IMG/VR virus record: IMGVR_UViG_3300031857_000002
Location: 62,001-126,000 of that record
Direction: 5' to 3' (one strand)
DNA: 64,000 bases
How positions within the stretch are numbered: position 1 is the stretch's first letter; every line of letters starts with the position of its first letter. The position numbers and the translations under genes are program-made. This document shows positions 1 to 64,000 of this stretch, piece by piece. The notes beneath the pieces are model-generated. The model was given only the letters and a program-made list of their open reading frames with translations, made no database searches and was not told the origin of the DNA.

Positions 1-883
1 TTACAACCGGTCCGGACATGGCTGCCATGCCAGCCTTGCCAGAATTCTGACGAGTCCAAGATGGATTAAGTCCGTTCATTTCCAAGATGTCATCTCGGAT
101 GTTTTGATTTTTCTTTTCAATGTTTAGGATACGAGTAAAGCTGTTGGTGATAGCTGCCGTGTAGTAGGCAAAGGGATTTTGCGATTTTGATTCATCAAAC
201 TGTAGACCAATTTGACTGAGTTGTAGCAAGGCTTGACCTCGCATCTCTTCGTTGTAGGTATAGCCTCGCCAGTTTGATCTTGTGGCATAGCGTTCACACA
301 GTTTCATAAACATCATGGCCAACTTCTTGGTCATGTTGCCATGATCTCTAGAGAACTCACCTGTTTCTAAATCGCCCCGCCAATGACTACGGCCAACAAG
401 ATACGGATTCTTGTCTTCGTCTAATCGATAATGTTCAAACGGAGGAAAGTTTAGACGCACATAGTTCATGTCTAGTACAGGCACATCCACTAAGTCTGCC
501 AAGGGATCATCTTCTACAGCATCGTCAAGATCCAGAATTTCTTCCAGCTTGCGTTTTTTGGCTTCGGCCTTGGTGATCTTTTTGGGTGCTTTGGGAATGT
601 GATCCCAGCAGGTGATACGAAACACTAGATCAGTGTTGGGAATTTTCTTTTGATCAACAACCACACCTGTTTCACGTTTGATACGATCAGCACGATTCTT
701 ACGTGCATCAACTACAGTGCGTTGATTGATCTTGTCAATGCTGGGCAGAATCAAATCAAACTGGTGATCAGTAGCTCTGTCTTGATACCAACAATAGGTA
801 TTTTTGCTGTGATGAATTTCTTTTAGAATGTCACGATTGTTAAGGTAGTTGACCTTGGCGGCCGGTTTTGGTAATAAAGACAT
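1..883 (-). CDS. T4 gp55-like late transcription sigma factor (3' end runs off the window)
   Basis: Absent from the ORF track and translated by hand. ATG at 883 follows AGGAG and reads MSLLPKPAAKVNYLNNRDILKEIH...CERYATRSNWRGYTYNEEM...QFDESKSQNPFAYYTAAITNSFTRILNIEKKNQNIRDD. The NYLNN, NWRGYTY and NPFAYYT motifs are typical of gp55-family sigma factors. Confidence 0.85.
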   Translation of the reverse strand, partial: MSLLPKPAAKVNYLNNRDILKEIHHSKNTYCWYQDRATDHQFDLILPSIDKINQRTVVDARKNRADRIKRETGVVVDQKKIPNTDLVFRITCWDHIPKAPKKITKAEAKKRKLEEILDLDDAVEDDPLADLVDVPVLDMNYVRLNFPPFEHYRLDEDKNPYLVGRSHWRGDLETGEFSRDHGNMTKKLAMMFMKLCERYATRSNWRGYTYNEEMRGQALLQLSQIGLQFDESKSQNPFAYYTAAITNSFTRILNIEKKNQNIRDDILEMNGLNPSWTRQNSGKAGMAAMSGPVV

Positions 884-911
884 GGATGTCTGTTCTCCTG
901 AGTGTGTACTT

Positions 912-939
912 ATTGTAGCATAAACACAACAGTTGTCAA
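912..939 (-). promoter_or_regulatory. sigma70-type promoter for the gp55-like gene
   Basis: Minus strand reads TTGACA-16 nt-TACAAT with an extended -10 (TGcTACAAT), upstream of the SD and ATG at 883. Confidence 0.75.
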
Positions 940-948
940 CCAGAATTT

Positions 949-956
949 GGTAAATA
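949..956 (+). promoter_or_regulatory. T4-like late promoter (GGTAAATA)
   Basis: TAAATA core upstream of AGGAG and the GTG at 975. The same core recurs before many structural genes. Confidence 0.6.
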
Positions 957-974
957 TGGTAAACAGGAGCCACC

Positions 975-1835
975 GTGGACTACTCAGCTTATATCGCACA
1001 ACAACAATATTACCAACAGCAAGCACAACAGCAGGCGTATTATCAATACCAGCAACAGCTTGCTCAACAGCAGGCTTATCAGCAATATCAAGCCCAGCAA
1101 CAGCAGGCTCAACAACAGCAGGCCTATGCACAGTATCTAGCGCAACAACAATACCAAGCTCAGCAACAGGCGCAACAGGCGGCACAAGCAGCCGCACAAC
1201 AAGCAGCCATACAAGCTCAGGCTGCTGCCGCACAAGCAGCCGCACAACAAGCTGCCTACCAGGCTGCACAAGAAGCTGCCTACCAAGCACAATTGGCAGC
1301 TCAGGCTCAAGCTTCTCAACAAGCTGCCTATGAAGAAGCCGCACGTCAAGCTGCTTACCAAGCACAGTTGGCTCAACAACAAGCCGAGGCTGCTTATCAG
1401 GCACAGCAACAAGCTCAAATTCAACAACAGATATACCAACAGCAACTGGCCCAAGATGCACAAGAACAACAAATTATTGCACAATCTCAAGCACAGGCTG
1501 AAGCACAAGTGGCAGTCACTGCTGTGGCAGCAGGTAGAACACGTACCATAATTGATGCTGAAGCAGCAGCCGCTGCCGCCACCGCTGCAACAACTCCAAC
1601 CTATTACACTGACCCACAGTACACAGCAACGCAGCCAGTGAATGTGCGCATTGGTCCAACATCCACACAGTCTGATCCCACAGTAACTTCCAGGGTTACC
1701 AGAACCGCCACAGCAGTTTCGCCTGTGGTAAATTACACAGTGAATCCATCCGCAGACCTTCAGTTGGCCATACAGCAGTTGGACAATCAGCCTTTCATTG
1801 GCATACCTGTACAGCCACCTAGAGCAACAGTGTAA
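975..1835 (+). CDS. Gln/Ala/Tyr-rich low-complexity protein
   Basis: GTG start with an AGGAG SD. About 180 aa are dominated by Q, A and Y, followed by a T/P/V-rich tail. Confidence 0.75.
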   Translation: MDYSAYIAQQQYYQQQAQQQAYYQYQQQLAQQQAYQQYQAQQQQAQQQQAYAQYLAQQQYQAQQQAQQAAQAAAQQAAIQAQAAAAQAAAQQAAYQAAQEAAYQAQLAAQAQASQQAAYEEAARQAAYQAQLAQQQAEAAYQAQQQAQIQQQIYQQQLAQDAQEQQIIAQSQAQAEAQVAVTAVAAGRTRTIIDAEAAAAAATAATTPTYYTDPQYTATQPVNVRIGPTSTQSDPTVTSRVTRTATAVSPVVNYTVNPSADLQLAIQQLDNQPFIGIPVQPPRATV

Positions 1836-1864
1836 TTTTTATAAACTGCCCAGTTTTTTATACC

Positions 1865-1872
1865 GGTAAATA
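1865..1872 (+). promoter_or_regulatory. T4-like late promoter (GGTAAATA)
   Basis: Intergenic TAAATA core 18 nt before the ATG at 1891. Confidence 0.65.
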
Positions 1873-1890
1873 AGGTATAGGAACACAAAT

Positions 1891-4494
1891 ATGGCAGCAG
1901 GTTACGATCCAGCAAAAGCAGCAGAGTTTAACAAACTGATTCTTCAGGGCATCGAATACGACGAAGCCCTGATCATGGCTGAAATCTCACTAGAAGAAGT
2001 TGGCAACTACAGTTTTGATCCTGAGACCAGCATACTGAGTCGTCAAGAAGGCCCGCCAGAAACTCAGCCGCCAGTAAATCCTGCCAACGACCCCAACACT
2101 AATGTTGGTGCAGACACGCCAAGAGAAATACCTGTATCTGAATCAGTGTTTGACCCACGACAAGATGTGGGAGAAAATGTATTTGATCCTGCTGCCGCAC
2201 TGCCAAATCCATCATTGATCTCGGCTGCTCCAGTTAACGATCCCTACGCTGGATTGACCAGCGACCAGATACGATTACTAGGTGGTGCTGATCCTACTGA
2301 TCCGTATATTCGTGCCAGACTAGGTATTCCGCAACTGACAGACTCACCGCTGGCAGCAAATGCTAATTTTGGCACAGTTAAAACAGGTGTACCAATACTG
2401 GACACTGCTATAAGTTCGCTTGGCAATTTGTTTGGATTTAACAATACCAAAACAGGAACCACAACAGGATCACCGGCGCCAACACCTGACACTGCTGCCA
2501 CAGCGCAGGCAGCCGCAGCCGTTAGAGTTCAAGACCCTGCCTTGACAGATGATGAAGATCAAAATCTACAAAACATTGTGGGCGCACAAGGAGAAATTGT
2601 ACGGGCTGAGGAAAATATTCAAAGCAACAATCGTCAAATCCTGGCCAACGAAGAAGCACAGGCTGCGGCACAAGAACAACAACGTCAAGCACAAGCAATC
2701 ATTGATCAAAACAATGCTGAACTAGCAGATGACAACTTGCCAGACGATCGTCGTGCTGAACTTGAGGCCAACAATGCCGCACAGCGTGCCAGCATTGCTG
2801 AAAATGCAGTAGTGATTGACGAAGCACAGAACAACATTGACAATGCTACTGCAAACAATGAACAGCAGACAGACTCTATACTAACTAACCAAGGCGTAAT
2901 TGGAGAAAATGCTGAGGCCTTCTCTGCCAATGGTAATGAGCTAGGGGCTCCAGTAGTCGCCGACAATGATCTACAAACTGCTGTGGATCAAAATTTTCTT
3001 GATGCCAATGCAGAAGTTCAATCAGAAACTACTCTAACTATACTAAGCGAAGAAGAAACCAACGCATTGTTTGACGGCGCTGAGCCAGGCCTGGTCAATA
3101 ACTTTGTCGAGGTTGATGCCACAGCCACAGAATTAACTGAAGAAGAAACTGCGGCATTGTTTGACGGTACTGACACTGAATTGATAGTTACCGATGTCAC
3201 TGATCTTGCCGAACCAGTTGATCCCGATGCTGATCCCGAGTTACTGGGAGATCCTGAGTTACAAGACGGAGAAATAACCGATCTTGCTGAGCCAGTTGAT
3301 CCTGATGCTGACCCAGAACTTGTGGAGTTAGGTGACCCCGATTTACAACTAACTGAACTTGCTGAGCCAATTGATCCTGATGCTGATCCTGAACTTGTGG
3401 AGTTAGGCGATCCCAATTTACAAGACGGAGAAATAACTGATCTCGCCGAACCAGTTGATCCTGATGCTGACCCAGAACTTGTGCAGTTAGGCGGCCCACA
3501 GGATGACGAAGAGCTTGTGCAGTTAAGCGGCCCAGAAGATGTCAACACTGAAACTGACCCTTCACTGCCTAGTGGATTGTCTGATGAAGAAATACTTGCA
3601 CGTCAGAATCCAGGTGGATTGTCTGATGAAGAAATACTTGCACGACAAGAAGCTGCCGCAAAACAACGTGCTCAAGAACAAGCCACACTGCAGGCACGTT
3701 ATAAACAGCCAGCAAGCTCAGACTGGCGTGTACGTCTGCAACTGGCACCCAACGCAGATTACCTGTACAAAGATCGCACAGGATCAACTATTCTAGCACC
3801 CTTGTATGAAACTGACGGAGTTATATTTCCATACACTCCGTCAATTGAAACCACATACAATGCCAACTATGAAATGTATGATCTCACACACTCCAACTTT
3901 CGTGGATACTTCTACAAAAACAGTCGTGTGAATGACATCAACATTCGTGCCACATTCACAGCACAGGACACACAAGAAGCCAACTATCTATTGGCAGTGA
4001 TTCACTTTTTCCGATCAGTGACCAAGATGTTCTACGGAGCCAAAGATGCCTTGCGTGGAGCACCACCTCCGTTGACATATCTAAGTGGACTAGGGCAGTA
4101 CCAGTTCAATCAGCATCCTTGTGTGGTATCACAATTCAACTACAGTTTGCCAAACGACGTGGATTACATCCGTGCAGGAGCACCCAACAACTATGGCACT
4201 AACTTGCTGGAACAGCGTGCCAGAACAGGTGCTATTTCTCCCGAAGCAGGCAACCCAAGCCTAACACGTTTGTTAGGTACATTGACCAAACCGCCAGTGG
4301 GTGCAACATCAACGCCCCCGAGTCCCACTATGATCAATCAAAACGTCAACAACCTGGCACAGGCCACCTATGTGCCTACTAAAATTGAGATCAGCCTTAC
4401 ATTATTGCCCATCAACACTCGCAGTCAAGTAAGTACACAGTTCAATATGAAAGATTTTGCATCAGGTGCGCTGATCAAAGGAGGGTTCTGGTAA
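1891..4494 (+). CDS. baseplate/tail-tube initiator-like protein (gp48/gp54-like C-terminal domain) with a long acidic repetitive N-terminal region
   Basis: C-terminal ~260 aa form a globular domain (GVIFPYTP...HFFRSVTKMFYG...GAPPPL...PCVVSQFNYSLPNDVDYI). The gene sits directly before the gp53-like gene. Confidence 0.55.
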   Translation: MAAGYDPAKAAEFNKLILQGIEYDEALIMAEISLEEVGNYSFDPETSILSRQEGPPETQPPVNPANDPNTNVGADTPREIPVSESVFDPRQDVGENVFDPAAALPNPSLISAAPVNDPYAGLTSDQIRLLGGADPTDPYIRARLGIPQLTDSPLAANANFGTVKTGVPILDTAISSLGNLFGFNNTKTGTTTGSPAPTPDTAATAQAAAAVRVQDPALTDDEDQNLQNIVGAQGEIVRAEENIQSNNRQILANEEAQAAAQEQQRQAQAIIDQNNAELADDNLPDDRRAELEANNAAQRASIAENAVVIDEAQNNIDNATANNEQQTDSILTNQGVIGENAEAFSANGNELGAPVVADNDLQTAVDQNFLDANAEVQSETTLTILSEEETNALFDGAEPGLVNNFVEVDATATELTEEETAALFDGTDTELIVTDVTDLAEPVDPDADPELLGDPELQDGEITDLAEPVDPDADPELVELGDPDLQLTELAEPIDPDADPELVELGDPNLQDGEITDLAEPVDPDADPELVQLGGPQDDEELVQLSGPEDVNTETDPSLPSGLSDEEILARQNPGGLSDEEILARQEAAAKQRAQEQATLQARYKQPASSDWRVRLQLAPNADYLYKDRTGSTILAPLYETDGVIFPYTPSIETTYNANYEMYDLTHSNFRGYFYKNSRVNDINIRATFTAQDTQEANYLLAVIHFFRSVTKMFYGAKDALRGAPPPLTYLSGLGQYQFNQHPCVVSQFNYSLPNDVDYIRAGAPNNYGTNLLEQRARTGAISPEAGNPSLTRLLGTLTKPPVGATSTPPSPTMINQNVNNLAQATYVPTKIEISLTLLPINTRSQVSTQFNMKDFASGALIKGGFW
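3199..3500 (+). repeat. four in-frame tandem coding repeats T(D/E)LAEP(V/I)DPDADPEL
   Basis: Seen directly in both DNA and protein. Confidence 0.9.
3572..3644 (+). repeat. 31-nt exact direct repeat (GLSDEEILAR x2)
   Basis: GTGGATTGTCTGATGAAGAAATACTTGCACG at 3572 and 3614. Confidence 0.9.
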
Positions 4495-4793
4495 TGGCAA
4501 ATTATGTAGCAACAAGTCCGTACTATCAAACTGGGTATAGTCAATTCTTTTTGGATGTCATGGTCAATCGGCCCATCCCCAAAGAAACTGACGACTTGGA
4601 ATTTATTATCAATCAAACCTATCAGTATAGACCTGACCTGTTGGCATTTGACTTGTATCAAGATTCAAACCTGTGGTGGGTGTTCTATCAACGCAATCCC
4701 AACACACTCACAGCACCTCCCTTGGATTTCAAGCCGGGTGTAAAAATATTCTTGCCCAAGCTGAACACACTCAAAGAAACACTGGGGTTCTAA
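4494..4793 (+). CDS. baseplate wedge protein, gp53/LysM-like
   Basis: YQYRPDLLAFDLYQDSNLWWVF motif, 99 aa, in a baseplate context. Confidence 0.75.
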   Translation: MANYVATSPYYQTGYSQFFLDVMVNRPIPKETDDLEFIINQTYQYRPDLLAFDLYQDSNLWWVFYQRNPNTLTAPPLDFKPGVKIFLPKLNTLKETLGF

Positions 4794-4796
4794 CAT

Positions 4797-7700
4797 ATGG
4801 CAAGAACTGTTGCAGAACTAGAAGCAGAAATTGCCAGACTTCAGGCAGAGTTTAATGCTGTGCAAGCAGCCGCAAGAGCGTCTGGTGATATTAATAGTCC
4901 TCTTCTAAACACAAGAGAAGACTTAAGAACTCAAATAGCTCAACTTAAACGTGAGTTAAAAATTGCGGTTGCACAAGAAAACAGTACACAACCAACTCCG
5001 CCTGCCTCTGCTGGACAAACAGTCAACGATGATGCTGTAAACAATCCCAACAAGCCGCCACCACTGCAGGCCGATCCTGCAACAGGCCGCATAACAACTC
5101 CCAGTGCCACAACTGAACCCTCCAACGCTGAACCGCCCAATGTTGGTCCAGCTAGTACAGGAATAGATGCGCCAACAAAAACTCTCAACACCACACAAGC
5201 CACATACGAAGGCGTGTCTGGCGGAGCACTGCCTGTACCTGGCACATCTACCGCAGCCGCGGATGCTAACAGCGTCAACACTGGCCAAGCAGGAAATTTA
5301 AGTGTTAATGGAGCAGTAACCAACGGAGTTATAACTGGTACTGGCAGTGTGTCTGCGCAGGCAGCAGTGACTCCTGGTATAGCTGCGTCCAACGAAGATC
5401 GTCCACCACCTAGACCAGACAAGGCCACAGTTGAAGTCAACAATGGATTCAACAAGACCACATTAATTGCACCGCAACCCAACATACTTGATCGTTATGC
5501 CAGCTATACCTACAACATTTCAGTGTATCTAACCAGCCCTGAACAGTACAAACAATTGATTACATCCAAGCGTCGCAAGATTAATGGCTACAACTTGTTG
5601 TTTCAATCAGGCGGGGCACCTACCAATGTTGGAGGAGCTCAAGGTGCATTGGGTGCGGCACAAAAAGCGGCACAAGCTGATCTAGAAGCTGAAGGTATTG
5701 GATTTGTTCCTGGTGCTAATACACCGGGCGCCACTGCACCTGATGCCGGACGTAGTCCTTTTTTCCCAGATGACTTTTACATTGACAGCGTGACCATTGA
5801 CAATCAGTTTCCAGGCAAACAAACTGGTGCGGCTCACATGGTCACAAACATGAAGTTCACTGTGATTGAGCCTGCTGGAATTACCTTGCTTGATCGACTG
5901 TATGAAGCTGTGCAAGACTTTGCACCTAAAGATGCCACTGGCGCAATCAACTACACGGCCGCACAGTATCTCATGGTAGTACGCTGGTACGGATATGATC
6001 AGTCAGGCAAATTAGTACGCCCAGGTGCCGCAGGCAAGGATGGACTTAGTGATCCCAATGCTGTGTGCGAAAAGTTTGTTCCTTTTATTATTAAAAAAAT
6101 AAACTGGAGTGTGAGCAACAAATTAGTTAGTTACGACTTTGAATGTGGACCAATTGGACAACAAATTGGCGGAACCACAGCCAGAGGTTCTATTCCGTAT
6201 GACATTGAATTATCAGACTCCACTGTGGAAGGACTGCTAGGTGGTGATGTTAAATATGGCACAGGAACATCATCCAATGCCAATCCGGGCGCAAGCACCA
6301 CCGCGGCTACTAATCAAAGCAATGCTGAAACAGCTCGACTAGCAAGACAAAATTCCGCGGCTGCACCTGTTACATATAATGCCGCAAAAGATAGCCAAGC
6401 GGCAAATGTATCAACAACAACGCCAGCACCGCCCAAAGCCAATCAAGCACCTACACCCAAGAAAACTATCACATCAGGATTGATTGGAGCCATGAACAAG
6501 TTTCAGGCTGAACTTGTGGAAAAGAAGATCTACCAGTATCCTGACGAGTACGAGATTGTATTTGCTGATGGAGCAGATAAAATTAAATCAGCTAAAATCA
6601 CTTTGCCAGGCAAAGTAAAAAATCAAAAAGCCTCACCAATGACAGCGGCCGCAGCCACAGATGTCAAAGGCAAAGACCCTGCAAGACAACGTGTGGACAA
6701 CGACGTAAGAAACTTCAGTATCACAGCTGGTCAACAAATCTTACAAGCTATTGATCTTACTATTCGTAACAGCAGTTTTATCTACGAGCAAGCTGCTGTA
6801 CAAAAATCAGAAACAGTTCCACCAGATCCAGCCAAAGATGATGCTGGCACAGCAGACGAAAATACCAACGATAACAAAGTTCCTGCACAAACAACATTGT
6901 ACTGGTATCTGATTACCATGGAAGCTGTCCCAACCAAGTACGATGAAAAACGCAATGACTATGCCTACAACATCAAGTACATTATCAGTCTGTATCCTAT
7001 ACAGAACTTCAACAGCAAGTATTATCCAATACCCAAGTTCTTGGGACTACACAAACAATACCGCTATTGGTTTACTGGTGAAAACTCTGGAGTGCTGGAT
7101 TACCAAGCCACATTCAATCATCTCTACAACATGACTGTGAGTGGCAGAGAACCAGGTGACAACAATCTCAACCGACTGAGAAAAAAGTATACCAGTAGCA
7201 TGAGAGAACTAACCAAATACACATACCAAGCAGCCAGTTCTGAAAGCCGTGCTGGCGCAGAATCTGATGCCAATGAAGTTGGTGCCAACGCCGGCGAAAG
7301 TTTGTACAGCCCTAGTGACCTAGCCAAAGGCAAGATAAAGATTGTGGGAGATCCTGCCTGGATACAACAAGGCAGTGTGGCAGCAGGTGTAAATGTATCT
7401 GGATTTGATACCAATGGATTTTTGCCTGATGGCACCATTAACTTTGATTCTTCACAAGTGATGTTTGCAATTGAGTGGCAAAAACCACAAGACTATAATT
7501 TAAAAACTGGGTTAGCCGACCCTTATGGAAAAAACAACAAAGAAAGAAAGCCTATCAACAGCTATGTGTATCAAGCTCTCAAATGTGTATCAGAATTTCG
7601 TCAAGGTAGATTTGAACAAACTATTGATGGATCTTTATACTACTATCCAACTGAAAACCTAAAGAACACAGCAACTACACCATCTAACGCAGTGGCTGAT

Positions 7701-8072
7701 CAGACCAATGGCAGACCTACAGATCCTGCAAGTGATCCTAATACCAACACAGGTGCAGGCACAACACAAGCACCTGCTGGTATTGATAACACACGACCAA
7801 TCAACGACTCACCAGGAACGCCGCCAAACAGCAACTCCACATTAGACAACGCAAAACAGTCTGCACCAACCAGTGACGGTCAAGACATTGGTGTTAACTA
7901 TTTGCCGGCCCCTAACTTCTTGGATGCCAATTCTGAGCCTCAAGGTGAAGCTCCTCCGGTTGATCCTAACTTCTTGGATGCCAATTCTGAGCCTCAAGGC
8001 GAGCCTCCACTTGCGATTGATCCAACCAGTGTTACCATACCATCTAACCAGCAAATTGAAAGAGACTTCTAA
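4797..8072 (+). CDS. putative baseplate hub protein (gp27-like position)
   Basis: Lies between the gp53-like and gp5-like genes. The C-terminal IKIVGDPAWI...GRFEQTI pattern is typical of hub proteins, with P/T/A-rich linkers. Confidence 0.5.
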   Translation: MARTVAELEAEIARLQAEFNAVQAAARASGDINSPLLNTREDLRTQIAQLKRELKIAVAQENSTQPTPPASAGQTVNDDAVNNPNKPPPLQADPATGRITTPSATTEPSNAEPPNVGPASTGIDAPTKTLNTTQATYEGVSGGALPVPGTSTAAADANSVNTGQAGNLSVNGAVTNGVITGTGSVSAQAAVTPGIAASNEDRPPPRPDKATVEVNNGFNKTTLIAPQPNILDRYASYTYNISVYLTSPEQYKQLITSKRRKINGYNLLFQSGGAPTNVGGAQGALGAAQKAAQADLEAEGIGFVPGANTPGATAPDAGRSPFFPDDFYIDSVTIDNQFPGKQTGAAHMVTNMKFTVIEPAGITLLDRLYEAVQDFAPKDATGAINYTAAQYLMVVRWYGYDQSGKLVRPGAAGKDGLSDPNAVCEKFVPFIIKKINWSVSNKLVSYDFECGPIGQQIGGTTARGSIPYDIELSDSTVEGLLGGDVKYGTGTSSNANPGASTTAATNQSNAETARLARQNSAAAPVTYNAAKDSQAANVSTTTPAPPKANQAPTPKKTITSGLIGAMNKFQAELVEKKIYQYPDEYEIVFADGADKIKSAKITLPGKVKNQKASPMTAAAATDVKGKDPARQRVDNDVRNFSITAGQQILQAIDLTIRNSSFIYEQAAVQKSETVPPDPAKDDAGTADENTNDNKVPAQTTLYWYLITMEAVPTKYDEKRNDYAYNIKYIISLYPIQNFNSKYYPIPKFLGLHKQYRYWFTGENSGVLDYQATFNHLYNMTVSGREPGDNNLNRLRKKYTSSMRELTKYTYQAASSESRAGAESDANEVGANAGESLYSPSDLAKGKIKIVGDPAWIQQGSVAAGVNVSGFDTNGFLPDGTINFDSSQVMFAIEWQKPQDYNLKTGLADPYGKNNKERKPINSYVYQALKCVSEFRQGRFEQTIDGSLYYYPTENLKNTATTPSNAVADQTNGRPTDPASDPNTNTGAGTTQAPAGIDNTRPINDSPGTPPNSNSTLDNAKQSAPTSDGQDIGVNYLPAPNFLDANSEPQGEAPPVDPNFLDANSEPQGEPPLAIDPTSVTIPSNQQIERDF
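7911..7999 (+). repeat. 35-nt exact direct repeat (PNFLDANSEPQG x2)
   Basis: CCTAACTTCTTGGATGCCAATTCTGAGCCTCAAGG at 7911 and 7965. Confidence 0.9.
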
Positions 8073-9583
8073 TGTCAGAAAATACACAACGCAGTAGAGG
8101 CCGTCCGGGCAATTACAAACTTGATCGTGGTGGTGTACCTTCAGAAGGCGGTCCGTTCCTGGGCACTGTCATGAACAACATTGACCCTACTCGCAGTGGT
8201 CGACTACAAGTTTTTATTGACAATTTTAATGATGGCAACATGAATGACACTACCAAGTGGACCACTGTGGACTACTTGCCTAGTTTTTATGGTGCAACAC
8301 CTAAATCAGGAACCAGTAGTGGCGATGGCACATACCCAGGTAACAGAAACAGTTACGGCATGTGGTTTACTCCTCCAGATGTGGGTGTTACCGTGGTTTG
8401 TATATTCATCAACGGTGACAGAGATCAAGGATACTATATTGGTGTAGTGCCCGAGCAAGGCATTAATCACATGATTCCTGCTATTGGTGCTTCCACAAAA
8501 TTTGTACCGTCTGATCCTGCCAATGTCAACCAACTGACATATCTTGACAAAGCCACACAAGCCCCTGTAACTGAAATTAACGACAGTAATATTGGTGTAG
8601 CAAACAATCCACGATTCTTTGATCAAGCCAAGCCAGTACACAGTGTGTTGGCTGCTGCCATGTTTCAGCAGGGATTGATCAATGATCCTGAACGTGGACC
8701 TATTGGTAGTTCAAGCCAACGTGAATCACCTAGTGCTGTGTTTGGTGTCAGCACTCCGGGCATATCAATTTATCAAGGCGGCGCAAGTCCCGGTGATATA
8801 CGCAAAAAAATTGAAGCTGGCGAGCTCAAGCCACAAGATGTCAAAGTGATTGGACGTATGGGTGGACACACACTGACCATGGACGATGGCAACGTTGACG
8901 GCAACAATGCCCTGTTCCGGTTCAGATCAGCCAAAGGTCATCAGATCACCATGAGTGATTCGGGAAACTTCTTTTACATTATACATGCCAACGGACAAAC
9001 TTGGATAGAGCTGGGCAAAGAAGGTACTGTGGATATTTTCAGCACCAACTCTGTCAATGTACGAACACAAGGCGACATCAACTTGCATGCTGATCGTGAT
9101 ATCAACATGTATGCCGGCCGCAACATCAATGCCAAGTCCAAAGAAAATATAACACTAGAAGCTGAATTAAATTTAACTGCCACTGCACAAGAAAACTTAA
9201 AACTCTATAGCAAGAGTTATATTGGCGTACTAGCCGACGGCACCCTGGCACTAAACAGCGCAGGATCTGGCAGTTGGAACGGCGGCAGTACACTAACATT
9301 CTCCGCAGGCGGCATTGATCTCAACGGACCGTCCGCAGCCACAGTACCAGCACCTAGACCTCTAGTTAAAACAGTCATGGACGACACAGAGTTCAACACC
9401 AGTACTGGTTGGCAAACACTACCAGACGGACTTGAAAGCATTGTGAGCCGAGCACCCACACATGAACCCTACAGCTATCATAACGAAGGCGTAGATGTCA
9501 AAGTTGCACTGGAAGAAGGCACACCTACACCACCACCAGGTGCTGAGCCTGTGCCTGCAGGTGTAGAAATAAGGGCAGAATAA
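8072..9583 (+). CDS. gp5/VgrG-like baseplate central spike
   Basis: N-terminal OB-fold pattern (DPTRSGRLQV...YGMWFTPPDVG..V...F.NGD) and C-terminal beta-helix-like repeats (GDINLHADRDINMYAGRNIN). Confidence 0.75.
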   Translation: MSENTQRSRGRPGNYKLDRGGVPSEGGPFLGTVMNNIDPTRSGRLQVFIDNFNDGNMNDTTKWTTVDYLPSFYGATPKSGTSSGDGTYPGNRNSYGMWFTPPDVGVTVVCIFINGDRDQGYYIGVVPEQGINHMIPAIGASTKFVPSDPANVNQLTYLDKATQAPVTEINDSNIGVANNPRFFDQAKPVHSVLAAAMFQQGLINDPERGPIGSSSQRESPSAVFGVSTPGISIYQGGASPGDIRKKIEAGELKPQDVKVIGRMGGHTLTMDDGNVDGNNALFRFRSAKGHQITMSDSGNFFYIIHANGQTWIELGKEGTVDIFSTNSVNVRTQGDINLHADRDINMYAGRNINAKSKENITLEAELNLTATAQENLKLYSKSYIGVLADGTLALNSAGSGSWNGGSTLTFSAGGIDLNGPSAATVPAPRPLVKTVMDDTEFNTSTGWQTLPDGLESIVSRAPTHEPYSYHNEGVDVKVALEEGTPTPPPGAEPVPAGVEIRAE

Positions 9584-9584
9584 C

Positions 9585-10922
9585 ATGGGAAGTTACACAT
9601 TTAATCTAAATCAATATGTAAAGTCGCCAAGCGATGCTGAGGGTACTGCTAAACAGTTTACTATTGAAGGTCCTGCTACGCTAACTAGAGAGCAAGCGCA
9701 GGCAATATTTGAAAAACAAGTTAACACTGGCGCACTAACTGGGTTCAAAGCTGGAGACGTACTCAGCGCAGCCACTCAAGCAGCCGCTGGACTTGCTGGA
9801 GCACAAGCACAGCTGGCAGGCGGTATAAGCAGTCTAGGTGCCTTGGTCAGCAAAGCTACCAATGGTGCAACATCAGCGTTGACCAAATTGCCAGTATTAA
9901 ATGGTATTAACCCAGGAGACTTTGCAAAACAGTTGCCTGGACTATCCAGCATTGGATCTATAGATGCCAGTCAAGTCACAGGCGTGCTAGCACAGGCTGG
10001 CAAACTAACAGGACAACCATCAGATCTGTTGACCAATGCTGTGGGTGTGGGAAATTTTGGACTTGACGCTACGCAATTAGAAAAAGCTGGATACGTTAAG
10101 CCAGGTACTGCTGCCAAATATTTAACAACAGGCCAAAACTCATTGACATCAGTGCTCAAAAGTCCTTCAGTATGGACAGGCAAGGACGGCATCAATGAAG
10201 TACAAAATTTGCTAACAAACCCTTCGGCGCAGAACAAAATACAACAAGGACTCATGTCCACAGGAATAGAGCAAGTCAAACAACTTGGCTTGCCCACAGA
10301 CAAACTCAGTCCTCAACTGTTGAGCGGAGTGGCATTGAATGCTGCCAAGAGCGTGACAGATACTGTAAACTGGGCCAAAGGACAAATCTCTGGAATACCA
10401 TCTGACATCACTGCTGGGTTTGACCAAGTGGCCAAAGATGCTGCCTTTGCAGTTAATTTGGTTGATGAAAAAATTGGCAACGAAACTCTAAATATCAAGG
10501 CAATCACAGGATCAACAAACACAATTAATCGAGCCACACTAAATGCCGCGCTCGGCCGTGTTGTTGGCAATGAAAAAATACCAAAACTTGATTTCAGTGG
10601 TGACACATTTGATGAAGTAGCTACCCTGGCGCTGAAAACGCTCAGTCAAAACATTGCAATCGTCGAATCCAAAGCCAACAATATCTTTGGCGAAACACTA
10701 ACGTCTGACACTGTAGATGCAAGAGAAGCCAGAATAACTGCACTAAAAAGCGAAGCAACTGCATTGTTAGCCAGTTTGCGCAGTCTAAAAACTACTAGCA
10801 CATCACTGGCATTTCTCGGCAAAATTGATTTGGCCATAGTGAATGTTGAGTTATTGATAGAACTGTTGGACAAAGACATAACAAACATTCAGCGGTTCAA
10901 AGCTGATTTACAGAGTATATAA
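9585..10922 (+). CDS. hypothetical baseplate-associated protein, possibly with a degenerate lysozyme-like domain
   Basis: Lies between the gp5-like gene and gp25. Contains the segment GNFGLDATQLEKAGYVKPG...WTGKDGINEVQNLLTNPSAQ. Confidence 0.45.
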   Translation: MGSYTFNLNQYVKSPSDAEGTAKQFTIEGPATLTREQAQAIFEKQVNTGALTGFKAGDVLSAATQAAAGLAGAQAQLAGGISSLGALVSKATNGATSALTKLPVLNGINPGDFAKQLPGLSSIGSIDASQVTGVLAQAGKLTGQPSDLLTNAVGVGNFGLDATQLEKAGYVKPGTAAKYLTTGQNSLTSVLKSPSVWTGKDGINEVQNLLTNPSAQNKIQQGLMSTGIEQVKQLGLPTDKLSPQLLSGVALNAAKSVTDTVNWAKGQISGIPSDITAGFDQVAKDAAFAVNLVDEKIGNETLNIKAITGSTNTINRATLNAALGRVVGNEKIPKLDFSGDTFDEVATLALKTLSQNIAIVESKANNIFGETLTSDTVDAREARITALKSEATALLASLRSLKTTSTSLAFLGKIDLAIVNVELLIELLDKDITNIQRFKADLQSI

Positions 10923-10925
10923 ATA
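10918..10925 (+). promoter_or_regulatory. T4 late promoter consensus TATAAATA
   Basis: Exact consensus 5 nt before the gp25 ATG. Confidence 0.7.
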
Positions 10926-10930
10926 TTAAC

Positions 10931-11305
10931 ATGACTACATTCGTTGGGTTCAACACCATCAATCAATACAAAAAGTTCACTCTGACAGATTTTGAGTTGA
11001 TCAAGCGTGACCTGCTGAATGCATTTAACATACGTCAAGGACAACTGCCGGGACGTCCTGGATATGGCACAGTGCTGTGGGACTATGTGTTTGAACCACA
11101 GACAACTCAGACTCAAAACTCAATCAATGCCGAAGTACAACGTGTAGCTGGTGGCGACCCTAGGATATTCATCAGTGACGTTCAAAGTTATCCGCAAGAA
11201 AATGGTATCCTGATTGAAATACAACTCACTGTGGTGCCTACACAGAATGCTGAAATACTCAGCATATTCTTTGATCAACAACAGCGCAAAGCCACCTACG
11301 TATAA
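10931..11305 (+). CDS. baseplate wedge subunit, gp25-like
   Basis: LIKRDLLNAFNIRQGQLPGRPGYGT..WDYVFEP...DPRI is a gp25/GPW pattern; 124 aa. Confidence 0.85.
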   Translation: MTTFVGFNTINQYKKFTLTDFELIKRDLLNAFNIRQGQLPGRPGYGTVLWDYVFEPQTTQTQNSINAEVQRVAGGDPRIFISDVQSYPQENGILIEIQLTVVPTQNAEILSIFFDQQQRKATYV

Positions 11306-11324
11306 CTACGCCGTTTTTAGTAAC

Positions 11325-11332
11325 CATAAATA
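11325..11332 (+). promoter_or_regulatory. T4-like late promoter (CATAAATA)
   Basis: Intergenic, before GAGG and the ATG at 11351. Confidence 0.65.
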
Positions 11333-11350
11333 CTCTGAGGTTACAAAACA

Positions 11351-14300
11351 ATGGCAACAACCACTAGACAAACAGCAATATTTGGCGTAGAAGATTGGAA
11401 GCAGATCTATCAAACGTATAGAGAAGCAGACTTCCAAAGCTACGATTTTGAAACTCTACGCAAGAGTTTTGTAGATTATCTACGTTTGTACTACCCAGAA
11501 ACATTCAATGACTATATTGAGTCAAGTGAATTTATTGCGCTATTGGACATTATTGCGTTCATGGGGCAAAGTCTTGCATTCCGTACTGACCTTAACACTC
11601 GTGAAAACTACATGGACACTGCTGAACGTAGAGATTCAGTAGTGCGTCTTGCCAATCTAGTAAGCTACAGTCCCAAACGCAACACGGCCTCGCAAGGCCT
11701 GTTAAAAGTATTCAATGTTACCACAACAGAAAACGTTGTGGACTACAACGGCATTAACTTGGCCAACGTCACAGTGGACTGGGCCGATCCCACAAACCCA
11801 GACTGGCAAGAACAGTTCACTGCGATTCTCAATGCTGCCATGGTTGATACCCAACGTGTGGGTCGTCCTGCAAATCGTCAAACTTTGCTAGGTGTGCGTA
11901 CTGATGAATACGCATTAAATTTGATTCCTGGCTTCTTGCCTGTGATTCCTTACACAGCCACCGTTGATGGAGTAAACATGCCATTTGAAGCAATTACTTC
12001 TACGTCAGTTGGCAGAGATTACTTGTATGAACCAAGTCCTGTGCCTAACGCACCATTTAATATTTTGTTTCGCAATGACCAGTTAGGATTTGCCAGCGCC
12101 AACACTGGCTACTTCTTTGCATTCAAACAAGGTACATTGCAAAACACAGACTTTAACTTGGCCGAACGTATCAGCAATCGCACAGTCAACATCAACGTGG
12201 AAGGCGTCAACAACGAAGACCGTTGGTTGTTTCAGTTGGACAATGTTGGTAATATCAATCGTGAGTGGGACTATGTAGAAAGTGTATACACCGCGGCCGC
12301 AGAGCAACAAGTAGAACTGCGCCCAATTTATTCAACTACCAGTCGTGCCAACGATCAGATCACGTTGGTATTTGGCGACGGCGTGTTCTCAGAGATTCCT
12401 GTGGGTATCTTCCGTTGCTACACTCGTGCAAGTAATGGATTGCAATACATTATCAATCCTGAAGAAATGCAAAACGTTACATTGCCAATCAGTTATACCG
12501 ATCGTAACGGCAACTTGCAAACTATCACATTCACCTGTGGCATTACACAACCTGTGAGCAATGCACAAGCACGTGAAACTATTGACCAGATCAAGCAACG
12601 TGCTCCTGCTCAGTATTACACACAGAACCGCATGGTCAATGGCGAAGACTATAACTTGTTTCCGTACACTGCTTACAACTCAATTATCAAAAGCAAAGCC
12701 TTGAACCGTAGCTCAATTGGTACAAGTCGATATTTGGATCTTGTGGACAACACAGGCAAGTATAGTTCAACCAACACCTTTTCCAGTGATGGTGCACTAT
12801 GGGAAGAAAACATTCTTCCTACTATCTTGTTCTCTTGGATTAATCGTAACGAAATTGCTGACTTTATTACAAACCAAGCGCAACCTGCACTAGGTGCGGA
12901 TACAATGAAACAGTTTTACTACGCTAACTTTCCGCGCATTGATACTATCAATACAGGCGCAACTGCCGGAAGCACTTGGCAGCAGTCAACTACGTTAGCC
13001 AACGAAACCACAGGCTACTTTAAAAATTCTGTAGGCAATGCTATTCCTGTTGGATCAAGTACCTCAACAGATTTTAAATACGTGCAAGTAGGTAGCCTCA
13101 TTGAGTTTGTTGCCCCCACCATCAATGGTGTAGCATATTACTTTGACAAAAATAATAAATTGCAACCAGGTACACCAACCAAGCCTGATGAAAAAACTTC
13201 TATCTGGGCTGCTCCGCAAGCCATTATTGGCGATGGATACAACGGCGGTCAAGGCAACTTGTTGAGTGGTGCTGGTCCTGTTACTATCAATAACTTTGTG
13301 CCCACAGGTGCAGTGGTCAATACTATTATTCCATTGTTTACAACAGACTTGCCAGTGAGTATTGAACAACAAATGGCTGAACAGATTGAGTTGTTCCGTA
13401 ATTTTGGTCTAGGCTATGCCAACACCACTATTACCACGCCACAAGGTGCTACTATTCCTGCAGGTACTTGGTACTTAATAACACAACAAAACTTAGATGC
13501 ATACTCATCTACTAATCCAGCTACCTGGAGCCAAACTTATGCAGGCGATACATCTGGTGGCAACGACGATGCCAGTTGGCTGGTACAATTTGTGGTTGAA
13601 AATCAAAACTACACAGTGACCTTGCGTGGGCTGGCCTATTCTTTTGGTTCAGTACTACAGACACGATTCTTCTTTTATGATAATCAATTGATCTACGACA
13701 GCAGAACTGGCACTATCATCAAAGACTTTATCAACGTGCTGGCCATGAATTCGCAGCCTGATTCATCTTCTCCATTGCAAGGCGATGTAGTAATGAACAT
13801 TATTGGACAACCAGTAGAGAGTGATGGATACGTTGATGACTTCCAGGTGTTGGTCAGCTATCGCGATTCAGACAATGATGGTGTGCCCGATGATCCTGAC
13901 TTCTTTGATACTATTGTAGGCACAGTACCTGCTACTCCTAGTGCAAGCTCTCCGTGGATTTTCTTGCAACAAACAGTGGACTTTGACAACTTGCAACGCT
14001 ACTTGTTAGTAGAGCCTGGTGTGGTAAACGCAGATTATGCCACAATTGATGCCATTGAATTGGTCAAGACTGAGTGGACGCCAGGACAGATATTCTACGC
14101 ATATAGCCAAGGCACATTCTGGTTATTGAGTATCAACGTAAACAATGTTCGTACATTAGTTGAACAATCAGGTTGGATTGCTCGTAACGGACGCCAGGCA
14201 TTGTACTTCCAGTATCGTCATAACTCACCACTAACCAATCGTATTGATCCAGGTACCACAAACATTATTGACTTGTATGTGGTCACACAAAGTTATTACA

Positions 14301-14833
14301 CTGCCTATCAAAACTGGATTCGTGACACAACAGGTACCGTGATTGAGCCAAGTGTGCCCACAATTGATGAACTGTCAACTGCCTATCAAGGACTTGACGA
14401 CTACAAGATGATTTCAGACAACATTGTGTTGAACTCTGTAAACTTCAAGCCGTTGTTTGGTGCCAAGGCCGCACAACAATTGCGAGCCACAATCAAAGTG
14501 ATTCGTGCTCAAGGCTCAACAGCATCAACCAGTGAGATCAAGAGTTCAGTAGTGGCAGAGATGAATAGTTATTTCAGCATAGACAAATGGAACTTTGGTG
14601 ACACCTTCTACTTCTCTGAGCTGGCAGCATACTTGCACAGACAACTAGGCACAATCATCAGCTCTGTTGTGTTGGTACCACTGGACACACAAAAGAGTTT
14701 TGGAGACTTGTATGAGATTAGATCTGAACCCAACCAAATCTTTGTGAATGCAGCGGACATAACTAATATAGATGTGATTGAAGCCTTGACCAGCACCAAT
14801 CTTAGAACAGCACCAGGCAGTGGAGTCATTTAA
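11351..14833 (+). CDS. baseplate wedge subunit, gp6-like
   Basis: DFQSYDFETLR...ENYMDTAERRDSVVRLA...LVFGDG...ETIDQIKQRAP..YYTQNRMVNGEDY are gp6/baseplate J motifs. Confidence 0.85.
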   Translation: MATTTRQTAIFGVEDWKQIYQTYREADFQSYDFETLRKSFVDYLRLYYPETFNDYIESSEFIALLDIIAFMGQSLAFRTDLNTRENYMDTAERRDSVVRLANLVSYSPKRNTASQGLLKVFNVTTTENVVDYNGINLANVTVDWADPTNPDWQEQFTAILNAAMVDTQRVGRPANRQTLLGVRTDEYALNLIPGFLPVIPYTATVDGVNMPFEAITSTSVGRDYLYEPSPVPNAPFNILFRNDQLGFASANTGYFFAFKQGTLQNTDFNLAERISNRTVNINVEGVNNEDRWLFQLDNVGNINREWDYVESVYTAAAEQQVELRPIYSTTSRANDQITLVFGDGVFSEIPVGIFRCYTRASNGLQYIINPEEMQNVTLPISYTDRNGNLQTITFTCGITQPVSNAQARETIDQIKQRAPAQYYTQNRMVNGEDYNLFPYTAYNSIIKSKALNRSSIGTSRYLDLVDNTGKYSSTNTFSSDGALWEENILPTILFSWINRNEIADFITNQAQPALGADTMKQFYYANFPRIDTINTGATAGSTWQQSTTLANETTGYFKNSVGNAIPVGSSTSTDFKYVQVGSLIEFVAPTINGVAYYFDKNNKLQPGTPTKPDEKTSIWAAPQAIIGDGYNGGQGNLLSGAGPVTINNFVPTGAVVNTIIPLFTTDLPVSIEQQMAEQIELFRNFGLGYANTTITTPQGATIPAGTWYLITQQNLDAYSSTNPATWSQTYAGDTSGGNDDASWLVQFVVENQNYTVTLRGLAYSFGSVLQTRFFFYDNQLIYDSRTGTIIKDFINVLAMNSQPDSSSPLQGDVVMNIIGQPVESDGYVDDFQVLVSYRDSDNDGVPDDPDFFDTIVGTVPATPSASSPWIFLQQTVDFDNLQRYLLVEPGVVNADYATIDAIELVKTEWTPGQIFYAYSQGTFWLLSINVNNVRTLVEQSGWIARNGRQALYFQYRHNSPLTNRIDPGTTNIIDLYVVTQSYYTAYQNWIRDTTGTVIEPSVPTIDELSTAYQGLDDYKMISDNIVLNSVNFKPLFGAKAAQQLRATIKVIRAQGSTASTSEIKSSVVAEMNSYFSIDKWNFGDTFYFSELAAYLHRQLGTIISSVVLVPLDTQKSFGDLYEIRSEPNQIFVNAADITNIDVIEALTSTNLRTAPGSGVI

Positions 14834-17800
14834 TGGCAAAAGTACGAAGCGTAGATTTTTTACCTGAAATTTTTCAGACTGATGTAAACAAACAGTTCCT
14901 GGCGGCCACGCTGGATCAGTTGATACAAGAGCCTAAGTTTAAAAAGACTCAAGGATTCATTGGCCGCACTGTGGGACCTGGTGTGAACCCCAATGAAAAA
15001 TATGTTGTAGAGCCAACCAAGGTTCGTGCAGATTATCAGCTGGAAGCAGGTATCATTAGTCTTGAGCCTGACACAGACATCATCAAAGATGCAATCACTT
15101 ATCCAGGACTGTTAGACAGCATCAGTTATCAAGGCGGTAATGCTACCAAACCTGATCGCCTGTTTGAAAGTCAATACTACACCTGGGATCCGTTTATTTC
15201 CTGGGATACGTTTATTAACTTCAGCCAATATTTCTGGCTGCCCAATGGCCCTGACGCAGTAGATGTGGCAGCCACAGGCGTTCCAGCTACAAACAATTTC
15301 ACAGTTAATCGTGCCAACGGAGTGTACACATTCTCTGGCCTGCAAGGAAACAATCCCACAGTTGATTTGGTTCGTGGCGGTAGTTATGCATTTGATGTTG
15401 CACAAAATGCCAAAGAAACAGTGAACTACAGTGTAGGCAATGCTGGCAACAGTGCATTTGTTATTGACTTTGCTAACAATCCCACATTGACTTTGGTGCG
15501 CGGCGACACCTATGTGTTTACTATGAATCTCTCTGCGCCTTATCCTTTTTATATCAAATCAGCACCTAGCACTGGATTGAATAATATCTACAGCTCAGGT
15601 GTGACCAACAATGGTGCTGTAACTGGGCAAGTGATTTTTGTTGTTCCACAAGATGCGCCAGATACCCTATACTATTCTACCACAACACAGACCAACCTTA
15701 AAGGACAGATCAACATTGTAGATGGCACACCAGGCACTGGTCCAGGATTTTGGATTCAAACAGCACCTGGGGTCAACGGAAAAGTTCCAACTACTCCAAA
15801 CATCAGTAGCCGTGATGTGTTTGGTGTGACCAACAATGGTGAAGACCTTGGCACCATTACATTTAACGTTCCTACTAAAACTGCACAACAGTTTTATTAC
15901 GGCCTGCCACTGATTGCCTACAACAACGGTGCTGTTGATTTGATCACTGATCTCAAGTTTGATCAAATCAACAATATCACTGTAGACGATTTCTTAAACA
16001 CCTATGGCGGCATTGACGGAATTCAAGAACTTAATGATCGTACTCTGGTATTTGAAAATCCCACAGTAGATCCTGAAACAGGTGGATGGTATAGAACCAC
16101 ATTCTTTGATCCCTTGGCACAAGGCGCAGCTAATAATGGTCTACCAGGTAGCTACGACAGTTTGTTGTATGCACAACAAACAGAAGTACCAGTCGGCGAA
16201 CGCTTTAGCGTATGGCAGATTAGCTATGTGACCAACAATGGAGTTACATATCTTCAATTGAACAGCATAGCATCCATTGGAGAGTTAGAAAAATTTCAAA
16301 TTTTATACGGAACAACTTACGCTAGTACATATTGGTTTAAAAATGATGCTGGTATATTTCGTCAGGTACCTTTGCTGAGCGCACTACAAGATACCTTGTA
16401 CTACCAAGACGGTACAGATCCAGAAATCTTTGGTCGTATCAGATTAATTGAACAAACACAAAGTTCAACATTGTACATTGACGAAATCTTAGGCAAGACC
16501 ACTTACACAAGTCCTAACGGTGTTACGTTTACCAACGGAATCAAGGTGGTATTCCGTGGAGATGTTGAGCCAGCCAGTTATATCAACAACGAATACTATG
16601 TCAGTGGTGTAGGCGTGGCCATTGAGTTGTTGCCTGTAGAAAATTTTATTACTCCTGAAACTTACGTTGTTAACAACAACGACAGTAGTCTTCCCATCCC
16701 AGAAGATTTAGATTACTTGACCATTGATCGTGCCAGCAAGGATCTAAATGCCTGGACTCGCAGTAACCGATGGTTCCACATTGATGTTATCAATGCCACA
16801 GCAGAATACAACAACACTGACATCACAATTGACAATCAATACAGAGCCAAGCGTCCTATTGTACAGTTTCGCCCAGGCGTGCGACTGTTTAATATGGGCA
16901 CTGAAGGCAAACAACCAATTGATGTAATTGACTTTGAAGAAACTGATGCATTTAGCAATGTTGAAGGCACTACAAGTTACAACATTGATGGATATGCAGT
17001 AGTCAATGGCAGCCGAGTAATTTTTGCCGCCGACGAAGATGCCAATGTGCGTAACAAAATTTGGGTGGTAAACTTTGTTGAGCCAGACTCAGTACCTCCG
17101 TTAATTGCGCAACCTATTATTAACTTGACACTTGCCACTGACGGAGAAGTACTAGTAGATCAATCAACTGTGTGTCTCAAAGGTGATACTCTTACAGGAT
17201 TGACTTTTTGGTACGATGGTGTTGCTTGGATAGAATCACAGCTTAAAACTAGCATTCAACAAGCACCGTTATTCAATGTCTACGATGCCAATGGCATAAG
17301 TTTTGGCAATAGAGTAACCTACCCATCAAGTACGTTTGCAGGATCAAAGTTGTTTAGTTACGCTGTTGGTGATACCACTGTGCTTGATCCTATCTTACAG
17401 TTCCCATTGCAGTATTTGAATCTTAACAACGTTGGTGATATTGTATTTGAAAACAACTTGTATAAAGATACATTCTTGTATGTGCAAGACAACGTCAGCG
17501 TTACTGATCCCATCAGCTCAGGTTTTGTTAGAGAATATGCAAGCAGAACATTGTTTGACCGTCTGATTGGTTGGACTGATGCTGCCACTCAAACACAAAT
17601 ACGCCAACAGTTTAAATTTACGTTTAATGGTTCACCTTTAAAGTTAGATGTACAGGCGCAAAGCACTGGAGTATTGCCAGCGGTCAAAGTATATGTAGGC
17701 AGTAATTATCGAGATCCTGACACTTACACTGTGTCAACTACAGCCACCACTACTACTATTACCTTGGACAACACATATGCTGTGGGAGACATTGTTGAAG

Positions 17801-20800
17801 TGCTAGCACTCAGCGACCAGACCAGTCAAGTAGCGTTTTATCAAGTTCCTATCAACTTAGAGAAAAACCCACTCAATGGCAACAGCAATAGCTTTACTTT
17901 GGGTACTATTCGCACACACTACGAAAGCATCTGCGAAAACTTAACCACCCTTGTGGGTCCTATCAATGGCGCCAACAACACACGTGATCTAGGTGAAATT
18001 GGTCCTTACGGCTTGATCATCTTGCAACAGAGTGCTCCACTGACCTTGACAGGATATTTTAATCGCAGTAAAGACTACAATATTTTTGCCAGCTTGCAAT
18101 ACAACTCAAGAGAGTATCAAAAGTTTAAAAACTTGCTGATGCAAGAAGTAACAAACTTGACCATACAGTATGATACCACAGTAGCAGACATTTTGGTTGA
18201 CGCTATGACCAATATCACGCTGGGCAAAGTTGAATCAAACCCGTTCTATTGGTCAGACATGATTCCGACTGGTTCTGTGTACACACAGACCAATTACACT
18301 GTGAGCTTGATTACCACCAACGTGTTTGATACTACACAAGTTTATAACTATACTTCTGCAAATTATCTTGGATTGAATGTGTTCAAGAACAATGTGTTGT
18401 TGACACGCGGATTTGATTACACTGTGGCCACTGACGGACCTCGTATCACTGTGTTGACCACACTGGCTGTTGGCGACATTATCAGCATACAAGAATACTC
18501 AGCCACCTATGGCAGTTTCGTGCCCAACACTCCTACCAAAGTAGGATTGTATCCAGCATACCGTCCTGAAATTGCCACAGTAAGTACAACCACAGGCACA
18601 GCTCTGGTCATTGTTGGGCACGATGGCAGCCAAACTCCTATGTTTGGTGATGTACGAGATGATGTGTTGTTGGAATTTGAAAAACGAATTTATAACAATT
18701 TGAAACTGGATGGCAATCCAGTACCATTAACAATCACAGATGTACTGCCAGGTCAGTTCCGCGAAACAGGATACACGTTTGAAGAAATTTCAAGCATCTT
18801 GAATCTTGACTTTTTGAGCTATGTGGGCTGGAACAAACTGGATTATACCACACAGAATTACATTGTCAACAATGAGTTCTCTTGGAATTATTCTCAAGCA
18901 CAGAACAAACTCACCCCAAGTGAAACATTAATTGGTGCCTGGCGAGGTATCAACCGATACTTCTACGACACAGAAGATCCAGCAAATACTCCTTGGGAGA
19001 TGTTGGGACTGTCTATTAAACCTACCTGGTGGAATACTGTGTACGGTCCAGGTCCATACACTAGCGACAACTTGGTGTTGTGGGACGATCTTGAACTAGG
19101 TCGTGTGGCTGATCCTGCTGGTGCTTACATACTGCCTGCATATGCCCGTCCTGGACTAAGTGGAGTAATTCCTGTAAATTCAGAAGGTGCATTGTTGAGC
19201 CCATTTGATTCTGTGGTAGGCAATTATACTGATAACACATTCCAGAAAAGCTGGGTAGCAGGAGACGGTAGCCCTGTAGAATCATCATGGTGGAACTCTA
19301 GTGCATATCCATTTGCTGTGATGCGTGTGTTAGCGTTGACTCGGCCTGCCAAGTTTTACAGCTTGTTTGCTGATCGTGACTTATACAGGTATAGCAGTGA
19401 GTTTGGACAGTACTTGTACAACGATCGTTATCGACTAGATGCCAACGGTATACAAGTTTACGGCAACGGCACAAGCAAAGCCAGCTACATTGACTGGATT
19501 GTTGACTACAATCGTCAAACTGGTATTGACAGTACCACGGCATTAGAAACAGATCTAGCCAGCATTGATGTTCGACTGTGCTACAGAATGGCCAGCTTCA
19601 GTGACAAACAATACATTAAAATTTACACTGAAAAATCAAGTCCTAACTCAGTTAACTCAACACTATTGATACCTGACGAAAGCTACAACTTGTTGTTGTA
19701 CAAAAATCAGCCGTTTGATCGCGTGATCTACAGCAGTATTATTGTGCAAATAGTTGAAGGCGGATATGCAGTATTTGGATACTCAAATGCGCAGCCATAT
19801 TTTAACATTTTGGTTAGTCAGTCCATTGGCCGACTACAACCATACACTGTGGGCGATGTCACTGTTCGCGTACCCACGGCTTACACCAACACAGTAGCAC
19901 AGATCCCATACGGATATGTGTTTACCAATCAAACCAGCGTGTGTGACTTCTTGTTAAGTTATGGCCGGTTGTTGGAAGAACAAGGTCTTGAGTTCACTGA
20001 CCGTGCCAATGGATATACCTTGGACTGGTCACAAATGGTTGTGGAATTTTTGTACTGGAGTCAACAGGGATGGGACGCCAATGCACTTATCAATCTTAAC
20101 CCATTGGCCAGTGCGTTAACTATAACCAAGCCTGGTGCAGTAGTAGACAGTATTTCTACGCAAACCAATGAAAATGTGTTGTTGGATCAGAACAAGCGTG
20201 AACTGCCCACACGTGATATCAACATTGTGCGTCTTGAAAATACCCTGACATTGCAACCGTTGACTAATCAAAGTTTGAGCTTTGCTGATTTACGATTCAC
20301 AAACTTTGAACACATGATTGTGTTGAACAATCAGTCAGTGTTTGGCGACTTGATCTATGAACCTATCACAGGTGCTCGTCAGAGTCGTCTGAACTTTGTG
20401 GGCGTTACCACAACTGAGTGGAACGGCACAGTTGATGCACAAGGCTTTATTTTAAATCAGGACAATGTAGAAGAGTGGTCTGGTTTGAAGAAGTATACCA
20501 AAGGTCAGATTGTCAAGTACAAAGATCAGTATTGGTCAGCCGCCACAATAGTTGATCCAAGTATTGACTTTGATTTCAACAACTGGATCAAGAGTGATTA
20601 CACACAGATTGAACTGGGCTTGTTGCCTAACATTGCCAACAAAGCCAATCAGTTACAAAACTCATACAGTATCAACACTGCCAACTTGGAAAGCGATAAT
20701 GACTTGTTGAGCTACGGCTTGATTGGTTTCCGTACTCGACAGTACATGGCAGCATTGAATCTTGATGATGTTAGCCAGGTAAATGTTTACTCACAGTTCT

Positions 20801-23800
20801 TGGGCTCAAAAGGTACAATTCTTTCAGCAGAGTTGTTGAGCAATGCCAACCTTGGTAAAGAATCTGCAGACTATCAAATCTATGAAAACTGGGCGGTACA
20901 ACGTGCAGTGTATGGGGCCAATGCTAACCGCAGTTTTGTTGAATTGAGATTGGATCGTGCATTGCTAAATGCCAACCCGAGCTTGGTACAAGTGATCAAC
21001 CCACAGCAACAAAGCCAAGCTGATCAACAGATCTTGTTGAGCAACGTGTGGCGCCAGAGTTATAAGTTGCCATCGCCAGACTTCTTGCCCACAACACTGA
21101 CTACCAACACAGATACTGCTCTGCCTACAGCTGGTTACGTAAGTCTTGATGATGTAGACATCACTACATTTGATCTTGGAACTGGTTCTACAATCTTGGC
21201 CAATATTGATGCAGTTCGCGTTGGCGCTACTGTATGGGTAGCCAAAGTCAACAACTACGACTGGGACATTTATCGTTGTGTATCAGTACCAGGCTATATT
21301 GATCACGTGTGTGACAACTTAGATGGCACATCCATTGTTAACTTTACCAAAGAACATGGATTGTCTATAGGTGATCGACTGATCATCAAACAATTTGATG
21401 ATCGTGTTAACGGTGTTTATCGAGTGTTAACTGTACCCGGTGTCAACAGAGTCACTGTAGCATACAGTTTTGTACCTGGCGGCCAAACAGTAATCAACGG
21501 GATTGGCATTGGCTTTACACTACAAACGCAACGGGTAGTGCAAGCCAGCGATATTTTAGATTTGCCGTACTCTACTGATATTCAAGCTGGTGCAAAAGTT
21601 TGGGTTGATGATGACGGCACAGGTCATTGGGAAGTGTTAGAAAAACAAGAACAATTCTCTGCTGTTACAGAACTAGCCCCAGTATTACTTGATGCTACTG
21701 AACAGTACGGACAAAGCGTTGCACAGGCCAACAATCGTCTGGCAGCCTTGGTGGGCAGTCCTCGATATGGTTCCAGCATACCAAGTGACACCAACAAAGG
21801 TGGCGTGTATGTGTATGTTAAAAACTATTCAGATCAATACATTCCAGTAAGTCCAGTAGGCGAAGTTGATGCTATTTTAACTTTAGATGTTACAGGAGTT
21901 AGAGGTTATGGCAATGCTGTGGATTTTGGTTATCAAGACTGGGCAGTAGCAGGTGCTAGCAAAAGCCGAGGACCTGCTGACCAGGCCGATGTTGGATATG
22001 CCGCAGTTATCTATAGAGACCCTGATCTTGGAGAGCCTGGCACCAATCCGTTTACACAGTCACAACTGTTGATTTCCCCAGATAGTACATCTCCTGGAGA
22101 ATTTGGGTACAGTGTTGCTATCAGTCAAGATGAACGTTGGATGTACATTGGTGCCCCTGGTGTGAACAAAGTACATGCTTATGGCAGAGTTGACTGGCAA
22201 GATCAAATAATCAAAGTATTTGCTGATGGCACGTCAACTACATGGGCTATCAACGACACTATTCAGATTGGCAACAAGTACCAAGTAAAAGTCACATTAA
22301 ATGGACAGTTACAAACAGTTGATGTTGACTACACGGTCAGCGCAGACGAAAGCTCAGTTACGTTTGCTACTGCGCCTGGTGTTGTAGCGGCTACTGGCAT
22401 TGTGGTTGATAATACCTATACAATTTTGTCTGTGGGTACTACTGACTTTACTTTGATTGGCGCACCCAACAACAATGTTGGCACAACATTTGTAGCCACA
22501 GCGGCAGGCACTGGTACAGGTACTGTGTTGTTTGAAACACTAATTGAGTTTGCAAGATACAACGACGTTCAAATTCCTTATAATGCAGCCACGTTTGATT
22601 TGTCTCAAGATACTGATGCCATTGGAGTAGAAGTTGGTTTGTTTACAGCTACAAACATCTACTCGTTTAGTATTTTTGTTAACGACGTATTGCAACGTCC
22701 TGGAATTGATTACACCTTTGCTGGAACCACAGTTACACTGACTCCAGTGACACCGTTTATATCTACAGACACCATTGTTGCTTCAGCTCAAAGCTACTTT
22801 GAATTTGTTGATACTTTAACGGTTGCAGGACTTGCAGCCGATGCAAGATTTGGACACAGCGTAACTACTACTACAGATGGTAGACAAGTTATGATTGGCT
22901 GTAAAGACAACGACATCACAGTGGACGGCACCACTTATACCGAAGCAGGTAGTGTGTATGTGTTTGATCGCAATGTACAAAAATTCATTTACAACTCAGA
23001 CGACAGCACTAATTATATCCCTGTAATAGGTACTATAGATTCGCCAGTTAGCGTAATTGTAAACAATCAATTTTTGATAAATCGAACCGACAGTGTATAT
23101 GGTGCAAACGGAACGTTCTGGGTAAGCGGCAACGATGTTTACATCGAAGATCCGTTGCAGAACGGAGACATTGTTGAAATTGAAACCAATCAGTTTACAC
23201 AAGTACAAGAAATTACACAAAACACAGTGGCTGAGTTTGTTAACTTTGGCCAAGCTGTAGAGATTTGCAGTTACAATTGCAGTTTGTATGTTGGTGCACC
23301 ACAAGACAGTGTGAGTGGATGGAAAGCTGGGGCGGTAGAGCGTCAAGTAAATCAAAGTCGGGTTTATGGAACAATCACAAGTCTGTACACTTACCAAGCA
23401 GTGCAAGACCCCACAGCAGACTACACACCAAGTTTCACTCCAGGCATGTATGAAAATACTGGCGTAGTTAACAACAGAACTCAATATAGTTTTATTTCTG
23501 CACTTACTGCCACTGAAACTTTGCGTGTAAACGATATTGATGTAGCAGTTCCTGCCAGTCCAAACAACACACTTGCAGGATTAGCTTCTGCAATTAATTC
23601 TGCAGTACCAAACGTTACTGCCACAGTTTCTACCACCGGATATCTGACACTGACTGTTACAAACGCCACGGCCGCAATCACAGGCAACAAACTACAAGTA
23701 GCCCCGGGCTCATCAACAGGCAGCACAGTATTCGAGGACATTGGGTTTGATACATTTGTTTACACTCAAACAATTTACAGCCCATACCCTGTGGACTTTG

Positions 23801-26800
23801 CAGGCTTTGGATCCAGCCTGAGCATTGACTCCACTGCTACTAACCTCGTGGTAGGATCACCTCGCGGTACATTGTATTATTTTGTTATCTTTGATGATGG
23901 CACCACAATCTTTGACGAAGACAGTACAGAGTTTTTCAGCATTGCTACACAAAGTGGAGCAGTTTACACATACGACTATTTGCCCAGCGCCAGTGATAAT
24001 GTAACTGATCCAGGCAAGTTTGTGTTTGGCCTGCAATTATACGACAGCAATGTTGAGTCGTATGACAGTTTTGGTACTGCTGTAGACTACACTGATGGTG
24101 TGCTGATGATTGGTGCTCCAGGCAACGACAGCAACGACAGCGCAGGTGGAGACCAAGGTCGTGTGTTTGTGTTTGAAAATCCCAACCGTGTGCCTGCGTG
24201 GACCATCATCCGCACACAACAACCTGTGGTAGATGTTCAACTATTAAACAGTGTGTTCACATATGACAAACTGACGTCAGCAAGAACTCAGCAGTTTGAT
24301 TTCTTTAATCCCTTACAAGGTAAGATACTTGGTGCTGCCAAACAAAATATCAATTATATTGGCGCTGTAGATCCTGCGGCCTACAATGTTGGTGCTGCCA
24401 ACAATATTGGTAACTCTTGGACTGCAGAGCACGTAGGTGAAATGTGGTGGGATATTAGCACAGTGCGATTCATTGACCCCAACCAAGATGACATTGTGTA
24501 CGCAAGTCGTCGATGGGGTCAAGTATTCCCAGGGTCAACTGTGGACATTTACCAGTGGACACAAAGCTCAGTACCTCCAGCAAACTACACTGGTACAGGT
24601 ACACCACTGAACATTCTTAGTTACACAATAAGTAGTCGTCTTGGCATTGATGGTGTGTTTAACACTTACTATTATTTCTGGGTACGTGGTGTTACTACAG
24701 TTGCAACTCAACAAGGCAAGACGCTGAGTGCGCAAACTGTATCTGAATACATTGCCAACCCCAAGAGCAGTGGTATTTCGTATGTGGCACCTATTAATGC
24801 CAGCACCATTGCCATCTACAATGGCGGCACAGTAATTGAAGCTGGTGACACTATCATTAGTATTGAATACGATAGAGAATACACTGATGACAACGTTCAC
24901 GTTGAATATGAATTAATTGCACAAGGTCGAGCAGATGCATTCTTGAGCACCAATTTATACCGTAAACTGCAAGATTCATTCTGTGGGGTTGATACCACTG
25001 GTGGTCTGGTTCCTGATCCTGCGCTGAATGAAGCTGAACGTTATGGCGTACAGTTTAGACCTCGACAATCAATGTTTGTGGATCGCTTTGCGGCATTGAA
25101 AAACTATATTCAACGTGCCAATTCTGTGTTAGCCCTGTATCCTATTGCAGAGAATCGTAGTTTTGTGTTGCTGAACTCTAGTGAACCAGAACCACCTGCA
25201 ACAGAAATTGTTGATGGGGTAACACAAACCAATTGGAACCTGCGTGTTGCTAACTTGGAAATATTAAGTTTCCAAGATATTGACACAGTTGTGTTGGGAT
25301 ACAAGTACCTTGTGGCCACTGACAGTCGTAACAATGGTTTGTGGACCATTTATACTGTGCAGTTGGTACCTGGCGGCTTGCTAGGTGCTCGCGAACTGAT
25401 ACTGACTCGTGTACAGAATTATGATACAAGACGCTACTGGAGTTATATCAATTGGTACTTGCCGGGATACAATTCCAGCACCAAGGTAATTGCTGAAGTT
25501 CCAAACTACAGTGCTCTGGTTACATTAACAGTCACAATTGGATCTAGTGTAAAAGTCACCGCCAATGCACAAGGCAAGTTTGAAATTTACTTGTTGACTG
25601 ATCTTGGATGGGAACGTGTGGGCTTAGAAGATGGTACCATTGAAATCTCAGCAGAAATTTATGACTATGCGCTAGGGCGATTTGGATTTGACGTTGAAGT
25701 GTTTGATGCACAGTACTTTGACCAAGAGCCTGTGATTGAAACTCGCAAGATTATTCAAGCCATCAACGAAGAATTGTTTGTGGATGACCTGTTGATTGAA
25801 CGCAACAAAGCATTGACCTTGATGTTTAACTTTGTGCTGAGTGAATTCTCTGCACCTGAGTGGTTGGTTAAAACCTCATTGATTGACGTGGATCACCGTA
25901 TTCGTAACCTGGAACCATTCCAGAACTATCGTCAAGACAATCAGGAATTCGTATTAGATTACATCCAAGAAGTCAAGCCATACCACGTGCAAATACGTGC
26001 GTTCAACTTGTTGTACAACGGTCAGGATCAATATCTTGGTGATGTCACAGACTTTGATGTACCAGCTTTCTACAACACTGATCTAACTGTACCACAGTAT
26101 ACTAGCCCTATACTGACACCATACGCACAAAGTTCATACCAACCAAACAACACACTTAGCAACGCTGACAGCACTTCGCTAATTTGGCAAGCCTGGCCTT
26201 ACACACAATGGTACGGCAACTATTTGCTGACCTTGGAAACAATTCGAGTAGTTGACAGCGGATCAAGTTACACTGATGCACCACTTGTGACCATTGTAGG
26301 TGATGCTGAAACACCTGCAACTGCGGTGGCATTCCTGAACAGTCAAGGACAAGTGGCATTTATCACAGTAACTGATGCAGGATCAGGATACGGAGCCACT
26401 CCAACAGTTGTGTTTGAAGGCGGCAACGGTTCTGGTGCTCGTGCATATGCAGTGATGAATGCTGTGATTGCAACAAATCCAGTAACTGGATTACCAATCA
26501 CACGTTACACTGGTCTAACTCGTGAATTCAAGACCACAATCAAGTATGACCGCATCACTTACCAAACTCAAGTGCTGACATGGACTGCTAATGTTACATA
26601 TGAAGATGGTACCTTAGTAAGGTATGATGACAGGGTATGGAGAGCCGCCAGTACAGATTCCACAGCAGTCTCTGGTCCTACATTTGAATTAGATCAATGG
26701 CAATTGGTACCTGCTAGCGAACTATCAGGTATTGATCGTACATTTGGTTACTATGTTGCTGGCGTAAACGAACCAGGACTTGACATACCATTGTTGATTG

Positions 26801-29160
26801 ATGGCATCAGCTACCCAGGTGTACAAGTGTATGGCAAAGACTTTGCAGGTGTTGATGTACTAGATGCAACTTATGCTAGCAGTTTTACAGACGTGTATCT
26901 TGGCACACGATTCTCAGATATCAATGTAAGTGGCGGTGAGTTTATTGGTCCTTACGAAGGACATGCTCCTGAAGAACTAGTTAATGGTGCAGAATACGAC
27001 ACACTTGATATTCGTGTTTACACTCGTCCAGGATCTGACTGGGACGGTGACGGCCACGGATTCCAAATTGGTAGCCGACGCTATATTTACTTTGCGGCAG
27101 ACTCGTTCCTTGACTGGAACGGTATTGTTGAAAATCCAGTGCAGTTGGTTGTGAGCAATGCAACCACTGGCGTTGACTTGATAGCCAATGTAGATTATGC
27201 TGTAGATTGGGTCAACAGAATTGTAGAGATACTAGGCTCTGTAACAGAGAACGATGTTGTTAACATTTCTGCTTACGAACTTGGTGGCGGTAGCCAGTTA
27301 TACAGACAAAACTATGTGGGCAGTGACTTGGAAGATTTTATTATTATTCCTGTTAATGCTACAGAAATTTATGAAATAGCTTTGTTTGTCAACGGAGAAA
27401 TTACTCCTGTGATTGATTGGGAACCGTATTACCCAGGCATACTATGGAATCAACTCAACAGCTACAATCGGTTGGATGTAGTGTATACTACTGGTCCTAC
27501 CACCTATTACCGAGCACTACAGTCAGTACCTGGAGGTATTGCTATCACCAATACTGATTACTGGTTTGAATTTGTGCCAGCAACTTTGAGCAAAGTGACA
27601 CTATCAACAACATACTTGGCAACTGATGCATTGAATCTCACAGCACTGGGTATCACTTCTCCTCAACGGTCATGGAGCACAGCACAAACTCAAAACTTCT
27701 TAGTCGATGCCACAATCAATTCTTCTAAAACAGTAAACTTGGCCAACTCCTTGATGGGAACCAATATTCCCAACATGGTAGTTGAGATAGATGGAATAAG
27801 ATTACGCCCATATGAAGGAATTGAGCATGTAGGTGACGGTGCTACAATCAGTTTTGGATTGCCACAACGTGGCGGATACTTACAAAGCATTATCAATCCT
27901 ACAACTGATATCACAGTTTATGTAAACAGTGTTTTGCAAACACAAGGTACTGTGTATAGTGTTACTAACTGGACTGGCAGTAACACTCCAGGCCGACAAG
28001 TTGTGTTTGTAACAGCTCCTGTGTCAGGCGCAACAATTTTAATATCAGTAAGCTCGGCTGCTGAATATTATGTTGCAGGATCTCAATTACAATTGATAAG
28101 TGCTCCGGCCATTGGCGCCACAATTGCTGTGACTACCTGGAACGATACATCACAACAAAACGCACTAACCTTGGTGTTTGAAGGGCCAGACACTTCGTTA
28201 ACTCCAGTGTCAAACAATTTTGATCTTGATCGAGTGATCACAAATTCAGGACGTTTGTGGGTTACACTAAACGGTTACAGATTATTTGACGGTGAAGATT
28301 TCTTGGTAAATGGACAATATCTAGTGTTAGCCACAGGAACTATTGGGTCTTCAGATGTGTTAGCAGTTACTGAGTTTACAGAAAGTATCGTACCAGAGGC
28401 CATGGCATTCCGTATATTTCAGGACATGCGTGGAGTACAAGCAACATACCGAATCACTGATTCAACTAGCACATTCCTTACAGCCACATTGAGTGCCACT
28501 GCAGATATAATCTATGTTGACGATGCAGGTAAATTGACACAACCAGACTTGCCAAACGGTGTGTTTGGTGTGATCACAATCAATGGCGAACGAATTATGT
28601 ATCGCAATTGCAATGTTGGCGCAAACACAATAACTGGACTCATGCGAGGAACTGCCGGTACAGGGGCAGCAGAACATGTTATCAGTACTCCTGTGTACGA
28701 CATGGGTCGTGGTAATTTGCTATACGCTTCATATCAAGACTACGTGGTCAAAGACACTATTCCTGCGTATGATCCTGCAAACCCAAGCCCCGAGCGTCCG
28801 GTGCCTGGACAAACAGAGTTTGTGGCACCTAACATTGTGATACAAGATTTCTTGGATAGCTCGTCAGAAGCTTTGAGCCTTGAAGTGTACGTGGGCGGAA
28901 TACGCCAATACAAATACAGTGATACCACAGCAACCAGCCAATATCGTTGGGTACAAAACCAATTTGATCCAGTATCAGTTGAGTTTATTGTAAACAGCAC
29001 ACTAGTGCCACCATTGTCTGCCCCGCTAGACAGCGCAGAAGTAACTATACTGGTGCGTCAGGGCAAAACTTGGTATCAACCAACTGCAACTGAGCCTAGC
29101 GATGGGCAAGCACTGCAAGAAACACAAACGCAGGCCGCAAGGTTCTTGCGTGGATTATAA
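14833..29160 (+). CDS. giant (4775 aa) baseplate wedge/structural protein in the gp7 position
   Basis: Translationally coupled to gp6. Contains FG-GAP-like repeats, small W/Y-rich carbohydrate-binding-like modules, and a YIQEVKPYH motif resembling gp7-like wedge proteins. Confidence 0.6.
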   Translation: MAKVRSVDFLPEIFQTDVNKQFLAATLDQLIQEPKFKKTQGFIGRTVGPGVNPNEKYVVEPTKVRADYQLEAGIISLEPDTDIIKDAITYPGLLDSISYQGGNATKPDRLFESQYYTWDPFISWDTFINFSQYFWLPNGPDAVDVAATGVPATNNFTVNRANGVYTFSGLQGNNPTVDLVRGGSYAFDVAQNAKETVNYSVGNAGNSAFVIDFANNPTLTLVRGDTYVFTMNLSAPYPFYIKSAPSTGLNNIYSSGVTNNGAVTGQVIFVVPQDAPDTLYYSTTTQTNLKGQINIVDGTPGTGPGFWIQTAPGVNGKVPTTPNISSRDVFGVTNNGEDLGTITFNVPTKTAQQFYYGLPLIAYNNGAVDLITDLKFDQINNITVDDFLNTYGGIDGIQELNDRTLVFENPTVDPETGGWYRTTFFDPLAQGAANNGLPGSYDSLLYAQQTEVPVGERFSVWQISYVTNNGVTYLQLNSIASIGELEKFQILYGTTYASTYWFKNDAGIFRQVPLLSALQDTLYYQDGTDPEIFGRIRLIEQTQSSTLYIDEILGKTTYTSPNGVTFTNGIKVVFRGDVEPASYINNEYYVSGVGVAIELLPVENFITPETYVVNNNDSSLPIPEDLDYLTIDRASKDLNAWTRSNRWFHIDVINATAEYNNTDITIDNQYRAKRPIVQFRPGVRLFNMGTEGKQPIDVIDFEETDAFSNVEGTTSYNIDGYAVVNGSRVIFAADEDANVRNKIWVVNFVEPDSVPPLIAQPIINLTLATDGEVLVDQSTVCLKGDTLTGLTFWYDGVAWIESQLKTSIQQAPLFNVYDANGISFGNRVTYPSSTFAGSKLFSYAVGDTTVLDPILQFPLQYLNLNNVGDIVFENNLYKDTFLYVQDNVSVTDPISSGFVREYASRTLFDRLIGWTDAATQTQIRQQFKFTFNGSPLKLDVQAQSTGVLPAVKVYVGSNYRDPDTYTVSTTATTTTITLDNTYAVGDIVEVLALSDQTSQVAFYQVPINLEKNPLNGNSNSFTLGTIRTHYESICENLTTLVGPINGANNTRDLGEIGPYGLIILQQSAPLTLTGYFNRSKDYNIFASLQYNSREYQKFKNLLMQEVTNLTIQYDTTVADILVDAMTNITLGKVESNPFYWSDMIPTGSVYTQTNYTVSLITTNVFDTTQVYNYTSANYLGLNVFKNNVLLTRGFDYTVATDGPRITVLTTLAVGDIISIQEYSATYGSFVPNTPTKVGLYPAYRPEIATVSTTTGTALVIVGHDGSQTPMFGDVRDDVLLEFEKRIYNNLKLDGNPVPLTITDVLPGQFRETGYTFEEISSILNLDFLSYVGWNKLDYTTQNYIVNNEFSWNYSQAQNKLTPSETLIGAWRGINRYFYDTEDPANTPWEMLGLSIKPTWWNTVYGPGPYTSDNLVLWDDLELGRVADPAGAYILPAYARPGLSGVIPVNSEGALLSPFDSVVGNYTDNTFQKSWVAGDGSPVESSWWNSSAYPFAVMRVLALTRPAKFYSLFADRDLYRYSSEFGQYLYNDRYRLDANGIQVYGNGTSKASYIDWIVDYNRQTGIDSTTALETDLASIDVRLCYRMASFSDKQYIKIYTEKSSPNSVNSTLLIPDESYNLLLYKNQPFDRVIYSSIIVQIVEGGYAVFGYSNAQPYFNILVSQSIGRLQPYTVGDVTVRVPTAYTNTVAQIPYGYVFTNQTSVCDFLLSYGRLLEEQGLEFTDRANGYTLDWSQMVVEFLYWSQQGWDANALINLNPLASALTITKPGAVVDSISTQTNENVLLDQNKRELPTRDINIVRLENTLTLQPLTNQSLSFADLRFTNFEHMIVLNNQSVFGDLIYEPITGARQSRLNFVGVTTTEWNGTVDAQGFILNQDNVEEWSGLKKYTKGQIVKYKDQYWSAATIVDPSIDFDFNNWIKSDYTQIELGLLPNIANKANQLQNSYSINTANLESDNDLLSYGLIGFRTRQYMAALNLDDVSQVNVYSQFLGSKGTILSAELLSNANLGKESADYQIYENWAVQRAVYGANANRSFVELRLDRALLNANPSLVQVINPQQQSQADQQILLSNVWRQSYKLPSPDFLPTTLTTNTDTALPTAGYVSLDDVDITTFDLGTGSTILANIDAVRVGATVWVAKVNNYDWDIYRCVSVPGYIDHVCDNLDGTSIVNFTKEHGLSIGDRLIIKQFDDRVNGVYRVLTVPGVNRVTVAYSFVPGGQTVINGIGIGFTLQTQRVVQASDILDLPYSTDIQAGAKVWVDDDGTGHWEVLEKQEQFSAVTELAPVLLDATEQYGQSVAQANNRLAALVGSPRYGSSIPSDTNKGGVYVYVKNYSDQYIPVSPVGEVDAILTLDVTGVRGYGNAVDFGYQDWAVAGASKSRGPADQADVGYAAVIYRDPDLGEPGTNPFTQSQLLISPDSTSPGEFGYSVAISQDERWMYIGAPGVNKVHAYGRVDWQDQIIKVFADGTSTTWAINDTIQIGNKYQVKVTLNGQLQTVDVDYTVSADESSVTFATAPGVVAATGIVVDNTYTILSVGTTDFTLIGAPNNNVGTTFVATAAGTGTGTVLFETLIEFARYNDVQIPYNAATFDLSQDTDAIGVEVGLFTATNIYSFSIFVNDVLQRPGIDYTFAGTTVTLTPVTPFISTDTIVASAQSYFEFVDTLTVAGLAADARFGHSVTTTTDGRQVMIGCKDNDITVDGTTYTEAGSVYVFDRNVQKFIYNSDDSTNYIPVIGTIDSPVSVIVNNQFLINRTDSVYGANGTFWVSGNDVYIEDPLQNGDIVEIETNQFTQVQEITQNTVAEFVNFGQAVEICSYNCSLYVGAPQDSVSGWKAGAVERQVNQSRVYGTITSLYTYQAVQDPTADYTPSFTPGMYENTGVVNNRTQYSFISALTATETLRVNDIDVAVPASPNNTLAGLASAINSAVPNVTATVSTTGYLTLTVTNATAAITGNKLQVAPGSSTGSTVFEDIGFDTFVYTQTIYSPYPVDFAGFGSSLSIDSTATNLVVGSPRGTLYYFVIFDDGTTIFDEDSTEFFSIATQSGAVYTYDYLPSASDNVTDPGKFVFGLQLYDSNVESYDSFGTAVDYTDGVLMIGAPGNDSNDSAGGDQGRVFVFENPNRVPAWTIIRTQQPVVDVQLLNSVFTYDKLTSARTQQFDFFNPLQGKILGAAKQNINYIGAVDPAAYNVGAANNIGNSWTAEHVGEMWWDISTVRFIDPNQDDIVYASRRWGQVFPGSTVDIYQWTQSSVPPANYTGTGTPLNILSYTISSRLGIDGVFNTYYYFWVRGVTTVATQQGKTLSAQTVSEYIANPKSSGISYVAPINASTIAIYNGGTVIEAGDTIISIEYDREYTDDNVHVEYELIAQGRADAFLSTNLYRKLQDSFCGVDTTGGLVPDPALNEAERYGVQFRPRQSMFVDRFAALKNYIQRANSVLALYPIAENRSFVLLNSSEPEPPATEIVDGVTQTNWNLRVANLEILSFQDIDTVVLGYKYLVATDSRNNGLWTIYTVQLVPGGLLGARELILTRVQNYDTRRYWSYINWYLPGYNSSTKVIAEVPNYSALVTLTVTIGSSVKVTANAQGKFEIYLLTDLGWERVGLEDGTIEISAEIYDYALGRFGFDVEVFDAQYFDQEPVIETRKIIQAINEELFVDDLLIERNKALTLMFNFVLSEFSAPEWLVKTSLIDVDHRIRNLEPFQNYRQDNQEFVLDYIQEVKPYHVQIRAFNLLYNGQDQYLGDVTDFDVPAFYNTDLTVPQYTSPILTPYAQSSYQPNNTLSNADSTSLIWQAWPYTQWYGNYLLTLETIRVVDSGSSYTDAPLVTIVGDAETPATAVAFLNSQGQVAFITVTDAGSGYGATPTVVFEGGNGSGARAYAVMNAVIATNPVTGLPITRYTGLTREFKTTIKYDRITYQTQVLTWTANVTYEDGTLVRYDDRVWRAASTDSTAVSGPTFELDQWQLVPASELSGIDRTFGYYVAGVNEPGLDIPLLIDGISYPGVQVYGKDFAGVDVLDATYASSFTDVYLGTRFSDINVSGGEFIGPYEGHAPEELVNGAEYDTLDIRVYTRPGSDWDGDGHGFQIGSRRYIYFAADSFLDWNGIVENPVQLVVSNATTGVDLIANVDYAVDWVNRIVEILGSVTENDVVNISAYELGGGSQLYRQNYVGSDLEDFIIIPVNATEIYEIALFVNGEITPVIDWEPYYPGILWNQLNSYNRLDVVYTTGPTTYYRALQSVPGGIAITNTDYWFEFVPATLSKVTLSTTYLATDALNLTALGITSPQRSWSTAQTQNFLVDATINSSKTVNLANSLMGTNIPNMVVEIDGIRLRPYEGIEHVGDGATISFGLPQRGGYLQSIINPTTDITVYVNSVLQTQGTVYSVTNWTGSNTPGRQVVFVTAPVSGATILISVSSAAEYYVAGSQLQLISAPAIGATIAVTTWNDTSQQNALTLVFEGPDTSLTPVSNNFDLDRVITNSGRLWVTLNGYRLFDGEDFLVNGQYLVLATGTIGSSDVLAVTEFTESIVPEAMAFRIFQDMRGVQATYRITDSTSTFLTATLSATADIIYVDDAGKLTQPDLPNGVFGVITINGERIMYRNCNVGANTITGLMRGTAGTGAAEHVISTPVYDMGRGNLLYASYQDYVVKDTIPAYDPANPSPERPVPGQTEFVAPNIVIQDFLDSSSEALSLEVYVGGIRQYKYSDTTATSQYRWVQNQFDPVSVEFIVNSTLVPPLSAPLDSAEVTILVRQGKTWYQPTATEPSDGQALQETQTQAARFLRGL

Positions 29161-29164
29161 GCAA

Positions 29165-29172
29165 GGTAAATA
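29165..29172 (+). promoter_or_regulatory. T4-like late promoter (GGTAAATA)
   Basis: TAAATA core just after the stop of the giant gene. Confidence 0.55.
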
Positions 29173-29179
29173 TATGACC

Positions 29180-29326
29180 ATGTCAAATACAACGCAAAAT
29201 ACGCCTGTTCAGCCCGCACCGCAAGTGCGTCGCAAGCCCAACGAAACGGGCACTATTTCAGTGCAAGCGCACTTCAAAATCAGTGATCCGCAAACACAAA
29301 AAACTATTGTGGAGGGCAGAGGATGA
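29180..29326 (+). CDS. small hypothetical virion-module protein (start 29174 or 29180)
   Basis: MSNTTQ...RKPNETGTISVQAHFKISDPQTQKTIVEGRG. Its stop overlaps the next ATG, and HFKISDP resembles HVKIHDP at the start of the next gene. Confidence 0.6.
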   Translation: MSNTTQNTPVQPAPQVRRKPNETGTISVQAHFKISDPQTQKTIVEGRG

Positions 29327-29928
29327 TAACTTCAGGATTGGCTAAAATTACTGGGCATGTCAAAATACATGACCCTGCTAGCGGGGAAATCTTCTATGAT
29401 GATCACAACGCTATTCACTATGAAAACATTTCAATTGCTATGGCACAAACCTTGGCAGATCGTAACCTAGGCTACATCTACGAAATGGCATTTGGCAACG
29501 GTGGATCCAGTGTAGACCCCACAGGCGTTATCACTTATTTGCCCCCAAACACCACAGGACAAAATGCTGACTTGTATAACCAAACCTATCAAAAGGTTGT
29601 GAACGACAATTCAGCCGCTGACACTGACCCAGAAAACAACTACATGACTGTGTTACACACTTCTGGGAATGTGTACACTGATATTTTGGTAACTTGCTTG
29701 CTAGACTATGGTGAACCACCTACGCAACAAGCATTTGACAACTCCACAAACTTCAACGGTGAGTTTGTGTTTGATGAACTAGGACTCAAAACCTGGGACG
29801 GATCAGCAGATAATCTGCGGTTGATTACACATGTGATCTTTCACCCAGTACAAAAGAGCTTGAATCGACAGATTCAAATTGATTACACACTGAGAATCCA
29901 GACATTGAGCAACATCAATGCTGTATAA
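29323..29928 (+). CDS. virion/baseplate structural protein (gp8 position)
   Basis: MAFGNGG...FVFDELGL...LITHVIFHPVQKSLNR.IQIDYTLRI, a tail collar/baseplate-like beta protein; supported by synteny. Confidence 0.55.
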   Translation: MITSGLAKITGHVKIHDPASGEIFYDDHNAIHYENISIAMAQTLADRNLGYIYEMAFGNGGSSVDPTGVITYLPPNTTGQNADLYNQTYQKVVNDNSAADTDPENNYMTVLHTSGNVYTDILVTCLLDYGEPPTQQAFDNSTNFNGEFVFDELGLKTWDGSADNLRLITHVIFHPVQKSLNRQIQIDYTLRIQTLSNINAV

Positions 29929-29931
29929 ATA
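29924..29931 (+). promoter_or_regulatory. T4 late promoter consensus TATAAATA
   Basis: Exact consensus upstream of the ATG at 29957. Confidence 0.7.
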
Positions 29932-29956
29932 TTGAAAACAGGAACAGGTATCTGAC

Positions 29957-31747
29957 ATGGCATATAATATTACACTTACTGATGGCACCGCATTTGCTAC
30001 CATAGCAGACGGTACCATCAACACTGACAGTAGTGTTACTTTGGTTGGCAAAAACTACGCTGGCTACGGTATATTTTTGGATGAAAACTTTATCCAGATG
30101 TTGGAGAACTTTTCAGATAACACTGCTCCCCCAACACCACTTACTGGACAGATTTGGTGGGATTCTGGCAACACCCTACTCAAAGTGTACAATGGTACAA
30201 TTTGGAAAACAATTTCAGCAGCCACATCCAGTGGTACTGCTCCAACTTCAAACGTAACTGGCGATTTATGGTACGATAGTACTAACCAGCAGTTGAAAGT
30301 ATACACTGGATCCAGCTTTATTGTGGTTGGACCAGCATTTACCAGCAGCGAAGGAACAGCCGGTGCAATACCTGAATCCATCAACGATATCGGTTCAACC
30401 CCACACTTTGTTACCAGCCTGTATGTAAACAGCAATCGAGTGGCCATTGTCAGTTACGATTCAGTGTTTACCCCACAATCACCTATCAGTACCTGGTTTC
30501 CAAGAATATATCCAGGTATCACTGCCAACATTGCAATTGGAGGCAGCTTTTCAGGCAACTTGATCAGCCTTGGCAACATCACAGCCAGTGCAGGCGGAAC
30601 GTCAAACGTGGCAGTGTTGTCTGCACTGGGTGTTGGCGTTACAGGAATTGTTAGTGCAAGTGGCAACATCACTGGTGGAAACATTACCACAGGCGGAACA
30701 GCCACAGTTACCGGTAACGTCACAGGCGGAAATTTAGCCATTGGCGGTCTTGCCACAATTACAGGCAATATCACAGGCGGCAATGTCACCACAGGCGGAT
30801 CTATCACTGCCACAGGAACTGGTAACATCACTGGCAACGTCAACGGCGGCAACTTACGCACCACAGGATTAATTACTGCAACTGGTACAGTCACTGGGGG
30901 CAATGTAGCATCAGGTGGGTTTATCACTGCTGGTAGCACTGTTAGTTCTGTGGGCAACATTACATCAGCAGCCAACGTTGCAGGTGCTAACGTTATTGCT
31001 AGTGTAAATGTCAGTGCAGTAGGTAACGTTGCTGGCACATACTTTATTGGTAACGGGTCTCAACTGACAGGTATTAGTGCGGCAGTTAGTGTGTCCAAAA
31101 TTGAAAGTGGATTGTCAAATGTTCAAATTGCATCAGCCAATGCAAACATCACAATGGCGGTTAGCACCACAGCCAACGTAGTTGTGGTATCACAAAATGG
31201 TTTGAGTATTACAACACAAAGTGCCAACGCAACATCGCCGGGCACAAGCGGATTGTCTACAGCTTATATTGAACACCTGGGTAGCAACGCCGTGGGTAAT
31301 ATTGGGTCAAGTGCTAGTTACTTTAACCGTATCTTTGCCACAGCCACCACAGCATTGTACGCTGACGTTGCTGAACGTTTTGAATCTGACGAACTATTGG
31401 ATCCAGGCACCGTGGTTGAACTGGGCGGATCCAAAGAAATCACACGTAGTCGCCTAGAATTAAGCGAAAACGTATTTGGTGTGATAAGTACAAGACCAGC
31501 GTTTACCATGAATGGTGGAGCAGGTGAAGATGATACACATCCAGCTGTGGCCATGACAGGTCGCGTTCCAGTCAAGGTTACGGGTATAATTAACAAAGGC
31601 GATCGACTAGTTTCAGCAGGCGATGGCATAGCACGAGCCGCACAACCTGGCGAAGCAACTTCCTTCAACGTGATTGGTAGAGCATTGGTATCAAAATCAA
31701 CCAATGATCTAGGTACAGTTGAAGCAATTGTAAATATACAGATATAA
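29957..31747 (+). CDS. tail fibre protein with a C-terminal intramolecular-chaperone-like domain
   Basis: Central GN(I/V)TGGN repeats. The C-terminal YADVAERF...PGTVV..GG..EIT...GRVPVKV..KGDRLV pattern is typical of phage fibre chaperone/autocleavage domains. Confidence 0.75.
   Translation: MAYNITLTDGTAFATIADGTINTDSSVTLVGKNYAGYGIFLDENFIQMLENFSDNTAPPTPLTGQIWWDSGNTLLKVYNGTIWKTISAATSSGTAPTSNVTGDLWYDSTNQQLKVYTGSSFIVVGPAFTSSEGTAGAIPESINDIGSTPHFVTSLYVNSNRVAIVSYDSVFTPQSPISTWFPRIYPGITANIAIGGSFSGNLISLGNITASAGGTSNVAVLSALGVGVTGIVSASGNITGGNITTGGTATVTGNVTGGNLAIGGLATITGNITGGNVTTGGSITATGTGNITGNVNGGNLRTTGLITATGTVTGGNVASGGFITAGSTVSSVGNITSAANVAGANVIASVNVSAVGNVAGTYFIGNGSQLTGISAAVSVSKIESGLSNVQIASANANITMAVSTTANVVVVSQNGLSITTQSANATSPGTSGLSTAYIEHLGSNAVGNIGSSASYFNRIFATATTALYADVAERFESDELLDPGTVVELGGSKEITRSRLELSENVFGVISTRPAFTMNGGAGEDDTHPAVAMTGRVPVKVTGIINKGDRLVSAGDGIARAAQPGEATSFNVIGRALVSKSTNDLGTVEAIVNIQI
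31729..31736 (+). promoter_or_regulatory. possible late promoter (TGTAAATA)
   Basis: TAAATA core 28 nt upstream of the ATG at 31765. Confidence 0.45.
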
Positions 31748-31764
31748 TTATTTAGGACAACAGT

Positions 31765-32730
31765 ATGACATACACAAGCGGTGGCTTAATTCAAGCCACA
31801 GACTACAATGGATTTGTTAGCACCACAGCAGGAGCCAACGTCAATGACGTTTGGTCAACTGGCGCCAGCGACAAAGGTTGGGGACAAAGTGCGGTGGCCA
31901 CTGTTAGTGCTACCAATACTGTCACTGCTACACAGTGGGCAAGTTTGGTCAACACACTCGCAAGCATGGGCAGTCAAACTGGCACCACAATCACAGCAAG
32001 AACTGCACCTACCGCGGGAACTGTGATTGGTATTTTAGCAGCCGTCAACACTGACTTGACCAATGTTACCACAAACAGAAACAATGCAGCCGCTGTTGGC
32101 ACACAATACACAGCGTGGACCGGTACTAACTCCAAGACAGCCGCAACTTCTGGCAGTCCATGGACCATTACTTTTACTAACACAGTAACATTTGCCAGCG
32201 CAAATGCCATGCGTTATTTCTTCAATGCAGGCGGCCTAATCAAACTAGATGTAGCAAAAAGTTCTACTGGTGCCACAGGTGATCCTGAATGGAATGACTT
32301 GGCCACTACGCTATGCGGTGACATTTATTTTTCAGGTGTGGCAGCAAGTCACACCATTGCTGGCGTGGCATACACAGGTACTACCAAAATTGGCGGCACA
32401 GGTACACCAAACACTCTAAGTACTGCTACTGGTCGGTATGCATTGACTCCTGGAGCAGCCGCTACCATCATCTACAAACAGTTTGCTGATACAGCCCCGT
32501 ACACTGCAAACTTTATTCAACACTCAGTAGCACTAGATGCCACACAGGCTATTTTGACATTTACTACACTTTGGTCAGCATCAGATGGTGACCCAATCAC
32601 AGGCGGTACAGCAAGTTCAGGCGCAACTCCAGGCACCGCGGCTACAACAATTTGTACCTATTTCCCACCTTCAACAACCTATTTGAGCAACAGCTGGGGC
32701 ACACCAACTGTGGCAGCCACAACAGCTTAA
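31765..32730 (+). CDS. Thr/Ala/Gly-rich virion (fibre-associated) protein
   Basis: AGGA SD and an RYFFNAGG motif; last gene of the late module. Confidence 0.6.
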   Translation: MTYTSGGLIQATDYNGFVSTTAGANVNDVWSTGASDKGWGQSAVATVSATNTVTATQWASLVNTLASMGSQTGTTITARTAPTAGTVIGILAAVNTDLTNVTTNRNNAAAVGTQYTAWTGTNSKTAATSGSPWTITFTNTVTFASANAMRYFFNAGGLIKLDVAKSSTGATGDPEWNDLATTLCGDIYFSGVAASHTIAGVAYTGTTKIGGTGTPNTLSTATGRYALTPGAAATIIYKQFADTAPYTANFIQHSVALDATQAILTFTTLWSASDGDPITGGTASSGATPGTAATTICTYFPPSTTYLSNSWGTPTVAATTA

Positions 32731-32732
32731 CC

Positions 32733-32760
32733 AAAAAGGGGCAATGCCCCTTTACTTTTC
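32733..32760 (+). terminator. rho-independent terminator closing the structural module
   Basis: AAAGGGGC-AAT-GCCCCTTT hairpin followed by ACTTTT, directly after the stop at 32730. Confidence 0.75.
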
Positions 32761-32779
32761 CCCGTAAACCCTGTACAAT
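32751..32779 (+). promoter_or_regulatory. sigma70-type promoter for the plus arm of the biosynthetic island
   Basis: TTTACT-17 nt-TACAAT, with the ATG at 32786 lying 7 nt after the -10 box. Confidence 0.65.
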
Positions 32780-32785
32780 ACAGTT

Positions 32786-33091
32786 ATGGATACTAATGAC
32801 TTGATTGCTCACGCACGAGCACGGTTTGATCACGTTGCCGCAAAACGTGTGCTAAAAGAAAAATACGAAGCTCGTATGTTGTTTGCCTTAGCTGGAGGCA
32901 TGTGGCGAGCAGGCCCCGAACTGTTGACATTACTAGCTGTATGCCCAGATGAAACCGCAGTGATTTTAGATTTGTATGAGAATCCTGTGCAAGTCAACAT
33001 AGCAGAACTCGAACTGGCAGCACAACAACGTTGGCAAGAGCAAATGAACGGCTGGCTTGCTGAATACACAGACTTGAGTAAACAACGATGA
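32786..33091 (+). CDS. hypothetical protein
   Basis: 101-aa ORF with an ATGA overlap with the next gene. Confidence 0.75.
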   Translation: MDTNDLIAHARARFDHVAAKRVLKEKYEARMLFALAGGMWRAGPELLTLLAVCPDETAVILDLYENPVQVNIAELELAAQQRWQEQMNGWLAEYTDLSKQR

Positions 33092-33918
33092 CACAAGGCG
33101 TGCTAATATTTGCCTTTAACAACGAAGAAACAGACTACCTAGCCATGGCCGAGTGGTCAGCTCACAATGTGCGTCGCCATTTGAACTTGCCCACAAGTGT
33201 TGTTACCAATGCCAGATACACAGGCACAGCATTTGATCATGTGATACATGCTGATGCTGAGTCAGGTGGCACACGATACTTTGAAGACTACAACAGCACA
33301 GTGACCTGGCACAATGCCGGACGTGTTGACGCATACCGCCTGACACCCTATGATCAAACCATTGTGCTGGATGCAGACTATGTTGTGGCCAGTAACAACT
33401 TAAAACGTCTGATGAATGCAGACCAAGACTTCTTGTGTCATAGAATAGCATTTGATCTAGCAGGACAAACAGACATGCGTGGTCTGAACACATTTGGCCA
33501 GTATGACATGCCCATGTGGTGGGCCACAGTGATGATGTTTCGTCGATCAAACACAGCACAATACATATTTGACTCAATGCAAATGGTACGTGACAACTGG
33601 CAACACTACCGAGATTTATACAACATTGATCGTGCAACATATCGCAATGACTTTGCACTGAGTATTGCACTGGGTATTGTGAGTGGACACACCATGAAGG
33701 TGGACGAAATACCTTGGGCACTGCCCAGTGTCATGCCCAACACCAAGCTATCAAGAAATCTGGATGCAGATTCCTACATGATAGAATACACAGACATCGA
33801 GCAAAAGCTCAAGCGCATGGGATTTGAAGGCTTGGACTTTCATGCCATGGGCAAAAAACATCTAGGAGACATCGTTGAAACCGATCGCCGAACAAGGTTA
33901 TCTAATAGTAGCCATTAA
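33088..33918 (+). CDS. glycosyltransferase, GT-A fold (GT8-like)
   Basis: TPYDQTIVLDADY (DxD motif); YRNDFALSIA. Confidence 0.65.
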   Translation: MTQGVLIFAFNNEETDYLAMAEWSAHNVRRHLNLPTSVVTNARYTGTAFDHVIHADAESGGTRYFEDYNSTVTWHNAGRVDAYRLTPYDQTIVLDADYVVASNNLKRLMNADQDFLCHRIAFDLAGQTDMRGLNTFGQYDMPMWWATVMMFRRSNTAQYIFDSMQMVRDNWQHYRDLYNIDRATYRNDFALSIALGIVSGHTMKVDEIPWALPSVMPNTKLSRNLDADSYMIEYTDIEQKLKRMGFEGLDFHAMGKKHLGDIVETDRRTRLSNSSH

Positions 33919-34660
33919 CACACCTGATATCAACTATGTAGGTTGTGCAGAAACGCTGGCCAAGACCATCAAGTACTGGCATCCTGATGCTGAAATTTGT
34001 TTGTTGACCAATGCTACAGACGCCAGTAATCCGCCATTGTTTGACTATGTGCGAGAGTTTCCGTATCCGTTAGATATGACAAATCCCTGGGCCAACGACT
34101 GGCAAGTATTTAGAGCAACACCTTTCCGTGAAACAATCAAGTTGGAAGCAGACATGATGATCACCAGTGCAATTGATCACTGGTGGACCTTGTTACGCAA
34201 CCGTGATGTTGTTGTGTCAACAGGCTGTAGAGACTGGCGAGATCAACGTGCTGTGAGTAGACACTATAGAAAAGTATTTGATGCTAATGGGTTGCCTGAT
34301 GTGTACAATGCTATCACGTACTGGCGTCTTAGCGAAACAGCCAAGGAGTTCTTTGACACCGTTCGAAACATATTTGAAAACTGGCCTGAGTATCGCAAAC
34401 TCATAAAGTTTCCCGAAGATGTGCCCTCAACTGATCTAGTGTATGCCATGGCAGCCAACATTGTTGGTGCTGATCGGTGTACCATGCCATTTGCTAGTTA
34501 TCCGCAGATCGTACACATGAAACGGCACCATGCAGGCAGTCAAACTGAAGCATGGTTAAACGAGTTTGTGCTTGAGTACAAAAACTACATGGCTAGAATA
34601 AACACCATTGCACAGTGGGGTGCATTACACTACAGAGTCAAGGAGTGGACACATGACTGA
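33875..34660 (+). CDS. glycosyltransferase-like paralog (GT8-like)
   Basis: TPFRETIKLEADM aligns with the DxD region of the preceding gene; TTG start. Confidence 0.6.
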   Translation: MKPIAEQGYLIVAINTPDINYVGCAETLAKTIKYWHPDAEICLLTNATDASNPPLFDYVREFPYPLDMTNPWANDWQVFRATPFRETIKLEADMMITSAIDHWWTLLRNRDVVVSTGCRDWRDQRAVSRHYRKVFDANGLPDVYNAITYWRLSETAKEFFDTVRNIFENWPEYRKLIKFPEDVPSTDLVYAMAANIVGADRCTMPFASYPQIVHMKRHHAGSQTEAWLNEFVLEYKNYMARINTIAQWGALHYRVKEWTHD

Positions 34661-34994
34661 TGAAGAATTTTGGCAAGCTCTAAGAGACATGCCCGAGCCC
34701 AAACCTGTTGATTATAGAATCTACTACAACGAACAAGGTGAGTTGTTATTCTACAGCATGGAAGATGTGCCAGGTACATACTTGACTATTGATGCAGAGA
34801 CCTTTTCCCGTAGTGCAACCAATGTAATTGTGCAAGATGGCCAGCTGTTTGAGATCATCAACGCAACTACAGCAAAACTAGAACACTCAGACACAGGTAC
34901 ACCTTGTGACCCCGATGATGTGTGCATTGTAGTACCTGAAACACAACAACACCAAAGATGGAGCAAACAAAGACATGGCCTTAAACCAAATTGA
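34653..34994 (+). CDS. hypothetical protein
   Basis: ATG at 34653 after AGGAG, shorter than the ORF-track call. Confidence 0.7.
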   Translation: MTDEEFWQALRDMPEPKPVDYRIYYNEQGELLFYSMEDVPGTYLTIDAETFSRSATNVIVQDGQLFEIINATTAKLEHSDTGTPCDPDDVCIVVPETQQHQRWSKQRHGLKPN

Positions 34995-35907
34995 TGTAGC
35001 AGACTTAGACTGCATTTACTTGACATATGATGAACCTGAGAAAGAAGAATTCTGGGTAAAAATACGCAACATGGTGCCTTGGGCCAAACGTGTGGACGGA
35101 GTCAAAGGCAGTGATGCCGCACACAAGGCAGCCGCTGCCGCTAGCGACACAGAACGTTTTATTCTTATTGACGGCGACAACATGCCGGATCCTGAGTTCT
35201 TCAATCAGACATTGACATTTCCCACAGCAGAATATGAACAAGCAGTATTTAGATGGAGAGCTCGTAATCACATCAACGGACTCATGTACGGCAATGGCGG
35301 CTTGAGCTCATGGACTAGAACGTTTGTGAACCGCATGCGCACACACGAAGCCACTGATGGACGCACAGAAACTGAAGTAGAGTTTTGTTTCGATCCGCTA
35401 TACTGGCCCATGTATGACTGCTACTCCACAACCTATCCCAATGGGTCGGCGTTTCATGCATGGCGTGCCGGTTTCCGAGAAGGTGTAAAGATGTGCCTAA
35501 ACAAAGGTGCCCGGCCCACAGTAGAAGACTTCAAAGAACAAGCGCACCGGAAGAATCTAGAGAACTTGACCATCTGGCACAACGTGGGCACAGATGTTGA
35601 ATACGGAGAGTGGGCCATAATGGGCGCACGCCAGGGCACATACATGACCATGCTCACAGGATGGGATCATCGAGACGTACAGAGTTTTGATGCACTAGCA
35701 GAGCTGTGGGAAACTGTAAAAAACAGTCAGCCCAGAATGATCAGCAATCAACTGGGACCTGAACTGGGCACACAACTGGATTTGCCCATGGCCATACTAG
35801 AAAGTGAACAAAGTGTTTTTTTCAAACGTCACTATCGTAGCAACTGGCACAATCAAGGCATAATGACACGCGAAATTGATGTTATCCGTCGACAGGAAGG
35901 ATGGTAA
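34975..35907 (+). CDS. glycosyltransferase-like protein (GT-A, DGD motif)
   Basis: DCIYLTYDEP...RVDGVKGSDAAHKAAA...FILIDGDN...AWRAGFREGVK. Confidence 0.6.
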   Translation: MALNQIDVADLDCIYLTYDEPEKEEFWVKIRNMVPWAKRVDGVKGSDAAHKAAAAASDTERFILIDGDNMPDPEFFNQTLTFPTAEYEQAVFRWRARNHINGLMYGNGGLSSWTRTFVNRMRTHEATDGRTETEVEFCFDPLYWPMYDCYSTTYPNGSAFHAWRAGFREGVKMCLNKGARPTVEDFKEQAHRKNLENLTIWHNVGTDVEYGEWAIMGARQGTYMTMLTGWDHRDVQSFDALAELWETVKNSQPRMISNQLGPELGTQLDLPMAILESEQSVFFKRHYRSNWHNQGIMTREIDVIRRQEGW

Positions 35908-36572
35908 TGCTAACTGTTTTTGAAAATACAGTAACCTCTGCTGAAATAGCAAATATGCAACAGCAGTTCAGTCACTTACATACCACTGTTAAATTTACTG
36001 ATACGTATCATATTACATCTCGTGAAGAAATACATGAACTTTATAACTCAAACGCAGAATCATTGATTCAACAACAACGTATTGACATACATACGCATCC
36101 GATTGCAGATGTTGTTAGGAATATAGTTAATAGGATTTTACCGTCGCCGTTGAATTTGTCAGTTCCTATACTTTTTTCAAGATCAGTTTATCCTATTGGA
36201 ATTCATATTGATTCAAACAAGAAAGAGCATAATGGACACACTCTAATGATTCCGTTGACGTTTGACACACGTATCAAGACACTAGTATGGAAAGAAACTG
36301 CTATTGATCCAATTGCACTGAATGAGATATTTTATCGTTTTCAACACAATATTAAATCGTTTACATTACAGCCAAAAATTTCTAACAGATTTGATTTAAG
36401 AAACTGTTGGCTAGGAACACCATCCATTGTGGATTTTTTAGAACTAGATGGAATAGCCGAATGGCAAGAAGGATCTATATTTAAATTTAATCGTCAACAA
36501 TTGCATGCCAGTAATAACTTCAAGGCATCTGTAGAGTTTAAAGATTACGTCTTGATACATAATAATGAATAA
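35901..36572 (+). CDS. putative 2OG-Fe(II)/cupin-type oxygenase
   Basis: HxD (IGIHIDS) plus a distal His (FNRQQLHASNNF) give a facial-triad pattern. Confidence 0.5.
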   Translation: MVMLTVFENTVTSAEIANMQQQFSHLHTTVKFTDTYHITSREEIHELYNSNAESLIQQQRIDIHTHPIADVVRNIVNRILPSPLNLSVPILFSRSVYPIGIHIDSNKKEHNGHTLMIPLTFDTRIKTLVWKETAIDPIALNEIFYRFQHNIKSFTLQPKISNRFDLRNCWLGTPSIVDFLELDGIAEWQEGSIFKFNRQQLHASNNFKASVEFKDYVLIHNNE

Positions 36573-37944
36573 CAAGAGTAATTTTATGAGCTCAGCAGAG
36601 CAAATGAAAGAGGATTTAGGTTCTGCACTATGCCTTGCCAAATGGAAACAGGTCAGTTTGCACTTGCCCACAGGGCTCAACAACTCTTGTTACCATCCGC
36701 CGCTGCATCAGATCACTGCAGATGACTTGACACGTACAGGCGGCCTGCATAATACAGCACACAAGAAGGCACAACGTGTGATGATGATACAGGGCGAAAA
36801 ACCTGCTGAATGTCAGTACTGCTGGAACATGGAAAGCCTGGATAAACTAAGCGATAGACATTATCGTTCTGGTGAGCCCTGGGCTGCTGTGGATCTGGAT
36901 CGCATTAAAAACTCTACAGGCATGGAAGATGATGTTGTTCCCAGTTACGTAGAAGTCAACTTCAACCATGCTTGCAATCTAAAGTGTAGCTATTGCTCGC
37001 CGCAGTTTAGTAGCAGTTGGCAGGACGAAATAGAACGACTGGGTGCGTACCCTACATCAAAGCCGCACAATGCACCAGAGCACTTTATGGGCAACCGCAG
37101 ACCCATACCTGCACGTGAAGCCAATCCTTATGTGGATGCGTTTTGGGAATGGTGGCCCACACTATATCCACAGCTGGAACACTTTCGTATGACCGGAGGC
37201 GAACCGCTAATGGATCGGAATACCTATAGAGTGTTTGATTATGTGCTAGAGCACCCTAGTCCCAAGCTACACCTGAATGTCACAAGTAACTTTTCAGTAG
37301 AAGATGTGTTGTTTGAAAAGTACATGGGCTACGCTAAAAATCTATGTACACCCAACATAGAGCACTTCATGCAGTATGTTAGCCTGGACTCGGGCATTGC
37401 CACACAAGCAGAATACCTACGCCACGGCCTGGACTATGCTCGCATGAGTCGCAATGTTGAACGTTTCTTAACTGAAGTTCCTACTCGTAACAGCCTAACG
37501 TTTATTATCACAATGAACAATTTGAGTGTTACAGGCATGCAACCCATGCTGGAATGGATCTTAAACCTACGCAAGACGCACAGCAGTACATACCAACGTG
37601 TGTGGTTTGATACTCCTGTACTGCGTGAACCTGCGTGGCAGAGTCTACAAATCTTGCCCGAAAGCTACGTGGCGCAACTGGAACGTGCCAAAGACTATAT
37701 GCTGGCTAACTTGATCACAGATGCCAATCCCTTACACGGATTTAAAGATTATGAAGTACAACGGCTAGAACGTGACATTGCCTGGATGCGCGAAGGACAA
37801 TCACAAGATAATAACACAGCAAAGGCAGACTTCTATCGTTTCTTTGCGGAACACGACCGTCGTAGAGGCACGGACTTTTTGCGATCCTTTCCTGAAATGC
37901 GCTCCTGGTGGGCAGAATGCGAGTATCATGCTAGGACAGCATAA
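36565..37944 (+). CDS. radical SAM enzyme 1
   Basis: CNLKCSYC and TGGEP motifs; N-terminal Cys cluster (CLAKW, SCYH, CQYC). Confidence 0.92.
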   Translation: MNNKSNFMSSAEQMKEDLGSALCLAKWKQVSLHLPTGLNNSCYHPPLHQITADDLTRTGGLHNTAHKKAQRVMMIQGEKPAECQYCWNMESLDKLSDRHYRSGEPWAAVDLDRIKNSTGMEDDVVPSYVEVNFNHACNLKCSYCSPQFSSSWQDEIERLGAYPTSKPHNAPEHFMGNRRPIPAREANPYVDAFWEWWPTLYPQLEHFRMTGGEPLMDRNTYRVFDYVLEHPSPKLHLNVTSNFSVEDVLFEKYMGYAKNLCTPNIEHFMQYVSLDSGIATQAEYLRHGLDYARMSRNVERFLTEVPTRNSLTFIITMNNLSVTGMQPMLEWILNLRKTHSSTYQRVWFDTPVLREPAWQSLQILPESYVAQLERAKDYMLANLITDANPLHGFKDYEVQRLERDIAWMREGQSQDNNTAKADFYRFFAEHDRRRGTDFLRSFPEMRSWWAECEYHARTA

Positions 37945-39064
37945 GCTCATAATTGATGAGTGGGCAGAAGTAGTAGACTTGTTGGACCCATATGCCGACG
38001 GGGAATTCTGGACCTGGGCAGATGTTGACTTTGATCCCGCTTGTGTATACATTGTGGGCAGGGTTGTGCTTAAAGATAATTGGCAAGTGATAATAGACTT
38101 GGCCACACAATATCCTGGACGCATTGTGTTCTGTAATCCTGCTGAAGGGTCAGAAACCATCTTGTTACAACTCCGACGCCTGCGTATAGAACCACATGTG
38201 CGTGACGGCCGTATCTTGCTGTTGACATCCGGTGATCTAGAACCCGGGTGGAATCAGATGAGTACAGACTGTTACTTTACCAACATAGTGGACTACACAG
38301 AAAACCAGTCAGCACAGTCACAGGCAGCACTAGACTATAAACAACACAGACCCTACGAGTTTCTATTCTTAAATGGACGACTGCGTCCACATCGCAAAGC
38401 TCTAATAGACGGCCTGCGAGATCAACGGCTATTAGCAAACGCATTGTGGACCAATTTGGGCAGTCATGTAGAAATGGCATTTACTTCCCAACTAGAAACT
38501 CTTGCCACAGAACCCATACGTTTGCTGCCGCCTGAATATGAAATAGAACGTGCTCGTGATAAACTAGCACCCGAGCTATATGCCCGTGGTGGATTTATCA
38601 AACATGAACTGTTTAGCAACACCTGGGGCGATGCTATAGTTAACCCATGTTGCTACACAGACACCTGGTACAGTCTAGTAACAGAAACCATATTTGATTA
38701 CCCACATTCATTTAGAACAGAAAAAATCTACAAGCCCATTTTGATGGCACATCCATTTGTGGTCGCTGCCAACTCTGGCTACTTACGAGACTTGCGTAAC
38801 GCAGGATTTCAGACGTTTGATAGCATAATAGATGAACGCTACGACCAAATTGATTGCCCGCACACACGAATACAGCGTATAATAGAAACAGTGCGGTCGA
38901 TCAGTTGTGGCGGCGCTGAACATTTCTGGGAGGCCTCACGTGACATCTGTAAATACAATCAACAACATCTTGTGGAGTACAATCGCAAACAGCGTACCCT
39001 GCTCCCACAACAATTAGAGCAATTTTTAAATGAACGATCTAGAATTCCGTCAACAACATCTTGA
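37928..39064 (+). CDS. glycosyltransferase-like protein (VTET/TEK family), paralog 1
   Basis: FLFLNGRLRPHR...SLVTETIF...RTEKIYKPI...HPF...LRNAGFQTFD. Likely start is the ATG at 37928. Confidence 0.5.
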   Translation: MLGQHKLIIDEWAEVVDLLDPYADGEFWTWADVDFDPACVYIVGRVVLKDNWQVIIDLATQYPGRIVFCNPAEGSETILLQLRRLRIEPHVRDGRILLLTSGDLEPGWNQMSTDCYFTNIVDYTENQSAQSQAALDYKQHRPYEFLFLNGRLRPHRKALIDGLRDQRLLANALWTNLGSHVEMAFTSQLETLATEPIRLLPPEYEIERARDKLAPELYARGGFIKHELFSNTWGDAIVNPCCYTDTWYSLVTETIFDYPHSFRTEKIYKPILMAHPFVVAANSGYLRDLRNAGFQTFDSIIDERYDQIDCPHTRIQRIIETVRSISCGGAEHFWEASRDICKYNQQHLVEYNRKQRTLLPQQLEQFLNERSRIPSTTS

Positions 39065-40358
39065 CACCAAGTCAGCTAGTTTTTGCGCAGCCAAATGGTA
39101 CAATGCCACAATATGGCTGGGATCGGGACAGACCACAAGTTGCCATCACCCGCCAGCACATCATGTGACTGAAAAAGAAGTAATTATTAATCCTGCTGCC
39201 TTGCACAACACCAAGCAAAAACGTGATGATCGTGCAAAAATGCTGTCAGGTGAACGTCCAGCAGGTTGTGAATACTGCTGGAAGATTGAAGACATGGGCC
39301 GTGATGCTATTAGCGACCGTGTGTATAAATCACGAATATATCCTATAGAATCATTAAATGAAGCATTTGCTACTCCTGTACATGAAGATGTCAACCTACG
39401 CACCTTGGAAATTGCTTTTGATCGCACTTGCCAGCTTGCTTGCAGTTATTGTAACCCTGCATTTTCAAGCACTTGGGTCAATGATATCAAACGACACGGA
39501 CCTTATATTAAGCTGGAGTCAGATGGTCGCAACCACTTTACTCATGAGCATAATAGTGCTCAACTTTATAAATTCGGTGAGGATAATCCTTACGTCAACG
39601 CCTTCTTTGAATGGTGGGAAACAGACCTCCATCGAACCTTACAAGAACTAAGAATCACAGGCGGCGAGCCCTTGATGTCAGGTTATACTTGGAAGCTGAT
39701 AGACTGGTTCAAATTGAACCAAGGCAAGTCCAATACAAAACTAGCTATTAACTCAAATTTGAGTTTTGAAACTGAAAAGCTCACTGAGTTCATTGACGCC
39801 ATCCGTCCACTTCCGCATGTGGAACTGTACACCTCAATGGAAGCAGTAGGACGCCAGGCCGAATACATACGTGATGGTCTAGACTATGCACAATGGCTGA
39901 CCAACATGCACACGCTGTTAAGCAGTAACACAGTAAAAGCAGTTCATGTGATGTGTACAATCAATGCACTATGCTTGACCACCCTGCCTGAACTACTGGA
40001 TCAGTTGTTGGAAATGAAGCGCACATACGGGCGCGAGCGTGTGAACTTTACATTAAATATATTACGATTCCCTAGCTTTCAATCAGCACTAGTATTACCC
40101 AATGAACTACGCAATCAATTCCGGGACAACTTACAAGCCTGGGCAAACGCCAACAAAAATGATCCTGTGTTGCACGAGCACGAAATCAATCATACACAAC
40201 GTCTAATAGACTATTTGGATGTGGTCAAAACACCGCATTCAGACACATTTGAAATGCCCAAGTTGCATAATGATTTCCGTGAATTTTACACACAGTACGA
40301 TTCTCGTAGAAATCACAACTTTGCAACGACATTTCCTGAATTAAAGAAATTGCTATGA
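39030..40358 (+). CDS. radical SAM enzyme 2
   Basis: CQLACSYC and TGGEP motifs; N-terminal CAAKW, SCHH, CEYC. Confidence 0.92.
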   Translation: MNDLEFRQQHLDTKSASFCAAKWYNATIWLGSGQTTSCHHPPAHHVTEKEVIINPAALHNTKQKRDDRAKMLSGERPAGCEYCWKIEDMGRDAISDRVYKSRIYPIESLNEAFATPVHEDVNLRTLEIAFDRTCQLACSYCNPAFSSTWVNDIKRHGPYIKLESDGRNHFTHEHNSAQLYKFGEDNPYVNAFFEWWETDLHRTLQELRITGGEPLMSGYTWKLIDWFKLNQGKSNTKLAINSNLSFETEKLTEFIDAIRPLPHVELYTSMEAVGRQAEYIRDGLDYAQWLTNMHTLLSSNTVKAVHVMCTINALCLTTLPELLDQLLEMKRTYGRERVNFTLNILRFPSFQSALVLPNELRNQFRDNLQAWANANKNDPVLHEHEINHTQRLIDYLDVVKTPHSDTFEMPKLHNDFREFYTQYDSRRNHNFATTFPELKKLL

Positions 40359-41644
40359 CACAATACAAATACAACAGCAGTGATCTAGTTCGCGGCAATA
40401 TGTCAGAATTAACTGAACGTGAGCATTTTCTTTTAACAGAATCTAAAACATTCTGCATTTATCCTTGGATTCATTTACATGCTTATCCCACAGGCGAAGC
40501 ATATCCTTGCTGTCATGCTGAAATGGGTGTGGGACAAATTGGTAATTGCCGTACAAACACATTAAAAGAAATATGGAATAGTCCTGCACAAAAGAAACTA
40601 CGCACAGACATGCTGTCAGAAACACCCAATGCTGCCTGTGGACGTTGTTACGAACAGGAAAAGTCTGGCTTCTTTACAGGGCGCCAGAGTGCAAACAAAC
40701 ATCATGGGCATCATGTGGACCGTGTGCATTCTACAGATAGCACAGGGCAAGTTGATCAATTTGAAATGACCTATTGGGATATCCGTTTCTCAAACCTATG
40801 CAATTTAAAGTGCCGTAGTTGTGGGCATATCTTTAGTTCACAGTGGTATCAAGATCAAGCAAAATTAGCCGGCGGCGACTGGAAAGATCGCAACACAGTA
40901 CTAAACTACGCAGGCCGTACAGAAACCGACATGTGGGAACAACTAGAGCCCCATTTAGACTATGTAGAACAGATCTACTTTGCTGGTGGCGAACCCTTGT
41001 TGATGGAAGAACACTATCATATTCTTGATGAATTGGTCAAGCGCGGCCGCTTTGATGTGCGACTGATATACAACACCAACTTCACGCACACAGACCTTAA
41101 AGGGCGCAGTGTGTTTGAATACTGGAAACAATTTAAATCAGTTGCTGTAGGTGCCAGTCTGGATGCACACGGAGCACCAGCAGAGTACATACGCAAAGGC
41201 ACAGTATGGCGAGACGTAATAAAGAACCGTCATGACATGTTGCGCATTTGTCCCCAAGTGGACTTTTACATTTCGCCCACACTCAGCATATTAAATGCAC
41301 GACACTTGCCTGGATTCCATCGTGAATGGGTTGCTGCCGGACTGCTACGCCCACAGGATCTAAACGTAAACATCCTACAAGACCCTGCGTATTTGCGCAT
41401 AGACATTGCGCCGCCTGAATACAAAGCAGAACTAATCCAACTGTATCAACAGCATATTTTGTGGTTGCAAGGCCAAGACCCCTTGGGCCGTGCTACACAA
41501 GGATTTGAATCAGCTATCAACTATCTGCAGGCCACTGATAACTCGCATCTAATACCTAAATTCTGGGCCAAAACCCATGAACTAGATGCAATTAGAAAAG
41601 AAAACATCCTGGAGGTTATTCCTGAATTGGCAGCATTAAAATGA
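40355..41644 (+). CDS. radical SAM enzyme 3 (twitch/SPASM-like)
   Basis: CNLKCRSC and AGGEP motifs; N-terminal CIYPW..G.AYPCC...CGRC. Confidence 0.92.
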   Translation: MTQYKYNSSDLVRGNMSELTEREHFLLTESKTFCIYPWIHLHAYPTGEAYPCCHAEMGVGQIGNCRTNTLKEIWNSPAQKKLRTDMLSETPNAACGRCYEQEKSGFFTGRQSANKHHGHHVDRVHSTDSTGQVDQFEMTYWDIRFSNLCNLKCRSCGHIFSSQWYQDQAKLAGGDWKDRNTVLNYAGRTETDMWEQLEPHLDYVEQIYFAGGEPLLMEEHYHILDELVKRGRFDVRLIYNTNFTHTDLKGRSVFEYWKQFKSVAVGASLDAHGAPAEYIRKGTVWRDVIKNRHDMLRICPQVDFYISPTLSILNARHLPGFHREWVAAGLLRPQDLNVNILQDPAYLRIDIAPPEYKAELIQLYQQHILWLQGQDPLGRATQGFESAINYLQATDNSHLIPKFWAKTHELDAIRKENILEVIPELAALK

Positions 41645-43023
41645 GCACCTGGCAGGAATTTTATTCAGCAGTACGAGCCCCGCAGTGGCCCGACTGTGAT
41701 CACGAAGAAAATTTCACACAGCTTCCTGAGTTAATTCAATTGGAATGCATCAATCAATTTGGCTATGTGCCAAATAGTTTTCAAAATAAATCCAAGTTGG
41801 TTAACAAACGTTTTCCAATTGTGAGCAACACAGCTTGCCAGCTCAAATGGACCTGGAGCACTATATATCTAACCACCGAAAACACAGCCAGTTGTCACAG
41901 GACCAATCATCATCAGTTTGGGGATGACTTTGATTTTCATAACACAGCCAGTAAAATAGATGATCGTAAGAGAATGCTTGATGGCAAATGGCCCACAAAA
42001 GGATGTACCTACTGTCAAGATATTGAAACAGCCGGTGGACAAAGTGATCGAATCACAAACTTGAATTTTCCAGGAATTCATGCGCCTCCTGAACTGGATC
42101 AGAATCCTGTGGCAGTGCATGTTACTCCTAGAATACTGGAAGTGTACTTTGACAACACTTGCAATTTAAAATGTCTTTATTGCGGTCCGCACTTTAGCAG
42201 TTTATGGGACGCTGAGAATGTGCGGCATGGTGTGCCCGCATTTGCCAAGAGCAAAAATATTGAAAGCAACAAACAAAAACTATTTGAATGGTTAAAACTT
42301 CACGGGCACACGCTCACAGTGTTTAACATCCTAGGTGGCGAACCCTTATATCAGCCCGAATTAGAACAAGTGCTTGCACTGTTTGAACAGCATCCGGCAC
42401 CCGAGCTTAAACTACAAATGTTCACAAATTTAAATGCTCGATTGCCATACTTGCAAAAAATAATTCAACGAGTTCGAAAGCTAATTGACCGTGGTTGCAT
42501 TAGAGAATTTGAAATAACTGCCAGTCTAGACTGTTGGGGTGCGCCGCAAGAGTATGTGCGATATCCCCTAAACTTGCAAGAGTGGGAACGGAATTTTGAA
42601 TACCTGCTGGATCAATCCTGGATCAATTTGATCATAAACTCAACTGTGACTCCATTGACTGTGAAAACACTGCCAGACTTATTGGAAAAAATAAATCATT
42701 GGAATCATAAACGAAAAGTCTATCACTATCAAAACTCTGTGAACGATCCTGACCATATGTTCATTGATCTGTTTGGAGGTATATTTCAACAAGACTTTGA
42801 TCGTGCCATTGAATTAAAACCTGCACAAACGCCAGAAGAAATTGCCAGCAAGAATTATCTAATAGGTATAGCAAAACAAAGCCGCCACGGTGGACCCAAA
42901 CCAAAACAAATACGTCAACTGTTTAATTTTTTAAATACAATGGATCAAAGACGCAACACACATTGGCCCACTGTATTTCCTTGGTTGGTTGATGAATTTA
43001 AAAAATATAACTTAACACTATGA
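41641..43023 (+). CDS. radical SAM enzyme 4
   Basis: CNLKCLYC and LGGEP motifs; N-terminal CQLKW, SCHR, CTYC, plus an extra ~55-aa N-terminal module. Confidence 0.92.
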   Translation: MSTWQEFYSAVRAPQWPDCDHEENFTQLPELIQLECINQFGYVPNSFQNKSKLVNKRFPIVSNTACQLKWTWSTIYLTTENTASCHRTNHHQFGDDFDFHNTASKIDDRKRMLDGKWPTKGCTYCQDIETAGGQSDRITNLNFPGIHAPPELDQNPVAVHVTPRILEVYFDNTCNLKCLYCGPHFSSLWDAENVRHGVPAFAKSKNIESNKQKLFEWLKLHGHTLTVFNILGGEPLYQPELEQVLALFEQHPAPELKLQMFTNLNARLPYLQKIIQRVRKLIDRGCIREFEITASLDCWGAPQEYVRYPLNLQEWERNFEYLLDQSWINLIINSTVTPLTVKTLPDLLEKINHWNHKRKVYHYQNSVNDPDHMFIDLFGGIFQQDFDRAIELKPAQTPEEIASKNYLIGIAKQSRHGGPKPKQIRQLFNFLNTMDQRRNTHWPTVFPWLVDEFKKYNLTL

Positions 43024-43604
43024 ATGGACTAGCACTAGGTTGTAGCCACACAGCAGGAGTTGGGGTTGATCCCTCAGAATGCTATGTGTCATTGTTGGCT
43101 AAACACTATAACATTAACATTATCAATACTGGAGTTCCTGGCGGCAATGCAAATCACAGTATTGAAACTCTAGTAGCCCACATGCGCAACACTCCGCCTA
43201 AGTTTGTTATAGCACAATGGCCCAATCCCATTAGACGCACTATTTGGCATGGTCATCGTGCCAACAATGAAAATGTAAGTACTGCTGGTGTTGCGTTTCG
43301 TTCTTTATTGGCCGCTGGTGAAAAAAACTTTATTCTACCCTGGTTACAAAATATTATAACAGCTGACACATTGTGTAAACTGGCAGATGTGCCGATTGTT
43401 CACATTCTATTGGAAAATTTAGATTTAAAATATGTTGATATATTGAACAATCAAGGCATAGAGTTACACATGGATTTAAAATTAGAAGGCCGGACTTGGT
43501 TGTTTGATTCGCAAGGGTCGGACAATTTGCACCATTCAGCTCGATGTCATGCCCAATGGGCCGAAAGATTAATTGGATTATTAGATGAAATTACCACACG
43601 ATAA
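43020..43604 (+). CDS. SGNH/GDSL-like hydrolase or acyltransferase
   Basis: Block I-like ALGCSHTAG, GVPGGNAN, and C-terminal DNLHH. Confidence 0.65.
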   Translation: MNGLALGCSHTAGVGVDPSECYVSLLAKHYNINIINTGVPGGNANHSIETLVAHMRNTPPKFVIAQWPNPIRRTIWHGHRANNENVSTAGVAFRSLLAAGEKNFILPWLQNIITADTLCKLADVPIVHILLENLDLKYVDILNNQGIELHMDLKLEGRTWLFDSQGSDNLHHSARCHAQWAERLIGLLDEITTR

Positions 43605-44802
43605 ATTTTGCGTGTTACCTTGGGTCAGCCTAGAAGCCAGCCCCATTGGTACAGTACGTCCTTGTTGCTTAGCCGACGATGAGTTGGTTGATGACACAGG
43701 CGAGAAGTTCAGCTTGCTCACTGCTGACTTTGCTGACATACAAAACTCAGCCAGCATGCGTGGCCTACGTGAGCAGTTTCTAGCAGGAGAAAAGCCACAA
43801 ACATGTCGCAAATGCTGGATGGAAGAACGTGCAGGACGCACATCAAAACGCATGCACACTCTGGACCGAATGAAGCACATGGGCATTAGTTCAGACTGGA
43901 CAGCAGATGCCAAACCCTTGATGTTCTTAGATCTAAAGCTGGGCAACATTTGCAACTTGAAATGCCGTATTTGTGGATCCTGGAGTTCAAGTCAATTTGC
44001 CACAGAAGAAATCAATCAATTGCCCCGTGAAGAACAAAAACAATCATTTCCCTATCAGATGCTACGAGCCGGAGCATGGCCTAGAGAAAATGAAACTTTC
44101 TGGAACGAAATTGATCAGTGCTTAAATGACATACGTTATATTGAATTCACAGGCGGCGAGCCATTCATGATTGATCAACACTTTGTGATGTTGCAGGGCA
44201 TTGTGGATCGCGGTATTGCACATCAAGTGGAAATACATTACAATACAAATGGCACACACTATCCCGAGCAGGCCGAGCACATTTGGAAGCATTTTAAAAC
44301 AGTGGAAATAGCATTCTCTATTGATGACGTGGGTGAGCGTTTTGAATATCAGCGTAGCAATGCTGTGTGGACAGAAGTATGTGCCAATCTAGATCGTTTC
44401 CGTGATTTGAAAGAAATCCATTCCAATATTGTGCTACAAGTATGCACCACTGTGAATGTGTTTAATGTGCGCTACCTAGGCGAAGTTGCTGAGTGGATAG
44501 AAAAGAATCGTGACACATTTAATTTTGTGTACTGGAACATGATGCACGATGCTTGGTATTTTTCCATTGCCACATTACCTGATGTGGCCAAAGCAGCCAT
44601 TACAGAATATTTAGACTCAGTGGATACCATTTATAGAGATGAATTTGATCGCATAAGAGACTTTATGAACCGTGGTGCTTCGACAGATGGCAACATCCTG
44701 CGTATGCGTGTGCGTGATCTAGACCGTAAACGTGCGCAGAATCTTGCCACGGTAGAACCAGAATTTGCAGAATTAATTGATTATGACTACAACAAAACCT
44801 GA
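43585..44802 (+). CDS. radical SAM enzyme 5 (twitch/SPASM-like)
   Basis: CNLKCRIC and TGGEP motifs; N-terminal CVLPW..G.VRPCC...CRKC. Confidence 0.92.
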   Translation: MKLPHDKFCVLPWVSLEASPIGTVRPCCLADDELVDDTGEKFSLLTADFADIQNSASMRGLREQFLAGEKPQTCRKCWMEERAGRTSKRMHTLDRMKHMGISSDWTADAKPLMFLDLKLGNICNLKCRICGSWSSSQFATEEINQLPREEQKQSFPYQMLRAGAWPRENETFWNEIDQCLNDIRYIEFTGGEPFMIDQHFVMLQGIVDRGIAHQVEIHYNTNGTHYPEQAEHIWKHFKTVEIAFSIDDVGERFEYQRSNAVWTEVCANLDRFRDLKEIHSNIVLQVCTTVNVFNVRYLGEVAEWIEKNRDTFNFVYWNMMHDAWYFSIATLPDVAKAAITEYLDSVDTIYRDEFDRIRDFMNRGASTDGNILRMRVRDLDRKRAQNLATVEPEFAELIDYDYNKT

Positions 44803-46123
44803 CACCTTGTGCATGGCGCCATGGACGCACACATATCTGAGCCCGCAAACTGAGCGTAGAATGTGTTGTGCCAGTCGCGAGCCTGCACAAAACTTTGAAC
44901 AATATATAGACACAGCCGCAGGCACAGGTGTATACACGCCGATGTCGTTGGATGAACACTGGAATTCAGATCACATGAAGTCAGTGCGTCGTAGAATGAT
45001 GTCAGGAGAAACTTTGCCCGAATGCGATGTATGCAATTCAAAGCTGTTGAACACTGATGTGTATCGCAATTACTTTTGGTATTTGTTCAAACACAAATAC
45101 AGTGAAATAGCTACCACAACAGATGAAACAGGCCATACCACCATGCAGCCTGTAAGCTGGGATTATCGATTCTCTAATCTTTGCAATTTTAAATGTAGAA
45201 CATGTGGCGACATGCTGAGTTCAAGCTGGGAAACAGAGCAAAAGAAACACAACACCATTCACTGGGCCGACTCCAAAAACAACTGGATGTTGCCGGCTGT
45301 GCGTGATCAAATTTCAGCATTTCAAGACAGTCAAATTGAAGCAGAATTTGCTGAGGCCGTGGAACAACATCGTATAGAAGAAATATACTGGGTAGGTGGT
45401 GAGCCGTTAATGTATGAACAGCACTGGCGCTACATGAAACGCATAGTAGAGCTGGGCGATGGACCTAGAGTATATGCACGTTACAACACCAATCTGTCTA
45501 GAGTAGAATATAAAGGTATCAATCTTTACACAGACATTCTTGCGCACATACGTGATTGGCAAATTTGTGCCAGCTTAGACGGCACAGGTGCTGTGGGCGA
45601 ATACATACGCACTGGATTAAACTACGCAGAGTTTTTGGAAAACTTCAAGCAAGGCCAACATCATGCTCGCAAAACATTTAGAACGTTTAATGCCAAACAA
45701 ATGCGCTTGGACTTTACATTGACTCTGCCGGGCATGTTTGAAATTGCCAACATGGAAAAGTTGGCACGTGAACTAGATGTGGATTTGCTGACCAAGGTAA
45801 TCTTTAGCTTTGGCCCAGAAATTGTAATGAGTCCATTATGCTTGCCCCGTTCTTTATTGGAACCTTGGATAGATGAGTCACTGGCACAATGTCAAACCAG
45901 GGTCATGCGCGAAATGCTGGAGCAACTAAAGAAAAGACCCACGTTTGAAGAACAATGGCCAGATGAATACGCTGAAGGCATTCGACAAGGCAAAGCTCGT
46001 GTGTTACAGCTAGAAAGCATACGCACAGCGCCTACAGACATGGCTTCTATCCTGGCCCAGCGCCCAGAAATTAAACAATGGTGGGATCAAATTGCCGCCG
46101 TTCGTCGCTATGAAACAGATTAA
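44783..46123 (+). CDS. radical SAM enzyme 6 (twitch/SPASM-like)
   Basis: CNFKCRTC and VGGEP motifs; N-terminal CMAPW...RMCC...CDVC. Likely start is the ATG at 44783. Confidence 0.92.
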   Translation: MTTTKPDTLCMAPWTHTYLSPQTERRMCCASREPAQNFEQYIDTAAGTGVYTPMSLDEHWNSDHMKSVRRRMMSGETLPECDVCNSKLLNTDVYRNYFWYLFKHKYSEIATTTDETGHTTMQPVSWDYRFSNLCNFKCRTCGDMLSSSWETEQKKHNTIHWADSKNNWMLPAVRDQISAFQDSQIEAEFAEAVEQHRIEEIYWVGGEPLMYEQHWRYMKRIVELGDGPRVYARYNTNLSRVEYKGINLYTDILAHIRDWQICASLDGTGAVGEYIRTGLNYAEFLENFKQGQHHARKTFRTFNAKQMRLDFTLTLPGMFEIANMEKLARELDVDLLTKVIFSFGPEIVMSPLCLPRSLLEPWIDESLAQCQTRVMREMLEQLKKRPTFEEQWPDEYAEGIRQGKARVLQLESIRTAPTDMASILAQRPEIKQWWDQIAAVRRYETD

Positions 46124-47177
46124 AATAACTCTACGTGACTTTGCAACAGGCGATTTGTTGCCTGTGTACATAGATGTTGCAGACAACAGTCTAAGCCGCC
46201 GTTGGTTAACAGCACTAAATGAATTATTGCAAAACAATTATCATTTGGAAAAGAACTACTGCTGGTTTGGCTGGCCCAACGGTCCACGCACAGCAGAATA
46301 TATCTGTGATCAAATAAATCAATCAATTGCTGCCATTAATTTAGCCGATATGGGCTATCAAATTACAGATCATTTTGATACCTTGAATACCATTACAGCA
46401 GGTGCTGTGGGAGAAGGCCTGCCAGGCGGCAAACTCATACACGATAAACTAAACTGGTTGCATCGTTATTTTGAAGATTTACAAGGCGTTTCAGGTTCAA
46501 TGAGTCCATTTTACACTCGTGCTGATGCTGCCACACGCTGGCATATCCGACAGTTAAATCTCTTGTGTCACGAATACGAAAGTCTAGTGCTGAGCATGCG
46601 CAAGGCACAACACGCACCTGAATGGGTGCGCCCTAGCCAACTCATGTGTTGGCTAAATGCTCCACGTTTTGAACTAGAACCCGAAGACTACGAACTGTTT
46701 GGTATAGAAACAATCAATCGCAGCCTGGGCGGTGTGTATGCGGGAGTTAACAAAGCAGTAGGTAAGCATCACTGGGAAGTGTTCCATGACGAAGGGCGTG
46801 ACAGTCGTATTGACGAATTAACTACCACAAGTCTAAGAGCACAAACAGAAGCCGCAGGAGATTTTGATATAGAGTGGGCAAGAGATCCTGGCAAGTTCCA
46901 TTGGCAACAACAGCAGTTGAATGAGTTTCGAGACTGGCTAGTAGCCAATGGATTTGATCCCGACAACAAAGCACTCACAATAGGACATCCCAAAGTGGCG
47001 CAAGTTGATTTACTCAAGAGCTTTGGTACAGAAGATCACACAGAAATATGGTGTCAATTGAATGATCATTTAGACGTGTATAAAATAGAGACTGATCAGT
47101 GCGAAGCTACATACAACTATCACTGGAGCGACGCAGACTTTAAACAACGACAAATCCAGTGCATACAAGGAGCATAA
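46110..47177 (+). CDS. hypothetical protein, possibly metal-binding
   Basis: Long ORF inside the operon with LHRYFE and LCHEYE motifs. Likely start is the ATG at 46110. Confidence 0.7.
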   Translation: MKQIKITLRDFATGDLLPVYIDVADNSLSRRWLTALNELLQNNYHLEKNYCWFGWPNGPRTAEYICDQINQSIAAINLADMGYQITDHFDTLNTITAGAVGEGLPGGKLIHDKLNWLHRYFEDLQGVSGSMSPFYTRADAATRWHIRQLNLLCHEYESLVLSMRKAQHAPEWVRPSQLMCWLNAPRFELEPEDYELFGIETINRSLGGVYAGVNKAVGKHHWEVFHDEGRDSRIDELTTTSLRAQTEAAGDFDIEWARDPGKFHWQQQQLNEFRDWLVANGFDPDNKALTIGHPKVAQVDLLKSFGTEDHTEIWCQLNDHLDVYKIETDQCEATYNYHWSDADFKQRQIQCIQGA

Positions 47178-47179
47178 TA

Positions 47180-47281
47180 ATGAACTGGATTAAAAACTTA
47201 TACCATAGAATTCGATTAGAAATTCGTTATCGTCGCAAGCTAAAAGAACTGCGCAAAAGAGACCCATTTATCTACAAATGA
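47180..47281 (+). CDS. 33-aa basic peptide ending in DPFIYK, coupled to the carbamoyltransferase
   Basis: Not in the ORF track. Has an AAGGAG SD and reads MNWIKNLYHRIRLEIRYRRKLKELRKRDPFIYK; its TGA overlaps the next ATG (ATGA). Confidence 0.75.
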   Translation: MNWIKNLYHRIRLEIRYRRKLKELRKRDPFIYK

Positions 47282-48753
47282 AAATACTGGGAATTTCAGC
47301 AGGTTTTCACGACGCTGCCGCTACTGTGCTCCAGGATGGCAATATTCTTTTTGCTGGACATTCAGAACGATACTCAAAGCAAAAGAATGATGCCAACATA
47401 CATGCAGATCTACTAAAGGATGCACTGACACACAGAATAGATCATGTGGCCTATTACGAACGTCCGTGGCTGAAACAACTGCGTCAGTGGTATGCAGGAC
47501 AGGGTATTGAGTGGGATAAAATAACACTAAAACAGGTGCTGGAAAAACAGGTGCCTGAAGCCATGCAGTACATGCCTGCCACAAGCACACACAATCATCA
47601 TGCTTGCCATGCGGCAGCAGGATTCCAAACAAGCCCATACGATCGTGCCACTGTGGTGGTAATAGATGCAGTAGGCGAGTTTGACACAATAACAATCTGG
47701 GCGGCTGAATATGATTCAAAAGGCATGGCAAAGTATCGAAAACTTTGGGCACAACATTATCCACATTCAATTGGACTGTTCTACTCTGCGGCTACTAGCA
47801 GTGTTGGCCTACGCCCATTAGACGAAGAGTACATCTTGATGGGTATGGCCGCTTATGGCAATGCTATACAAGCGGTTAGCATGCAAAAACTAGTTGAAGA
47901 TTCAGATCAAATAAGATTCCGTGATAATCTACACACAGGAATAGACAGTCGATATCTGCAGGATCTTGAAGAATTTGATATTGCCTCTGGCGCACAAGCC
48001 ATTGCAGAACAACTAATCAACAGCGTCATGCGCAGAGCACGTGACTTCAAATTCAGCACTAATTTAGTTTACATGGGCGGCGTTGCTCTTAACTGTAGTG
48101 CTAACCGTAATTTAGGAAAGTATTTTGATAACATATGGATTATGCCTTGTCCTAGCGACGCTGGCAGTAGCCTGGGTGCGGCAGCACTGGCATACAGGAA
48201 ACAGATACATTGGACCAATGCCTACTTGGGTCGCAATATCCCTGGTGATTATCCTGTGGACGATATTATCACTGGCCTGCTACATGATAAAATTGTGGGT
48301 GTGGCCAGTGGTCGTGCCGAATTTGGGCCCAGGGCTCTGGGCAATAGATCACTATTGGCAGACCCCCGTGGCGCAGACATAAAAGATCGTGTGAATGACA
48401 TCAAGCGCAGACAGCAATTCAGACCGTTTGCGCCAGTCATTTTGGAGGAGCATGTTGATATGTATTTTGATATGCCTCATGGCTTCCATAACAGTAGGTA
48501 TATGCAAGTCATTGCTCGCTGTAGGCATCCTCACATATTTCCTGCTATCGTTCATAAGGACGGCACTAGTAGGGTACAGACTGTTCCCCAAGACGGATCG
48601 GGTATAAGGCAGCTACTAGAAGCATGGTACCGGGCAACAGGTTGTCCTATGTTGCTTAACACAAGTCTTAACATACGTGGAGAACCCATGGTAAATGATC
48701 GCGCAGACGCTGATAGATTTGAACAATTATACAGAGTAAAAGTCTGCTCATGA
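47278..48753 (+). CDS. O-carbamoyltransferase (NodU/CmcH/TobZ family)
   Basis: FHDAAA, ERYSKQK, HHACHAAAG, GGVALNC, EFGPRALGNRS, FRPFAP and LLNTSLN motifs. Confidence 0.95.
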   Translation: MKILGISAGFHDAAATVLQDGNILFAGHSERYSKQKNDANIHADLLKDALTHRIDHVAYYERPWLKQLRQWYAGQGIEWDKITLKQVLEKQVPEAMQYMPATSTHNHHACHAAAGFQTSPYDRATVVVIDAVGEFDTITIWAAEYDSKGMAKYRKLWAQHYPHSIGLFYSAATSSVGLRPLDEEYILMGMAAYGNAIQAVSMQKLVEDSDQIRFRDNLHTGIDSRYLQDLEEFDIASGAQAIAEQLINSVMRRARDFKFSTNLVYMGGVALNCSANRNLGKYFDNIWIMPCPSDAGSSLGAAALAYRKQIHWTNAYLGRNIPGDYPVDDIITGLLHDKIVGVASGRAEFGPRALGNRSLLADPRGADIKDRVNDIKRRQQFRPFAPVILEEHVDMYFDMPHGFHNSRYMQVIARCRHPHIFPAIVHKDGTSRVQTVPQDGSGIRQLLEAWYRATGCPMLLNTSLNIRGEPMVNDRADADRFEQLYRVKVCS

Positions 48754-50024
48754 GCGATAAAGTATTTCCAATAAAGAGTGACACAGCCTGTTTGTTAAAA
48801 TGGGCGTGGTCAACAGTGTATCTAGGGCAGGGCACAAGCTCTAGTTGTCATAGAACAGATCAAGCACCTATTCCTGTAGACAACTTTGCGAGTTTTCACA
48901 ATCTACCCAATAAAGTACGTGCTAGAGAAATGATGCGTCGTGGAGAATGGCCACAAGAAGGCTGTCAGTACTGTGAAAAGATTGAGGCAGCAGGCGGACT
49001 CAGTGATAGACAATATCAATTAAAAGCTGGACACGAACGAGACCGCACTCCTGAAGAATTAATTGTTGATCCAGAAACAAATGAAGTAGTGCCCACTATC
49101 TTAGAAGTGTACTTCAGCAACGTGTGTAACATGGCTTGCTTGTACTGCGGAAGTCACTTTAGTACAAAATGGGAAGAAGAAAACAAAAGATTTGGCATAT
49201 TTGAACAAGGGCGTGTGAAGTTTGGATTTAATCAGCCCTCAAACCCCAATTACGAAAAACAACTGGCAGACTTTTGGCAGTATCTAGAAGATAAAGATCG
49301 CTATAAACACATACGCTACTATCAGATCTTGGGCGGGGAACCGTTCTTTCAAAAGGAATTTGATACCAGCTTGGACTTCTGGGAAGCACACCCTAACCCT
49401 GAACTAACGTTCAATATCATTACCAACTTGAAAGTGCCCACAAAGAAGTTCCGAGCATATATTGATCGCTTTGGGGCAATGGTTGAATCAGGTGCGTTGA
49501 AAAGATTACAAATTACAGGCAGCTTAGACGCATGGGGACCGCAAGAAGAATATGTACGCTGGGGACTAGACTTGGCTGAATGGCAAGAGAACTGGGAATA
49601 TCTCTTGGATAAAGACTGGGTTGTGATGTGTATGAATACAGCTATTAGTGCATTGACAATCAAAACACTTCCTGATCTAGTGGAACGCATTAATGGCTGG
49701 AACGCTAGACGCAATCCCTGGAATCCCATCAGCTTCAGTTTTATGAGTGTAATGACACCGCCCGAAATGGTTCCGGACATATTTGGTGCAGGTGTATTTG
49801 ATCAGGATTTTGAGCGTGTGTTAGCAGCCATGCCCACAGACAAGCCAGGATCCCAAGATGCACGTGAACACATGGCAGGCATCATGCGACAGATATCTGC
49901 AGGCCCACGTGATGTTTCACGTATAGAAGATCTAAAGGTTTATTTGACTGAAATAGATCGACGCAGAGGAACCCGTTGGCAAGACTTGTTCCCTTGGCTG
50001 GATCAGCCTTTTATTGTGGTATGA
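48750..50024 (+). CDS. radical SAM enzyme 7
   Basis: CNMACLYC and LGGEP motifs; N-terminal CLLKW, SCHR, CQYC. Visibly paralogous to 41641-43023. Confidence 0.92.
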   Translation: MSDKVFPIKSDTACLLKWAWSTVYLGQGTSSSCHRTDQAPIPVDNFASFHNLPNKVRAREMMRRGEWPQEGCQYCEKIEAAGGLSDRQYQLKAGHERDRTPEELIVDPETNEVVPTILEVYFSNVCNMACLYCGSHFSTKWEEENKRFGIFEQGRVKFGFNQPSNPNYEKQLADFWQYLEDKDRYKHIRYYQILGGEPFFQKEFDTSLDFWEAHPNPELTFNIITNLKVPTKKFRAYIDRFGAMVESGALKRLQITGSLDAWGPQEEYVRWGLDLAEWQENWEYLLDKDWVVMCMNTAISALTIKTLPDLVERINGWNARRNPWNPISFSFMSVMTPPEMVPDIFGAGVFDQDFERVLAAMPTDKPGSQDAREHMAGIMRQISAGPRDVSRIEDLKVYLTEIDRRRGTRWQDLFPWLDQPFIVV

Positions 50025-51085
50025 TTGTCTGTGGGATTGACTTGTTGATCAACGCCCAGGAACTGCTGTAATCCAGAAGAAAAGAATATGTGAAACGAGT
50101 ACTTTTCGTAGGTTTCACGTAAAAATTCAGCAGCCGCTATATGCTCAGGATTGTCGGGGTCGAGCACATCATGCTCGCTGAAGTCGTGCCATGTGCCCCA
50201 ATCTTCTAGCTTGGTAATGCTGCCAATAAATCCAAAATACAAACACAGTTCACAAAAGTTCTTCATGTCTCTGTAGTTGTTTTTTTGCATGACCATTGTG
50301 AGTGCTACATTATGACTGGAACCGTCGGGTTTACTGGTGTTTTCTTTGAGGAATATAAAGTTATCCATGAGCTGTTCCCAGCGTCCGCCCAGTCTAACTT
50401 GTTCATACACATCTGCTGAACCTGCATCTATGCTAATCAAATATTCGTCAATGTGCGCTGTAACAGGATTGTCTGTGAGTTGTTTGCGCAATAACAAGCC
50501 ATTAGTAAACAGTTTGATCCACTGCTTTTCGCGTGGTTTGTATCTGTGTAGCAACGGACGCATGATACTGCTGGCAAGTGGATCGCCATTGCCACTCATG
50601 ATAATTCTGCAAGGTTGTTCAAACTGCTCTAGCATGTCCACTAGATGATTGACCCATGCTAGCTTTTCTTCGTATTTGTCACCACTGGTAATCATTACAG
50701 CATCTTTTCTACAGCTGGGACAATGTAAATTACAGCTTTCATCTATGTTGATACTGATAGTGTATTCAGTTTCAACCATGTCATAGTGCATGACACCACA
50801 ACGTGTGACAGCACAGTTATCAAATGTTCGGTTGTCAATGCTTTGTTGTAGAGCCTGTGCTGTAGGGCTGGCCCACACATCTTCCAGTCGTACAAAGTCT
50901 GTGATTTTGCCCACACTGATAGGCAACCACAGTTCACAACCACACACAAAACAATCGCCTTTCCAATCTACTAGCAGTTTCCTACTGGGTGCGTTACAGT
51001 GATGATCTACCTGTAACTTCAAGTCCTTGTTACGTGGAACAGTGTTCCAGTGAAACTGATTTTCAATTGGAATAACAAACTTCAT
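50003..51085 (-). CDS. radical SAM enzyme 8
   Basis: CNLHCPSC and GNGDP motifs; N-terminal CNAP...GDCFVCGC...CAVTRC. Likely start is the ATG at 51085 (ATGA overlap). Confidence 0.9.
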   Translation of the reverse strand: MKFVIPIENQFHWNTVPRNKDLKLQVDHHCNAPSRKLLVDWKGDCFVCGCELWLPISVGKITDFVRLEDVWASPTAQALQQSIDNRTFDNCAVTRCGVMHYDMVETEYTISINIDESCNLHCPSCRKDAVMITSGDKYEEKLAWVNHLVDMLEQFEQPCRIIMSGNGDPLASSIMRPLLHRYKPREKQWIKLFTNGLLLRKQLTDNPVTAHIDEYLISIDAGSADVYEQVRLGGRWEQLMDNFIFLKENTSKPDGSSHNVALTMVMQKNNYRDMKNFCELCLYFGFIGSITKLEDWGTWHDFSEHDVLDPDNPEHIAAAEFLRETYEKYSFHIFFSSGLQQFLGVDQQVNPTDNHTTIKG

Positions 51086-52101
51086 AGATATGTCTCTAAA
51101 CCGCCACGACGTGTCAAGTCCTGTGTACAGCATGAGATACCACCATCCCAGAAGTAGCTGTGACGCAGTTCACTGATAATAGGATTGATTCTGTGCTTTT
51201 TGCAGTAGTCAAACACTTCTTTGTTGTAGGCACTGAAGATGACGTTTTCTTCGTCTAGTGCCAAGCAGTTGACGTCAAACACAGTTTCGGCAACAAAGCC
51301 AGTCCACTTATTTAGATATTTGTCCACAAATTGTGTAAATTCGGGTGTGGGTGTTTGTCCTTGCACATACCATGCACCGGGGCTTTGTTCGTACTTGAAC
51401 TTGCCTATTTCCATGGCAGCCCAGATCGAGCTGTCCCAGATTTTACAAACGTCCCATCCTGGGAAGTCTTTGGCCAGATCCAAGTTGACATCGTGTTTGC
51501 TGCTCAGTAGTACGCCAGGCTTGAGAATGGCAAACACAGCATCACCGTGTCCGTCAGTAATTGCTTCGTGTATTCTGTACTCAGGACCCAGAACATTGTC
51601 CACGATCCATCGTGTTTGATCTGGACGTAAAAAGTCTGAATTGTCAAAAAACACATCGCGACCCACACGCACAATACAACTAGCACTGGCCCCGTTGAGG
51701 ATACAGTTTTCGTCCCAGCGCCCTTGATGCGGGTTAACCACTTGATCCTTGTAGTCAGCACAAATTTCATCTAGTTCTTCCATGTTTAGCACACGTAGCA
51801 GTTTGTCGCCCAGGGTGATTTGCCAATCGCGTGGGGTCAGTGGCGGCAGCGGAGCACCTCCTCCTTCAGTTTGATGCCAAATAAATTGATCTTTACTGGG
51901 CAGATTGGGCCTGCGTACTCGTGCACCATATTTCTCAATTGTGCGTTGTAGGCCGTTGAGATCTTCTTCAGTTTCGTAGAGAATCTGTTGCAGTTGATTA
52001 CGCACTTGTGGATTGTCGATAAAGTCAAAGTAATCAGGTGAGTAGGCGCGACCCACAATGACCTCTTCAAGAGGCTGCCAACTGGTGTAAGAATTAATCA
52101 T
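51082..52101 (-). CDS. amidinotransferase (StrB1/glycine amidinotransferase family)
   Basis: NSYTSWQPLEEVIVG, PRD, GHGD, FDVNCL and RHSYFWDGGISCCT (catalytic Cys region). Confidence 0.85.
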   Translation of the reverse strand: MINSYTSWQPLEEVIVGRAYSPDYFDFIDNPQVRNQLQQILYETEEDLNGLQRTIEKYGARVRRPNLPSKDQFIWHQTEGGGAPLPPLTPRDWQITLGDKLLRVLNMEELDEICADYKDQVVNPHQGRWDENCILNGASASCIVRVGRDVFFDNSDFLRPDQTRWIVDNVLGPEYRIHEAITDGHGDAVFAILKPGVLLSSKHDVNLDLAKDFPGWDVCKIWDSSIWAAMEIGKFKYEQSPGAWYVQGQTPTPEFTQFVDKYLNKWTGFVAETVFDVNCLALDEENVIFSAYNKEVFDYCKKHRINPIISELRHSYFWDGGISCCTQDLTRRGGLETYL

Positions 52102-53248
52102 AGGATTGTAGTTTAGTGAATAAAGTATTTAAACGATGGCTCTTGTTGGCCAAAAATAACTGCTGGTTGTGTTGTATATCGTCCCAACAGCGTAGAAAAT
52201 GCCCATGCGGGTCTTGTTGTATTTGCTTGAGTGTGTGTTTTACTTTTAACCAACGTTGTGTGTTGTTGGTTTCCGTGTCGTATGTGTTATCTAGTACTGA
52301 ATCAAATGTTTTATAACCCAAATCACGCAAGCATTGTAAGCTGCCTGCGGGTGCTACTAGCACAAATGGCTGGCCATTCTTTATGGGCTTGAAAGTCTTT
52401 TCGGTTAGGAATGTGCCGCCAGAGCCGTCGGCATCAAAATGAGTTTCTAACACTAGATTAAAGTATGCATTGGCATAGTGCTCATTAACCGTTAAACTGT
52501 GATCATTATGTTGTTCAGTAGTTAAATTGTCACAGGTATAAGGTCCTGCTCGCATAAAGGCAGGAATGTCTATGCCAGGCAACTGCTCTATGGGATTGTC
52601 GCTGGGCGCATCACCTAGTACTAAATTAGTATTGTAACTCCACAGGCTGTGCCCCAACATGCCAGATTGTTGCAAGTCAGACATGACACTAGCCCGCCAC
52701 CATTTGTGTGTTCTACTGAGCGCAACAAATTCGTACGTTCTAGCACAACGATGCAACTCAGCAGGTGCAACTGCTCGATTCCTTCGCCAATACAGTAGTT
52801 CATGATCAGGAAAGTACACAAAGCCTGGTACGGAATCTGCTGTGGTGTTACCTGAAACAAATCTATAACAGGCAACGGACAAGTTGTGTTGCACACACAA
52901 CGCATCTAGTCTAGCTTTGATGTTGTGGGGATTATCGCCTTCGTGATAGTAAAACAACACAGTGATCGTGCCTTGGCAAACGCCCTGCATGATGCTGGGC
53001 TGTATTAGTGCAAAGTAGTCTATCGAGAAATCAAAGAAGCCCAAGCCTATGGTGTAGTATTGTCCACCATCAGTGTTTAGTGAGTATTCAACGCCATGAT
53101 CGTCCATGTGAGCAAACAGTTCTGCAGGTGTGGTATGTGGCCAGTGTTGCCCAAACTCACGCCAGGCCTGTGTATAAGGTCTAGCTTGATGCTGTGCCAA
53201 TGCAGGATATGGCTGACCTTTAATAATCGAATCAGCTACGAAGTTCAT
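52094..53248 (-). CDS. glycosyltransferase-like protein (VxET/TEK family), paralog 2
   Basis: FNLVLETHF...FLTEKTFKPI..GQPF...LRDLGYKTFD. Confidence 0.5.
   Translation of the reverse strand: MNFVADSIIKGQPYPALAQHQARPYTQAWREFGQHWPHTTPAELFAHMDDHGVEYSLNTDGGQYYTIGLGFFDFSIDYFALIQPSIMQGVCQGTITVLFYYHEGDNPHNIKARLDALCVQHNLSVACYRFVSGNTTADSVPGFVYFPDHELLYWRRNRAVAPAELHRCARTYEFVALSRTHKWWRASVMSDLQQSGMLGHSLWSYNTNLVLGDAPSDNPIEQLPGIDIPAFMRAGPYTCDNLTTEQHNDHSLTVNEHYANAYFNLVLETHFDADGSGGTFLTEKTFKPIKNGQPFVLVAPAGSLQCLRDLGYKTFDSVLDNTYDTETNNTQRWLKVKHTLKQIQQDPHGHFLRCWDDIQHNQQLFLANKSHRLNTLFTKLQSYD
52126..52133 (-). promoter_or_regulatory. possible late promoter (TTTAAATA) upstream of the amidinotransferase
   Basis: TAAATA core 24 nt before the ATG at 52101, inside the upstream CDS. 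It could be a chance match. Confidence 0.35.
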
Positions 53249-54338
53249 TTAGCATGTTAATCAGTTCAGGCCACAGGATGTTTTCCAGCCCAGTGCCATA
53301 AAAGTGTTCAAAGTTGTGTTCTACAATAGGCAGACAAGCACGATGTATTTGTTGCCGTTCAGTCTCACTTAGTGAATCTAGATCTTTTAACAGTTGGGTA
53401 ACTTTTTCAATTCGCTTGACGTCATCTTCTTCTAGGTCATAGCTTTCATCAAATATGCCGTCAAATGTTCGAAATCCATAACTGCGCATGTACTCTAGGC
53501 TGTGTGCAGGCGCTACCAACGCAAAAGGCATTTCCAGTGCAATAGCCTTGAATGTTTTTTCAGTAATATGTAATCTCTTGCCAAAGTAAACAGTTTCGGT
53601 AGGAACATACACAAGACTGTCTTGCGCCTCTGCATAATTGCTTAACCAACAGCTGGTCATGACTTGAGTTTCTTCACCTACAAATAATCTTGGCAACTCT
53701 GCTGCCAAGAACACTTGCTCTATGTCAGGATATATGTTATTATACTTGAGTGCTATTTGTGAGATGTCCACGTGTTCGTAAGGACATATCCTAGGAGCCG
53801 AAATATAATTCTTTTCTAACCCTTGCTTGAATATATTATACAAAAACAAAACTCTATGATCGCGTTTGCCAGCAACAATTCTATTGGGGCTCATAAAAGT
53901 GCGAGTAGGTGTTCTATCAACGGCTCTGGGAATCAAAAAAGTTTTATCGTACCCGCGAAACCAGTCTTTACAGGCCCATCCGTGATAAAAATAATAATGA
54001 CTTTTCCAACCATATATATTACGAAGTTTTTCAACATATTCCCCTTGCTCACTAACAATTACATGTCCACCTTCAAAAGGATCGTTGTTATCTACTCTTA
54101 TTTGCTGAGTATACTCTTTAACTTTTTGAAACAATGGTCTGTGAATATCTAAATGTACAGGTTCTTGATCGTGAAAAAATACAAAATTATTTTCTGGGAT
54201 ATCATCTCTCCCATAGTTGAACAATGCGTCGGGGTCAGTGCATCCAGGAGGATCGCAAAAATATGCTTGGGTACCAGGAATATGTTTGTTAATCCAGGGC
54301 CAAAAAGTGTTGTTGTAAATTTCGTCTATTCTAATCAT
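53232..54338 (-). CDS. glycosyltransferase-like protein (VxET/TEK family), paralog 3
   Basis: VYVPTETVY...HITEKTFKAI..EMPF...MRSYGFRTFD. Confidence 0.5.
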   Translation of the reverse strand: MIRIDEIYNNTFWPWINKHIPGTQAYFCDPPGCTDPDALFNYGRDDIPENNFVFFHDQEPVHLDIHRPLFQKVKEYTQQIRVDNNDPFEGGHVIVSEQGEYVEKLRNIYGWKSHYYFYHGWACKDWFRGYDKTFLIPRAVDRTPTRTFMSPNRIVAGKRDHRVLFLYNIFKQGLEKNYISAPRICPYEHVDISQIALKYNNIYPDIEQVFLAAELPRLFVGEETQVMTSCWLSNYAEAQDSLVYVPTETVYFGKRLHITEKTFKAIALEMPFALVAPAHSLEYMRSYGFRTFDGIFDESYDLEEDDVKRIEKVTQLLKDLDSLSETERQQIHRACLPIVEHNFEHFYGTGLENILWPELINMLNELRS

Positions 54339-57300
54339 GTTTGATATTTTTTATTCAGGTAAGAAGCCAGGGTTGTTTGCGCATGAGCGTGCGGCAGATA
54401 GTATTGAGCATGCACAAAGTTTGAGTCGCACAAGGTTCTTTTGGTGGGTGTCATACTTATGTGACTACTCTAGCTGGGATTGGTTTTACGAACCGCCACC
54501 TTGGCAAGCTCAACAGAACCATGTGTGGCCGTCAAAGTGGCATCAGTACTCGGGCACATGCCTCATACCCAAGGCACCTACAGACCAATGGAACTTTCAT
54601 AAAGATGATGTAGCAACACGGCCTGTGGAACAAAACTGGAAGGTGTTGCATGCTATTGATCATGCACAGTTTGATTTCTCCTGGCATCCACACCCATTAG
54701 ACCCACCATACATTTACGTGTGGGGCAATCAGCACTGGCCTGGGGAAAAGATGCCCACAGTGGAATATCATGTGGAAGGCGCAACAGAACGCAAGTACAT
54801 GGACTGGTCGGCCTCACTACGCCCAAGAACTACAAATTGGACAACACCTACCTTGATTGATCCTAATAGTGTAGATTATTCTTGGCAACCAGACCCACAA
54901 GACCCTCCCTACATCTACGAGTTTGCTACACAATGGCAGCCCAATGGAGGTGCTGTGTACACAGTACCAGGCGCAACTGAACGAAAGTATGTGCAAATTC
55001 AACATCGTAGATTGCCCAACAAGGCAGCGTTTACCAAGCTAGAGGTTGTGCAGGACTTTGACTATTCATGGCACCCAGACAACACTGAGCTGCCTTACAC
55101 GTATGTGTTTGGTAATCAGCATTGGGCAGGTACCGAAATGCCCACAATGGTGTATAAGATGACCGGCGCCACACAAGAGAAGTTTGTGGACAATGTTGTT
55201 GCTCGCCTGGCCAGTAACATGGGCAATTGGGAGTTTGGTGAAGACATTGACCAGGAAGCATGGGACTGGACCTGGGTGCCTAATCCCAAAGAGCCGCCTT
55301 ACACGTATGTGTTTGGTAATCAGTGGAATCCCCCAGAGTTCAAAGCCAGTATAAAATATCATGTGCCTGGAGCGACCAACGTCAAGTACATGGAACGCCG
55401 CACCACAAGATTACCACAGCCCGCACAGTTTAGATACAATGTTGCTGTGAGCAAGTTTGATTACTCGTGGGAGCCCAATCCTTTTGATCCGCCTATGACC
55501 TATGTGTTTGGCAATCAATGGAACTCGGCTGTGCTAGAACCCACTGTGGTCTACAGCACCGGCGGCACAGAAATCAAGTATGTGGATGATATCATTGCCA
55601 CAGTAGCACAAGATGTTGGTGCTTGGGAATTGTTGGATAACATTGAATCGTTTGATTACTCCTGGAGACCCAATCCCACAGACCCTCCTTATATCTATGT
55701 GTTTGGTAATCAGTGGCTCACACCAGAACAACGCCCTGCACTACAGTATCGAGTTGAAGGTGCCACACAAATCAAATACATGGATCATCCACGGGCACAA
55801 CGTCGTGGCGATCACACACGATTTGTACAGCACTATCCTGCAGATTTTGATTGGTCCTGGGAACCAGAGCCAGGATCTCCGCCTTACATGTATGTGTTTG
55901 GCAATCAATACTATTCAGCAGAAGTCATGCCCACTGTAGAATATCGCATGCCTGGCGCAACTGAATACAAGTACATGGATCTAGCCGCACAATTGATGCC
56001 AAATCACAGCAATCATTGGCATACACTTGTTGATTGTGAATGGGATTATGCCTGGCGCCCGGAGCCTGGATCTCCCGCCTATATCTATGTGTTTGGCAAT
56101 CAATGGTGGTCAGCTGAGAAAATGCCCACAGTGGAATATCACATGCCTGGCGCTACAGAACGCAAGTACATGTCAGGACCTGTAGCACAGTTACTAATAG
56201 ACATGAGCAAGTGGACTATTCCTGAACATGTGAACACTACTGACATGGACTTTTCATGGTGTCCGGATCCAGGCGAACCTCCTTACATTTATCAGTTTGC
56301 CACACAGCACCAAAAGACAGGTGGCCCACAGTATCGCATGCCAGGGGCCACTGAGTTCAAGTATGTGGACATGATGCGAGCCGAAGTCAAGCGAGAAGCC
56401 GCTCCCATATTTGAAATAGATCACTTAGATGGTGCCGCAGGCCAGATTCCTGATGTAGTCAAGAAAGTGCGTTACTTTGACAACTACAGAGATACACTAA
56501 TACGCCTAGCTAAAAGTTTAGCAGGTGAATACGAACATGTATGGGTGTGTAGCAGTATATGTGATTACACAGACTTTGATTTTTCGTGGCATCCCGAAAC
56601 ATGGCAGTCAACAATGTTGCATGTGTTTGCATCGGATAAAGAAAAATTTGGCGACACATTCTATATGCATGTGCCTACCTTTGCTGAACGTGCTGAAAAG
56701 AAAGCCTTATTAGAATGGTATAGCGTAAACTATGTGCCACGCCGGAGTGTACCACGTAGACCCATGCCTGTGATTCAACACACAGCAGACAGTCATGTGG
56801 ATGCAGTTAAAAACATAGCATGGGCAGGACCACTTGCTACATTTACCACAACAGATTATGTTCCGGGTAACATGATTACTGTTCCGCTATGGCGCAAAGA
56901 AACCAAAACTATTGTTCCATTAAGTGCAGGTGCATCAAGTGTGATTGTGCCAAGAGTAGCAGTAGGAGATGTTCGTACACAGCTATATGATTATGCTTAC
57001 ATAGACAAAACACATCGTATGTTAAAAGATCATCCCTTGGATATTGTGTTTATTTCAAATGGCGAACCCTATGCTGAGTTTAACTATGAACACTTGAAGT
57101 GGGCTGTGCAAATGGAAGGGTTAGATTGTAATCACATACATCACTCAAAGGGCGTGAACGGACGTGTGGCAGCATATCAGGCAGCTGCCAGAATGAGCAC
57201 GACACCTTGGTTCTTTGCAGTGTTTGCCAAGCTAGAAGTTGATCATAGATTTGACTGGACTTGGCAACCAGATCGCATGCAACAGCCCAAGCACTATATC

Positions 57301-57735
57301 TTCCATGCACACAATCCTGTGAATGGTCTAGTGTACGGTCATCAGGCCATGATTGCCTACAACAAAAAAATGGTGCTAGAGAACACAGGTAACGGCTTGG
57401 ACTTTACCATGGACCAACCGCACGAAGTTGTGCCTATCATATCAGGCACAGCCAACTACACAGAGTCACCTTGGATGGCCTGGCGTACAGCATTCCGCGA
57501 AGTACTTAAACTCAAGCACAGTTTACCTGATGTGGAAAATGAGTACAGACTCAACATGTGGCTTAGCGATGCAGGAGAAGTCAAGAATGCAGAGTGGAGC
57601 CGCTTTGGAGCAGAGGATGCTGTAGAATACTACGATCAAGTTGCTGGAGATTTTGCAGCTCTTAAGAAGAGCTATGAATGGACCTGGCTGGCAAGTTATG
57701 CGTTTATGCGACGCAGTCTAACACCTGATCGCTGA
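54337..57735 (+). CDS. W/P/Y-repeat protein with a C-terminal glycosyltransferase-like domain
   Basis: Nine ~65-aa repeats. The C-terminal DIVFISNGEP...GVNGRVAAYQAAA...AWRTAFRE is paralogous to 34975-35907. Confidence 0.75.
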   Translation: MFDIFYSGKKPGLFAHERAADSIEHAQSLSRTRFFWWVSYLCDYSSWDWFYEPPPWQAQQNHVWPSKWHQYSGTCLIPKAPTDQWNFHKDDVATRPVEQNWKVLHAIDHAQFDFSWHPHPLDPPYIYVWGNQHWPGEKMPTVEYHVEGATERKYMDWSASLRPRTTNWTTPTLIDPNSVDYSWQPDPQDPPYIYEFATQWQPNGGAVYTVPGATERKYVQIQHRRLPNKAAFTKLEVVQDFDYSWHPDNTELPYTYVFGNQHWAGTEMPTMVYKMTGATQEKFVDNVVARLASNMGNWEFGEDIDQEAWDWTWVPNPKEPPYTYVFGNQWNPPEFKASIKYHVPGATNVKYMERRTTRLPQPAQFRYNVAVSKFDYSWEPNPFDPPMTYVFGNQWNSAVLEPTVVYSTGGTEIKYVDDIIATVAQDVGAWELLDNIESFDYSWRPNPTDPPYIYVFGNQWLTPEQRPALQYRVEGATQIKYMDHPRAQRRGDHTRFVQHYPADFDWSWEPEPGSPPYMYVFGNQYYSAEVMPTVEYRMPGATEYKYMDLAAQLMPNHSNHWHTLVDCEWDYAWRPEPGSPAYIYVFGNQWWSAEKMPTVEYHMPGATERKYMSGPVAQLLIDMSKWTIPEHVNTTDMDFSWCPDPGEPPYIYQFATQHQKTGGPQYRMPGATEFKYVDMMRAEVKREAAPIFEIDHLDGAAGQIPDVVKKVRYFDNYRDTLIRLAKSLAGEYEHVWVCSSICDYTDFDFSWHPETWQSTMLHVFASDKEKFGDTFYMHVPTFAERAEKKALLEWYSVNYVPRRSVPRRPMPVIQHTADSHVDAVKNIAWAGPLATFTTTDYVPGNMITVPLWRKETKTIVPLSAGASSVIVPRVAVGDVRTQLYDYAYIDKTHRMLKDHPLDIVFISNGEPYAEFNYEHLKWAVQMEGLDCNHIHHSKGVNGRVAAYQAAARMSTTPWFFAVFAKLEVDHRFDWTWQPDRMQQPKHYIFHAHNPVNGLVYGHQAMIAYNKKMVLENTGNGLDFTMDQPHEVVPIISGTANYTESPWMAWRTAFREVLKLKHSLPDVENEYRLNMWLSDAGEVKNAEWSRFGAEDAVEYYDQVAGDFAALKKSYEWTWLASYAFMRRSLTPDR
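54670..56370 (+). repeat. nine tandem ~65-aa coding repeats, consensus FD(Y/W)SWxPxPxDPPYxYVFGNQxxxxExxPTVxYxxPGATExKYxD
   Basis: Counted directly in the translation. The DNA core TATGTGTTTGG(T/C)AATCA recurs. Confidence 0.9.
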
Positions 57736-58834
57736 TGTACTCAACTTCTAGATCTGTTAGTTCAGGGTAGATAGGTAAGCTGAGTACACGCCGAGCAAGA
57801 CTAGAACTTGCTGCCAACATATCAGGACCTGGATATGCACGATACAAACTCATTTCATGCAAGGGATTTGCATAGTGAACTCGTGTGTCAATTTTACGCA
57901 GAGAGAGATTGGCCTTTAGCGTATCTCGACCATCAACATCTATTACAAACTTATGCACAGCATGATTGTGTGCATTAGAGTCGTTGATCAAACAGCGTAT
58001 GTTTGCATTTTTAAATCTTTCACCCCAGTGATCAGCAATACTTTGTCTACGTGTCTGCCATTGATCAATGTGTTTTGCTTTGACCAACATATGAGCACAA
58101 TCTAGTTCACTCATGCGGCTATTGGTACCAGGATTACGATGTGTAGGTTTGCCATTGTCTCTCCAGGCTCTTGCATATTCTGCTAGATCCAAATTGTCTG
58201 TAACAACAGCACCACCGTTGCCATAACAAGCAAGGTTTTTCATGGGATCAAAGCTAATTGCGCCACCGCCTCGCCCGGTTCTTTGACCATCCGCTGCCAG
58301 CCAATGCTGTGCGGCATCTTCAATTATAACAGTATCGTGTCGTAGCCATTCATTCCACGCACGAAGATTACCGTGATGAGTCATGGACGCACCATACAAG
58401 CCAACTAGCACTACAGCTTGATAACTCAAGTCATGTGGAATTTTATTAACATCTATTAAGCCGTGTATGTCTGTGTCAATGATGTGTATATCCCACCCTG
58501 CACGTATAAATGCGTTGGCTGTGGCCACATAAGTCATCGAGGGTATTAACACAGTGGGAGGATGTGGTATGGGTGACTCCATAGCCCAGTAACTGGCCAG
58601 GATCTCAAGTGCGTGGGTACCTGAGTGGCAAGTTACTGCATAGCGCACACGATTTTTTTTAGCAAGCCAAGATTCAAACTCAACGGTGTTGTTGCCGTTC
58701 ATGAGTTGACCACTGCGAAGTACTTCGTCAGTGGCGTCTAAAATCTCTGTGCGGAGATTGTTATACTGCTTTCGGAGACCAGTAAACGGAATTGTTAAGC
58801 CAGTTGAAGTAATTTTGAAATCCTTCTTGTACAT
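57704..58834 (-). CDS. DegT/DnrJ/EryC1/StrS-family PLP aminotransferase
   Basis: SGTHALE, TYVATANA, IIEDAAQ, SFDPMKNL..YGNGGA, NSRMSE and LSLPIYPEL motifs. Confidence 0.95.
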   Translation of the reverse strand: MYKKDFKITSTGLTIPFTGLRKQYNNLRTEILDATDEVLRSGQLMNGNNTVEFESWLAKKNRVRYAVTCHSGTHALEILASYWAMESPIPHPPTVLIPSMTYVATANAFIRAGWDIHIIDTDIHGLIDVNKIPHDLSYQAVVLVGLYGASMTHHGNLRAWNEWLRHDTVIIEDAAQHWLAADGQRTGRGGGAISFDPMKNLACYGNGGAVVTDNLDLAEYARAWRDNGKPTHRNPGTNSRMSELDCAHMLVKAKHIDQWQTRRQSIADHWGERFKNANIRCLINDSNAHNHAVHKFVIDVDGRDTLKANLSLRKIDTRVHYANPLHEMSLYRAYPGPDMLAASSSLARRVLSLPIYPELTDLEVEYISDQVLDCVA

Positions 58835-59729
58835 CTACTTTGGGATCATATCCTAGAATGGTTCTAGCACGATCAATATTTAATGCGCCACGTGACGGGA
58901 AGTCTGCGTCTTTGTCTTTGCACTCAATAGTACCCTTGCCAACAATTTTAACAATCATTTCTGCGGCTTCTAACAAGCTCACACTATGTGATTTAGTAAT
59001 GTTATAGGTGCTGTTACGACTCATAATACGAGTAGCAGCCGCCACAATGCCATCTGCGGCATCATCTACATAGGTAAAGTCTAGCGTCTCCCCTGCCCCA
59101 TTAACTTTGAGAACGCCTCCTCGCATGGCGCCGAGCATAAATTTTGCCACAACTCGGTCTTCCACATCCAAGGGGCCGTATACAGCACTAGGCCTAATAA
59201 CAGCGTAATCGAAAGCGCCGCGGCGATGGTAGTCTTTGACAATGTCTTCTCCAGTTAATTTTAAGATGCCATATTGGCCAATGGGTTTACAGTCGTAGTC
59301 TTCTTCTACTTGATCTTCAAAGTCGCCATACACCATTGAACTGGAAATGTACACCACCCGTTCCACACCGTGCTTTTTGGCACTCTCACAAACGTTGATC
59401 AAACCTTCCATCATAACACGGCTACCCCAGGCAGGGTTGGCATTGACAACTTTCTGTCGGGGAAAACTTGCCATGTGAATAATCACTTCAGGCTTGTGTT
59501 TGTTTACTAACCAATCAAAGTTGTCAGCATCGGTAATATCAATATGATAGATATTTTTGCCTGATATCTTCTTTAACCGTTCCGACATCAAGTAGTCAAG
59601 TTCCGCTTGTGGAATGATTCCGTAGTTAGTACGTGTGTCTGTTATGATCACTTCGTGTTCTAGAGATTCTAATCGTTGTACCACGTTGTGGCCAATGAGC
59701 CCTAGGCCGCCTGTTACTAATATTTTCAT
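58761..59729 (-). CDS. NAD-dependent NDP-sugar epimerase/dehydratase (extended SDR)
   Basis: MKILVTGGLGLIG, SSSMVYG, YGILK (YxxxK) and DFTYVDD motifs. Likely start is the ATG at 59729. Confidence 0.93.
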   Translation of the reverse strand: MKILVTGGLGLIGHNVVQRLESLEHEVIITDTRTNYGIIPQAELDYLMSERLKKISGKNIYHIDITDADNFDWLVNKHKPEVIIHMASFPRQKVVNANPAWGSRVMMEGLINVCESAKKHGVERVVYISSSMVYGDFEDQVEEDYDCKPIGQYGILKLTGEDIVKDYHRRGAFDYAVIRPSAVYGPLDVEDRVVAKFMLGAMRGGVLKVNGAGETLDFTYVDDAADGIVAAATRIMSRNSTYNITKSHSVSLLEAAEMIVKIVGKGTIECKDKDADFPSRGALNIDRARTILGYDPKVDVQEGFQNYFNWLNNSVYWSPKAV

Positions 59730-60055
59730 TTGTTGCCCCACTTCAATGTCCAAAAGGTTTGATCCTGTTCACTTAATCTTGCCATGATACGATACAAGTG
59801 TCCGTAACTAGAAATATCTGCTTGACGAGTCCAGTAAGGTTTTTCCACAGCATGTTCCATGATGAACTTACCAGCATCTGATTCTTGCCACTCGTATATG
59901 GGTTGTGCCACATACAAATCAGGATCTTCTACATCGCCCATGCGGATCTGGTGTACACACACGTCACGAAACTTTACAGCTTTGTCTCCAATGATTTCAA
60001 CCCGTTCAGGTTGCCATTGCTTGTATTCGTCTGGATAAGTGCTTGTTATTGCCAT
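59726..60055 (-). CDS. hypothetical protein
   Basis: 109-aa ORF with an ATGA overlap with the epimerase. Confidence 0.7.
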   Translation of the reverse strand: MAITSTYPDEYKQWQPERVEIIGDKAVKFRDVCVHQIRMGDVEDPDLYVAQPIYEWQESDAGKFIMEHAVEKPYWTRQADISSYGHLYRIMARLSEQDQTFWTLKWGNK

Positions 60056-60060
60056 ATGCT

Positions 60061-60089
60061 AGTATAGCATACGGATTAGTCTTTAGCAA
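60061..60089 (-). promoter_or_regulatory. sigma70-type promoter for the minus arm of the biosynthetic island
   Basis: Minus strand reads TTGCTA-17 nt-TATACT with an extended TGc; the ATG at 60055 is 6 nt downstream. Confidence 0.65.
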
Positions 60090-60747
60090 CCAAGTCGGCT
60101 GCCATTGGGAAGATTGCTGTGATGGCCTGAGCACAAGCTCGTGCAATCTCTTGATGTTCTTTTTGTGTGCCGTTGGCACTGCGTAATTCGATAAAGTGAA
60201 TCCAGGAACGCAAGGTTCCATTCATGTACAACCGACTTTCAATCAGGCCTTCGGGTAACACAGCCCGGGCTTGTTCTTTAGCAATGCCATTTTTGATTGC
60301 CCATTCATATTCACGTTTGGCAGCATAGATAACTCGTTGTTGAGCTCTGTACCATTCGTTCTGTAACAGCACATCATCTGTCTCTACGCTGTTTTGTCTA
60401 TTTGATGTGTCTTGAAGTCGGGCATCTCGGGTAACAAAGTTAAGATCCTTTGTTGGGTCAGCGTAACGCTGGCTAAACTCTTGGAAACTAAAACTTCTGT
60501 GACGTAACATCTGCCTTGCAATATCTCTTGTTGTCGTAATCTCCATGCAAGCTGATACCATTTCGAGAGGGCTCCAGTGCTGGTGCTTAACGAGGTACCT
60601 AATGAGCTTGTCTGAAGTGCTGGTGTTGAGTTGGTTACTTGGATTGGAGACTCTTGCACAGTAGGCAATGAGTTCTTGTGCGTCTGCAATTCCCTGGCTC
60701 GCGAAATCTGCAGTGGGTTGGCTGTAACTGAGTAGTCTGACATCCAT
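60076..60747 (-). CDS. thyX: flavin-dependent thymidylate synthase
   Basis: HWSPLE, the RHRSFSFQEFSQRY ThyX motif, EQARAVLP and QKEH. Confidence 0.95.
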   Translation of the reverse strand: MDVRLLSYSQPTADFASQGIADAQELIAYCARVSNPSNQLNTSTSDKLIRYLVKHQHWSPLEMVSACMEITTTRDIARQMLRHRSFSFQEFSQRYADPTKDLNFVTRDARLQDTSNRQNSVETDDVLLQNEWYRAQQRVIYAAKREYEWAIKNGIAKEQARAVLPEGLIESRLYMNGTLRSWIHFIELRSANGTQKEHQEIARACAQAITAIFPMAADLVAKD

Positions 60748-60749
60748 AA

Positions 60750-60757
60750 TATTTATA
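60750..60757 (-). promoter_or_regulatory. TATAAATA late-promoter consensus before thyX
   Basis: Exact consensus, but only 2 nt before the ATG, so its function is uncertain. Confidence 0.35.
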
Positions 60758-61055
60758 GTCCGTTGAGGAGTTTGTCGGTTTCAGGTTGTAGAATTTTGGC
60801 TACTTCACTAACGTCAACAACAAAGTCAATATCCTTGACTTCGTCGCCTAGTTCAGTAAGTGTGCGGGTCAAGACAATTTCTAATTCGTCCATGTCAAGA
60901 CCCTGTTTTTTAAGTGTAGCTAGATTGATAGTACGTTGTTTTTTACCATGCAATCTAATTACAACTTTTTTAATGCATTCAAGTGGGATCTCAGTCTTGT
61001 TGACTTCTTCAATGATGTGTTCCCACTTGTCAAGGAACTCATTACTGAACTGCAT
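60753..61055 (-). CDS. hypothetical protein
   Basis: 100-aa ORF in a tightly packed operon. Confidence 0.7.
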   Translation of the reverse strand: MQFSNEFLDKWEHIIEEVNKTEIPLECIKKVVIRLHGKKQRTINLATLKKQGLDMDELEIVLTRTLTELGDEVKDIDFVVDVSEVAKILQPETDKLLNGL

Positions 61056-61779
61056 CTGCTGACACTACCTTGGCCTTGGGAGGACGACCACGGCGAGGTG
61101 CTGTGGCAGTAGGTTGTGCCTGCTCTTGGGCTGGCTCAGAATAGTGATTCAAGTTCACGGCCGGATACATGCGTTGAGCATCTTTCTTCATTCTAGCAGC
61201 CTCGGAGATCATGCCTTTGGCTTCCGATTCCATGCGTTTGGCCTGCGCCAACATGTTCATGGCCAGTGACTTGTCATCAAGTGCACCATCAGTTGATGCA
61301 AGTAATGGTTCCGGCTGTTGTGTTTTGCGCTCCTGGACACGTTTGAATTCTGCTTCGGCTTTGCGCTTCACAGCAGGATCAACTAGGCCAGTGCTTTTGT
61401 CAATTTCACGCAGGCGATTAATTGCTGCCTCACCTGTTTCCATCTCTTTGATAATACGATTGAGTTCGTCTAGCTTGACATTGCTTTGAGCATTGGGTGT
61501 GACAATAACTTGATTGCTAGGAATCTTCTTGATCATGCCTTCTCGATGCAAGGCTTCTAGTTGCGGACGACCATCTGGCAGTACTCCGCGGTGTAAGGCA
61601 TCTGCCAAGTTGGTAGCTTGTTGGCCCACAGGGCTTTCTAACGTTTTCATGATTGAGTCATGAATATGTGTAGGAAGTGTCTCGGGATAGATGACCAAAC
61701 ACATGTGGTCCTCGCCGGGTACTTCTCTAAATAAGATAGCAACCTTGCGGTCACCGTGTCTTCCGATGTGTTTAAGCAT
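61042..61779 (-). CDS. hypothetical protein with a C-terminal AT-hook-like motif (RRGRPPK)
   Basis: Likely start is the ATG at 61779 after AGGAG; coiled-coil C-terminal half. Confidence 0.7.
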   Translation of the reverse strand: MLKHIGRHGDRKVAILFREVPGEDHMCLVIYPETLPTHIHDSIMKTLESPVGQQATNLADALHRGVLPDGRPQLEALHREGMIKKIPSNQVIVTPNAQSNVKLDELNRIIKEMETGEAAINRLREIDKSTGLVDPAVKRKAEAEFKRVQERKTQQPEPLLASTDGALDDKSLAMNMLAQAKRMESEAKGMISEAARMKKDAQRMYPAVNLNHYSEPAQEQAQPTATAPRRGRPPKAKVVSADAVQ

Positions 61780-61981
61780 TTTCTTCTCCTTGTGGGGTTT
61801 GTGCTTGGGCTTGCTGAGCAGCCAATTGGGCTTGAGTAGCTTCAATAAAGTTGGTGATCTTTTCGTATAGTTCGCCAACACTTTTCATCTCATGAGCTTT
61901 GAATGCTCCGCGAGTACACGAAGCATCAATCAAGTTCTTGATTGAAACGATGTCTGTGATTGTTAGTTGTGCGTTTTCCAT
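61772..61981 (-). CDS. hypothetical protein
   Basis: 69-aa ORF (IDASCTRGAFKAHEM..VG) downstream of a late-promoter core. Confidence 0.7.
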   Translation of the reverse strand: MENAQLTITDIVSIKNLIDASCTRGAFKAHEMKSVGELYEKITNFIEATQAQLAAQQAQAQTPQGEENA

Positions 61982-61986
61982 GTAAA

Positions 61987-61994
61987 TATTTAAC
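61987..61994 (-). promoter_or_regulatory. T4-like late promoter (GTTAAATA)
   Basis: Intergenic TAAATA core 5 nt before the ATG at 61981. Confidence 0.55.
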
Positions 61995-62017
61995 GAGAAT
62001 ATATCTAGTGGAGATTT

Positions 62018-62206
62018 TTATTCAATCCCAAAATGTTTCAACACATAAGATCCTGCTGAATCATGTTGAAATTGATTTATTGTGGCAATATCCGCACATT
62101 CTCTCACAATCAAATTGGCCAGTTGATCAATTTTATCAACTGCAATCCACTTACCGCTTACGTCGGTTCCTATTTGATTTACTAATTCCTGTAGTTTGGG
62201 TTCCAT
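62018..62206 (-). CDS. small hypothetical phage protein
   Basis: LIVRECA...KHFGIE ending, common in small phage ORFs. Confidence 0.6.
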   Translation of the reverse strand: MEPKLQELVNQIGTDVSGKWIAVDKIDQLANLIVRECADIATINQFQHDSAGSYVLKHFGIE

Positions 62207-62390
62207 ACTTCTTTTCCATAACTGGTTTGATGTTGATATCGTATATCTGTTCCATCACACGCCACAATCCTCGGCGTTCAAGTGCGGTCATGCCACGTAC
62301 CCAAGGTGGGTCAGTGGCTAATTTTGGCACTTCATAATCTTCTCTGTACATCACACACATTGAGTGAATGATCTCTTCTCGAGTTTTCAC
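62151..62390 (-). CDS. small hypothetical protein
   Basis: 79-aa ORF chained to its neighbours. Confidence 0.5.
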   Translation of the reverse strand: MKTREEIIHSMCVMYREDYEVPKLATDPPWVRGMTALERRGLWRVMEQIYDINIKPVMEKKYGTQTTGISKSNRNRRKR

Positions 62391-62626
62391 TTGTATTCCT
62401 TGATGTCCTTGTGCGTGACCACAATGATGTAATGCACTTGGCCATTGTATTTGATAGGCAAATCCAAATGCACAGTAATGCGTGGACCCTCAATGTGATT
62501 GATCACTGTATCGTTACCTACTGTACCTACAAAGGGAATCTTGTTCCAATGTCCGAACACACGATCCCCTAAGTACCATATAGGGTAGTAACCGATACGT
62601 TCAAAGTAATCGGTTTGATTACCCAT
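62387..62626 (-). CDS. small hypothetical protein
   Basis: 79-aa ORF with overlapping start/stop codons on both sides. Confidence 0.6.
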   Translation of the reverse strand: MGNQTDYFERIGYYPIWYLGDRVFGHWNKIPFVGTVGNDTVINHIEGPRITVHLDLPIKYNGQVHYIIVVTHKDIKEYK

Positions 62627-62805
62627 TACAATTTCATCTTATGTTTATTGAGAAAGTAGTTAACGGCAGCAATGGCAAAATTAAATGCGGCACTAACATA
62701 GTTTCCAACCGCTAGCGAACTCAATCCTGCCATAACACAGATACCAATGATGAACCAAGTAATAGCATCTTGGTGTGTAATATACCACGTTCTAAAAGCA
62801 CTCAT
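62626..62805 (-). CDS. small membrane protein (59 aa)
   Basis: Translated by hand as MSAFRTWYITHQDAITWFIIGICVMAGLSSLAVGNYVSAAFNFAIAAVNYFLNKHKMKL. Has an AAGGA SD and fills the gap between neighbours exactly. Confidence 0.6.
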   Translation of the reverse strand: MSAFRTWYITHQDAITWFIIGICVMAGLSSLAVGNYVSAAFNFAIAAVNYFLNKHKMKL

Positions 62806-62990
62806 GTTAGTTTCCTTTCGTGTACAAGAGTTTCAAACTGTTCAAACAGTTCTTCAAACTTATGATGATAAACAGCAGACAATGCCTCAAAATCGGCACT
62901 CTCTGCATTCCGCTTGGCCAACAACTTAACGTCATCAACCATGCCCCAGCAACTCATAATCTGTTGCTCAAAATCAAAACGGTCTGTCAT
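62802..62990 (-). CDS. small hypothetical protein
   Basis: MTDRFDFEQQIMSCW...; ATGA overlap at 62987-62990. Confidence 0.6.
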   Translation of the reverse strand: MTDRFDFEQQIMSCWGMVDDVKLLAKRNAESADFEALSAVYHHKFEELFEQFETLVHERKLT

Positions 62991-63121
62991 TGCTTCCATT
63001 CCTGTCTGGCCTTAAGGGCCTCTGTAAAAATCTTCTTAGCTATTTCCCAAATTGGATGCCAACAGTATCCTACTGCGGCACCCGCTACAAACCAATTTAA
63101 TGCATTAAGAAAGTCTTGCAT
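62987..63121 (-). CDS. small hydrophobic protein (44 aa)
   Basis: Translated by hand as MQDFLNALNWFVAGAAVGYCWHPIWEIAKKIFTEALKARQEWKQ; overlaps both neighbours. Confidence 0.55.
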   Translation of the reverse strand: MQDFLNALNWFVAGAAVGYCWHPIWEIAKKIFTEALKARQEWKQ

Positions 63122-64000
63122 TAGTGAGACTTCTCCTCGTCATAGTAAGCATATTGACCCCATGGTGGCTCAATAGTTGTGGTACCGTGCAAGATCCAAA
63201 CTGTATCTGCATAGTTCTCATCACCCCAGCTACCGAATGGGTATCCGTCTGTAAACACTACAAGACGCTTGGGCTCAATCTCGTTCTCTTTTAAGTAACT
63301 GTAGATGGCGTCAAAGTCTGTGCCGCCGCCACCTTTGACCTCGTAGTCGCAAATGTCATCTAAGTTGTCACTGTCGTATTGTGCAGGGTTATATGCTTCT
63401 GTGTCAAAAGTAAACACATGGATCTTGTACGCAGGGAACGAGTCCATGATACCTTGAATCTCACCCAAGAAGTCTTTTAGCATGGTCTCGCTAATTGAAC
63501 CAGAAGCGTCCAGTGCCACAGCAATGTCAATCATGGGATCCACCTTCATGCCGGGCATGACAGCATCCATGTGCCAGCCTTTGCGGCTTGCTCTCATCCA
63601 TGTGTAGTCACTTTTAATTGTAGATTCCAATTGCATACGGAGCAGTTCACGCCAGTTCATCTGGGGCTCTGTGAGCTCTTGTATAAGACGCTTGACACCT
63701 GCGGGCAAGTTACCTGCGCCATCCACTGTAGCGGCAGCCGCCAACATGGCTTCTTTAATCTCATCCTTAATTTGCTGACGCTCTTCTGCTGTGAGCTTGG
63801 GACGACCCTTGCCTTCTTTCTCGTTGCCATCGCCATCTTGTTCCTCATCGCCTTCGCCATCTAAGTGCTCGTCGATCATCTGGTCCAGCAATTTGCCAAT
63901 GTCAAGTTTTTCTGCTTTCTCGTACAAGATATCGTAGATCTCTTCCGAGCTCATGCCGTCATACTTGGGATTGTGCAAACACGGCACTGTGGTGATCTTC
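63121..64000 (-). CDS. DUF2201-type VWA-domain protein (5' end outside the window)
   Basis: NWRELLR...TWMRASRK...IAVALDASGSIS (MIDAS DxSxS), GGGGTDF and VFTDGY. Confidence 0.8.
   Translation of the reverse strand, partial: KITTVPCLHNPKYDGMSSEEIYDILYEKAEKLDIGKLLDQMIDEHLDGEGDEEQDGDGNEKEGKGRPKLTAEERQQIKDEIKEAMLAAAATVDGAGNLPAGVKRLIQELTEPQMNWRELLRMQLESTIKSDYTWMRASRKGWHMDAVMPGMKVDPMIDIAVALDASGSISETMLKDFLGEIQGIMDSFPAYKIHVFTFDTEAYNPAQYDSDNLDDICDYEVKGGGGTDFDAIYSYLKENEIEPKRLVVFTDGYPFGSWGDENYADTVWILHGTTTIEPPWGQYAYYDEEKSH

What the first reader, a model, noticed from the sequence alone, without database searches (positions are those of the whole stretch)
36565..51085. Eight radical SAM paralogs, all with the auxiliary Fe-S (twitch/SPASM-like) motif N-terminal to the SAM domain
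Seen: every CxxxCxxC enzyme has a Cys cluster ahead of the radical SAM motif, in two visible subtypes. The first is CxxKW..SC(H/Y)(H/R)..CxYC (36565, 39030, 41641, 48750). The second is CxxPW..CC..CxxC (40355, 43585, 44783). 50003-51085 is more divergent. Most also share a C-terminal DxxR....(F/V/I)P(E/W)-like tail. Known: characterised SPASM/twitch domains are C-terminal, and twitch enzymes such as BtrN, HygY and SpeY oxidise or epimerise aminocyclitol/sugar substrates. Inference: this is a permuted, expanded family in which each paralog edits a different position. The SC(H/Y)(H/R) subtype may use a His ligand. Eight oxygen-sensitive Fe-S enzymes is a large investment for a phage.
Basis: partly seen in the sequence, partly recalled or inferred. 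Interest (0 to 1): 0.8.

Follow-up and report, generated by a model that had tools for sequence, protein, structure and literature searches.

The report
Radical SAM gene array in a jumbo phage
A 320-kb freshwater jumbo phage carries about 22 radical SAM genes, eight of them in this window; seven of the eight belong to a catalogued but never characterised family whose extra iron-sulfur ("twitch") domain sits in front of the catalytic domain, and they lie among sugar-modifying genes, so they probably tailor a glycan by chemistry nobody has yet studied.

Summary
All eight ORFs are radical SAM (rSAM) enzymes with a Cys-rich domain ahead of CxxxCxxC.

- **Family.** Seven score 223-400 bits against NCBIfam NF033640 "N_Twi_rSAM" (cutoff 170). 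The N-terminal twitch architecture is therefore already catalogued. I found no paper that characterises it.
- **Eighth gene.** 50003-51085(-) is a distant relative with the same domain order.
- **Cysteines.** Four N-terminal Cys are conserved in 105-106 of 106 diverse homologs. Their spacing matches the auxiliary-cluster ligands of BtrN, the only significant PDB match.
- **Subtypes.** Both are real. The SC type is a monophyletic clade with its own SCHHPxxH signature.
- **Conservation.** Five window paralogs form an ancient pentad, each with 1:1 orthologs (64-88% identity) in about 80 of 82 related viral loci.
- **Neighbours.** Two GT-B glycosyltransferases, a carbamoyltransferase, an amidinotransferase-like gene, and a DegT aminotransferase plus SDR pair.

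Best reading: non-redundant radical tailoring enzymes of a phage glycan pathway. The substrate is not shown, and protein modification remains a serious rival.

The parts
36565..37944 (+). A1: N_Twi_rSAM, SC subtype (459 aa); member of the conserved pentad
   Evidence: NF033640 at 296.9 bits. 1:1 orthologs at 67-88% identity in 80 of 82 loci.
37928..39064 (+). GT-B fold glycosyltransferase-like protein (378 aa from the internal ATG)
   Evidence: AF2 model with pLDDT 89 and pTM 0.87. VIA-align Z 10-12 over about 285 residues, whole length; every listed match is a GT-B-fold, sugar-nucleotide-dependent enzyme, nearly all glycosyltransferases. No Pfam or PDB sequence hit. Found in 78 of 82 loci.
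39030..40358 (+). A2: N_Twi_rSAM, SC subtype (442 aa); pentad member
   Evidence: NF033640 at 318.4 bits. Orthologs at 64-80% identity in 80 loci. 51% identical ortholog in the cultured Ralstonia phage RsoM2USA.
40355..41644 (+). B1: N_Twi_rSAM, CC subtype (429 aa); pentad member and the best match to the family model
   Evidence: NF033640 at 399.7 bits; Pfam SPASM at residues 34-99, E 5e-12. AF2 model with pLDDT 94.9 and pTM 0.92. At least 73% identical orthologs in the 80 IMG/VR loci kept, out of 210 confirmed contigs.
41641..43023 (+). A3: N_Twi_rSAM, SCHR subclade (460 aa); accessory
   Evidence: NF033640 at 223.1 bits. Close orthologs in only 4 loci. Co-occurring strains in a lake DNA run lack it (joint 41640->43585).
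43020..43604 (+). 194-aa protein of unknown function; accessory
   Evidence: No Pfam, NCBIfam or PHROG hit. Found in 7-9 loci. Strain variants skip 43007->43585.
43585..44802 (+). B2: N_Twi_rSAM, CC subtype (405 aa); pentad member
   Evidence: NF033640 at 328 bits; Pfam SPASM at residues 9-78. Orthologs at 61-83% identity in 82 loci.
44783..46123 (+). B3: N_Twi_rSAM, CC subtype (446 aa from the ATG); pentad member
   Evidence: NF033640 at 279.6 bits; Pfam SPASM at residues 12-87. Orthologs at 67-79% identity in 79 loci.
46092..47177 (+). Conserved 361-aa protein of unknown function
   Evidence: At least 50% identical orthologs in 66 loci. No informative family or atlas hit.
47278..48753 (+). 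Carbamoyltransferase (NodU/CmcH/TobZ type)
   Evidence: Pfam Carbam_trans_N and Carbam_trans_C, E 2e-35 and 1.5e-48. Found in 65 loci at 68% identity. Also follows the rSAM arrays of two divergent phage lineages.
48750..50024 (+). A4: N_Twi_rSAM, SCHR subclade (424 aa); accessory
   Evidence: NF033640 at 225.9 bits. At least 50% identical orthologs in 6 loci only. Sister group to A3.
50003..51085 (-). Divergent rSAM with an N-terminal twitch/SPASM-like domain; not NF033640; lacks the family's C-terminal helical domain; accessory
   Evidence: Pfam Radical_SAM E 4e-10 and SPASM at residues 46-112. NF033640 at only 20 bits. hhalign against the family profile gives 95% probability. Found in 6-11 loci.
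51082..52101 (-). Amidinotransferase-like protein (guanidino-group-modifying enzyme fold)
   Evidence: ESM Atlas: the nearest clusters (0.97-0.99) include 'putative Amidinotransferase', and more distant ones (about 0.9) 'inosamine-phosphate amidinotransferase 1' with PF02274. 85% identical orthologs in 47 loci. No direct Pfam hit.
52094..53248 (-). Paralog of the GT-B-like protein
   Evidence: Aligns with 37928-39064 in A4 (20% identity; shared invariant E, K, D and R columns). Found in 64 loci.
33088..35907 (+). Three conserved upstream ORFs (33088-33918, 33875-34660, 34975-35907) of unknown function that travel with the array
   Evidence: At least 50% identical orthologs in 69, 72 and 75 loci. 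34975-35907 is at least 80% identical in every listed hit of a search in which all 8000 scored candidates passed E <= 0.001. No Pfam or PDB hit. The DxD-like motifs are my reading of the sequence only.
57704..59753 (-). DegT/PseC-type sugar aminotransferase (57704-58834) and SDR epimerase/dehydratase (58761-59753)
   Evidence: NCBIfam PseC E 2e-43. Pfam Epimerase at 150 bits at genome 120998-121723, which is window 58998-59723.

Best explanation
Shown by sequence:
- Seven of the eight genes are members of the curated but uncharacterised family NF033640 (N_Twi_rSAM). The eighth is a distant cousin with the same layout.
- Each protein has an N-terminal twitch domain of about 80 residues with four invariant Cys (C-x19-C-x41-CxxC). 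A canonical rSAM core follows (CxxxCxxC, GGE), then a helical C-terminal domain ending in DxxR...FPEL.

Inferred mechanism:
- The core [4Fe-4S] cluster cleaves SAM to the 5'-deoxyadenosyl radical, which abstracts a hydrogen from the substrate.
- The twitch domain carries a second, fully Cys-ligated [4Fe-4S] cluster that anchors or oxidises the substrate radical, as in BtrN.

Inferred role:
- The five anciently diverged, individually conserved paralogs (A1, A2, B1, B2, B3) act as non-redundant tailoring steps in a phage-encoded carbohydrate pathway. The steps could be oxidation, epimerisation, dehydration or C-C chemistry on sugar or sugar-nucleotide intermediates.
- They would work with two GT-B glycosyltransferases, a carbamoyltransferase, an amidinotransferase-like enzyme and a DegT aminotransferase/SDR pair.
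- The product most likely decorates the virion or another glycoconjugate made late in infection.
- A3, A4 and the divergent eighth gene are strain-variable accessories.
For: Identity: NF033640 scores of 223-400 bits against a cutoff of 170.

Cys and domain homology:
- Invariant Cys in 105-106 of 106 sequences.
- The N-terminal-domain profile matches only BtrN's twitch domain (residues 166-238, E 0.0023). BtrN C169, C232 and C235 align with invariant Cys; C187 falls one column before the second one.
- Pfam SPASM hits at the N-terminus.

Structure:
- Confident single-globule AF2 model, pLDDT 94.9 and pTM 0.92.
- Its core (model residues ~114-400) aligns best to BlsE (Z 13.8), anSME, CteB and DesII, and no top match covers residues 1-113.

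Non-redundancy: 1:1 orthologs at 64-88% identity against 27-39% between paralogs, in about 80 of 82 loci.

Sugar context:
- GT-B fold neighbour.
- Carbamoyltransferase.
- Amidinotransferase-like gene.
- DegT aminotransferase and SDR.
- The array-plus-carbamoyltransferase module recurs in two divergent phage lineages, one of which (L097) also carries an NAD epimerase and a faint DegT hit.
- A Bacteroidota chromosome has four copies next to a GT2-methyltransferase fusion and a GT-C.
- Dispersed paralogs sit near an SDR, a cytidylyltransferase-like gene and a TPR/GT9-like gene.
- The cyanophage S-SCSM2R is reported with DegT-like, rSAM and amidinotransferase genes together (PMC12801897).

Investment in Fe-S: two phage A-type Fe-S carrier genes, one lying between two rSAM genes.
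Against: - No substrate, product or cluster content is shown.
- Structural neighbours of the core include peptide-modifying enzymes (anSME, CteB, SuiB) at the same Z as the sugar enzymes BlsE and DesII, so the fold does not discriminate.
- The genome has no NTP_transferase, so sugar activation would depend on the host.
- Several conserved module genes have no assignable function.
- Paralogs also sit beside capsid, baseplate/fibre and tailspike genes, which fits protein modification equally well.
- RNA-library contigs over the genes do not prove transcription.
Confidence: 0.5

Rival explanations
1. The enzymes modify proteins or peptides rather than sugars. They would install cross-links, epimerisations or other radical modifications on virion structural proteins (capsid, giant fibre, tailspike) or on a small precursor peptide. 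The glycosyltransferases would then act on the same protein targets.
For: - SPASM/twitch enzymes are mostly peptide maturases. The best sequence hit of the family's core in the PDB is TvgB (8vpo, E 1.6e-10).
- anSME, CteB and SuiB match the model at Z about 13.
- Paralogs lie next to the Gp23 capsid gene, a beta-helix tailspike-like gene, and the baseplate plus 4775-aa ORF block.
- Aeromonas phage 332-Vera is reported with eight rSAM genes inside its structural gene cluster (PMC12390700).
- A Bacteroidota locus pairs two copies with five PhyH dioxygenases and a secreted Peptidase_S74 protein.
- A Thr/Ser/Ala/Gly-rich 321-aa protein lies just upstream at 31765-32730.
Against: - No RRE/PqqD-type domain was detected by Pfam or NCBIfam.
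- No conserved precursor-like small ORF was found in the tightly packed array.
- The strongest conserved partners are small-molecule or sugar enzymes: carbamoyltransferase, amidinotransferase, DegT, SDR.
Confidence: 0.25
2. The module makes a free, aminoglycoside-like or other diffusible secondary metabolite. The BtrN-like rSAMs, StrB1-like amidinotransferase, TobZ-like carbamoyltransferase, DegT aminotransferase and GT-B enzymes would play the roles they have in aminoglycoside pathways.
For: All these enzyme classes co-occur in the module. A cyanophage paper read a similar gene trio as 'antibiotic synthesis genes' (PMC12801897).
Against: - No 2-deoxy-scyllo-inosose synthase/DHQ-synthase-like gene and no myo-inositol-phosphate synthase gene in the 92%-complete genome.
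- No exporter or resistance gene was noticed.
- The same enzyme classes serve ordinary surface-glycan pathways.
Confidence: 0.1
3. The enzymes act on nucleotides or nucleic acids: DNA or tRNA hypermodification, or viperin-like nucleotide chemistry.
For: - Weak core similarity to viperin, MoaA and QueE.
- One divergent module lies near a QueC-like gene, a DNA ligase and PhoH.
- Jumbo phages often modify their DNA (general knowledge).
Against: - Scores to those families are far below their cutoffs.
- Conserved partners are glycosyltransferase, carbamoyl- and amidinotransferase genes, not base-modification genes.
- Five to seventeen distinct paralogs is hard to reconcile with a single base modification.
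Confidence: 0.08
4. The genes are ordinary housekeeping rSAM genes (MoaA, QueE, NrdG activase) picked up from a host.
For: Weak partial hits to MoaA, QueE and NrdG models.
Against: - These hits score 16-29 bits against cutoffs of 131-284, whereas NF033640 scores 223-400 bits.
- No anaerobic RNR or molybdopterin context.
- The family is over cutoff in 0 of 14 control genomes and 4 of 401 Bacteroidota sampled.
- GC content is not distinct from the rest of the window.
Confidence: 0.01

Closest known systems
NCBIfam NF033640, 'N_Twi_rSAM' (twitch domain-containing radical SAM protein)
   Same: Seven window proteins match the model end to end (positions ~1-398) at 223-400 bits against a cutoff of 170. 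They share the twitch-then-rSAM order it is named for. AlphaFold DB holds full-length look-alikes at TM 0.78-0.87.
   Different: Nothing differs in architecture. The family itself has no characterised member that I could find. The window adds a viral multi-paralog context: 17 copies per genome and a conserved pentad.
BtrN (butirosin 2-deoxy-scyllo-inosamine dehydrogenase), the founding twitch-domain rSAM enzyme (PDB 4m7s/4m7t)
   Same: The N-terminal domain profile aligns to BtrN residues 166-238, E 0.0023. The spacing is the same, and BtrN C169, C232 and C235 pair with invariant Cys. C187 lands one column before the second invariant Cys. That these four are BtrN's auxiliary-cluster ligands is from my knowledge of the BtrN structure paper. 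Four Cys imply a single auxiliary cluster.
   Different: In BtrN the twitch domain follows the rSAM core; here it precedes it. A separate helical C-terminal domain with DxxR...FPEL follows the core. Overall sequence similarity outside the twitch domain is only generic rSAM. No aminocyclitol pathway is present.
SPASM-domain rSAM enzymes (anSME, CteB, SuiB, TvgB)
   Same: Pfam SPASM matches the N-terminal domain of the CC-type paralogs and of the eighth gene. The cores align at Z about 13.
   Different: The CX2CX5CX3C seven-Cys signature for two auxiliary clusters is absent: only four conserved Cys. The domain order is reversed, and no RRE was detected.
Sugar-acting rSAM enzymes BlsE (cytosylglucuronate decarboxylase) and DesII (TDP-4-amino-4,6-dideoxyglucose deaminase)
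   Same: These are the best and fifth-best structural matches of the core, at Z 13.8 and 13.2. BlsE is also a top sequence-profile hit, E 2.4e-9. They share a sugar or sugar-nucleotide gene context.
   Different: The aligned part of each covers only the core of the model (residues ~114-400), not the N-terminal domain. Identity is 12-16%. No functional equivalence is shown.
Aeromonas phage vB_AerVM_332-Vera (phiKZ-like), reported with eight rSAM genes in its structural gene cluster
   Same: A jumbo phage with many rSAM genes beside structural genes, called 'highly unusual' by its authors (PMC12390700).
   Different: It belongs to a different phage lineage. Its record is not in the held collection, so I could not test whether its genes belong to NF033640.

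Membership tests
NF033640 N_Twi_rSAM | Whole-protein HMM score at or above the curated cutoff (170 bits), matched end to end | tested here: met
   A1 296.9, A2 318.4, B1 399.7, A3 223.1, B2 328.0, B3 279.6 and A4 225.9 bits, covering model positions ~1-398. The eighth gene (50003-51085) scores 20.2 bits, so it is not a member.
NF033640 N_Twi_rSAM | Twitch-type Cys motif located N-terminal to the CxxxCxxC radical SAM motif | tested here: met
   C34/C53/C95/C98 precede C149/C153/C156 (B1 numbering) and are conserved in 105-106 of 106 sequences.
Radical SAM superfamily | CxxxCxxC cluster motif, GGE SAM-binding motif and partial TIM-barrel core | tested here: met
   Invariant C149/C153/C156 and G211-G212-E213. 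Pfam PF04055 hits. The core aligns to BlsE, anSME, viperin and MoaA at Z 12-14.
Twitch-domain rSAM enzymes (BtrN type) | Domain homologous to the twitch domain, with four Cys for one auxiliary [4Fe-4S] cluster | tested here: met
   The N-terminal-domain profile matches BtrN 166-238, E 0.0023. BtrN C169, C232 and C235 align with invariant Cys; C187 falls one column before the second invariant Cys. There are no further conserved Cys.
Twitch-domain rSAM enzymes (BtrN type) | Twitch domain placed C-terminal to the rSAM core | tested here: not met
   The domain occupies residues ~28-112, before the core that begins near residue 135.
Twitch-domain rSAM enzymes (BtrN type) | Auxiliary [4Fe-4S] cluster actually bound and lying next to the substrate site | not testable with these tools
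   This needs Fe/S quantitation, EPR/Mossbauer or a structure.
SPASM-domain rSAM enzymes | Seven-Cys motif with CX2CX5CX3C binding two auxiliary clusters | tested here: not met
   After the CxxC pair (C95, C98) no further Cys is conserved. Only four N-terminal Cys columns are conserved.
RiPP-maturase rSAM enzymes | RiPP recognition element (PqqD-like) and an adjacent precursor-peptide gene | tested here: inconclusive
   No PqqD/RRE-type Pfam or NCBIfam hit in any of the eight proteins. No conserved small ORF was seen in the array. No dedicated RRE search was run, and substrates could be large virion proteins.
Housekeeping rSAM families MoaA / QueE / NrdG activase | Score at or above each family's curated cutoff | tested here: not met
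   Best scores are 16-29 bits against cutoffs of 284, 260 and 131 bits.
Aminoglycoside/aminocyclitol biosynthetic pathway | A cyclitol-forming enzyme (2-deoxy-scyllo-inosose synthase of the DHQ-synthase family, or myo-inositol-1-phosphate synthase) | tested here: not met
   No PF01761 or PF07994 match in the 320-kb genome, which is 92% complete.

The most novel reading that the evidence does not exclude
N_Twi_rSAM is a largely virus-borne radical SAM family whose paralogs each catalyse a different, so far undescribed radical transformation. Abundant freshwater and marine jumbo phages would use a fixed five-enzyme set, plus strain-variable extras and their own Fe-S carrier proteins, to build a heavily tailored glycan or glycoconjugate of a new class on the virion. 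The SC clade, with its SCHHPxxH motif, could carry an additional metal or redox site beside the auxiliary cluster.
Probability: 0.3. Interest if true: 0.85.

Novelty: new member of a known kind. Interest (0 to 1): 0.6.

Why it matters
The family is large. A profile search of 1.84 billion representatives found 8,661 clusters (50% identity) at E <= 1e-30. I found no paper that characterises a member. It is rare in the cellular genomes sampled: 0 of 14 controls and 4 of 401 Bacteroidota. It is abundant in viral contigs, with at least 210 IMG/VR contigs for one ortholog alone.

A phage that keeps 17 copies, about 22 rSAM genes in all and two Fe-S carrier genes is paying a high cost for radical chemistry. 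It lives in lake water; whether those waters are oxic was not established. Five of the copies are individually conserved at about 70-77% median identity across roughly 80 related viral loci.

Working out the product would add new rSAM reactions. It would show what the reversed twitch arrangement does. It would also explain a conserved trait of an abundant clade of uncultured jumbo phages. Cultured carriers exist in which this can be tested: Vibrio phages K566/K567 and Ralstonia phage RsoM2USA.

Tried and rejected
- **Nucleotide search against phages.** A search of the whole array found no match. Protein searches found only four and three records. PHROGs barely knows the family.
- **Genome-contig scan with the paralog alignment.** It failed because there is no conserved 7-10-residue stretch. 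The single-protein scan found only two contigs, binned in a Haliscomenobacter MAG; they look like phage contigs.
- **Relatives of a virus record.** These cannot be drawn.
- **Literature.** Searches for NF033640, 'N-terminal twitch', 'N-terminal SPASM' and virion/glycan/jumbo terms found nothing relevant.
- **Neighbour annotation.** Pfam, NCBIfam, PHROGs and PDB-profile searches gave nothing for 33088, 33875, 34975, 35901, 43020 and 46092. The atlas gave nothing for 46092. A homolog search for 34975 returned only 'hypothetical' proteins.
- **Aminocyclitol reading.** Rejected as unsupported: no DOIS/DHQS-like or MIPS gene.
- **Reductant and SAM supply.** No phage flavodoxin, 2Fe-2S ferredoxin or SAM synthetase was found.
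- **His as an obligatory cluster ligand in the SC subtype.** Rejected as unnecessary, because all four Cys persist.
- **RNA evidence.** Two metatranscriptome libraries hold 90-99% similar contigs over parts of A2, B1, A3 and B2. DNA carry-over cannot be excluded, so I do not count this as proof of expression.
- **Aeromonas phage 332-Vera.** It could not be tested for family membership because its record is not held.

Full report
**1. What is in the sequence**

The stated interval holds a tightly packed, mostly co-directional gene array. Eight ORFs carry CxxxCxxC and hit Pfam Radical_SAM.

| Name | Coordinates | Strand |
|---|---|---|
| A1 | 36565-37944 | + |
| A2 | 39030-40358 | + |
| B1 | 40355-41644 | + |
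| A3 | 41641-43023 | + |
| B2 | 43585-44802 | + |
| B3 | 44783-46123 | + |
| A4 | 48750-50024 | + |
| divergent eighth gene | 50003-51085 | - |

GC content across the array (0.42-0.45) is no different from the rest of the window.

The window is bases 62001-126000 of a 320,175-bp IMG/VR virus record estimated 92% complete. Upstream genes are virion proteins, a baseplate hub and a baseplate wedge. A 4775-aa ORF lies there too. The wedge protein is about 34% identical to those of jumbo myophages such as GAP32, CBB and Atu_ph07. Near-identical DNA occurs in lake-water and freshwater metagenomes from about a dozen studies.

**2. The N-terminal Cys domain is real and is a twitch domain**

- In all 16 full-length paralogs of this genome, four Cys columns precede the rSAM motif.
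- I added 90 representatives taken from clusters at 50% identity. C34 and C53 (B1 numbering) are then Cys in 105 of 106 sequences. C95, C98 and the three rSAM Cys are Cys in 106 of 106.
- Pfam's SPASM model matches the N-terminus of B1 (residues 34-99, E 5e-12), B2, B3 and the eighth gene.
- A profile of the N-terminal domain alone has one significant match in the PDB: the C-terminal twitch domain of BtrN (residues 166-238, E 0.0023).
- That alignment pairs the first, third and fourth invariant Cys with BtrN C169, C232 and C235. BtrN C187 falls one column before the second invariant Cys, on the C/S position. By my knowledge of the BtrN structure paper, these four residues are its auxiliary-cluster ligands.
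- The spacing is nearly identical: 19 and 42 residues here, 18 and 45 in BtrN.
- No further Cys is conserved. This is a one-cluster twitch domain, not a two-cluster SPASM domain.

**3. The architecture is already catalogued**

- Seven of the eight proteins match NCBIfam NF033640, named N_Twi_rSAM, end to end at 223-400 bits against a cutoff of 170.
- The AlphaFold DB cluster library holds full-length look-alikes, one named 'Twitch domain-containing radical SAM protein', at TM 0.78-0.87.
- Full-text searches found no paper on it.
- No solved structure covers the arrangement. The AF2 model of B1 is confident (pLDDT 94.9, pTM 0.92). Its best PDB neighbours are BlsE (Z 13.8), anSME, CteB, DesII, SuiB, viperin and MoaA. 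They align only from about residue 114-139 onward, leaving the twitch domain unmatched.
- Scores to MoaA, QueE and NrdG are 16-29 bits against cutoffs of 131-284.

**4. The two subtypes and the tail**

- Position 52 is Cys in 66 sequences and Ser in 40.
- The Ser type has its own signature: CxxKW with an invariant Lys, an invariant Leu, and G-x-T-H-S-C-H-H-P-x-x-H. The three His are present in 30, 30 and 35 of 40 sequences.
- The Ser type is a single clade with support 1.0, nested among CC-type sequences. A3 and A4 share one subclade, A1 is in a second, and A2 is in a third.
- All four Cys persist in this clade, so a His ligand is not required. The His-rich motif remains unexplained.
- The C-terminal DxxR...FPEL tail is conserved: D411 and R414 in at least 90% of sequences.
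- The eighth gene is a distant relative with the same domain order (hhalign 95%, E 3e-8). The alignment ends before the family's C-terminal domain.

**5. The scale is larger than reported**

- The genome has 17 NF033640 matches over the cutoff.
- It also has four further rSAM/SPASM-like genes and a B12-binding rSAM. The total is about 22.
- It encodes two A-type Fe-S carrier proteins (PF01521). One lies between an N_Twi gene and another rSAM gene.
- No flavodoxin, 2Fe-2S ferredoxin or SAM synthetase was found.
- Five related, 97-100% complete phage genomes of 343-353 kb carry 6-16 copies each, with a syntenic core cluster.

**6. An ancient, conserved pentad**

- I compared 82 related loci: 80 IMG/VR loci and two MAG contigs.
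- A1, A2, B1, B2 and B3 each have a 1:1 ortholog at 64-88% identity in about 80 of the 82. Paralogs share only 27-39%.
- A3, A4, the 194-aa gene and the eighth rSAM have close orthologs in only 4-7 loci.
- Co-occurring strains in a lake DNA run lack A3 and the 194-aa gene.
- Separate purifying selection on each paralog argues for distinct, non-redundant roles.
- The family profile finds 8,661 clusters at E <= 1e-30. The top hits are two- and three-fold tandem fusions.
- The family is rare in sampled cellular genomes: 0 of 14 controls and 4 of 401 Bacteroidota, one of which carries binned phage contigs.

**7. Context points to carbohydrate chemistry**

- The gene between A1 and A2 (37928-39064) has no sequence-level annotation. 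Its model (pLDDT 89) aligns over its whole length to GT-B-fold, sugar-nucleotide-dependent enzymes only, nearly all glycosyltransferases, at Z 10-12. It has a paralog at 52094-53248(-).
- The module also holds a carbamoyltransferase and an amidinotransferase-like gene that is 85% conserved. Nearby are a DegT/PseC-type aminotransferase and an SDR epimerase/dehydratase.
- Two divergent family members from other phage lineages sit in the same kind of module: four to six tandem rSAM genes followed by a carbamoyltransferase. One lineage (L097) also has an NAD epimerase and a faint DegT hit.
- A Bacteroidota chromosome has four copies beside a GT2-methyltransferase fusion and a GT-C enzyme. Another has two copies among five PhyH dioxygenases.
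- Dispersed paralogs in this genome sit near an SDR, a cytidylyltransferase-like gene, a TPR/GT9-like gene, the Gp23 capsid gene and a beta-helix tailspike-like gene.
- A cyanophage paper reports a DegT-like gene, an rSAM and an inosamine amidinotransferase together (PMC12801897).
- A phiKZ-like Aeromonas phage is reported with eight rSAM genes inside its structural cluster (PMC12390700).

**8. Interpretation**

- Shown: family membership, the conserved four-Cys twitch motif placed before the core, the subtype structure, the expansion, the orthology pattern and the gene context.
- Inferred: each enzyme binds two [4Fe-4S] clusters and uses the 5'-deoxyadenosyl radical to tailor a sugar or glycan intermediate; the product decorates the virion or another late glycoconjugate.
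- I put about 0.5 on this reading.
- The main rival is radical modification of virion proteins or peptides, at about 0.25. The fold neighbours and the adjacency to structural genes fit it equally well.
- A free aminoglycoside-like metabolite is less likely, because no cyclitol synthase is encoded.
- Nucleic-acid modification and housekeeping roles are poorly supported.

**9. Verdict**

The genes are new members of a catalogued but uncharacterised family. The conserved phage module and its chemistry are, as far as I could find, undescribed. Cultured phages carrying family members (Vibrio K566/K567, Ralstonia RsoM2USA) make it testable.

Noticed in passing
window 14833-29160 (+): A single 4775-aa ORF directly after the baseplate wedge gene (11351-14833). 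It is presumably a giant fibre or structural protein. It was not analysed.
   Followed up: no
window 31765-32730 (+): A 321-aa protein very rich in Thr, Ser, Ala and Gly lies immediately upstream of the conserved module. It is a conceivable glycosylation or modification target, found in 44-48 related loci.
   Followed up: partly
genome G000:C1:308172-308474(-) and 235565-235867(-), outside the window: Two phage-encoded A-type Fe-S cluster carrier genes (PF01521, 66.6 and 60.6 bits). The first lies between an N_Twi_rSAM gene (306760-308187) and another rSAM gene (308465-309469).
   Followed up: partly
genome G000:C1:244878-246854(-), outside the window: A 658-aa B12-binding radical SAM protein. 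Its best partial NCBIfam hits are PhpK-type P-methyltransferase and RiPP C-methyltransferase, all below cutoff.
   Followed up: no
window 41640-43585 and 43007-43585: Contigs of a freshwater DNA run join 41640 to 43585 and 43007 to 43585. Co-occurring strains therefore lack A3 plus the 194-aa gene, or the 194-aa gene alone.
   Followed up: partly
proteins P0121-P0152 (metagenome representatives): The highest-scoring family hits are 750-1400-aa proteins holding two or three complete N_Twi_rSAM units in tandem, so natural fusions of paralogs exist.
   Followed up: no
SC-type paralogs, e.g. window 36565-37944 and 39030-40358, around the second twitch Cys: A clade-specific His-rich motif S-C-H-H-P-x-x-H, plus an invariant Lys in CxxKW. 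All four Cys ligands remain, so the role of the His residues is unexplained.
   Followed up: partly
L015 and L016 (contigs of 183 and 148 kb in a 'Haliscomenobacter sp.' MAG): Two contigs binned in a Bacteroidota MAG carry the whole rSAM array at about 77% identity (12 family hits). They are probably two related jumbo-phage genomes mis-binned, or a hint to the host.
   Followed up: partly
L097:9993-10097 and L100:419-523: In two divergent phage modules, a 34-aa ORF with a basic middle and a C-terminal D-(P/E)-F-I-Y-(K/P) motif lies beside the rSAM array. I did not look for a counterpart in the window.
   Followed up: no
L109 (G085:C2:1207000-1226999): A Bacteroidota chromosomal locus with two N_Twi_rSAM genes flanked by five PhyH-type dioxygenases, a WelO5-like enzyme, a methyltransferase, a reductive-dehalogenase-like Fe-S protein and a T9SS-secreted Peptidase_S74 protein.
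   Followed up: partly

What the first reader, a model, noticed from the sequence alone, without database searches (positions are those of the whole stretch)
47278..59729. Epimerase, aminotransferase, amidinotransferase and carbamoyltransferase: streptidine/bluensidine-like logic in a virus
Seen: all four enzymes are intact and lie within 12.5 kb. Known: oxidation, DegT-family transamination and StrB1-type amidino transfer build guanidino-cyclitols in streptomycin biosynthesis; bluensidine also carries a carbamoyl group; TobZ-type enzymes carbamoylate aminoglycosides. Inference: the product is a cationic guanidino- and carbamoyl-sugar, which could alter virion charge or receptor binding, or shield DNA. 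The amidinotransferase reads GGISCCT where GGFHC is usual, hinting at altered specificity.
Basis: partly seen in the sequence, partly recalled or inferred. Interest (0 to 1): 0.75.

Follow-up and report, generated by a model that had tools for sequence, protein, structure and literature searches.

The report
Phage glycan-tailoring island with amidinotransferase
A freshwater jumbo phage carries intact carbamoyl-, amidino- and amino-transferase genes and a sugar epimerase in its variable tail-side island; they look like a kit for decorating sugars or glycans, not a streptomycin-like cyclitol pathway, and the amidinotransferase's substrate is still unknown.

Summary
All four genes are intact, keep their catalytic motifs and evolve under purifying selection. 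The GGISCCT motif is real and fixed in the orthologues.

The window lies in a 320-kb freshwater T4-like myophage. The genes sit in its variable island behind the baseplate and a 4775-aa structural protein.

- **Gene layout:** the four genes lie in three transcription units on both strands.
- **Amidinotransferase (AMID1):** it overlaps two upstream divergent GT-B glycosyltransferase paralogues. It belongs to an almost virus-only clade, equidistant from AGAT, StrB1, HsvA and SxtG. It lacks the AGAT triad Asp and is the most conserved gene of the block.
- **Linkage elsewhere:** outside this phage lineage it is not linked to the aminotransferase or the carbamoyltransferase (1 of 79 loci each).
- **Precursor chemistry:** the SDR is epimerase-type, not a keto-forming dehydratase. 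The genome has no inositol-phosphate synthase, inositol dehydrogenase or sugar nucleotidyltransferase.
- **StrB1-like paralogue:** a truly StrB1-like gene exists 167 kb away, beside a UDP-sugar dehydrogenase.
- **Recurrence:** radical SAM + amidinotransferase + glycosyltransferase also occurs in a cyanophage and in Campylobacter phages.

Best reading: a glycan-tailoring toolkit, possibly making an amidino-sugar. The acceptor and the target are not known.

The parts
47278..48753 (+). O-carbamoyltransferase (NodU/CmcH/TobZ family), 491 aa
   Evidence: Pfam Carbam_trans_N and Carbam_trans_C. PHROG 1601. Best PDB hits NovN 1e-47, GdmN, TobZ 5e-39. Motifs intact.
48750..50024 (+). Radical SAM protein with an N-terminal twitch domain; a variable cassette
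   Evidence: NCBIfam NF033640 N_Twi_rSAM 9e-67, above cut-off. CNMACLYC motif. Has an 81% orthologue at this position only in L103/L104; the other four relatives give only 29-32% matches to rSAM paralogues elsewhere.
50003..51133 (-). Radical SAM/SPASM-type protein, last gene of the minus-strand operon; a variable cassette
   Evidence: Pfam Radical_SAM 3.8e-10 and SPASM 2.3e-5. CNLHCPSC motif. Absent in L005, L006, L007 and L102.
51082..52101 (-). AMID1: divergent amidinotransferase, 339 aa, of a virus-specific clade; GGISCCT at the nucleophile
   Evidence: PDB sequence hits are amidinotransferases only. AF2 model pLDDT 91. Foldseek: HsvA, AGAT, StrB1 and SxtG at about 1e-20, DDAH and ADI at about 1e-10. 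D92, H185, D187 and C324 conserved; S139 at the AGAT Asp254 position.
52094..53248 (-). BCb: divergent GT-B fold glycosyltransferase paralogue, 384 aa; its end overlaps the AMID1 start by 8 nt
   Evidence: No Pfam, PHROG or PDB sequence hit. AF2 model pLDDT 87. All top Foldseek hits are GT-B glycosyltransferases. AFDB: GT1 family 2.7e-14, TM 0.63/0.71, and fucosyltransferases.
53232..54338 (-). BCc: paralogue of BCb, 368 aa, first gene of the BCc-BCb-AMID1 operon
   Evidence: Same family by self-BLAST, 5 copies in the genome. Shares the invariant E..EK..G..YD motifs in alignment A2. Overlaps BCb by 17 nt.
54337..57735 (+). 1132-aa protein with at least 6 repeats of about 65 aa and a 440-aa C-terminal domain; function unknown; divergent from BCc
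   Evidence: Repeats W.P.P..P.Y.Y.F[AG][NT]Q. No Pfam, PHROG or PDB hit. Length 798-1211 aa in relatives.
57704..58834 (-). DegT/DnrJ/EryC1/StrS-family PLP aminotransferase, 376 aa
   Evidence: Pfam 3.1e-63. Best PDB relatives are the sugar 3-aminotransferases DesV (2oga) 3.5e-40, QdtB 1e-36 and WbpE 2.5e-28. The only full-length DegT in the genome.
58761..59729 (-). Extended SDR, NDP-sugar 4-epimerase type, 322 aa
   Evidence: Pfam Epimerase 1.5e-43. Best PDB hits UDP-GlcA 4-epimerase 2e-25, GalE, UXS. SSSMVYG and YGILK present, no dehydratase D-E pair.
36565..47177 (+). Upstream same-strand run: six N-twitch radical SAM paralogues, a third BC glycosyltransferase paralogue (37928-39064), a 194-aa ORF and a conserved 355-aa unknown (46110-47177) that precedes the carbamoyltransferase
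   Evidence: Self-BLAST families. Pfam and NCBIfam. CxxxCxxC motifs. Synteny in relatives.

Best explanation
The finding lies in the variable accessory island that follows the baseplate and giant structural-protein genes of a 320-kb freshwater T4-like myophage. The island is a toolkit for making and attaching modified sugars. It is not a four-step streptidine-like pathway.

The functional core is the minus-strand operon BCc-BCb-AMID1: two divergent GT-B glycosyltransferases followed by a highly conserved amidinotransferase.

Proposed chemistry of AMID1 (inferred):
1. Cys324 takes the amidino group from L-arginine as a thiouronium intermediate.
2. His185, Asp92 and Asp187 hold the guanidinium.
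3. The amidino group passes to a primary amine on a sugar nucleotide or on the glycan built by the neighbouring transferases. This gives a guanidino (cationic) sugar.

Inferred roles of the other genes:
- The epimerase-type SDR and the DegT aminotransferase form a separate operon. They supply an epimerised or aminated NDP-sugar from host precursors.
- The carbamoyltransferase, in a third unit, O-carbamoylates a hydroxyl using carbamoyl phosphate and ATP.
- The flanking radical SAM paralogues add further tailoring.

The glycan most likely ends up on the infected cell's envelope or on virion proteins.

Shown: gene identities, folds, catalytic residues, operon layout, conservation and recurrence of the module.
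Inferred: the arginine donor, the sugar acceptor, any link between the DegT product and AMID1, and the final target.
For: - Phage and island context: baseplate hub, wedge and a 4775-aa virion protein lie just upstream. The same layout, with glycosyltransferases and radical SAM cassettes, is described for pelagi- and cyanomyophages (PMC7029224).
- AMID1 is an amidinotransferase by sequence and fold, and is closer to transferases than to hydrolases. AGAT, StrB1, HsvA and SxtG score 1e-31 to 1e-34 with the family profile. Foldseek gives about 1e-20 for these against about 1e-10 for DDAH and ADI. Cys, His and both guanidinium-binding Asp are invariant or nearly so in 63 homologues.
- AMID1 is functional and strongly constrained: 84-89% aa identity in relatives where BCb is 41-60%, DegT 61-84%, SDR 56-82%, the carbamoyltransferase 64-78% and ThyX 65-82%. 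dN is 0.10-0.14, the lowest of the seven genes compared.
- Coupling to glycosyltransferases: overlaps of 17 nt (BCc/BCb) and 8 nt (BCb/AMID1). The BC model matches only GT-B glycosyltransferases. BC is the window family most often found near homologous amidinotransferases, in 16 of 79 distant viral loci. Three of the five BC copies in this genome lie within 3 kb of an amidinotransferase.
- Independent recurrence of the module. Cyanophage S-SCSM2R has one amidinotransferase inside a run of five glycosyltransferases with a DegT fragment and a radical SAM gene, and another next to KdsA/KdsB. Campylobacter phage CP220 has baseplate genes, then four radical SAM genes, an amidinotransferase, a radical SAM gene, two GT-A transferases and a PAP2 phosphatase (PMC2853527).
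- The paralogue AMID3 sits beside a UDP-glucose/GDP-mannose-dehydrogenase-family gene, a BC paralogue and a GT2. That pairing is kept in six other viral contigs.
- The block ThyX-SDR-DegT-(BIG)-BCc-BCb-AMID1-...-carbamoyltransferase is syntenic in four divergent relatives.
- Contigs from three metatranscriptome libraries cover AMID1 and the rSAM4-AMID1 and AMID1-BCb-BCc junctions. This is weak evidence, because DNA carry-over is not excluded.
Against: - No acceptor has been identified, and nothing shows a guanidino sugar exists.
- AMID1 lacks the Asp of the AGAT Cys-His-Asp triad: Ser139 here, and variable S/N/D across the family. It also has Ser for the usual His before the Cys, so its chemistry may differ.
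- The AGAT Arg322 position, which I recall as binding the arginine carboxylate, aligns to a non-conserved position in the family profile (HMMER alignment). The donor is therefore not certain.
- Most distant homologues (32, 26 and 16 of 79 loci) sit next to three small unknown proteins instead of sugar genes: c1, an ATE_C-like c2 and DUF6614.
- AMID1's high conservation next to fast-evolving glycosyltransferases fits a conserved small-molecule substrate as well as it fits a sugar nucleotide.
- BC fold matches in PDB are weak (E 1e-4 to 1e-3, TM 0.3-0.46). The top one is the DNA-modifying T4 beta-glucosyltransferase.
- Synteny within one phage lineage is not independent evidence of a shared pathway.
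Confidence: 0.45

Rival explanations
1. The four enzymes make one product. The SDR and DegT make an NDP-amino sugar, AMID1 converts that amine to a guanidine, and the carbamoyltransferase carbamoylates the same sugar. The result is a cationic guanidino- and carbamoyl-sugar.
For: All four genes are intact and conserved together in four divergent relatives. The chemistry is formally compatible. In one distant contig (L082) a DegT gene converges on an A1-type amidinotransferase. S-SCSM2R has a DegT fragment four genes from an amidinotransferase.
Against: The genes form three transcription units on both strands. Outside the lineage, DegT and the carbamoyltransferase each occur near the amidinotransferase in 1 of 79 loci. 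The SDR is epimerase-type and gives no keto sugar for DegT. DegT resembles 3-aminotransferases, whose usual oxidase or isomerase partners are absent. Synonymous divergence is mosaic between the AMID1-BC operon and the flanking genes, which suggests separate histories.
Confidence: 0.2
2. AMID1 makes a small guanidino metabolite from arginine, such as guanidinoacetate, homoarginine or an amidinated polyamine as HsvA does. Possible uses are DNA condensation in the large capsid or host takeover. The sugar genes nearby would be unrelated neighbours.
For: All characterised relatives except StrB1 act on amino acids, polyamines or small intermediates, and HsvA is the top structural hit by a hair. AMID1 is much more conserved than the adjacent glycosyltransferases. 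Most distant homologues have no sugar genes beside them. The S-SCSM2R homologue was detected in purified virions (PMC12801897).
Against: Gene overlap with two GT-B genes. Association with glycosyltransferases recurs in three unrelated phage groups. AMID3 pairs with a UDP-sugar dehydrogenase. No polyamine genes were seen next to any copy.
Confidence: 0.2
3. The radical SAM arrays and the amidinotransferase modify peptides or virion proteins, for example tail fibres, converting lysine or ornithine side chains to homoarginine or arginine. This would be RiPP-like maturation, not sugar chemistry.
For: SPASM/twitch radical SAM enzymes are typical peptide maturases. The genome has 19 paralogues, nine beside the finding. 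The island adjoins tail-fibre-like genes. Radical SAM genes and an amidinotransferase travel together in Campylobacter phages.
Against: No precursor peptide or recognition element was found. No amidinotransferase is known to act on peptides (my knowledge). Twitch radical SAM enzymes also act on sugars and cyclitols, for example BtrN (my knowledge). Glycosyltransferases are part of every recurrence.
Confidence: 0.1
4. A true streptidine/bluensidine-like guanidino-cyclitol is made.
For: A StrB1-like paralogue exists in the genome: 1bwd 2e-62, with the FDAAN-type Asp, HxD and GGGFHC all kept. The top PDB hit of DegT carries the name glutamine-scyllo-inositol transaminase. BtrN-type twitch radical SAM dehydrogenases act on aminocyclitols (my knowledge).
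Against: The genome has no inositol-phosphate synthase and no Gfo/Idh/MocA dehydrogenase. The StrB1-like gene is 167 kb from the finding and is paired with a UDP-sugar dehydrogenase, not cyclitol genes. AMID1 has no special affinity to StrB1.
Confidence: 0.03
5. The product decorates phage DNA (base hypermodification), as the reader's 'shield DNA' option suggests.
For: ThyX lies in the same operon as SDR and DegT. The top PDB fold hit of BC is T4 beta-glucosyltransferase.
Against: The genome record (92% complete) has no ThyA/dCMP-hydroxymethylase-family gene and no TGT/DpdA. The BGT hit cannot be distinguished from other GT-B hits.
Confidence: 0.04

Closest known systems
L-arginine:glycine amidinotransferase (AGAT), StrB1, HsvA, SxtG and Arg:Lys amidinotransferase (pentein-fold amidinotransferases)
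   Same: Same fold: TM 0.67-0.68, E 1e-20 to 1e-22. The N-terminal SY.EW.PLEEVIVGRA motif, the catalytic Cys, the His, both guanidinium-binding Asp and the C-terminal D..RRG..Y tail are shared.
   Different: Only 17-20% identity, and no Pfam hit. Ser replaces the triad Asp (AGAT 254) and the His before the Cys. By my count from the alignments, there are about 37 extra residues between the conserved Trp (W216) and the invariant Asn (N278) relative to AGAT; the family profile's positions 231-277 have no PDB counterpart and include conserved W266, G268 and E272. The FWDGG motif is specific to the clade. The clade is almost confined to viruses: at least 600 IMG/VR stretches against 12 MAG contigs in 185,579 species genomes.
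StrB1, scyllo-inosamine-4-phosphate amidinotransferase of streptomycin biosynthesis
   Same: A paralogue in the same genome, AMID3 at genome 280953-281978 and outside the window, is specifically StrB1-like: 214 bits against 101 for AGAT, with all catalytic motifs kept.
   Different: AMID1, the gene in the finding, is not closer to StrB1 than to the others. AMID3's neighbours are a UDP-sugar dehydrogenase, a GT-B, a GT2 and a UvdE-like gene, not cyclitol enzymes.
TobZ / NovN / GdmN / NodU O-carbamoyltransferases
   Same: Both Pfam domains are present, and the HxxxH and GRxEFGPRALGNRS motifs are kept.
   Different: At 491 aa it is shorter than the 576-702 aa of the solved enzymes. It belongs to the phage 'Nol-like' group PHROG 1601. 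Its acceptor is unknown.
Host recognition cluster (hypervariable island) of pelagimyophages and cyanomyophages
   Same: It sits in the structural region after the giant structural protein. It contains tail-fibre-like genes, glycosyltransferases, LPS-type sugar genes and radical SAM cassettes that come and go between relatives.
   Different: Here the phage is a 320-kb freshwater phage of unknown host, without psbA. It carries far more radical SAM paralogues (19) and three amidinotransferases.
Radical SAM + amidinotransferase clusters of Campylobacter phages CP220/CPt10, and the glycosyltransferase-radical SAM-amidinotransferase run of cyanophage S-SCSM2R
   Same: The same gene combination occurs next to baseplate genes or within glycosyltransferase arrays.
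   Different: The amidinotransferases are only 24-37% identical to AMID3 and about 29% to AMID1. The glycosyltransferases there are GT-A, GT2 or GT25, not the BC family. Function is untested in all of them.

Membership tests
Amidinotransferase family (AGAT/StrB1 type, pentein superfamily) | Pentein (five-fold beta-beta-alpha-beta propeller) fold, closest to amidinotransferases and not to hydrolases | tested here: met
   AF2 model pLDDT 91. Foldseek: HsvA, AGAT, StrB1 and SxtG at about 1e-20; DDAH and ADI at about 1e-10.
Amidinotransferase family (AGAT/StrB1 type, pentein superfamily) | Nucleophilic Cys (AGAT Cys407), catalytic His (His303), and the guanidinium-binding Asp pair (Asp170, Asp305) | tested here: met
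   C324 and D187 are invariant; H185 and D92 are in 62 of 63 homologues. They align to the AGAT residues. AGAT residue numbers are from my knowledge of the AGAT structure papers.
Amidinotransferase family (AGAT/StrB1 type, pentein superfamily) | Triad Asp (AGAT Asp254, StrB1 Asp179) in the FDAA(D/N) motif | tested here: not met
   The aligned position is Ser139 in AMID1 and is variable in the clade (S 12, N 9, D 9 and others). The nearly invariant E272 may substitute; this is an inference.
Amidinotransferase family (AGAT/StrB1 type, pentein superfamily) | Match to the curated family model | tested here: not met
   No Pfam or NCBIfam hit at E up to 10. Homology is seen only by phmmer or a profile against PDB, and by fold.
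Amidinotransferase family (AGAT/StrB1 type, pentein superfamily) | Arginine-dependent amidino transfer | not testable with these tools
   Needs an enzyme assay.
StrB1-type inosamine-phosphate amidinotransferase / streptidine pathway | Closer to StrB1 than to other amidinotransferases | tested here: not met
   AMID1: AGAT 52.8, StrB1 48.2, HsvA 44 and SxtG 39 bits. The family profile gives 112-121 bits for all of them. Met only by the paralogue AMID3 outside the window.
StrB1-type inosamine-phosphate amidinotransferase / streptidine pathway | Cyclitol-forming partners: inositol-phosphate synthase and inositol/inosose dehydrogenase | tested here: not met
   PF07994 and PF01408 are absent from the 320-kb record, with positive controls. 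The record is 92% complete, so absence is not absolute.
NodU/CmcH/TobZ O-carbamoyltransferases | Two-domain architecture (Kae1-like N domain and YrdC-like C domain) with metal-binding His motif | tested here: met
   Pfam N domain 123 bits, C domain 165 bits. NHHACHAAAG and GRAEFGPRALGNRS present. PDB hits NovN, GdmN, TobZ.
DegT/DnrJ/EryC1/StrS sugar aminotransferases | Full-length family match and PLP-binding Lys | tested here: met
   Pfam 214.6 bits over profile positions 3-359 of 360. SFDPMK motif. Nearest are the 3-aminotransferases DesV, QdtB and WbpE.
NDP-sugar 4,6-dehydratase (the keto-forming SDR that would feed DegT) | Catalytic Asp-Glu pair after the active-site Thr/Ser (TDE) | tested here: not met
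   The sequence reads SSSMVYG, as in GalE-type 4-epimerases. The best PDB hits are UDP-GlcA 4-epimerase and GalE. The motif rule is from my knowledge of RmlB and GalE.
GT-B glycosyltransferases (the BC paralogues beside AMID1) | Two Rossmann-like domains matching GT-B enzymes | tested here: met
   AF2 pLDDT 87. All 50 top PDB hits are GT-B fold enzymes, almost all of them glycosyltransferases, though weak at 1e-4 to 4e-3. AFDB: GT1 family 2.7e-14, TM 0.63/0.71, and GT10 fucosyltransferases. No Pfam hit.
Host recognition cluster of T4-like aquatic myophages | Variable island within the structural module after the giant structural protein, with tail fibres, glycosyltransferases and radical SAM cassettes | tested here: met
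   Baseplate and 4775-aa virion protein at 1891-29160. A tail-fibre-like paralogue follows at 29957. Radical SAM cassettes are gained or lost and the repeat protein varies in length between relatives. Description in PMC7029224.

The most novel reading that the evidence does not exclude
Tailed phages widely encode their own clades of amidinotransferases. These work with phage glycosyltransferases and radical SAM enzymes to put guanidino (amidino) groups on sugars of a host-envelope or virion glycan. There are thousands of sequence clusters, including a virus-only clade with a remodelled active site and a StrB1-like clade. To my knowledge such a cationic glycan modification is not known outside aminoglycoside-type natural products.
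Probability: 0.25. Interest if true: 0.8.

Novelty: new variant of a known kind. Interest (0 to 1): 0.5.

Why it matters
Phage amidinotransferases are abundant and biochemically untouched.
- The AMID1 type has 1622 clusters at 90% identity.
- The StrB1-like type has 6592 clusters.
- At least 600 IMG/VR stretches carry the AMID1-type motif.

They have so far been noted only in genome annotations of Campylobacter phages and one cyanophage.

If they amidinate sugars, phages would have a way to add fixed positive charge to cell-surface or virion glycans. That would bear on superinfection exclusion, receptor masking and host range. It would also give enzymes for making guanidino sugars.

If instead they make small guanidino metabolites, that would be a new kind of auxiliary metabolism drawing on host arginine.

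Either way, the strong conservation of AMID1 next to fast-evolving glycosyltransferases marks it as the gene to assay first.

Tried and rejected
- **Megablast of the 12.5-kb region against 50,697 phage records:** no match.
- **Pfam and NCBIfam on AMID1:** nothing even at E=10.
- **BC family:** no hit by PHROGs or NCBIfam, by profile against PDB sequences, by Pfam on all 36 members, or by tblastn against cultured phages.
- **The 1132-aa repeat protein:** no Pfam, PHROG or PDB sequence hit. The ESM Atlas gives only unnamed viral clusters.
- **The conserved 355-aa protein before the carbamoyltransferase:** only a sub-threshold DUF4962 hit, and no Atlas hit.
- **Promoter and terminator scans:** sigma-70-like sites 41 against 40 expected, terminators 15 against 17. 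T4 late-promoter TATAAATA occurs 3 times against 2.1 expected. Transcription units therefore rest on strand and overlaps only.
- **Rfam:** no riboswitch or other RNA family in the window. No tRNAs.
not built. Bit scores, profile scores and fold scores against them were used instead.
- **Metatranscriptome check:** only unstranded Logan contigs were available, mostly from relatives at under 95% identity. It shows presence in RNA libraries, not proven transcription.
- **Active-site geometry:** model coordinates are not exposed, so I could not check whether E272 replaces the missing Asp.
- **Cyanophage host idea:** rejected, because the genome has no psbA.

Full report
**What is at the coordinates**

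The region 47278-59729 holds nine ORFs.
- The carbamoyltransferase (47278-48753, +) matches both Pfam carbamoyltransferase domains far above threshold. It also matches the phage 'Nol-like carbamoyltransferase' PHROG over its whole length. Its nearest solved relatives are NovN, GdmN and TobZ.
- The DegT-family aminotransferase (57704-58834, -) scores 3e-63.
- The extended SDR (58761-59729, -) scores 1.5e-43.
- The amidinotransferase (AMID1, 51082-52101, -) has no Pfam or NCBIfam hit at all.

A phmmer search of PDB with AMID1 returns significant hits (E of 5e-9 or better) only to amidinotransferases: AGAT 3e-13, StrB1 8e-12, HsvA and SxtG.

Motif checks show all four are catalytically plausible. 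Comparison with relatives shows purifying selection on all four.

**What genome this is**

The window is bases 62001-126000 of a 320,175-bp IMG/VR virus record, about 92% complete.
- Window 1891-29160 encodes virion proteins, a baseplate hub/lysozyme, a gp6-like wedge and a 4775-aa structural protein. It is a large myophage.
- Near-identical DNA is present in many lake and freshwater metagenomes.
- There is no psbA.
- Downstream of the giant structural protein come a tail-fibre-like paralogue, then a long run of radical SAM paralogues, glycosyltransferase-like genes and the finding.

This is the layout published as the hypervariable 'host recognition cluster' of pelagimyophages and cyanomyophages. 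That island carries glycosyltransferases, LPS-type sugar genes and radical SAM cassettes (PMC7029224).

**Gene organisation**

The four enzymes are not one operon.
- Unit A (+): radical SAM paralogues, a conserved 355-aa unknown, the carbamoyltransferase and another radical SAM gene.
- Unit B (-), convergent with A: BCc, BCb, AMID1 and a radical SAM gene. The overlaps are 17, 8 and 52 nt.
- Unit C (+), divergent from BCc: a 1132-aa repeat protein.
- Unit D (-), convergent with C: ThyX, a small ORF, the SDR and DegT.

Consensus promoter and terminator scans add nothing above chance.

**The amidinotransferase**

An AlphaFold model built on 63 homologues is confident, with pLDDT 91.
- It matches HsvA, AGAT, StrB1, SxtG and the Arg:Lys enzyme equally: E 1e-20 to 1e-22, TM 0.67-0.68, 17-20% identity.
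- The hydrolases DDAH and arginine deiminase are ten orders of magnitude weaker.
- A family profile gives 112-121 bits to all four solved amidinotransferases. AMID1 therefore has no particular tie to StrB1.

In the family alignment the Cys, the His and both guanidinium-binding Asp are invariant or nearly so. The position of the AGAT triad Asp254 is Ser139 here and variable in the clade. Relative to the solved enzymes the clade has extra residues before the invariant Asn278 (about 37 by my count against AGAT); these include conserved W266, G268 and E272.

The His-to-Ser change before the Cys is rare in the wider family: HC 108, SC 10, NC 3. It is fixed in the orthologues, where 118 of 120 have Ser before the Cys (108 ISCCT, 9 VSCCT, 1 ISCYT).

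The clade is large and almost virus-only.
- 1622 clusters at 90% identity.
- 691 representatives at 50% identity.
- At least 600 IMG/VR stretches.
- Only 12 short MAG contigs among 185,579 species genomes.

**Its partners**

The two genes upstream of AMID1 (BCb, BCc) belong to a five-member paralogue family with no sequence-level annotation.
- The BCb model (pLDDT 87) matches only GT-B glycosyltransferases in PDB, weakly.
- In AlphaFold DB clusters it matches a GT1-family protein at 2.7e-14 (TM 0.63/0.71) and several fucosyltransferases.
- I therefore treat the BC proteins as divergent GT-B glycosyltransferases.

In 79 distant viral loci carrying an AMID1-type gene, the window families found within 10 kb are as follows.

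| Family | Loci (of 79) |
|---|---|
| BC | 16 |
| Radical SAM | 11 |
| SDR | 6 |
| DegT | 1 |
| Carbamoyltransferase | 1 |

The commonest immediate neighbours there are three small unknown proteins.

**Conservation within the lineage**

In four divergent relatives the order ThyX-SDR-DegT-(repeat protein)-BCc-BCb-AMID1-[variable radical SAM cassettes]-carbamoyltransferase is kept. AMID1 is the most conserved gene of the block.

| Gene | aa identity to relatives |
|---|---|
| AMID1 | 84-89% |
| ThyX | 65-82% |
| DegT | 61-84% |
| Carbamoyltransferase | 64-78% |
| SDR | 56-82% |
| BCb | 41-60% |

AMID1 also has the lowest dN, 0.10-0.14.

**Other copies and other phages**

The genome has three amidinotransferases.
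- AMID2 resembles AMID1 in its distance to the solved enzymes.
- AMID3 (genome 280953-281978, outside the window) is specifically StrB1-like: 2e-62 and 214 bits, against 101 bits for AGAT. It keeps the triad Asp, HxD and GGGFHC.
- The AMID3 type has 6592 clusters.
- AMID3 lies beside a UDP-glucose/GDP-mannose-dehydrogenase-family gene, a BC paralogue, a GT2 and a UvdE-like gene.
- The dehydrogenase-AMID3 pair recurs in six other viral contigs, together with an AMID1-type gene. Five of the six also carry a BC gene.

Cultured phages show the same theme.
- Cyanophage S-SCSM2R has one amidinotransferase next to KdsA/KdsB. It has another inside a run of five glycosyltransferases with a DegT fragment and a radical SAM gene. 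One of the two was detected in purified virions (PMC12801897).
- Campylobacter phage CP220 has, right after its baseplate genes, four radical SAM genes, an amidinotransferase, another radical SAM gene, two GT-A transferases and a PAP2 phosphatase (PMC2853527).

**Why the streptidine reading fails**

- The genome has no inositol-phosphate synthase, no Gfo/Idh/MocA dehydrogenase and no sugar nucleotidyltransferase, each searched with positive controls.
- The SDR reads SSSMVYG where 4,6-dehydratases have the catalytic Asp-Glu. Its nearest structures are UDP-GlcA 4-epimerase, GalE and UXS. It does not supply the keto sugar a DegT enzyme needs.
- DegT is nearest to the 3-aminotransferases DesV, QdtB and WbpE. 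Their usual isomerase or oxidase partners were not found. A twitch radical SAM dehydrogenase could fill that gap, but that is speculation.
- DNA decoration is also unsupported: no ThyA/hydroxymethylase-family gene and no TGT/DpdA.

**Verdict**

The best-supported reading is a glycan-tailoring island. Its core is two GT-B glycosyltransferases plus a highly constrained, virus-specific amidinotransferase. The epimerase/aminotransferase pair and the carbamoyltransferase are separate tailoring units.

Whether AMID1 amidinates a sugar, and whether that sugar is the DegT product, is not shown. A small-metabolite role remains a serious rival.

The idea that phage amidinotransferases relate to aminoglycoside-type chemistry has already been raised in annotation papers. 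What is new here:
- the size and viral restriction of the AMID1 clade;
- its altered active site;
- its coupling to GT-B genes;
- the separate StrB1-like clade paired with a UDP-sugar dehydrogenase.

Noticed in passing
Genome 280953-281978 (outside the window; L100:6953-7978, minus strand): A third amidinotransferase paralogue is specifically StrB1-like: PDB 1bwd 2e-62, with all catalytic motifs kept. It sits beside a UDP-glucose/GDP-mannose-dehydrogenase-family gene, a BC glycosyltransferase paralogue, a GT2 and a UvdE-like gene. The dehydrogenase-amidinotransferase pair recurs in six other viral contigs, and the type has 6592 sequence clusters.
   Followed up: partly
Window 36565-51133, and genome-wide: The 320-kb genome has 19 radical SAM paralogues, 17 of them with CxxxCxxC. 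Most have an N-terminal Cys-rich twitch/SPASM-like domain (NCBIfam N_Twi_rSAM). Eight lie next to the finding, and cassettes are gained or lost between relatives. Their substrates are unknown.
   Followed up: partly
Window 54337-57735 (+): A 1132-aa protein has at least six repeats of about 65 aa (W.P.P..P.Y.Y.F[AG][NT]Q ... GAT..KY) and a 440-aa C-terminal domain. It has no hit in Pfam, PHROGs or PDB. Its length varies from 798 to 1211 aa in relatives. Its start abuts the BCc start on the other strand with no intergenic space.
   Followed up: partly
Window 14833-29160 (+): A 4775-aa virion structural protein (PHROG 10938, 2.9e-283) follows the baseplate wedge gene. It probably corresponds to the giant VrlC-type protein that precedes the host recognition cluster in pelagi- and cyanomyophages.
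   Followed up: no
Genome 50796-52062 (outside the window): Three small genes flank AMID1-type amidinotransferases in 16-32 other viral contigs: c1, a c2 with weak similarity to the arginyl-tRNA-protein transferase C domain, and DUF6614. Here they occur together without an amidinotransferase.
   Followed up: no
Window 47278-59729 compared with locus L103: Synonymous divergence is mosaic. The carbamoyltransferase, DegT and SDR have pS 0.53-0.56, but AMID1 has 0.70, BCc 0.75 and BCb 0.85. This suggests recombination has given the AMID1-BC operon a different history from its flanks.
   Followed up: no
Genome 163807-165337 (outside the window): A short DegT-like ORF of about 204 aa lies next to a second SDR paralogue. 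It resembles the short 'AHBA synthase' ORF beside the radical SAM gene in cyanophage S-SCSM2R.
   Followed up: no
Window 49996-50008 (+): A GC-rich hairpin followed by a T-run sits exactly at the convergent junction of the two radical SAM genes (ends at 50024 and 50003). It may be a bidirectional terminator, but the scan as a whole found no more sites than chance.
   Followed up: no
Window 63121-64000 (-), continuing beyond the window: A DUF2201 / VWA-like metallopeptidase-type protein lies downstream of the ThyX operon. It is unrelated to the finding.
   Followed up: no
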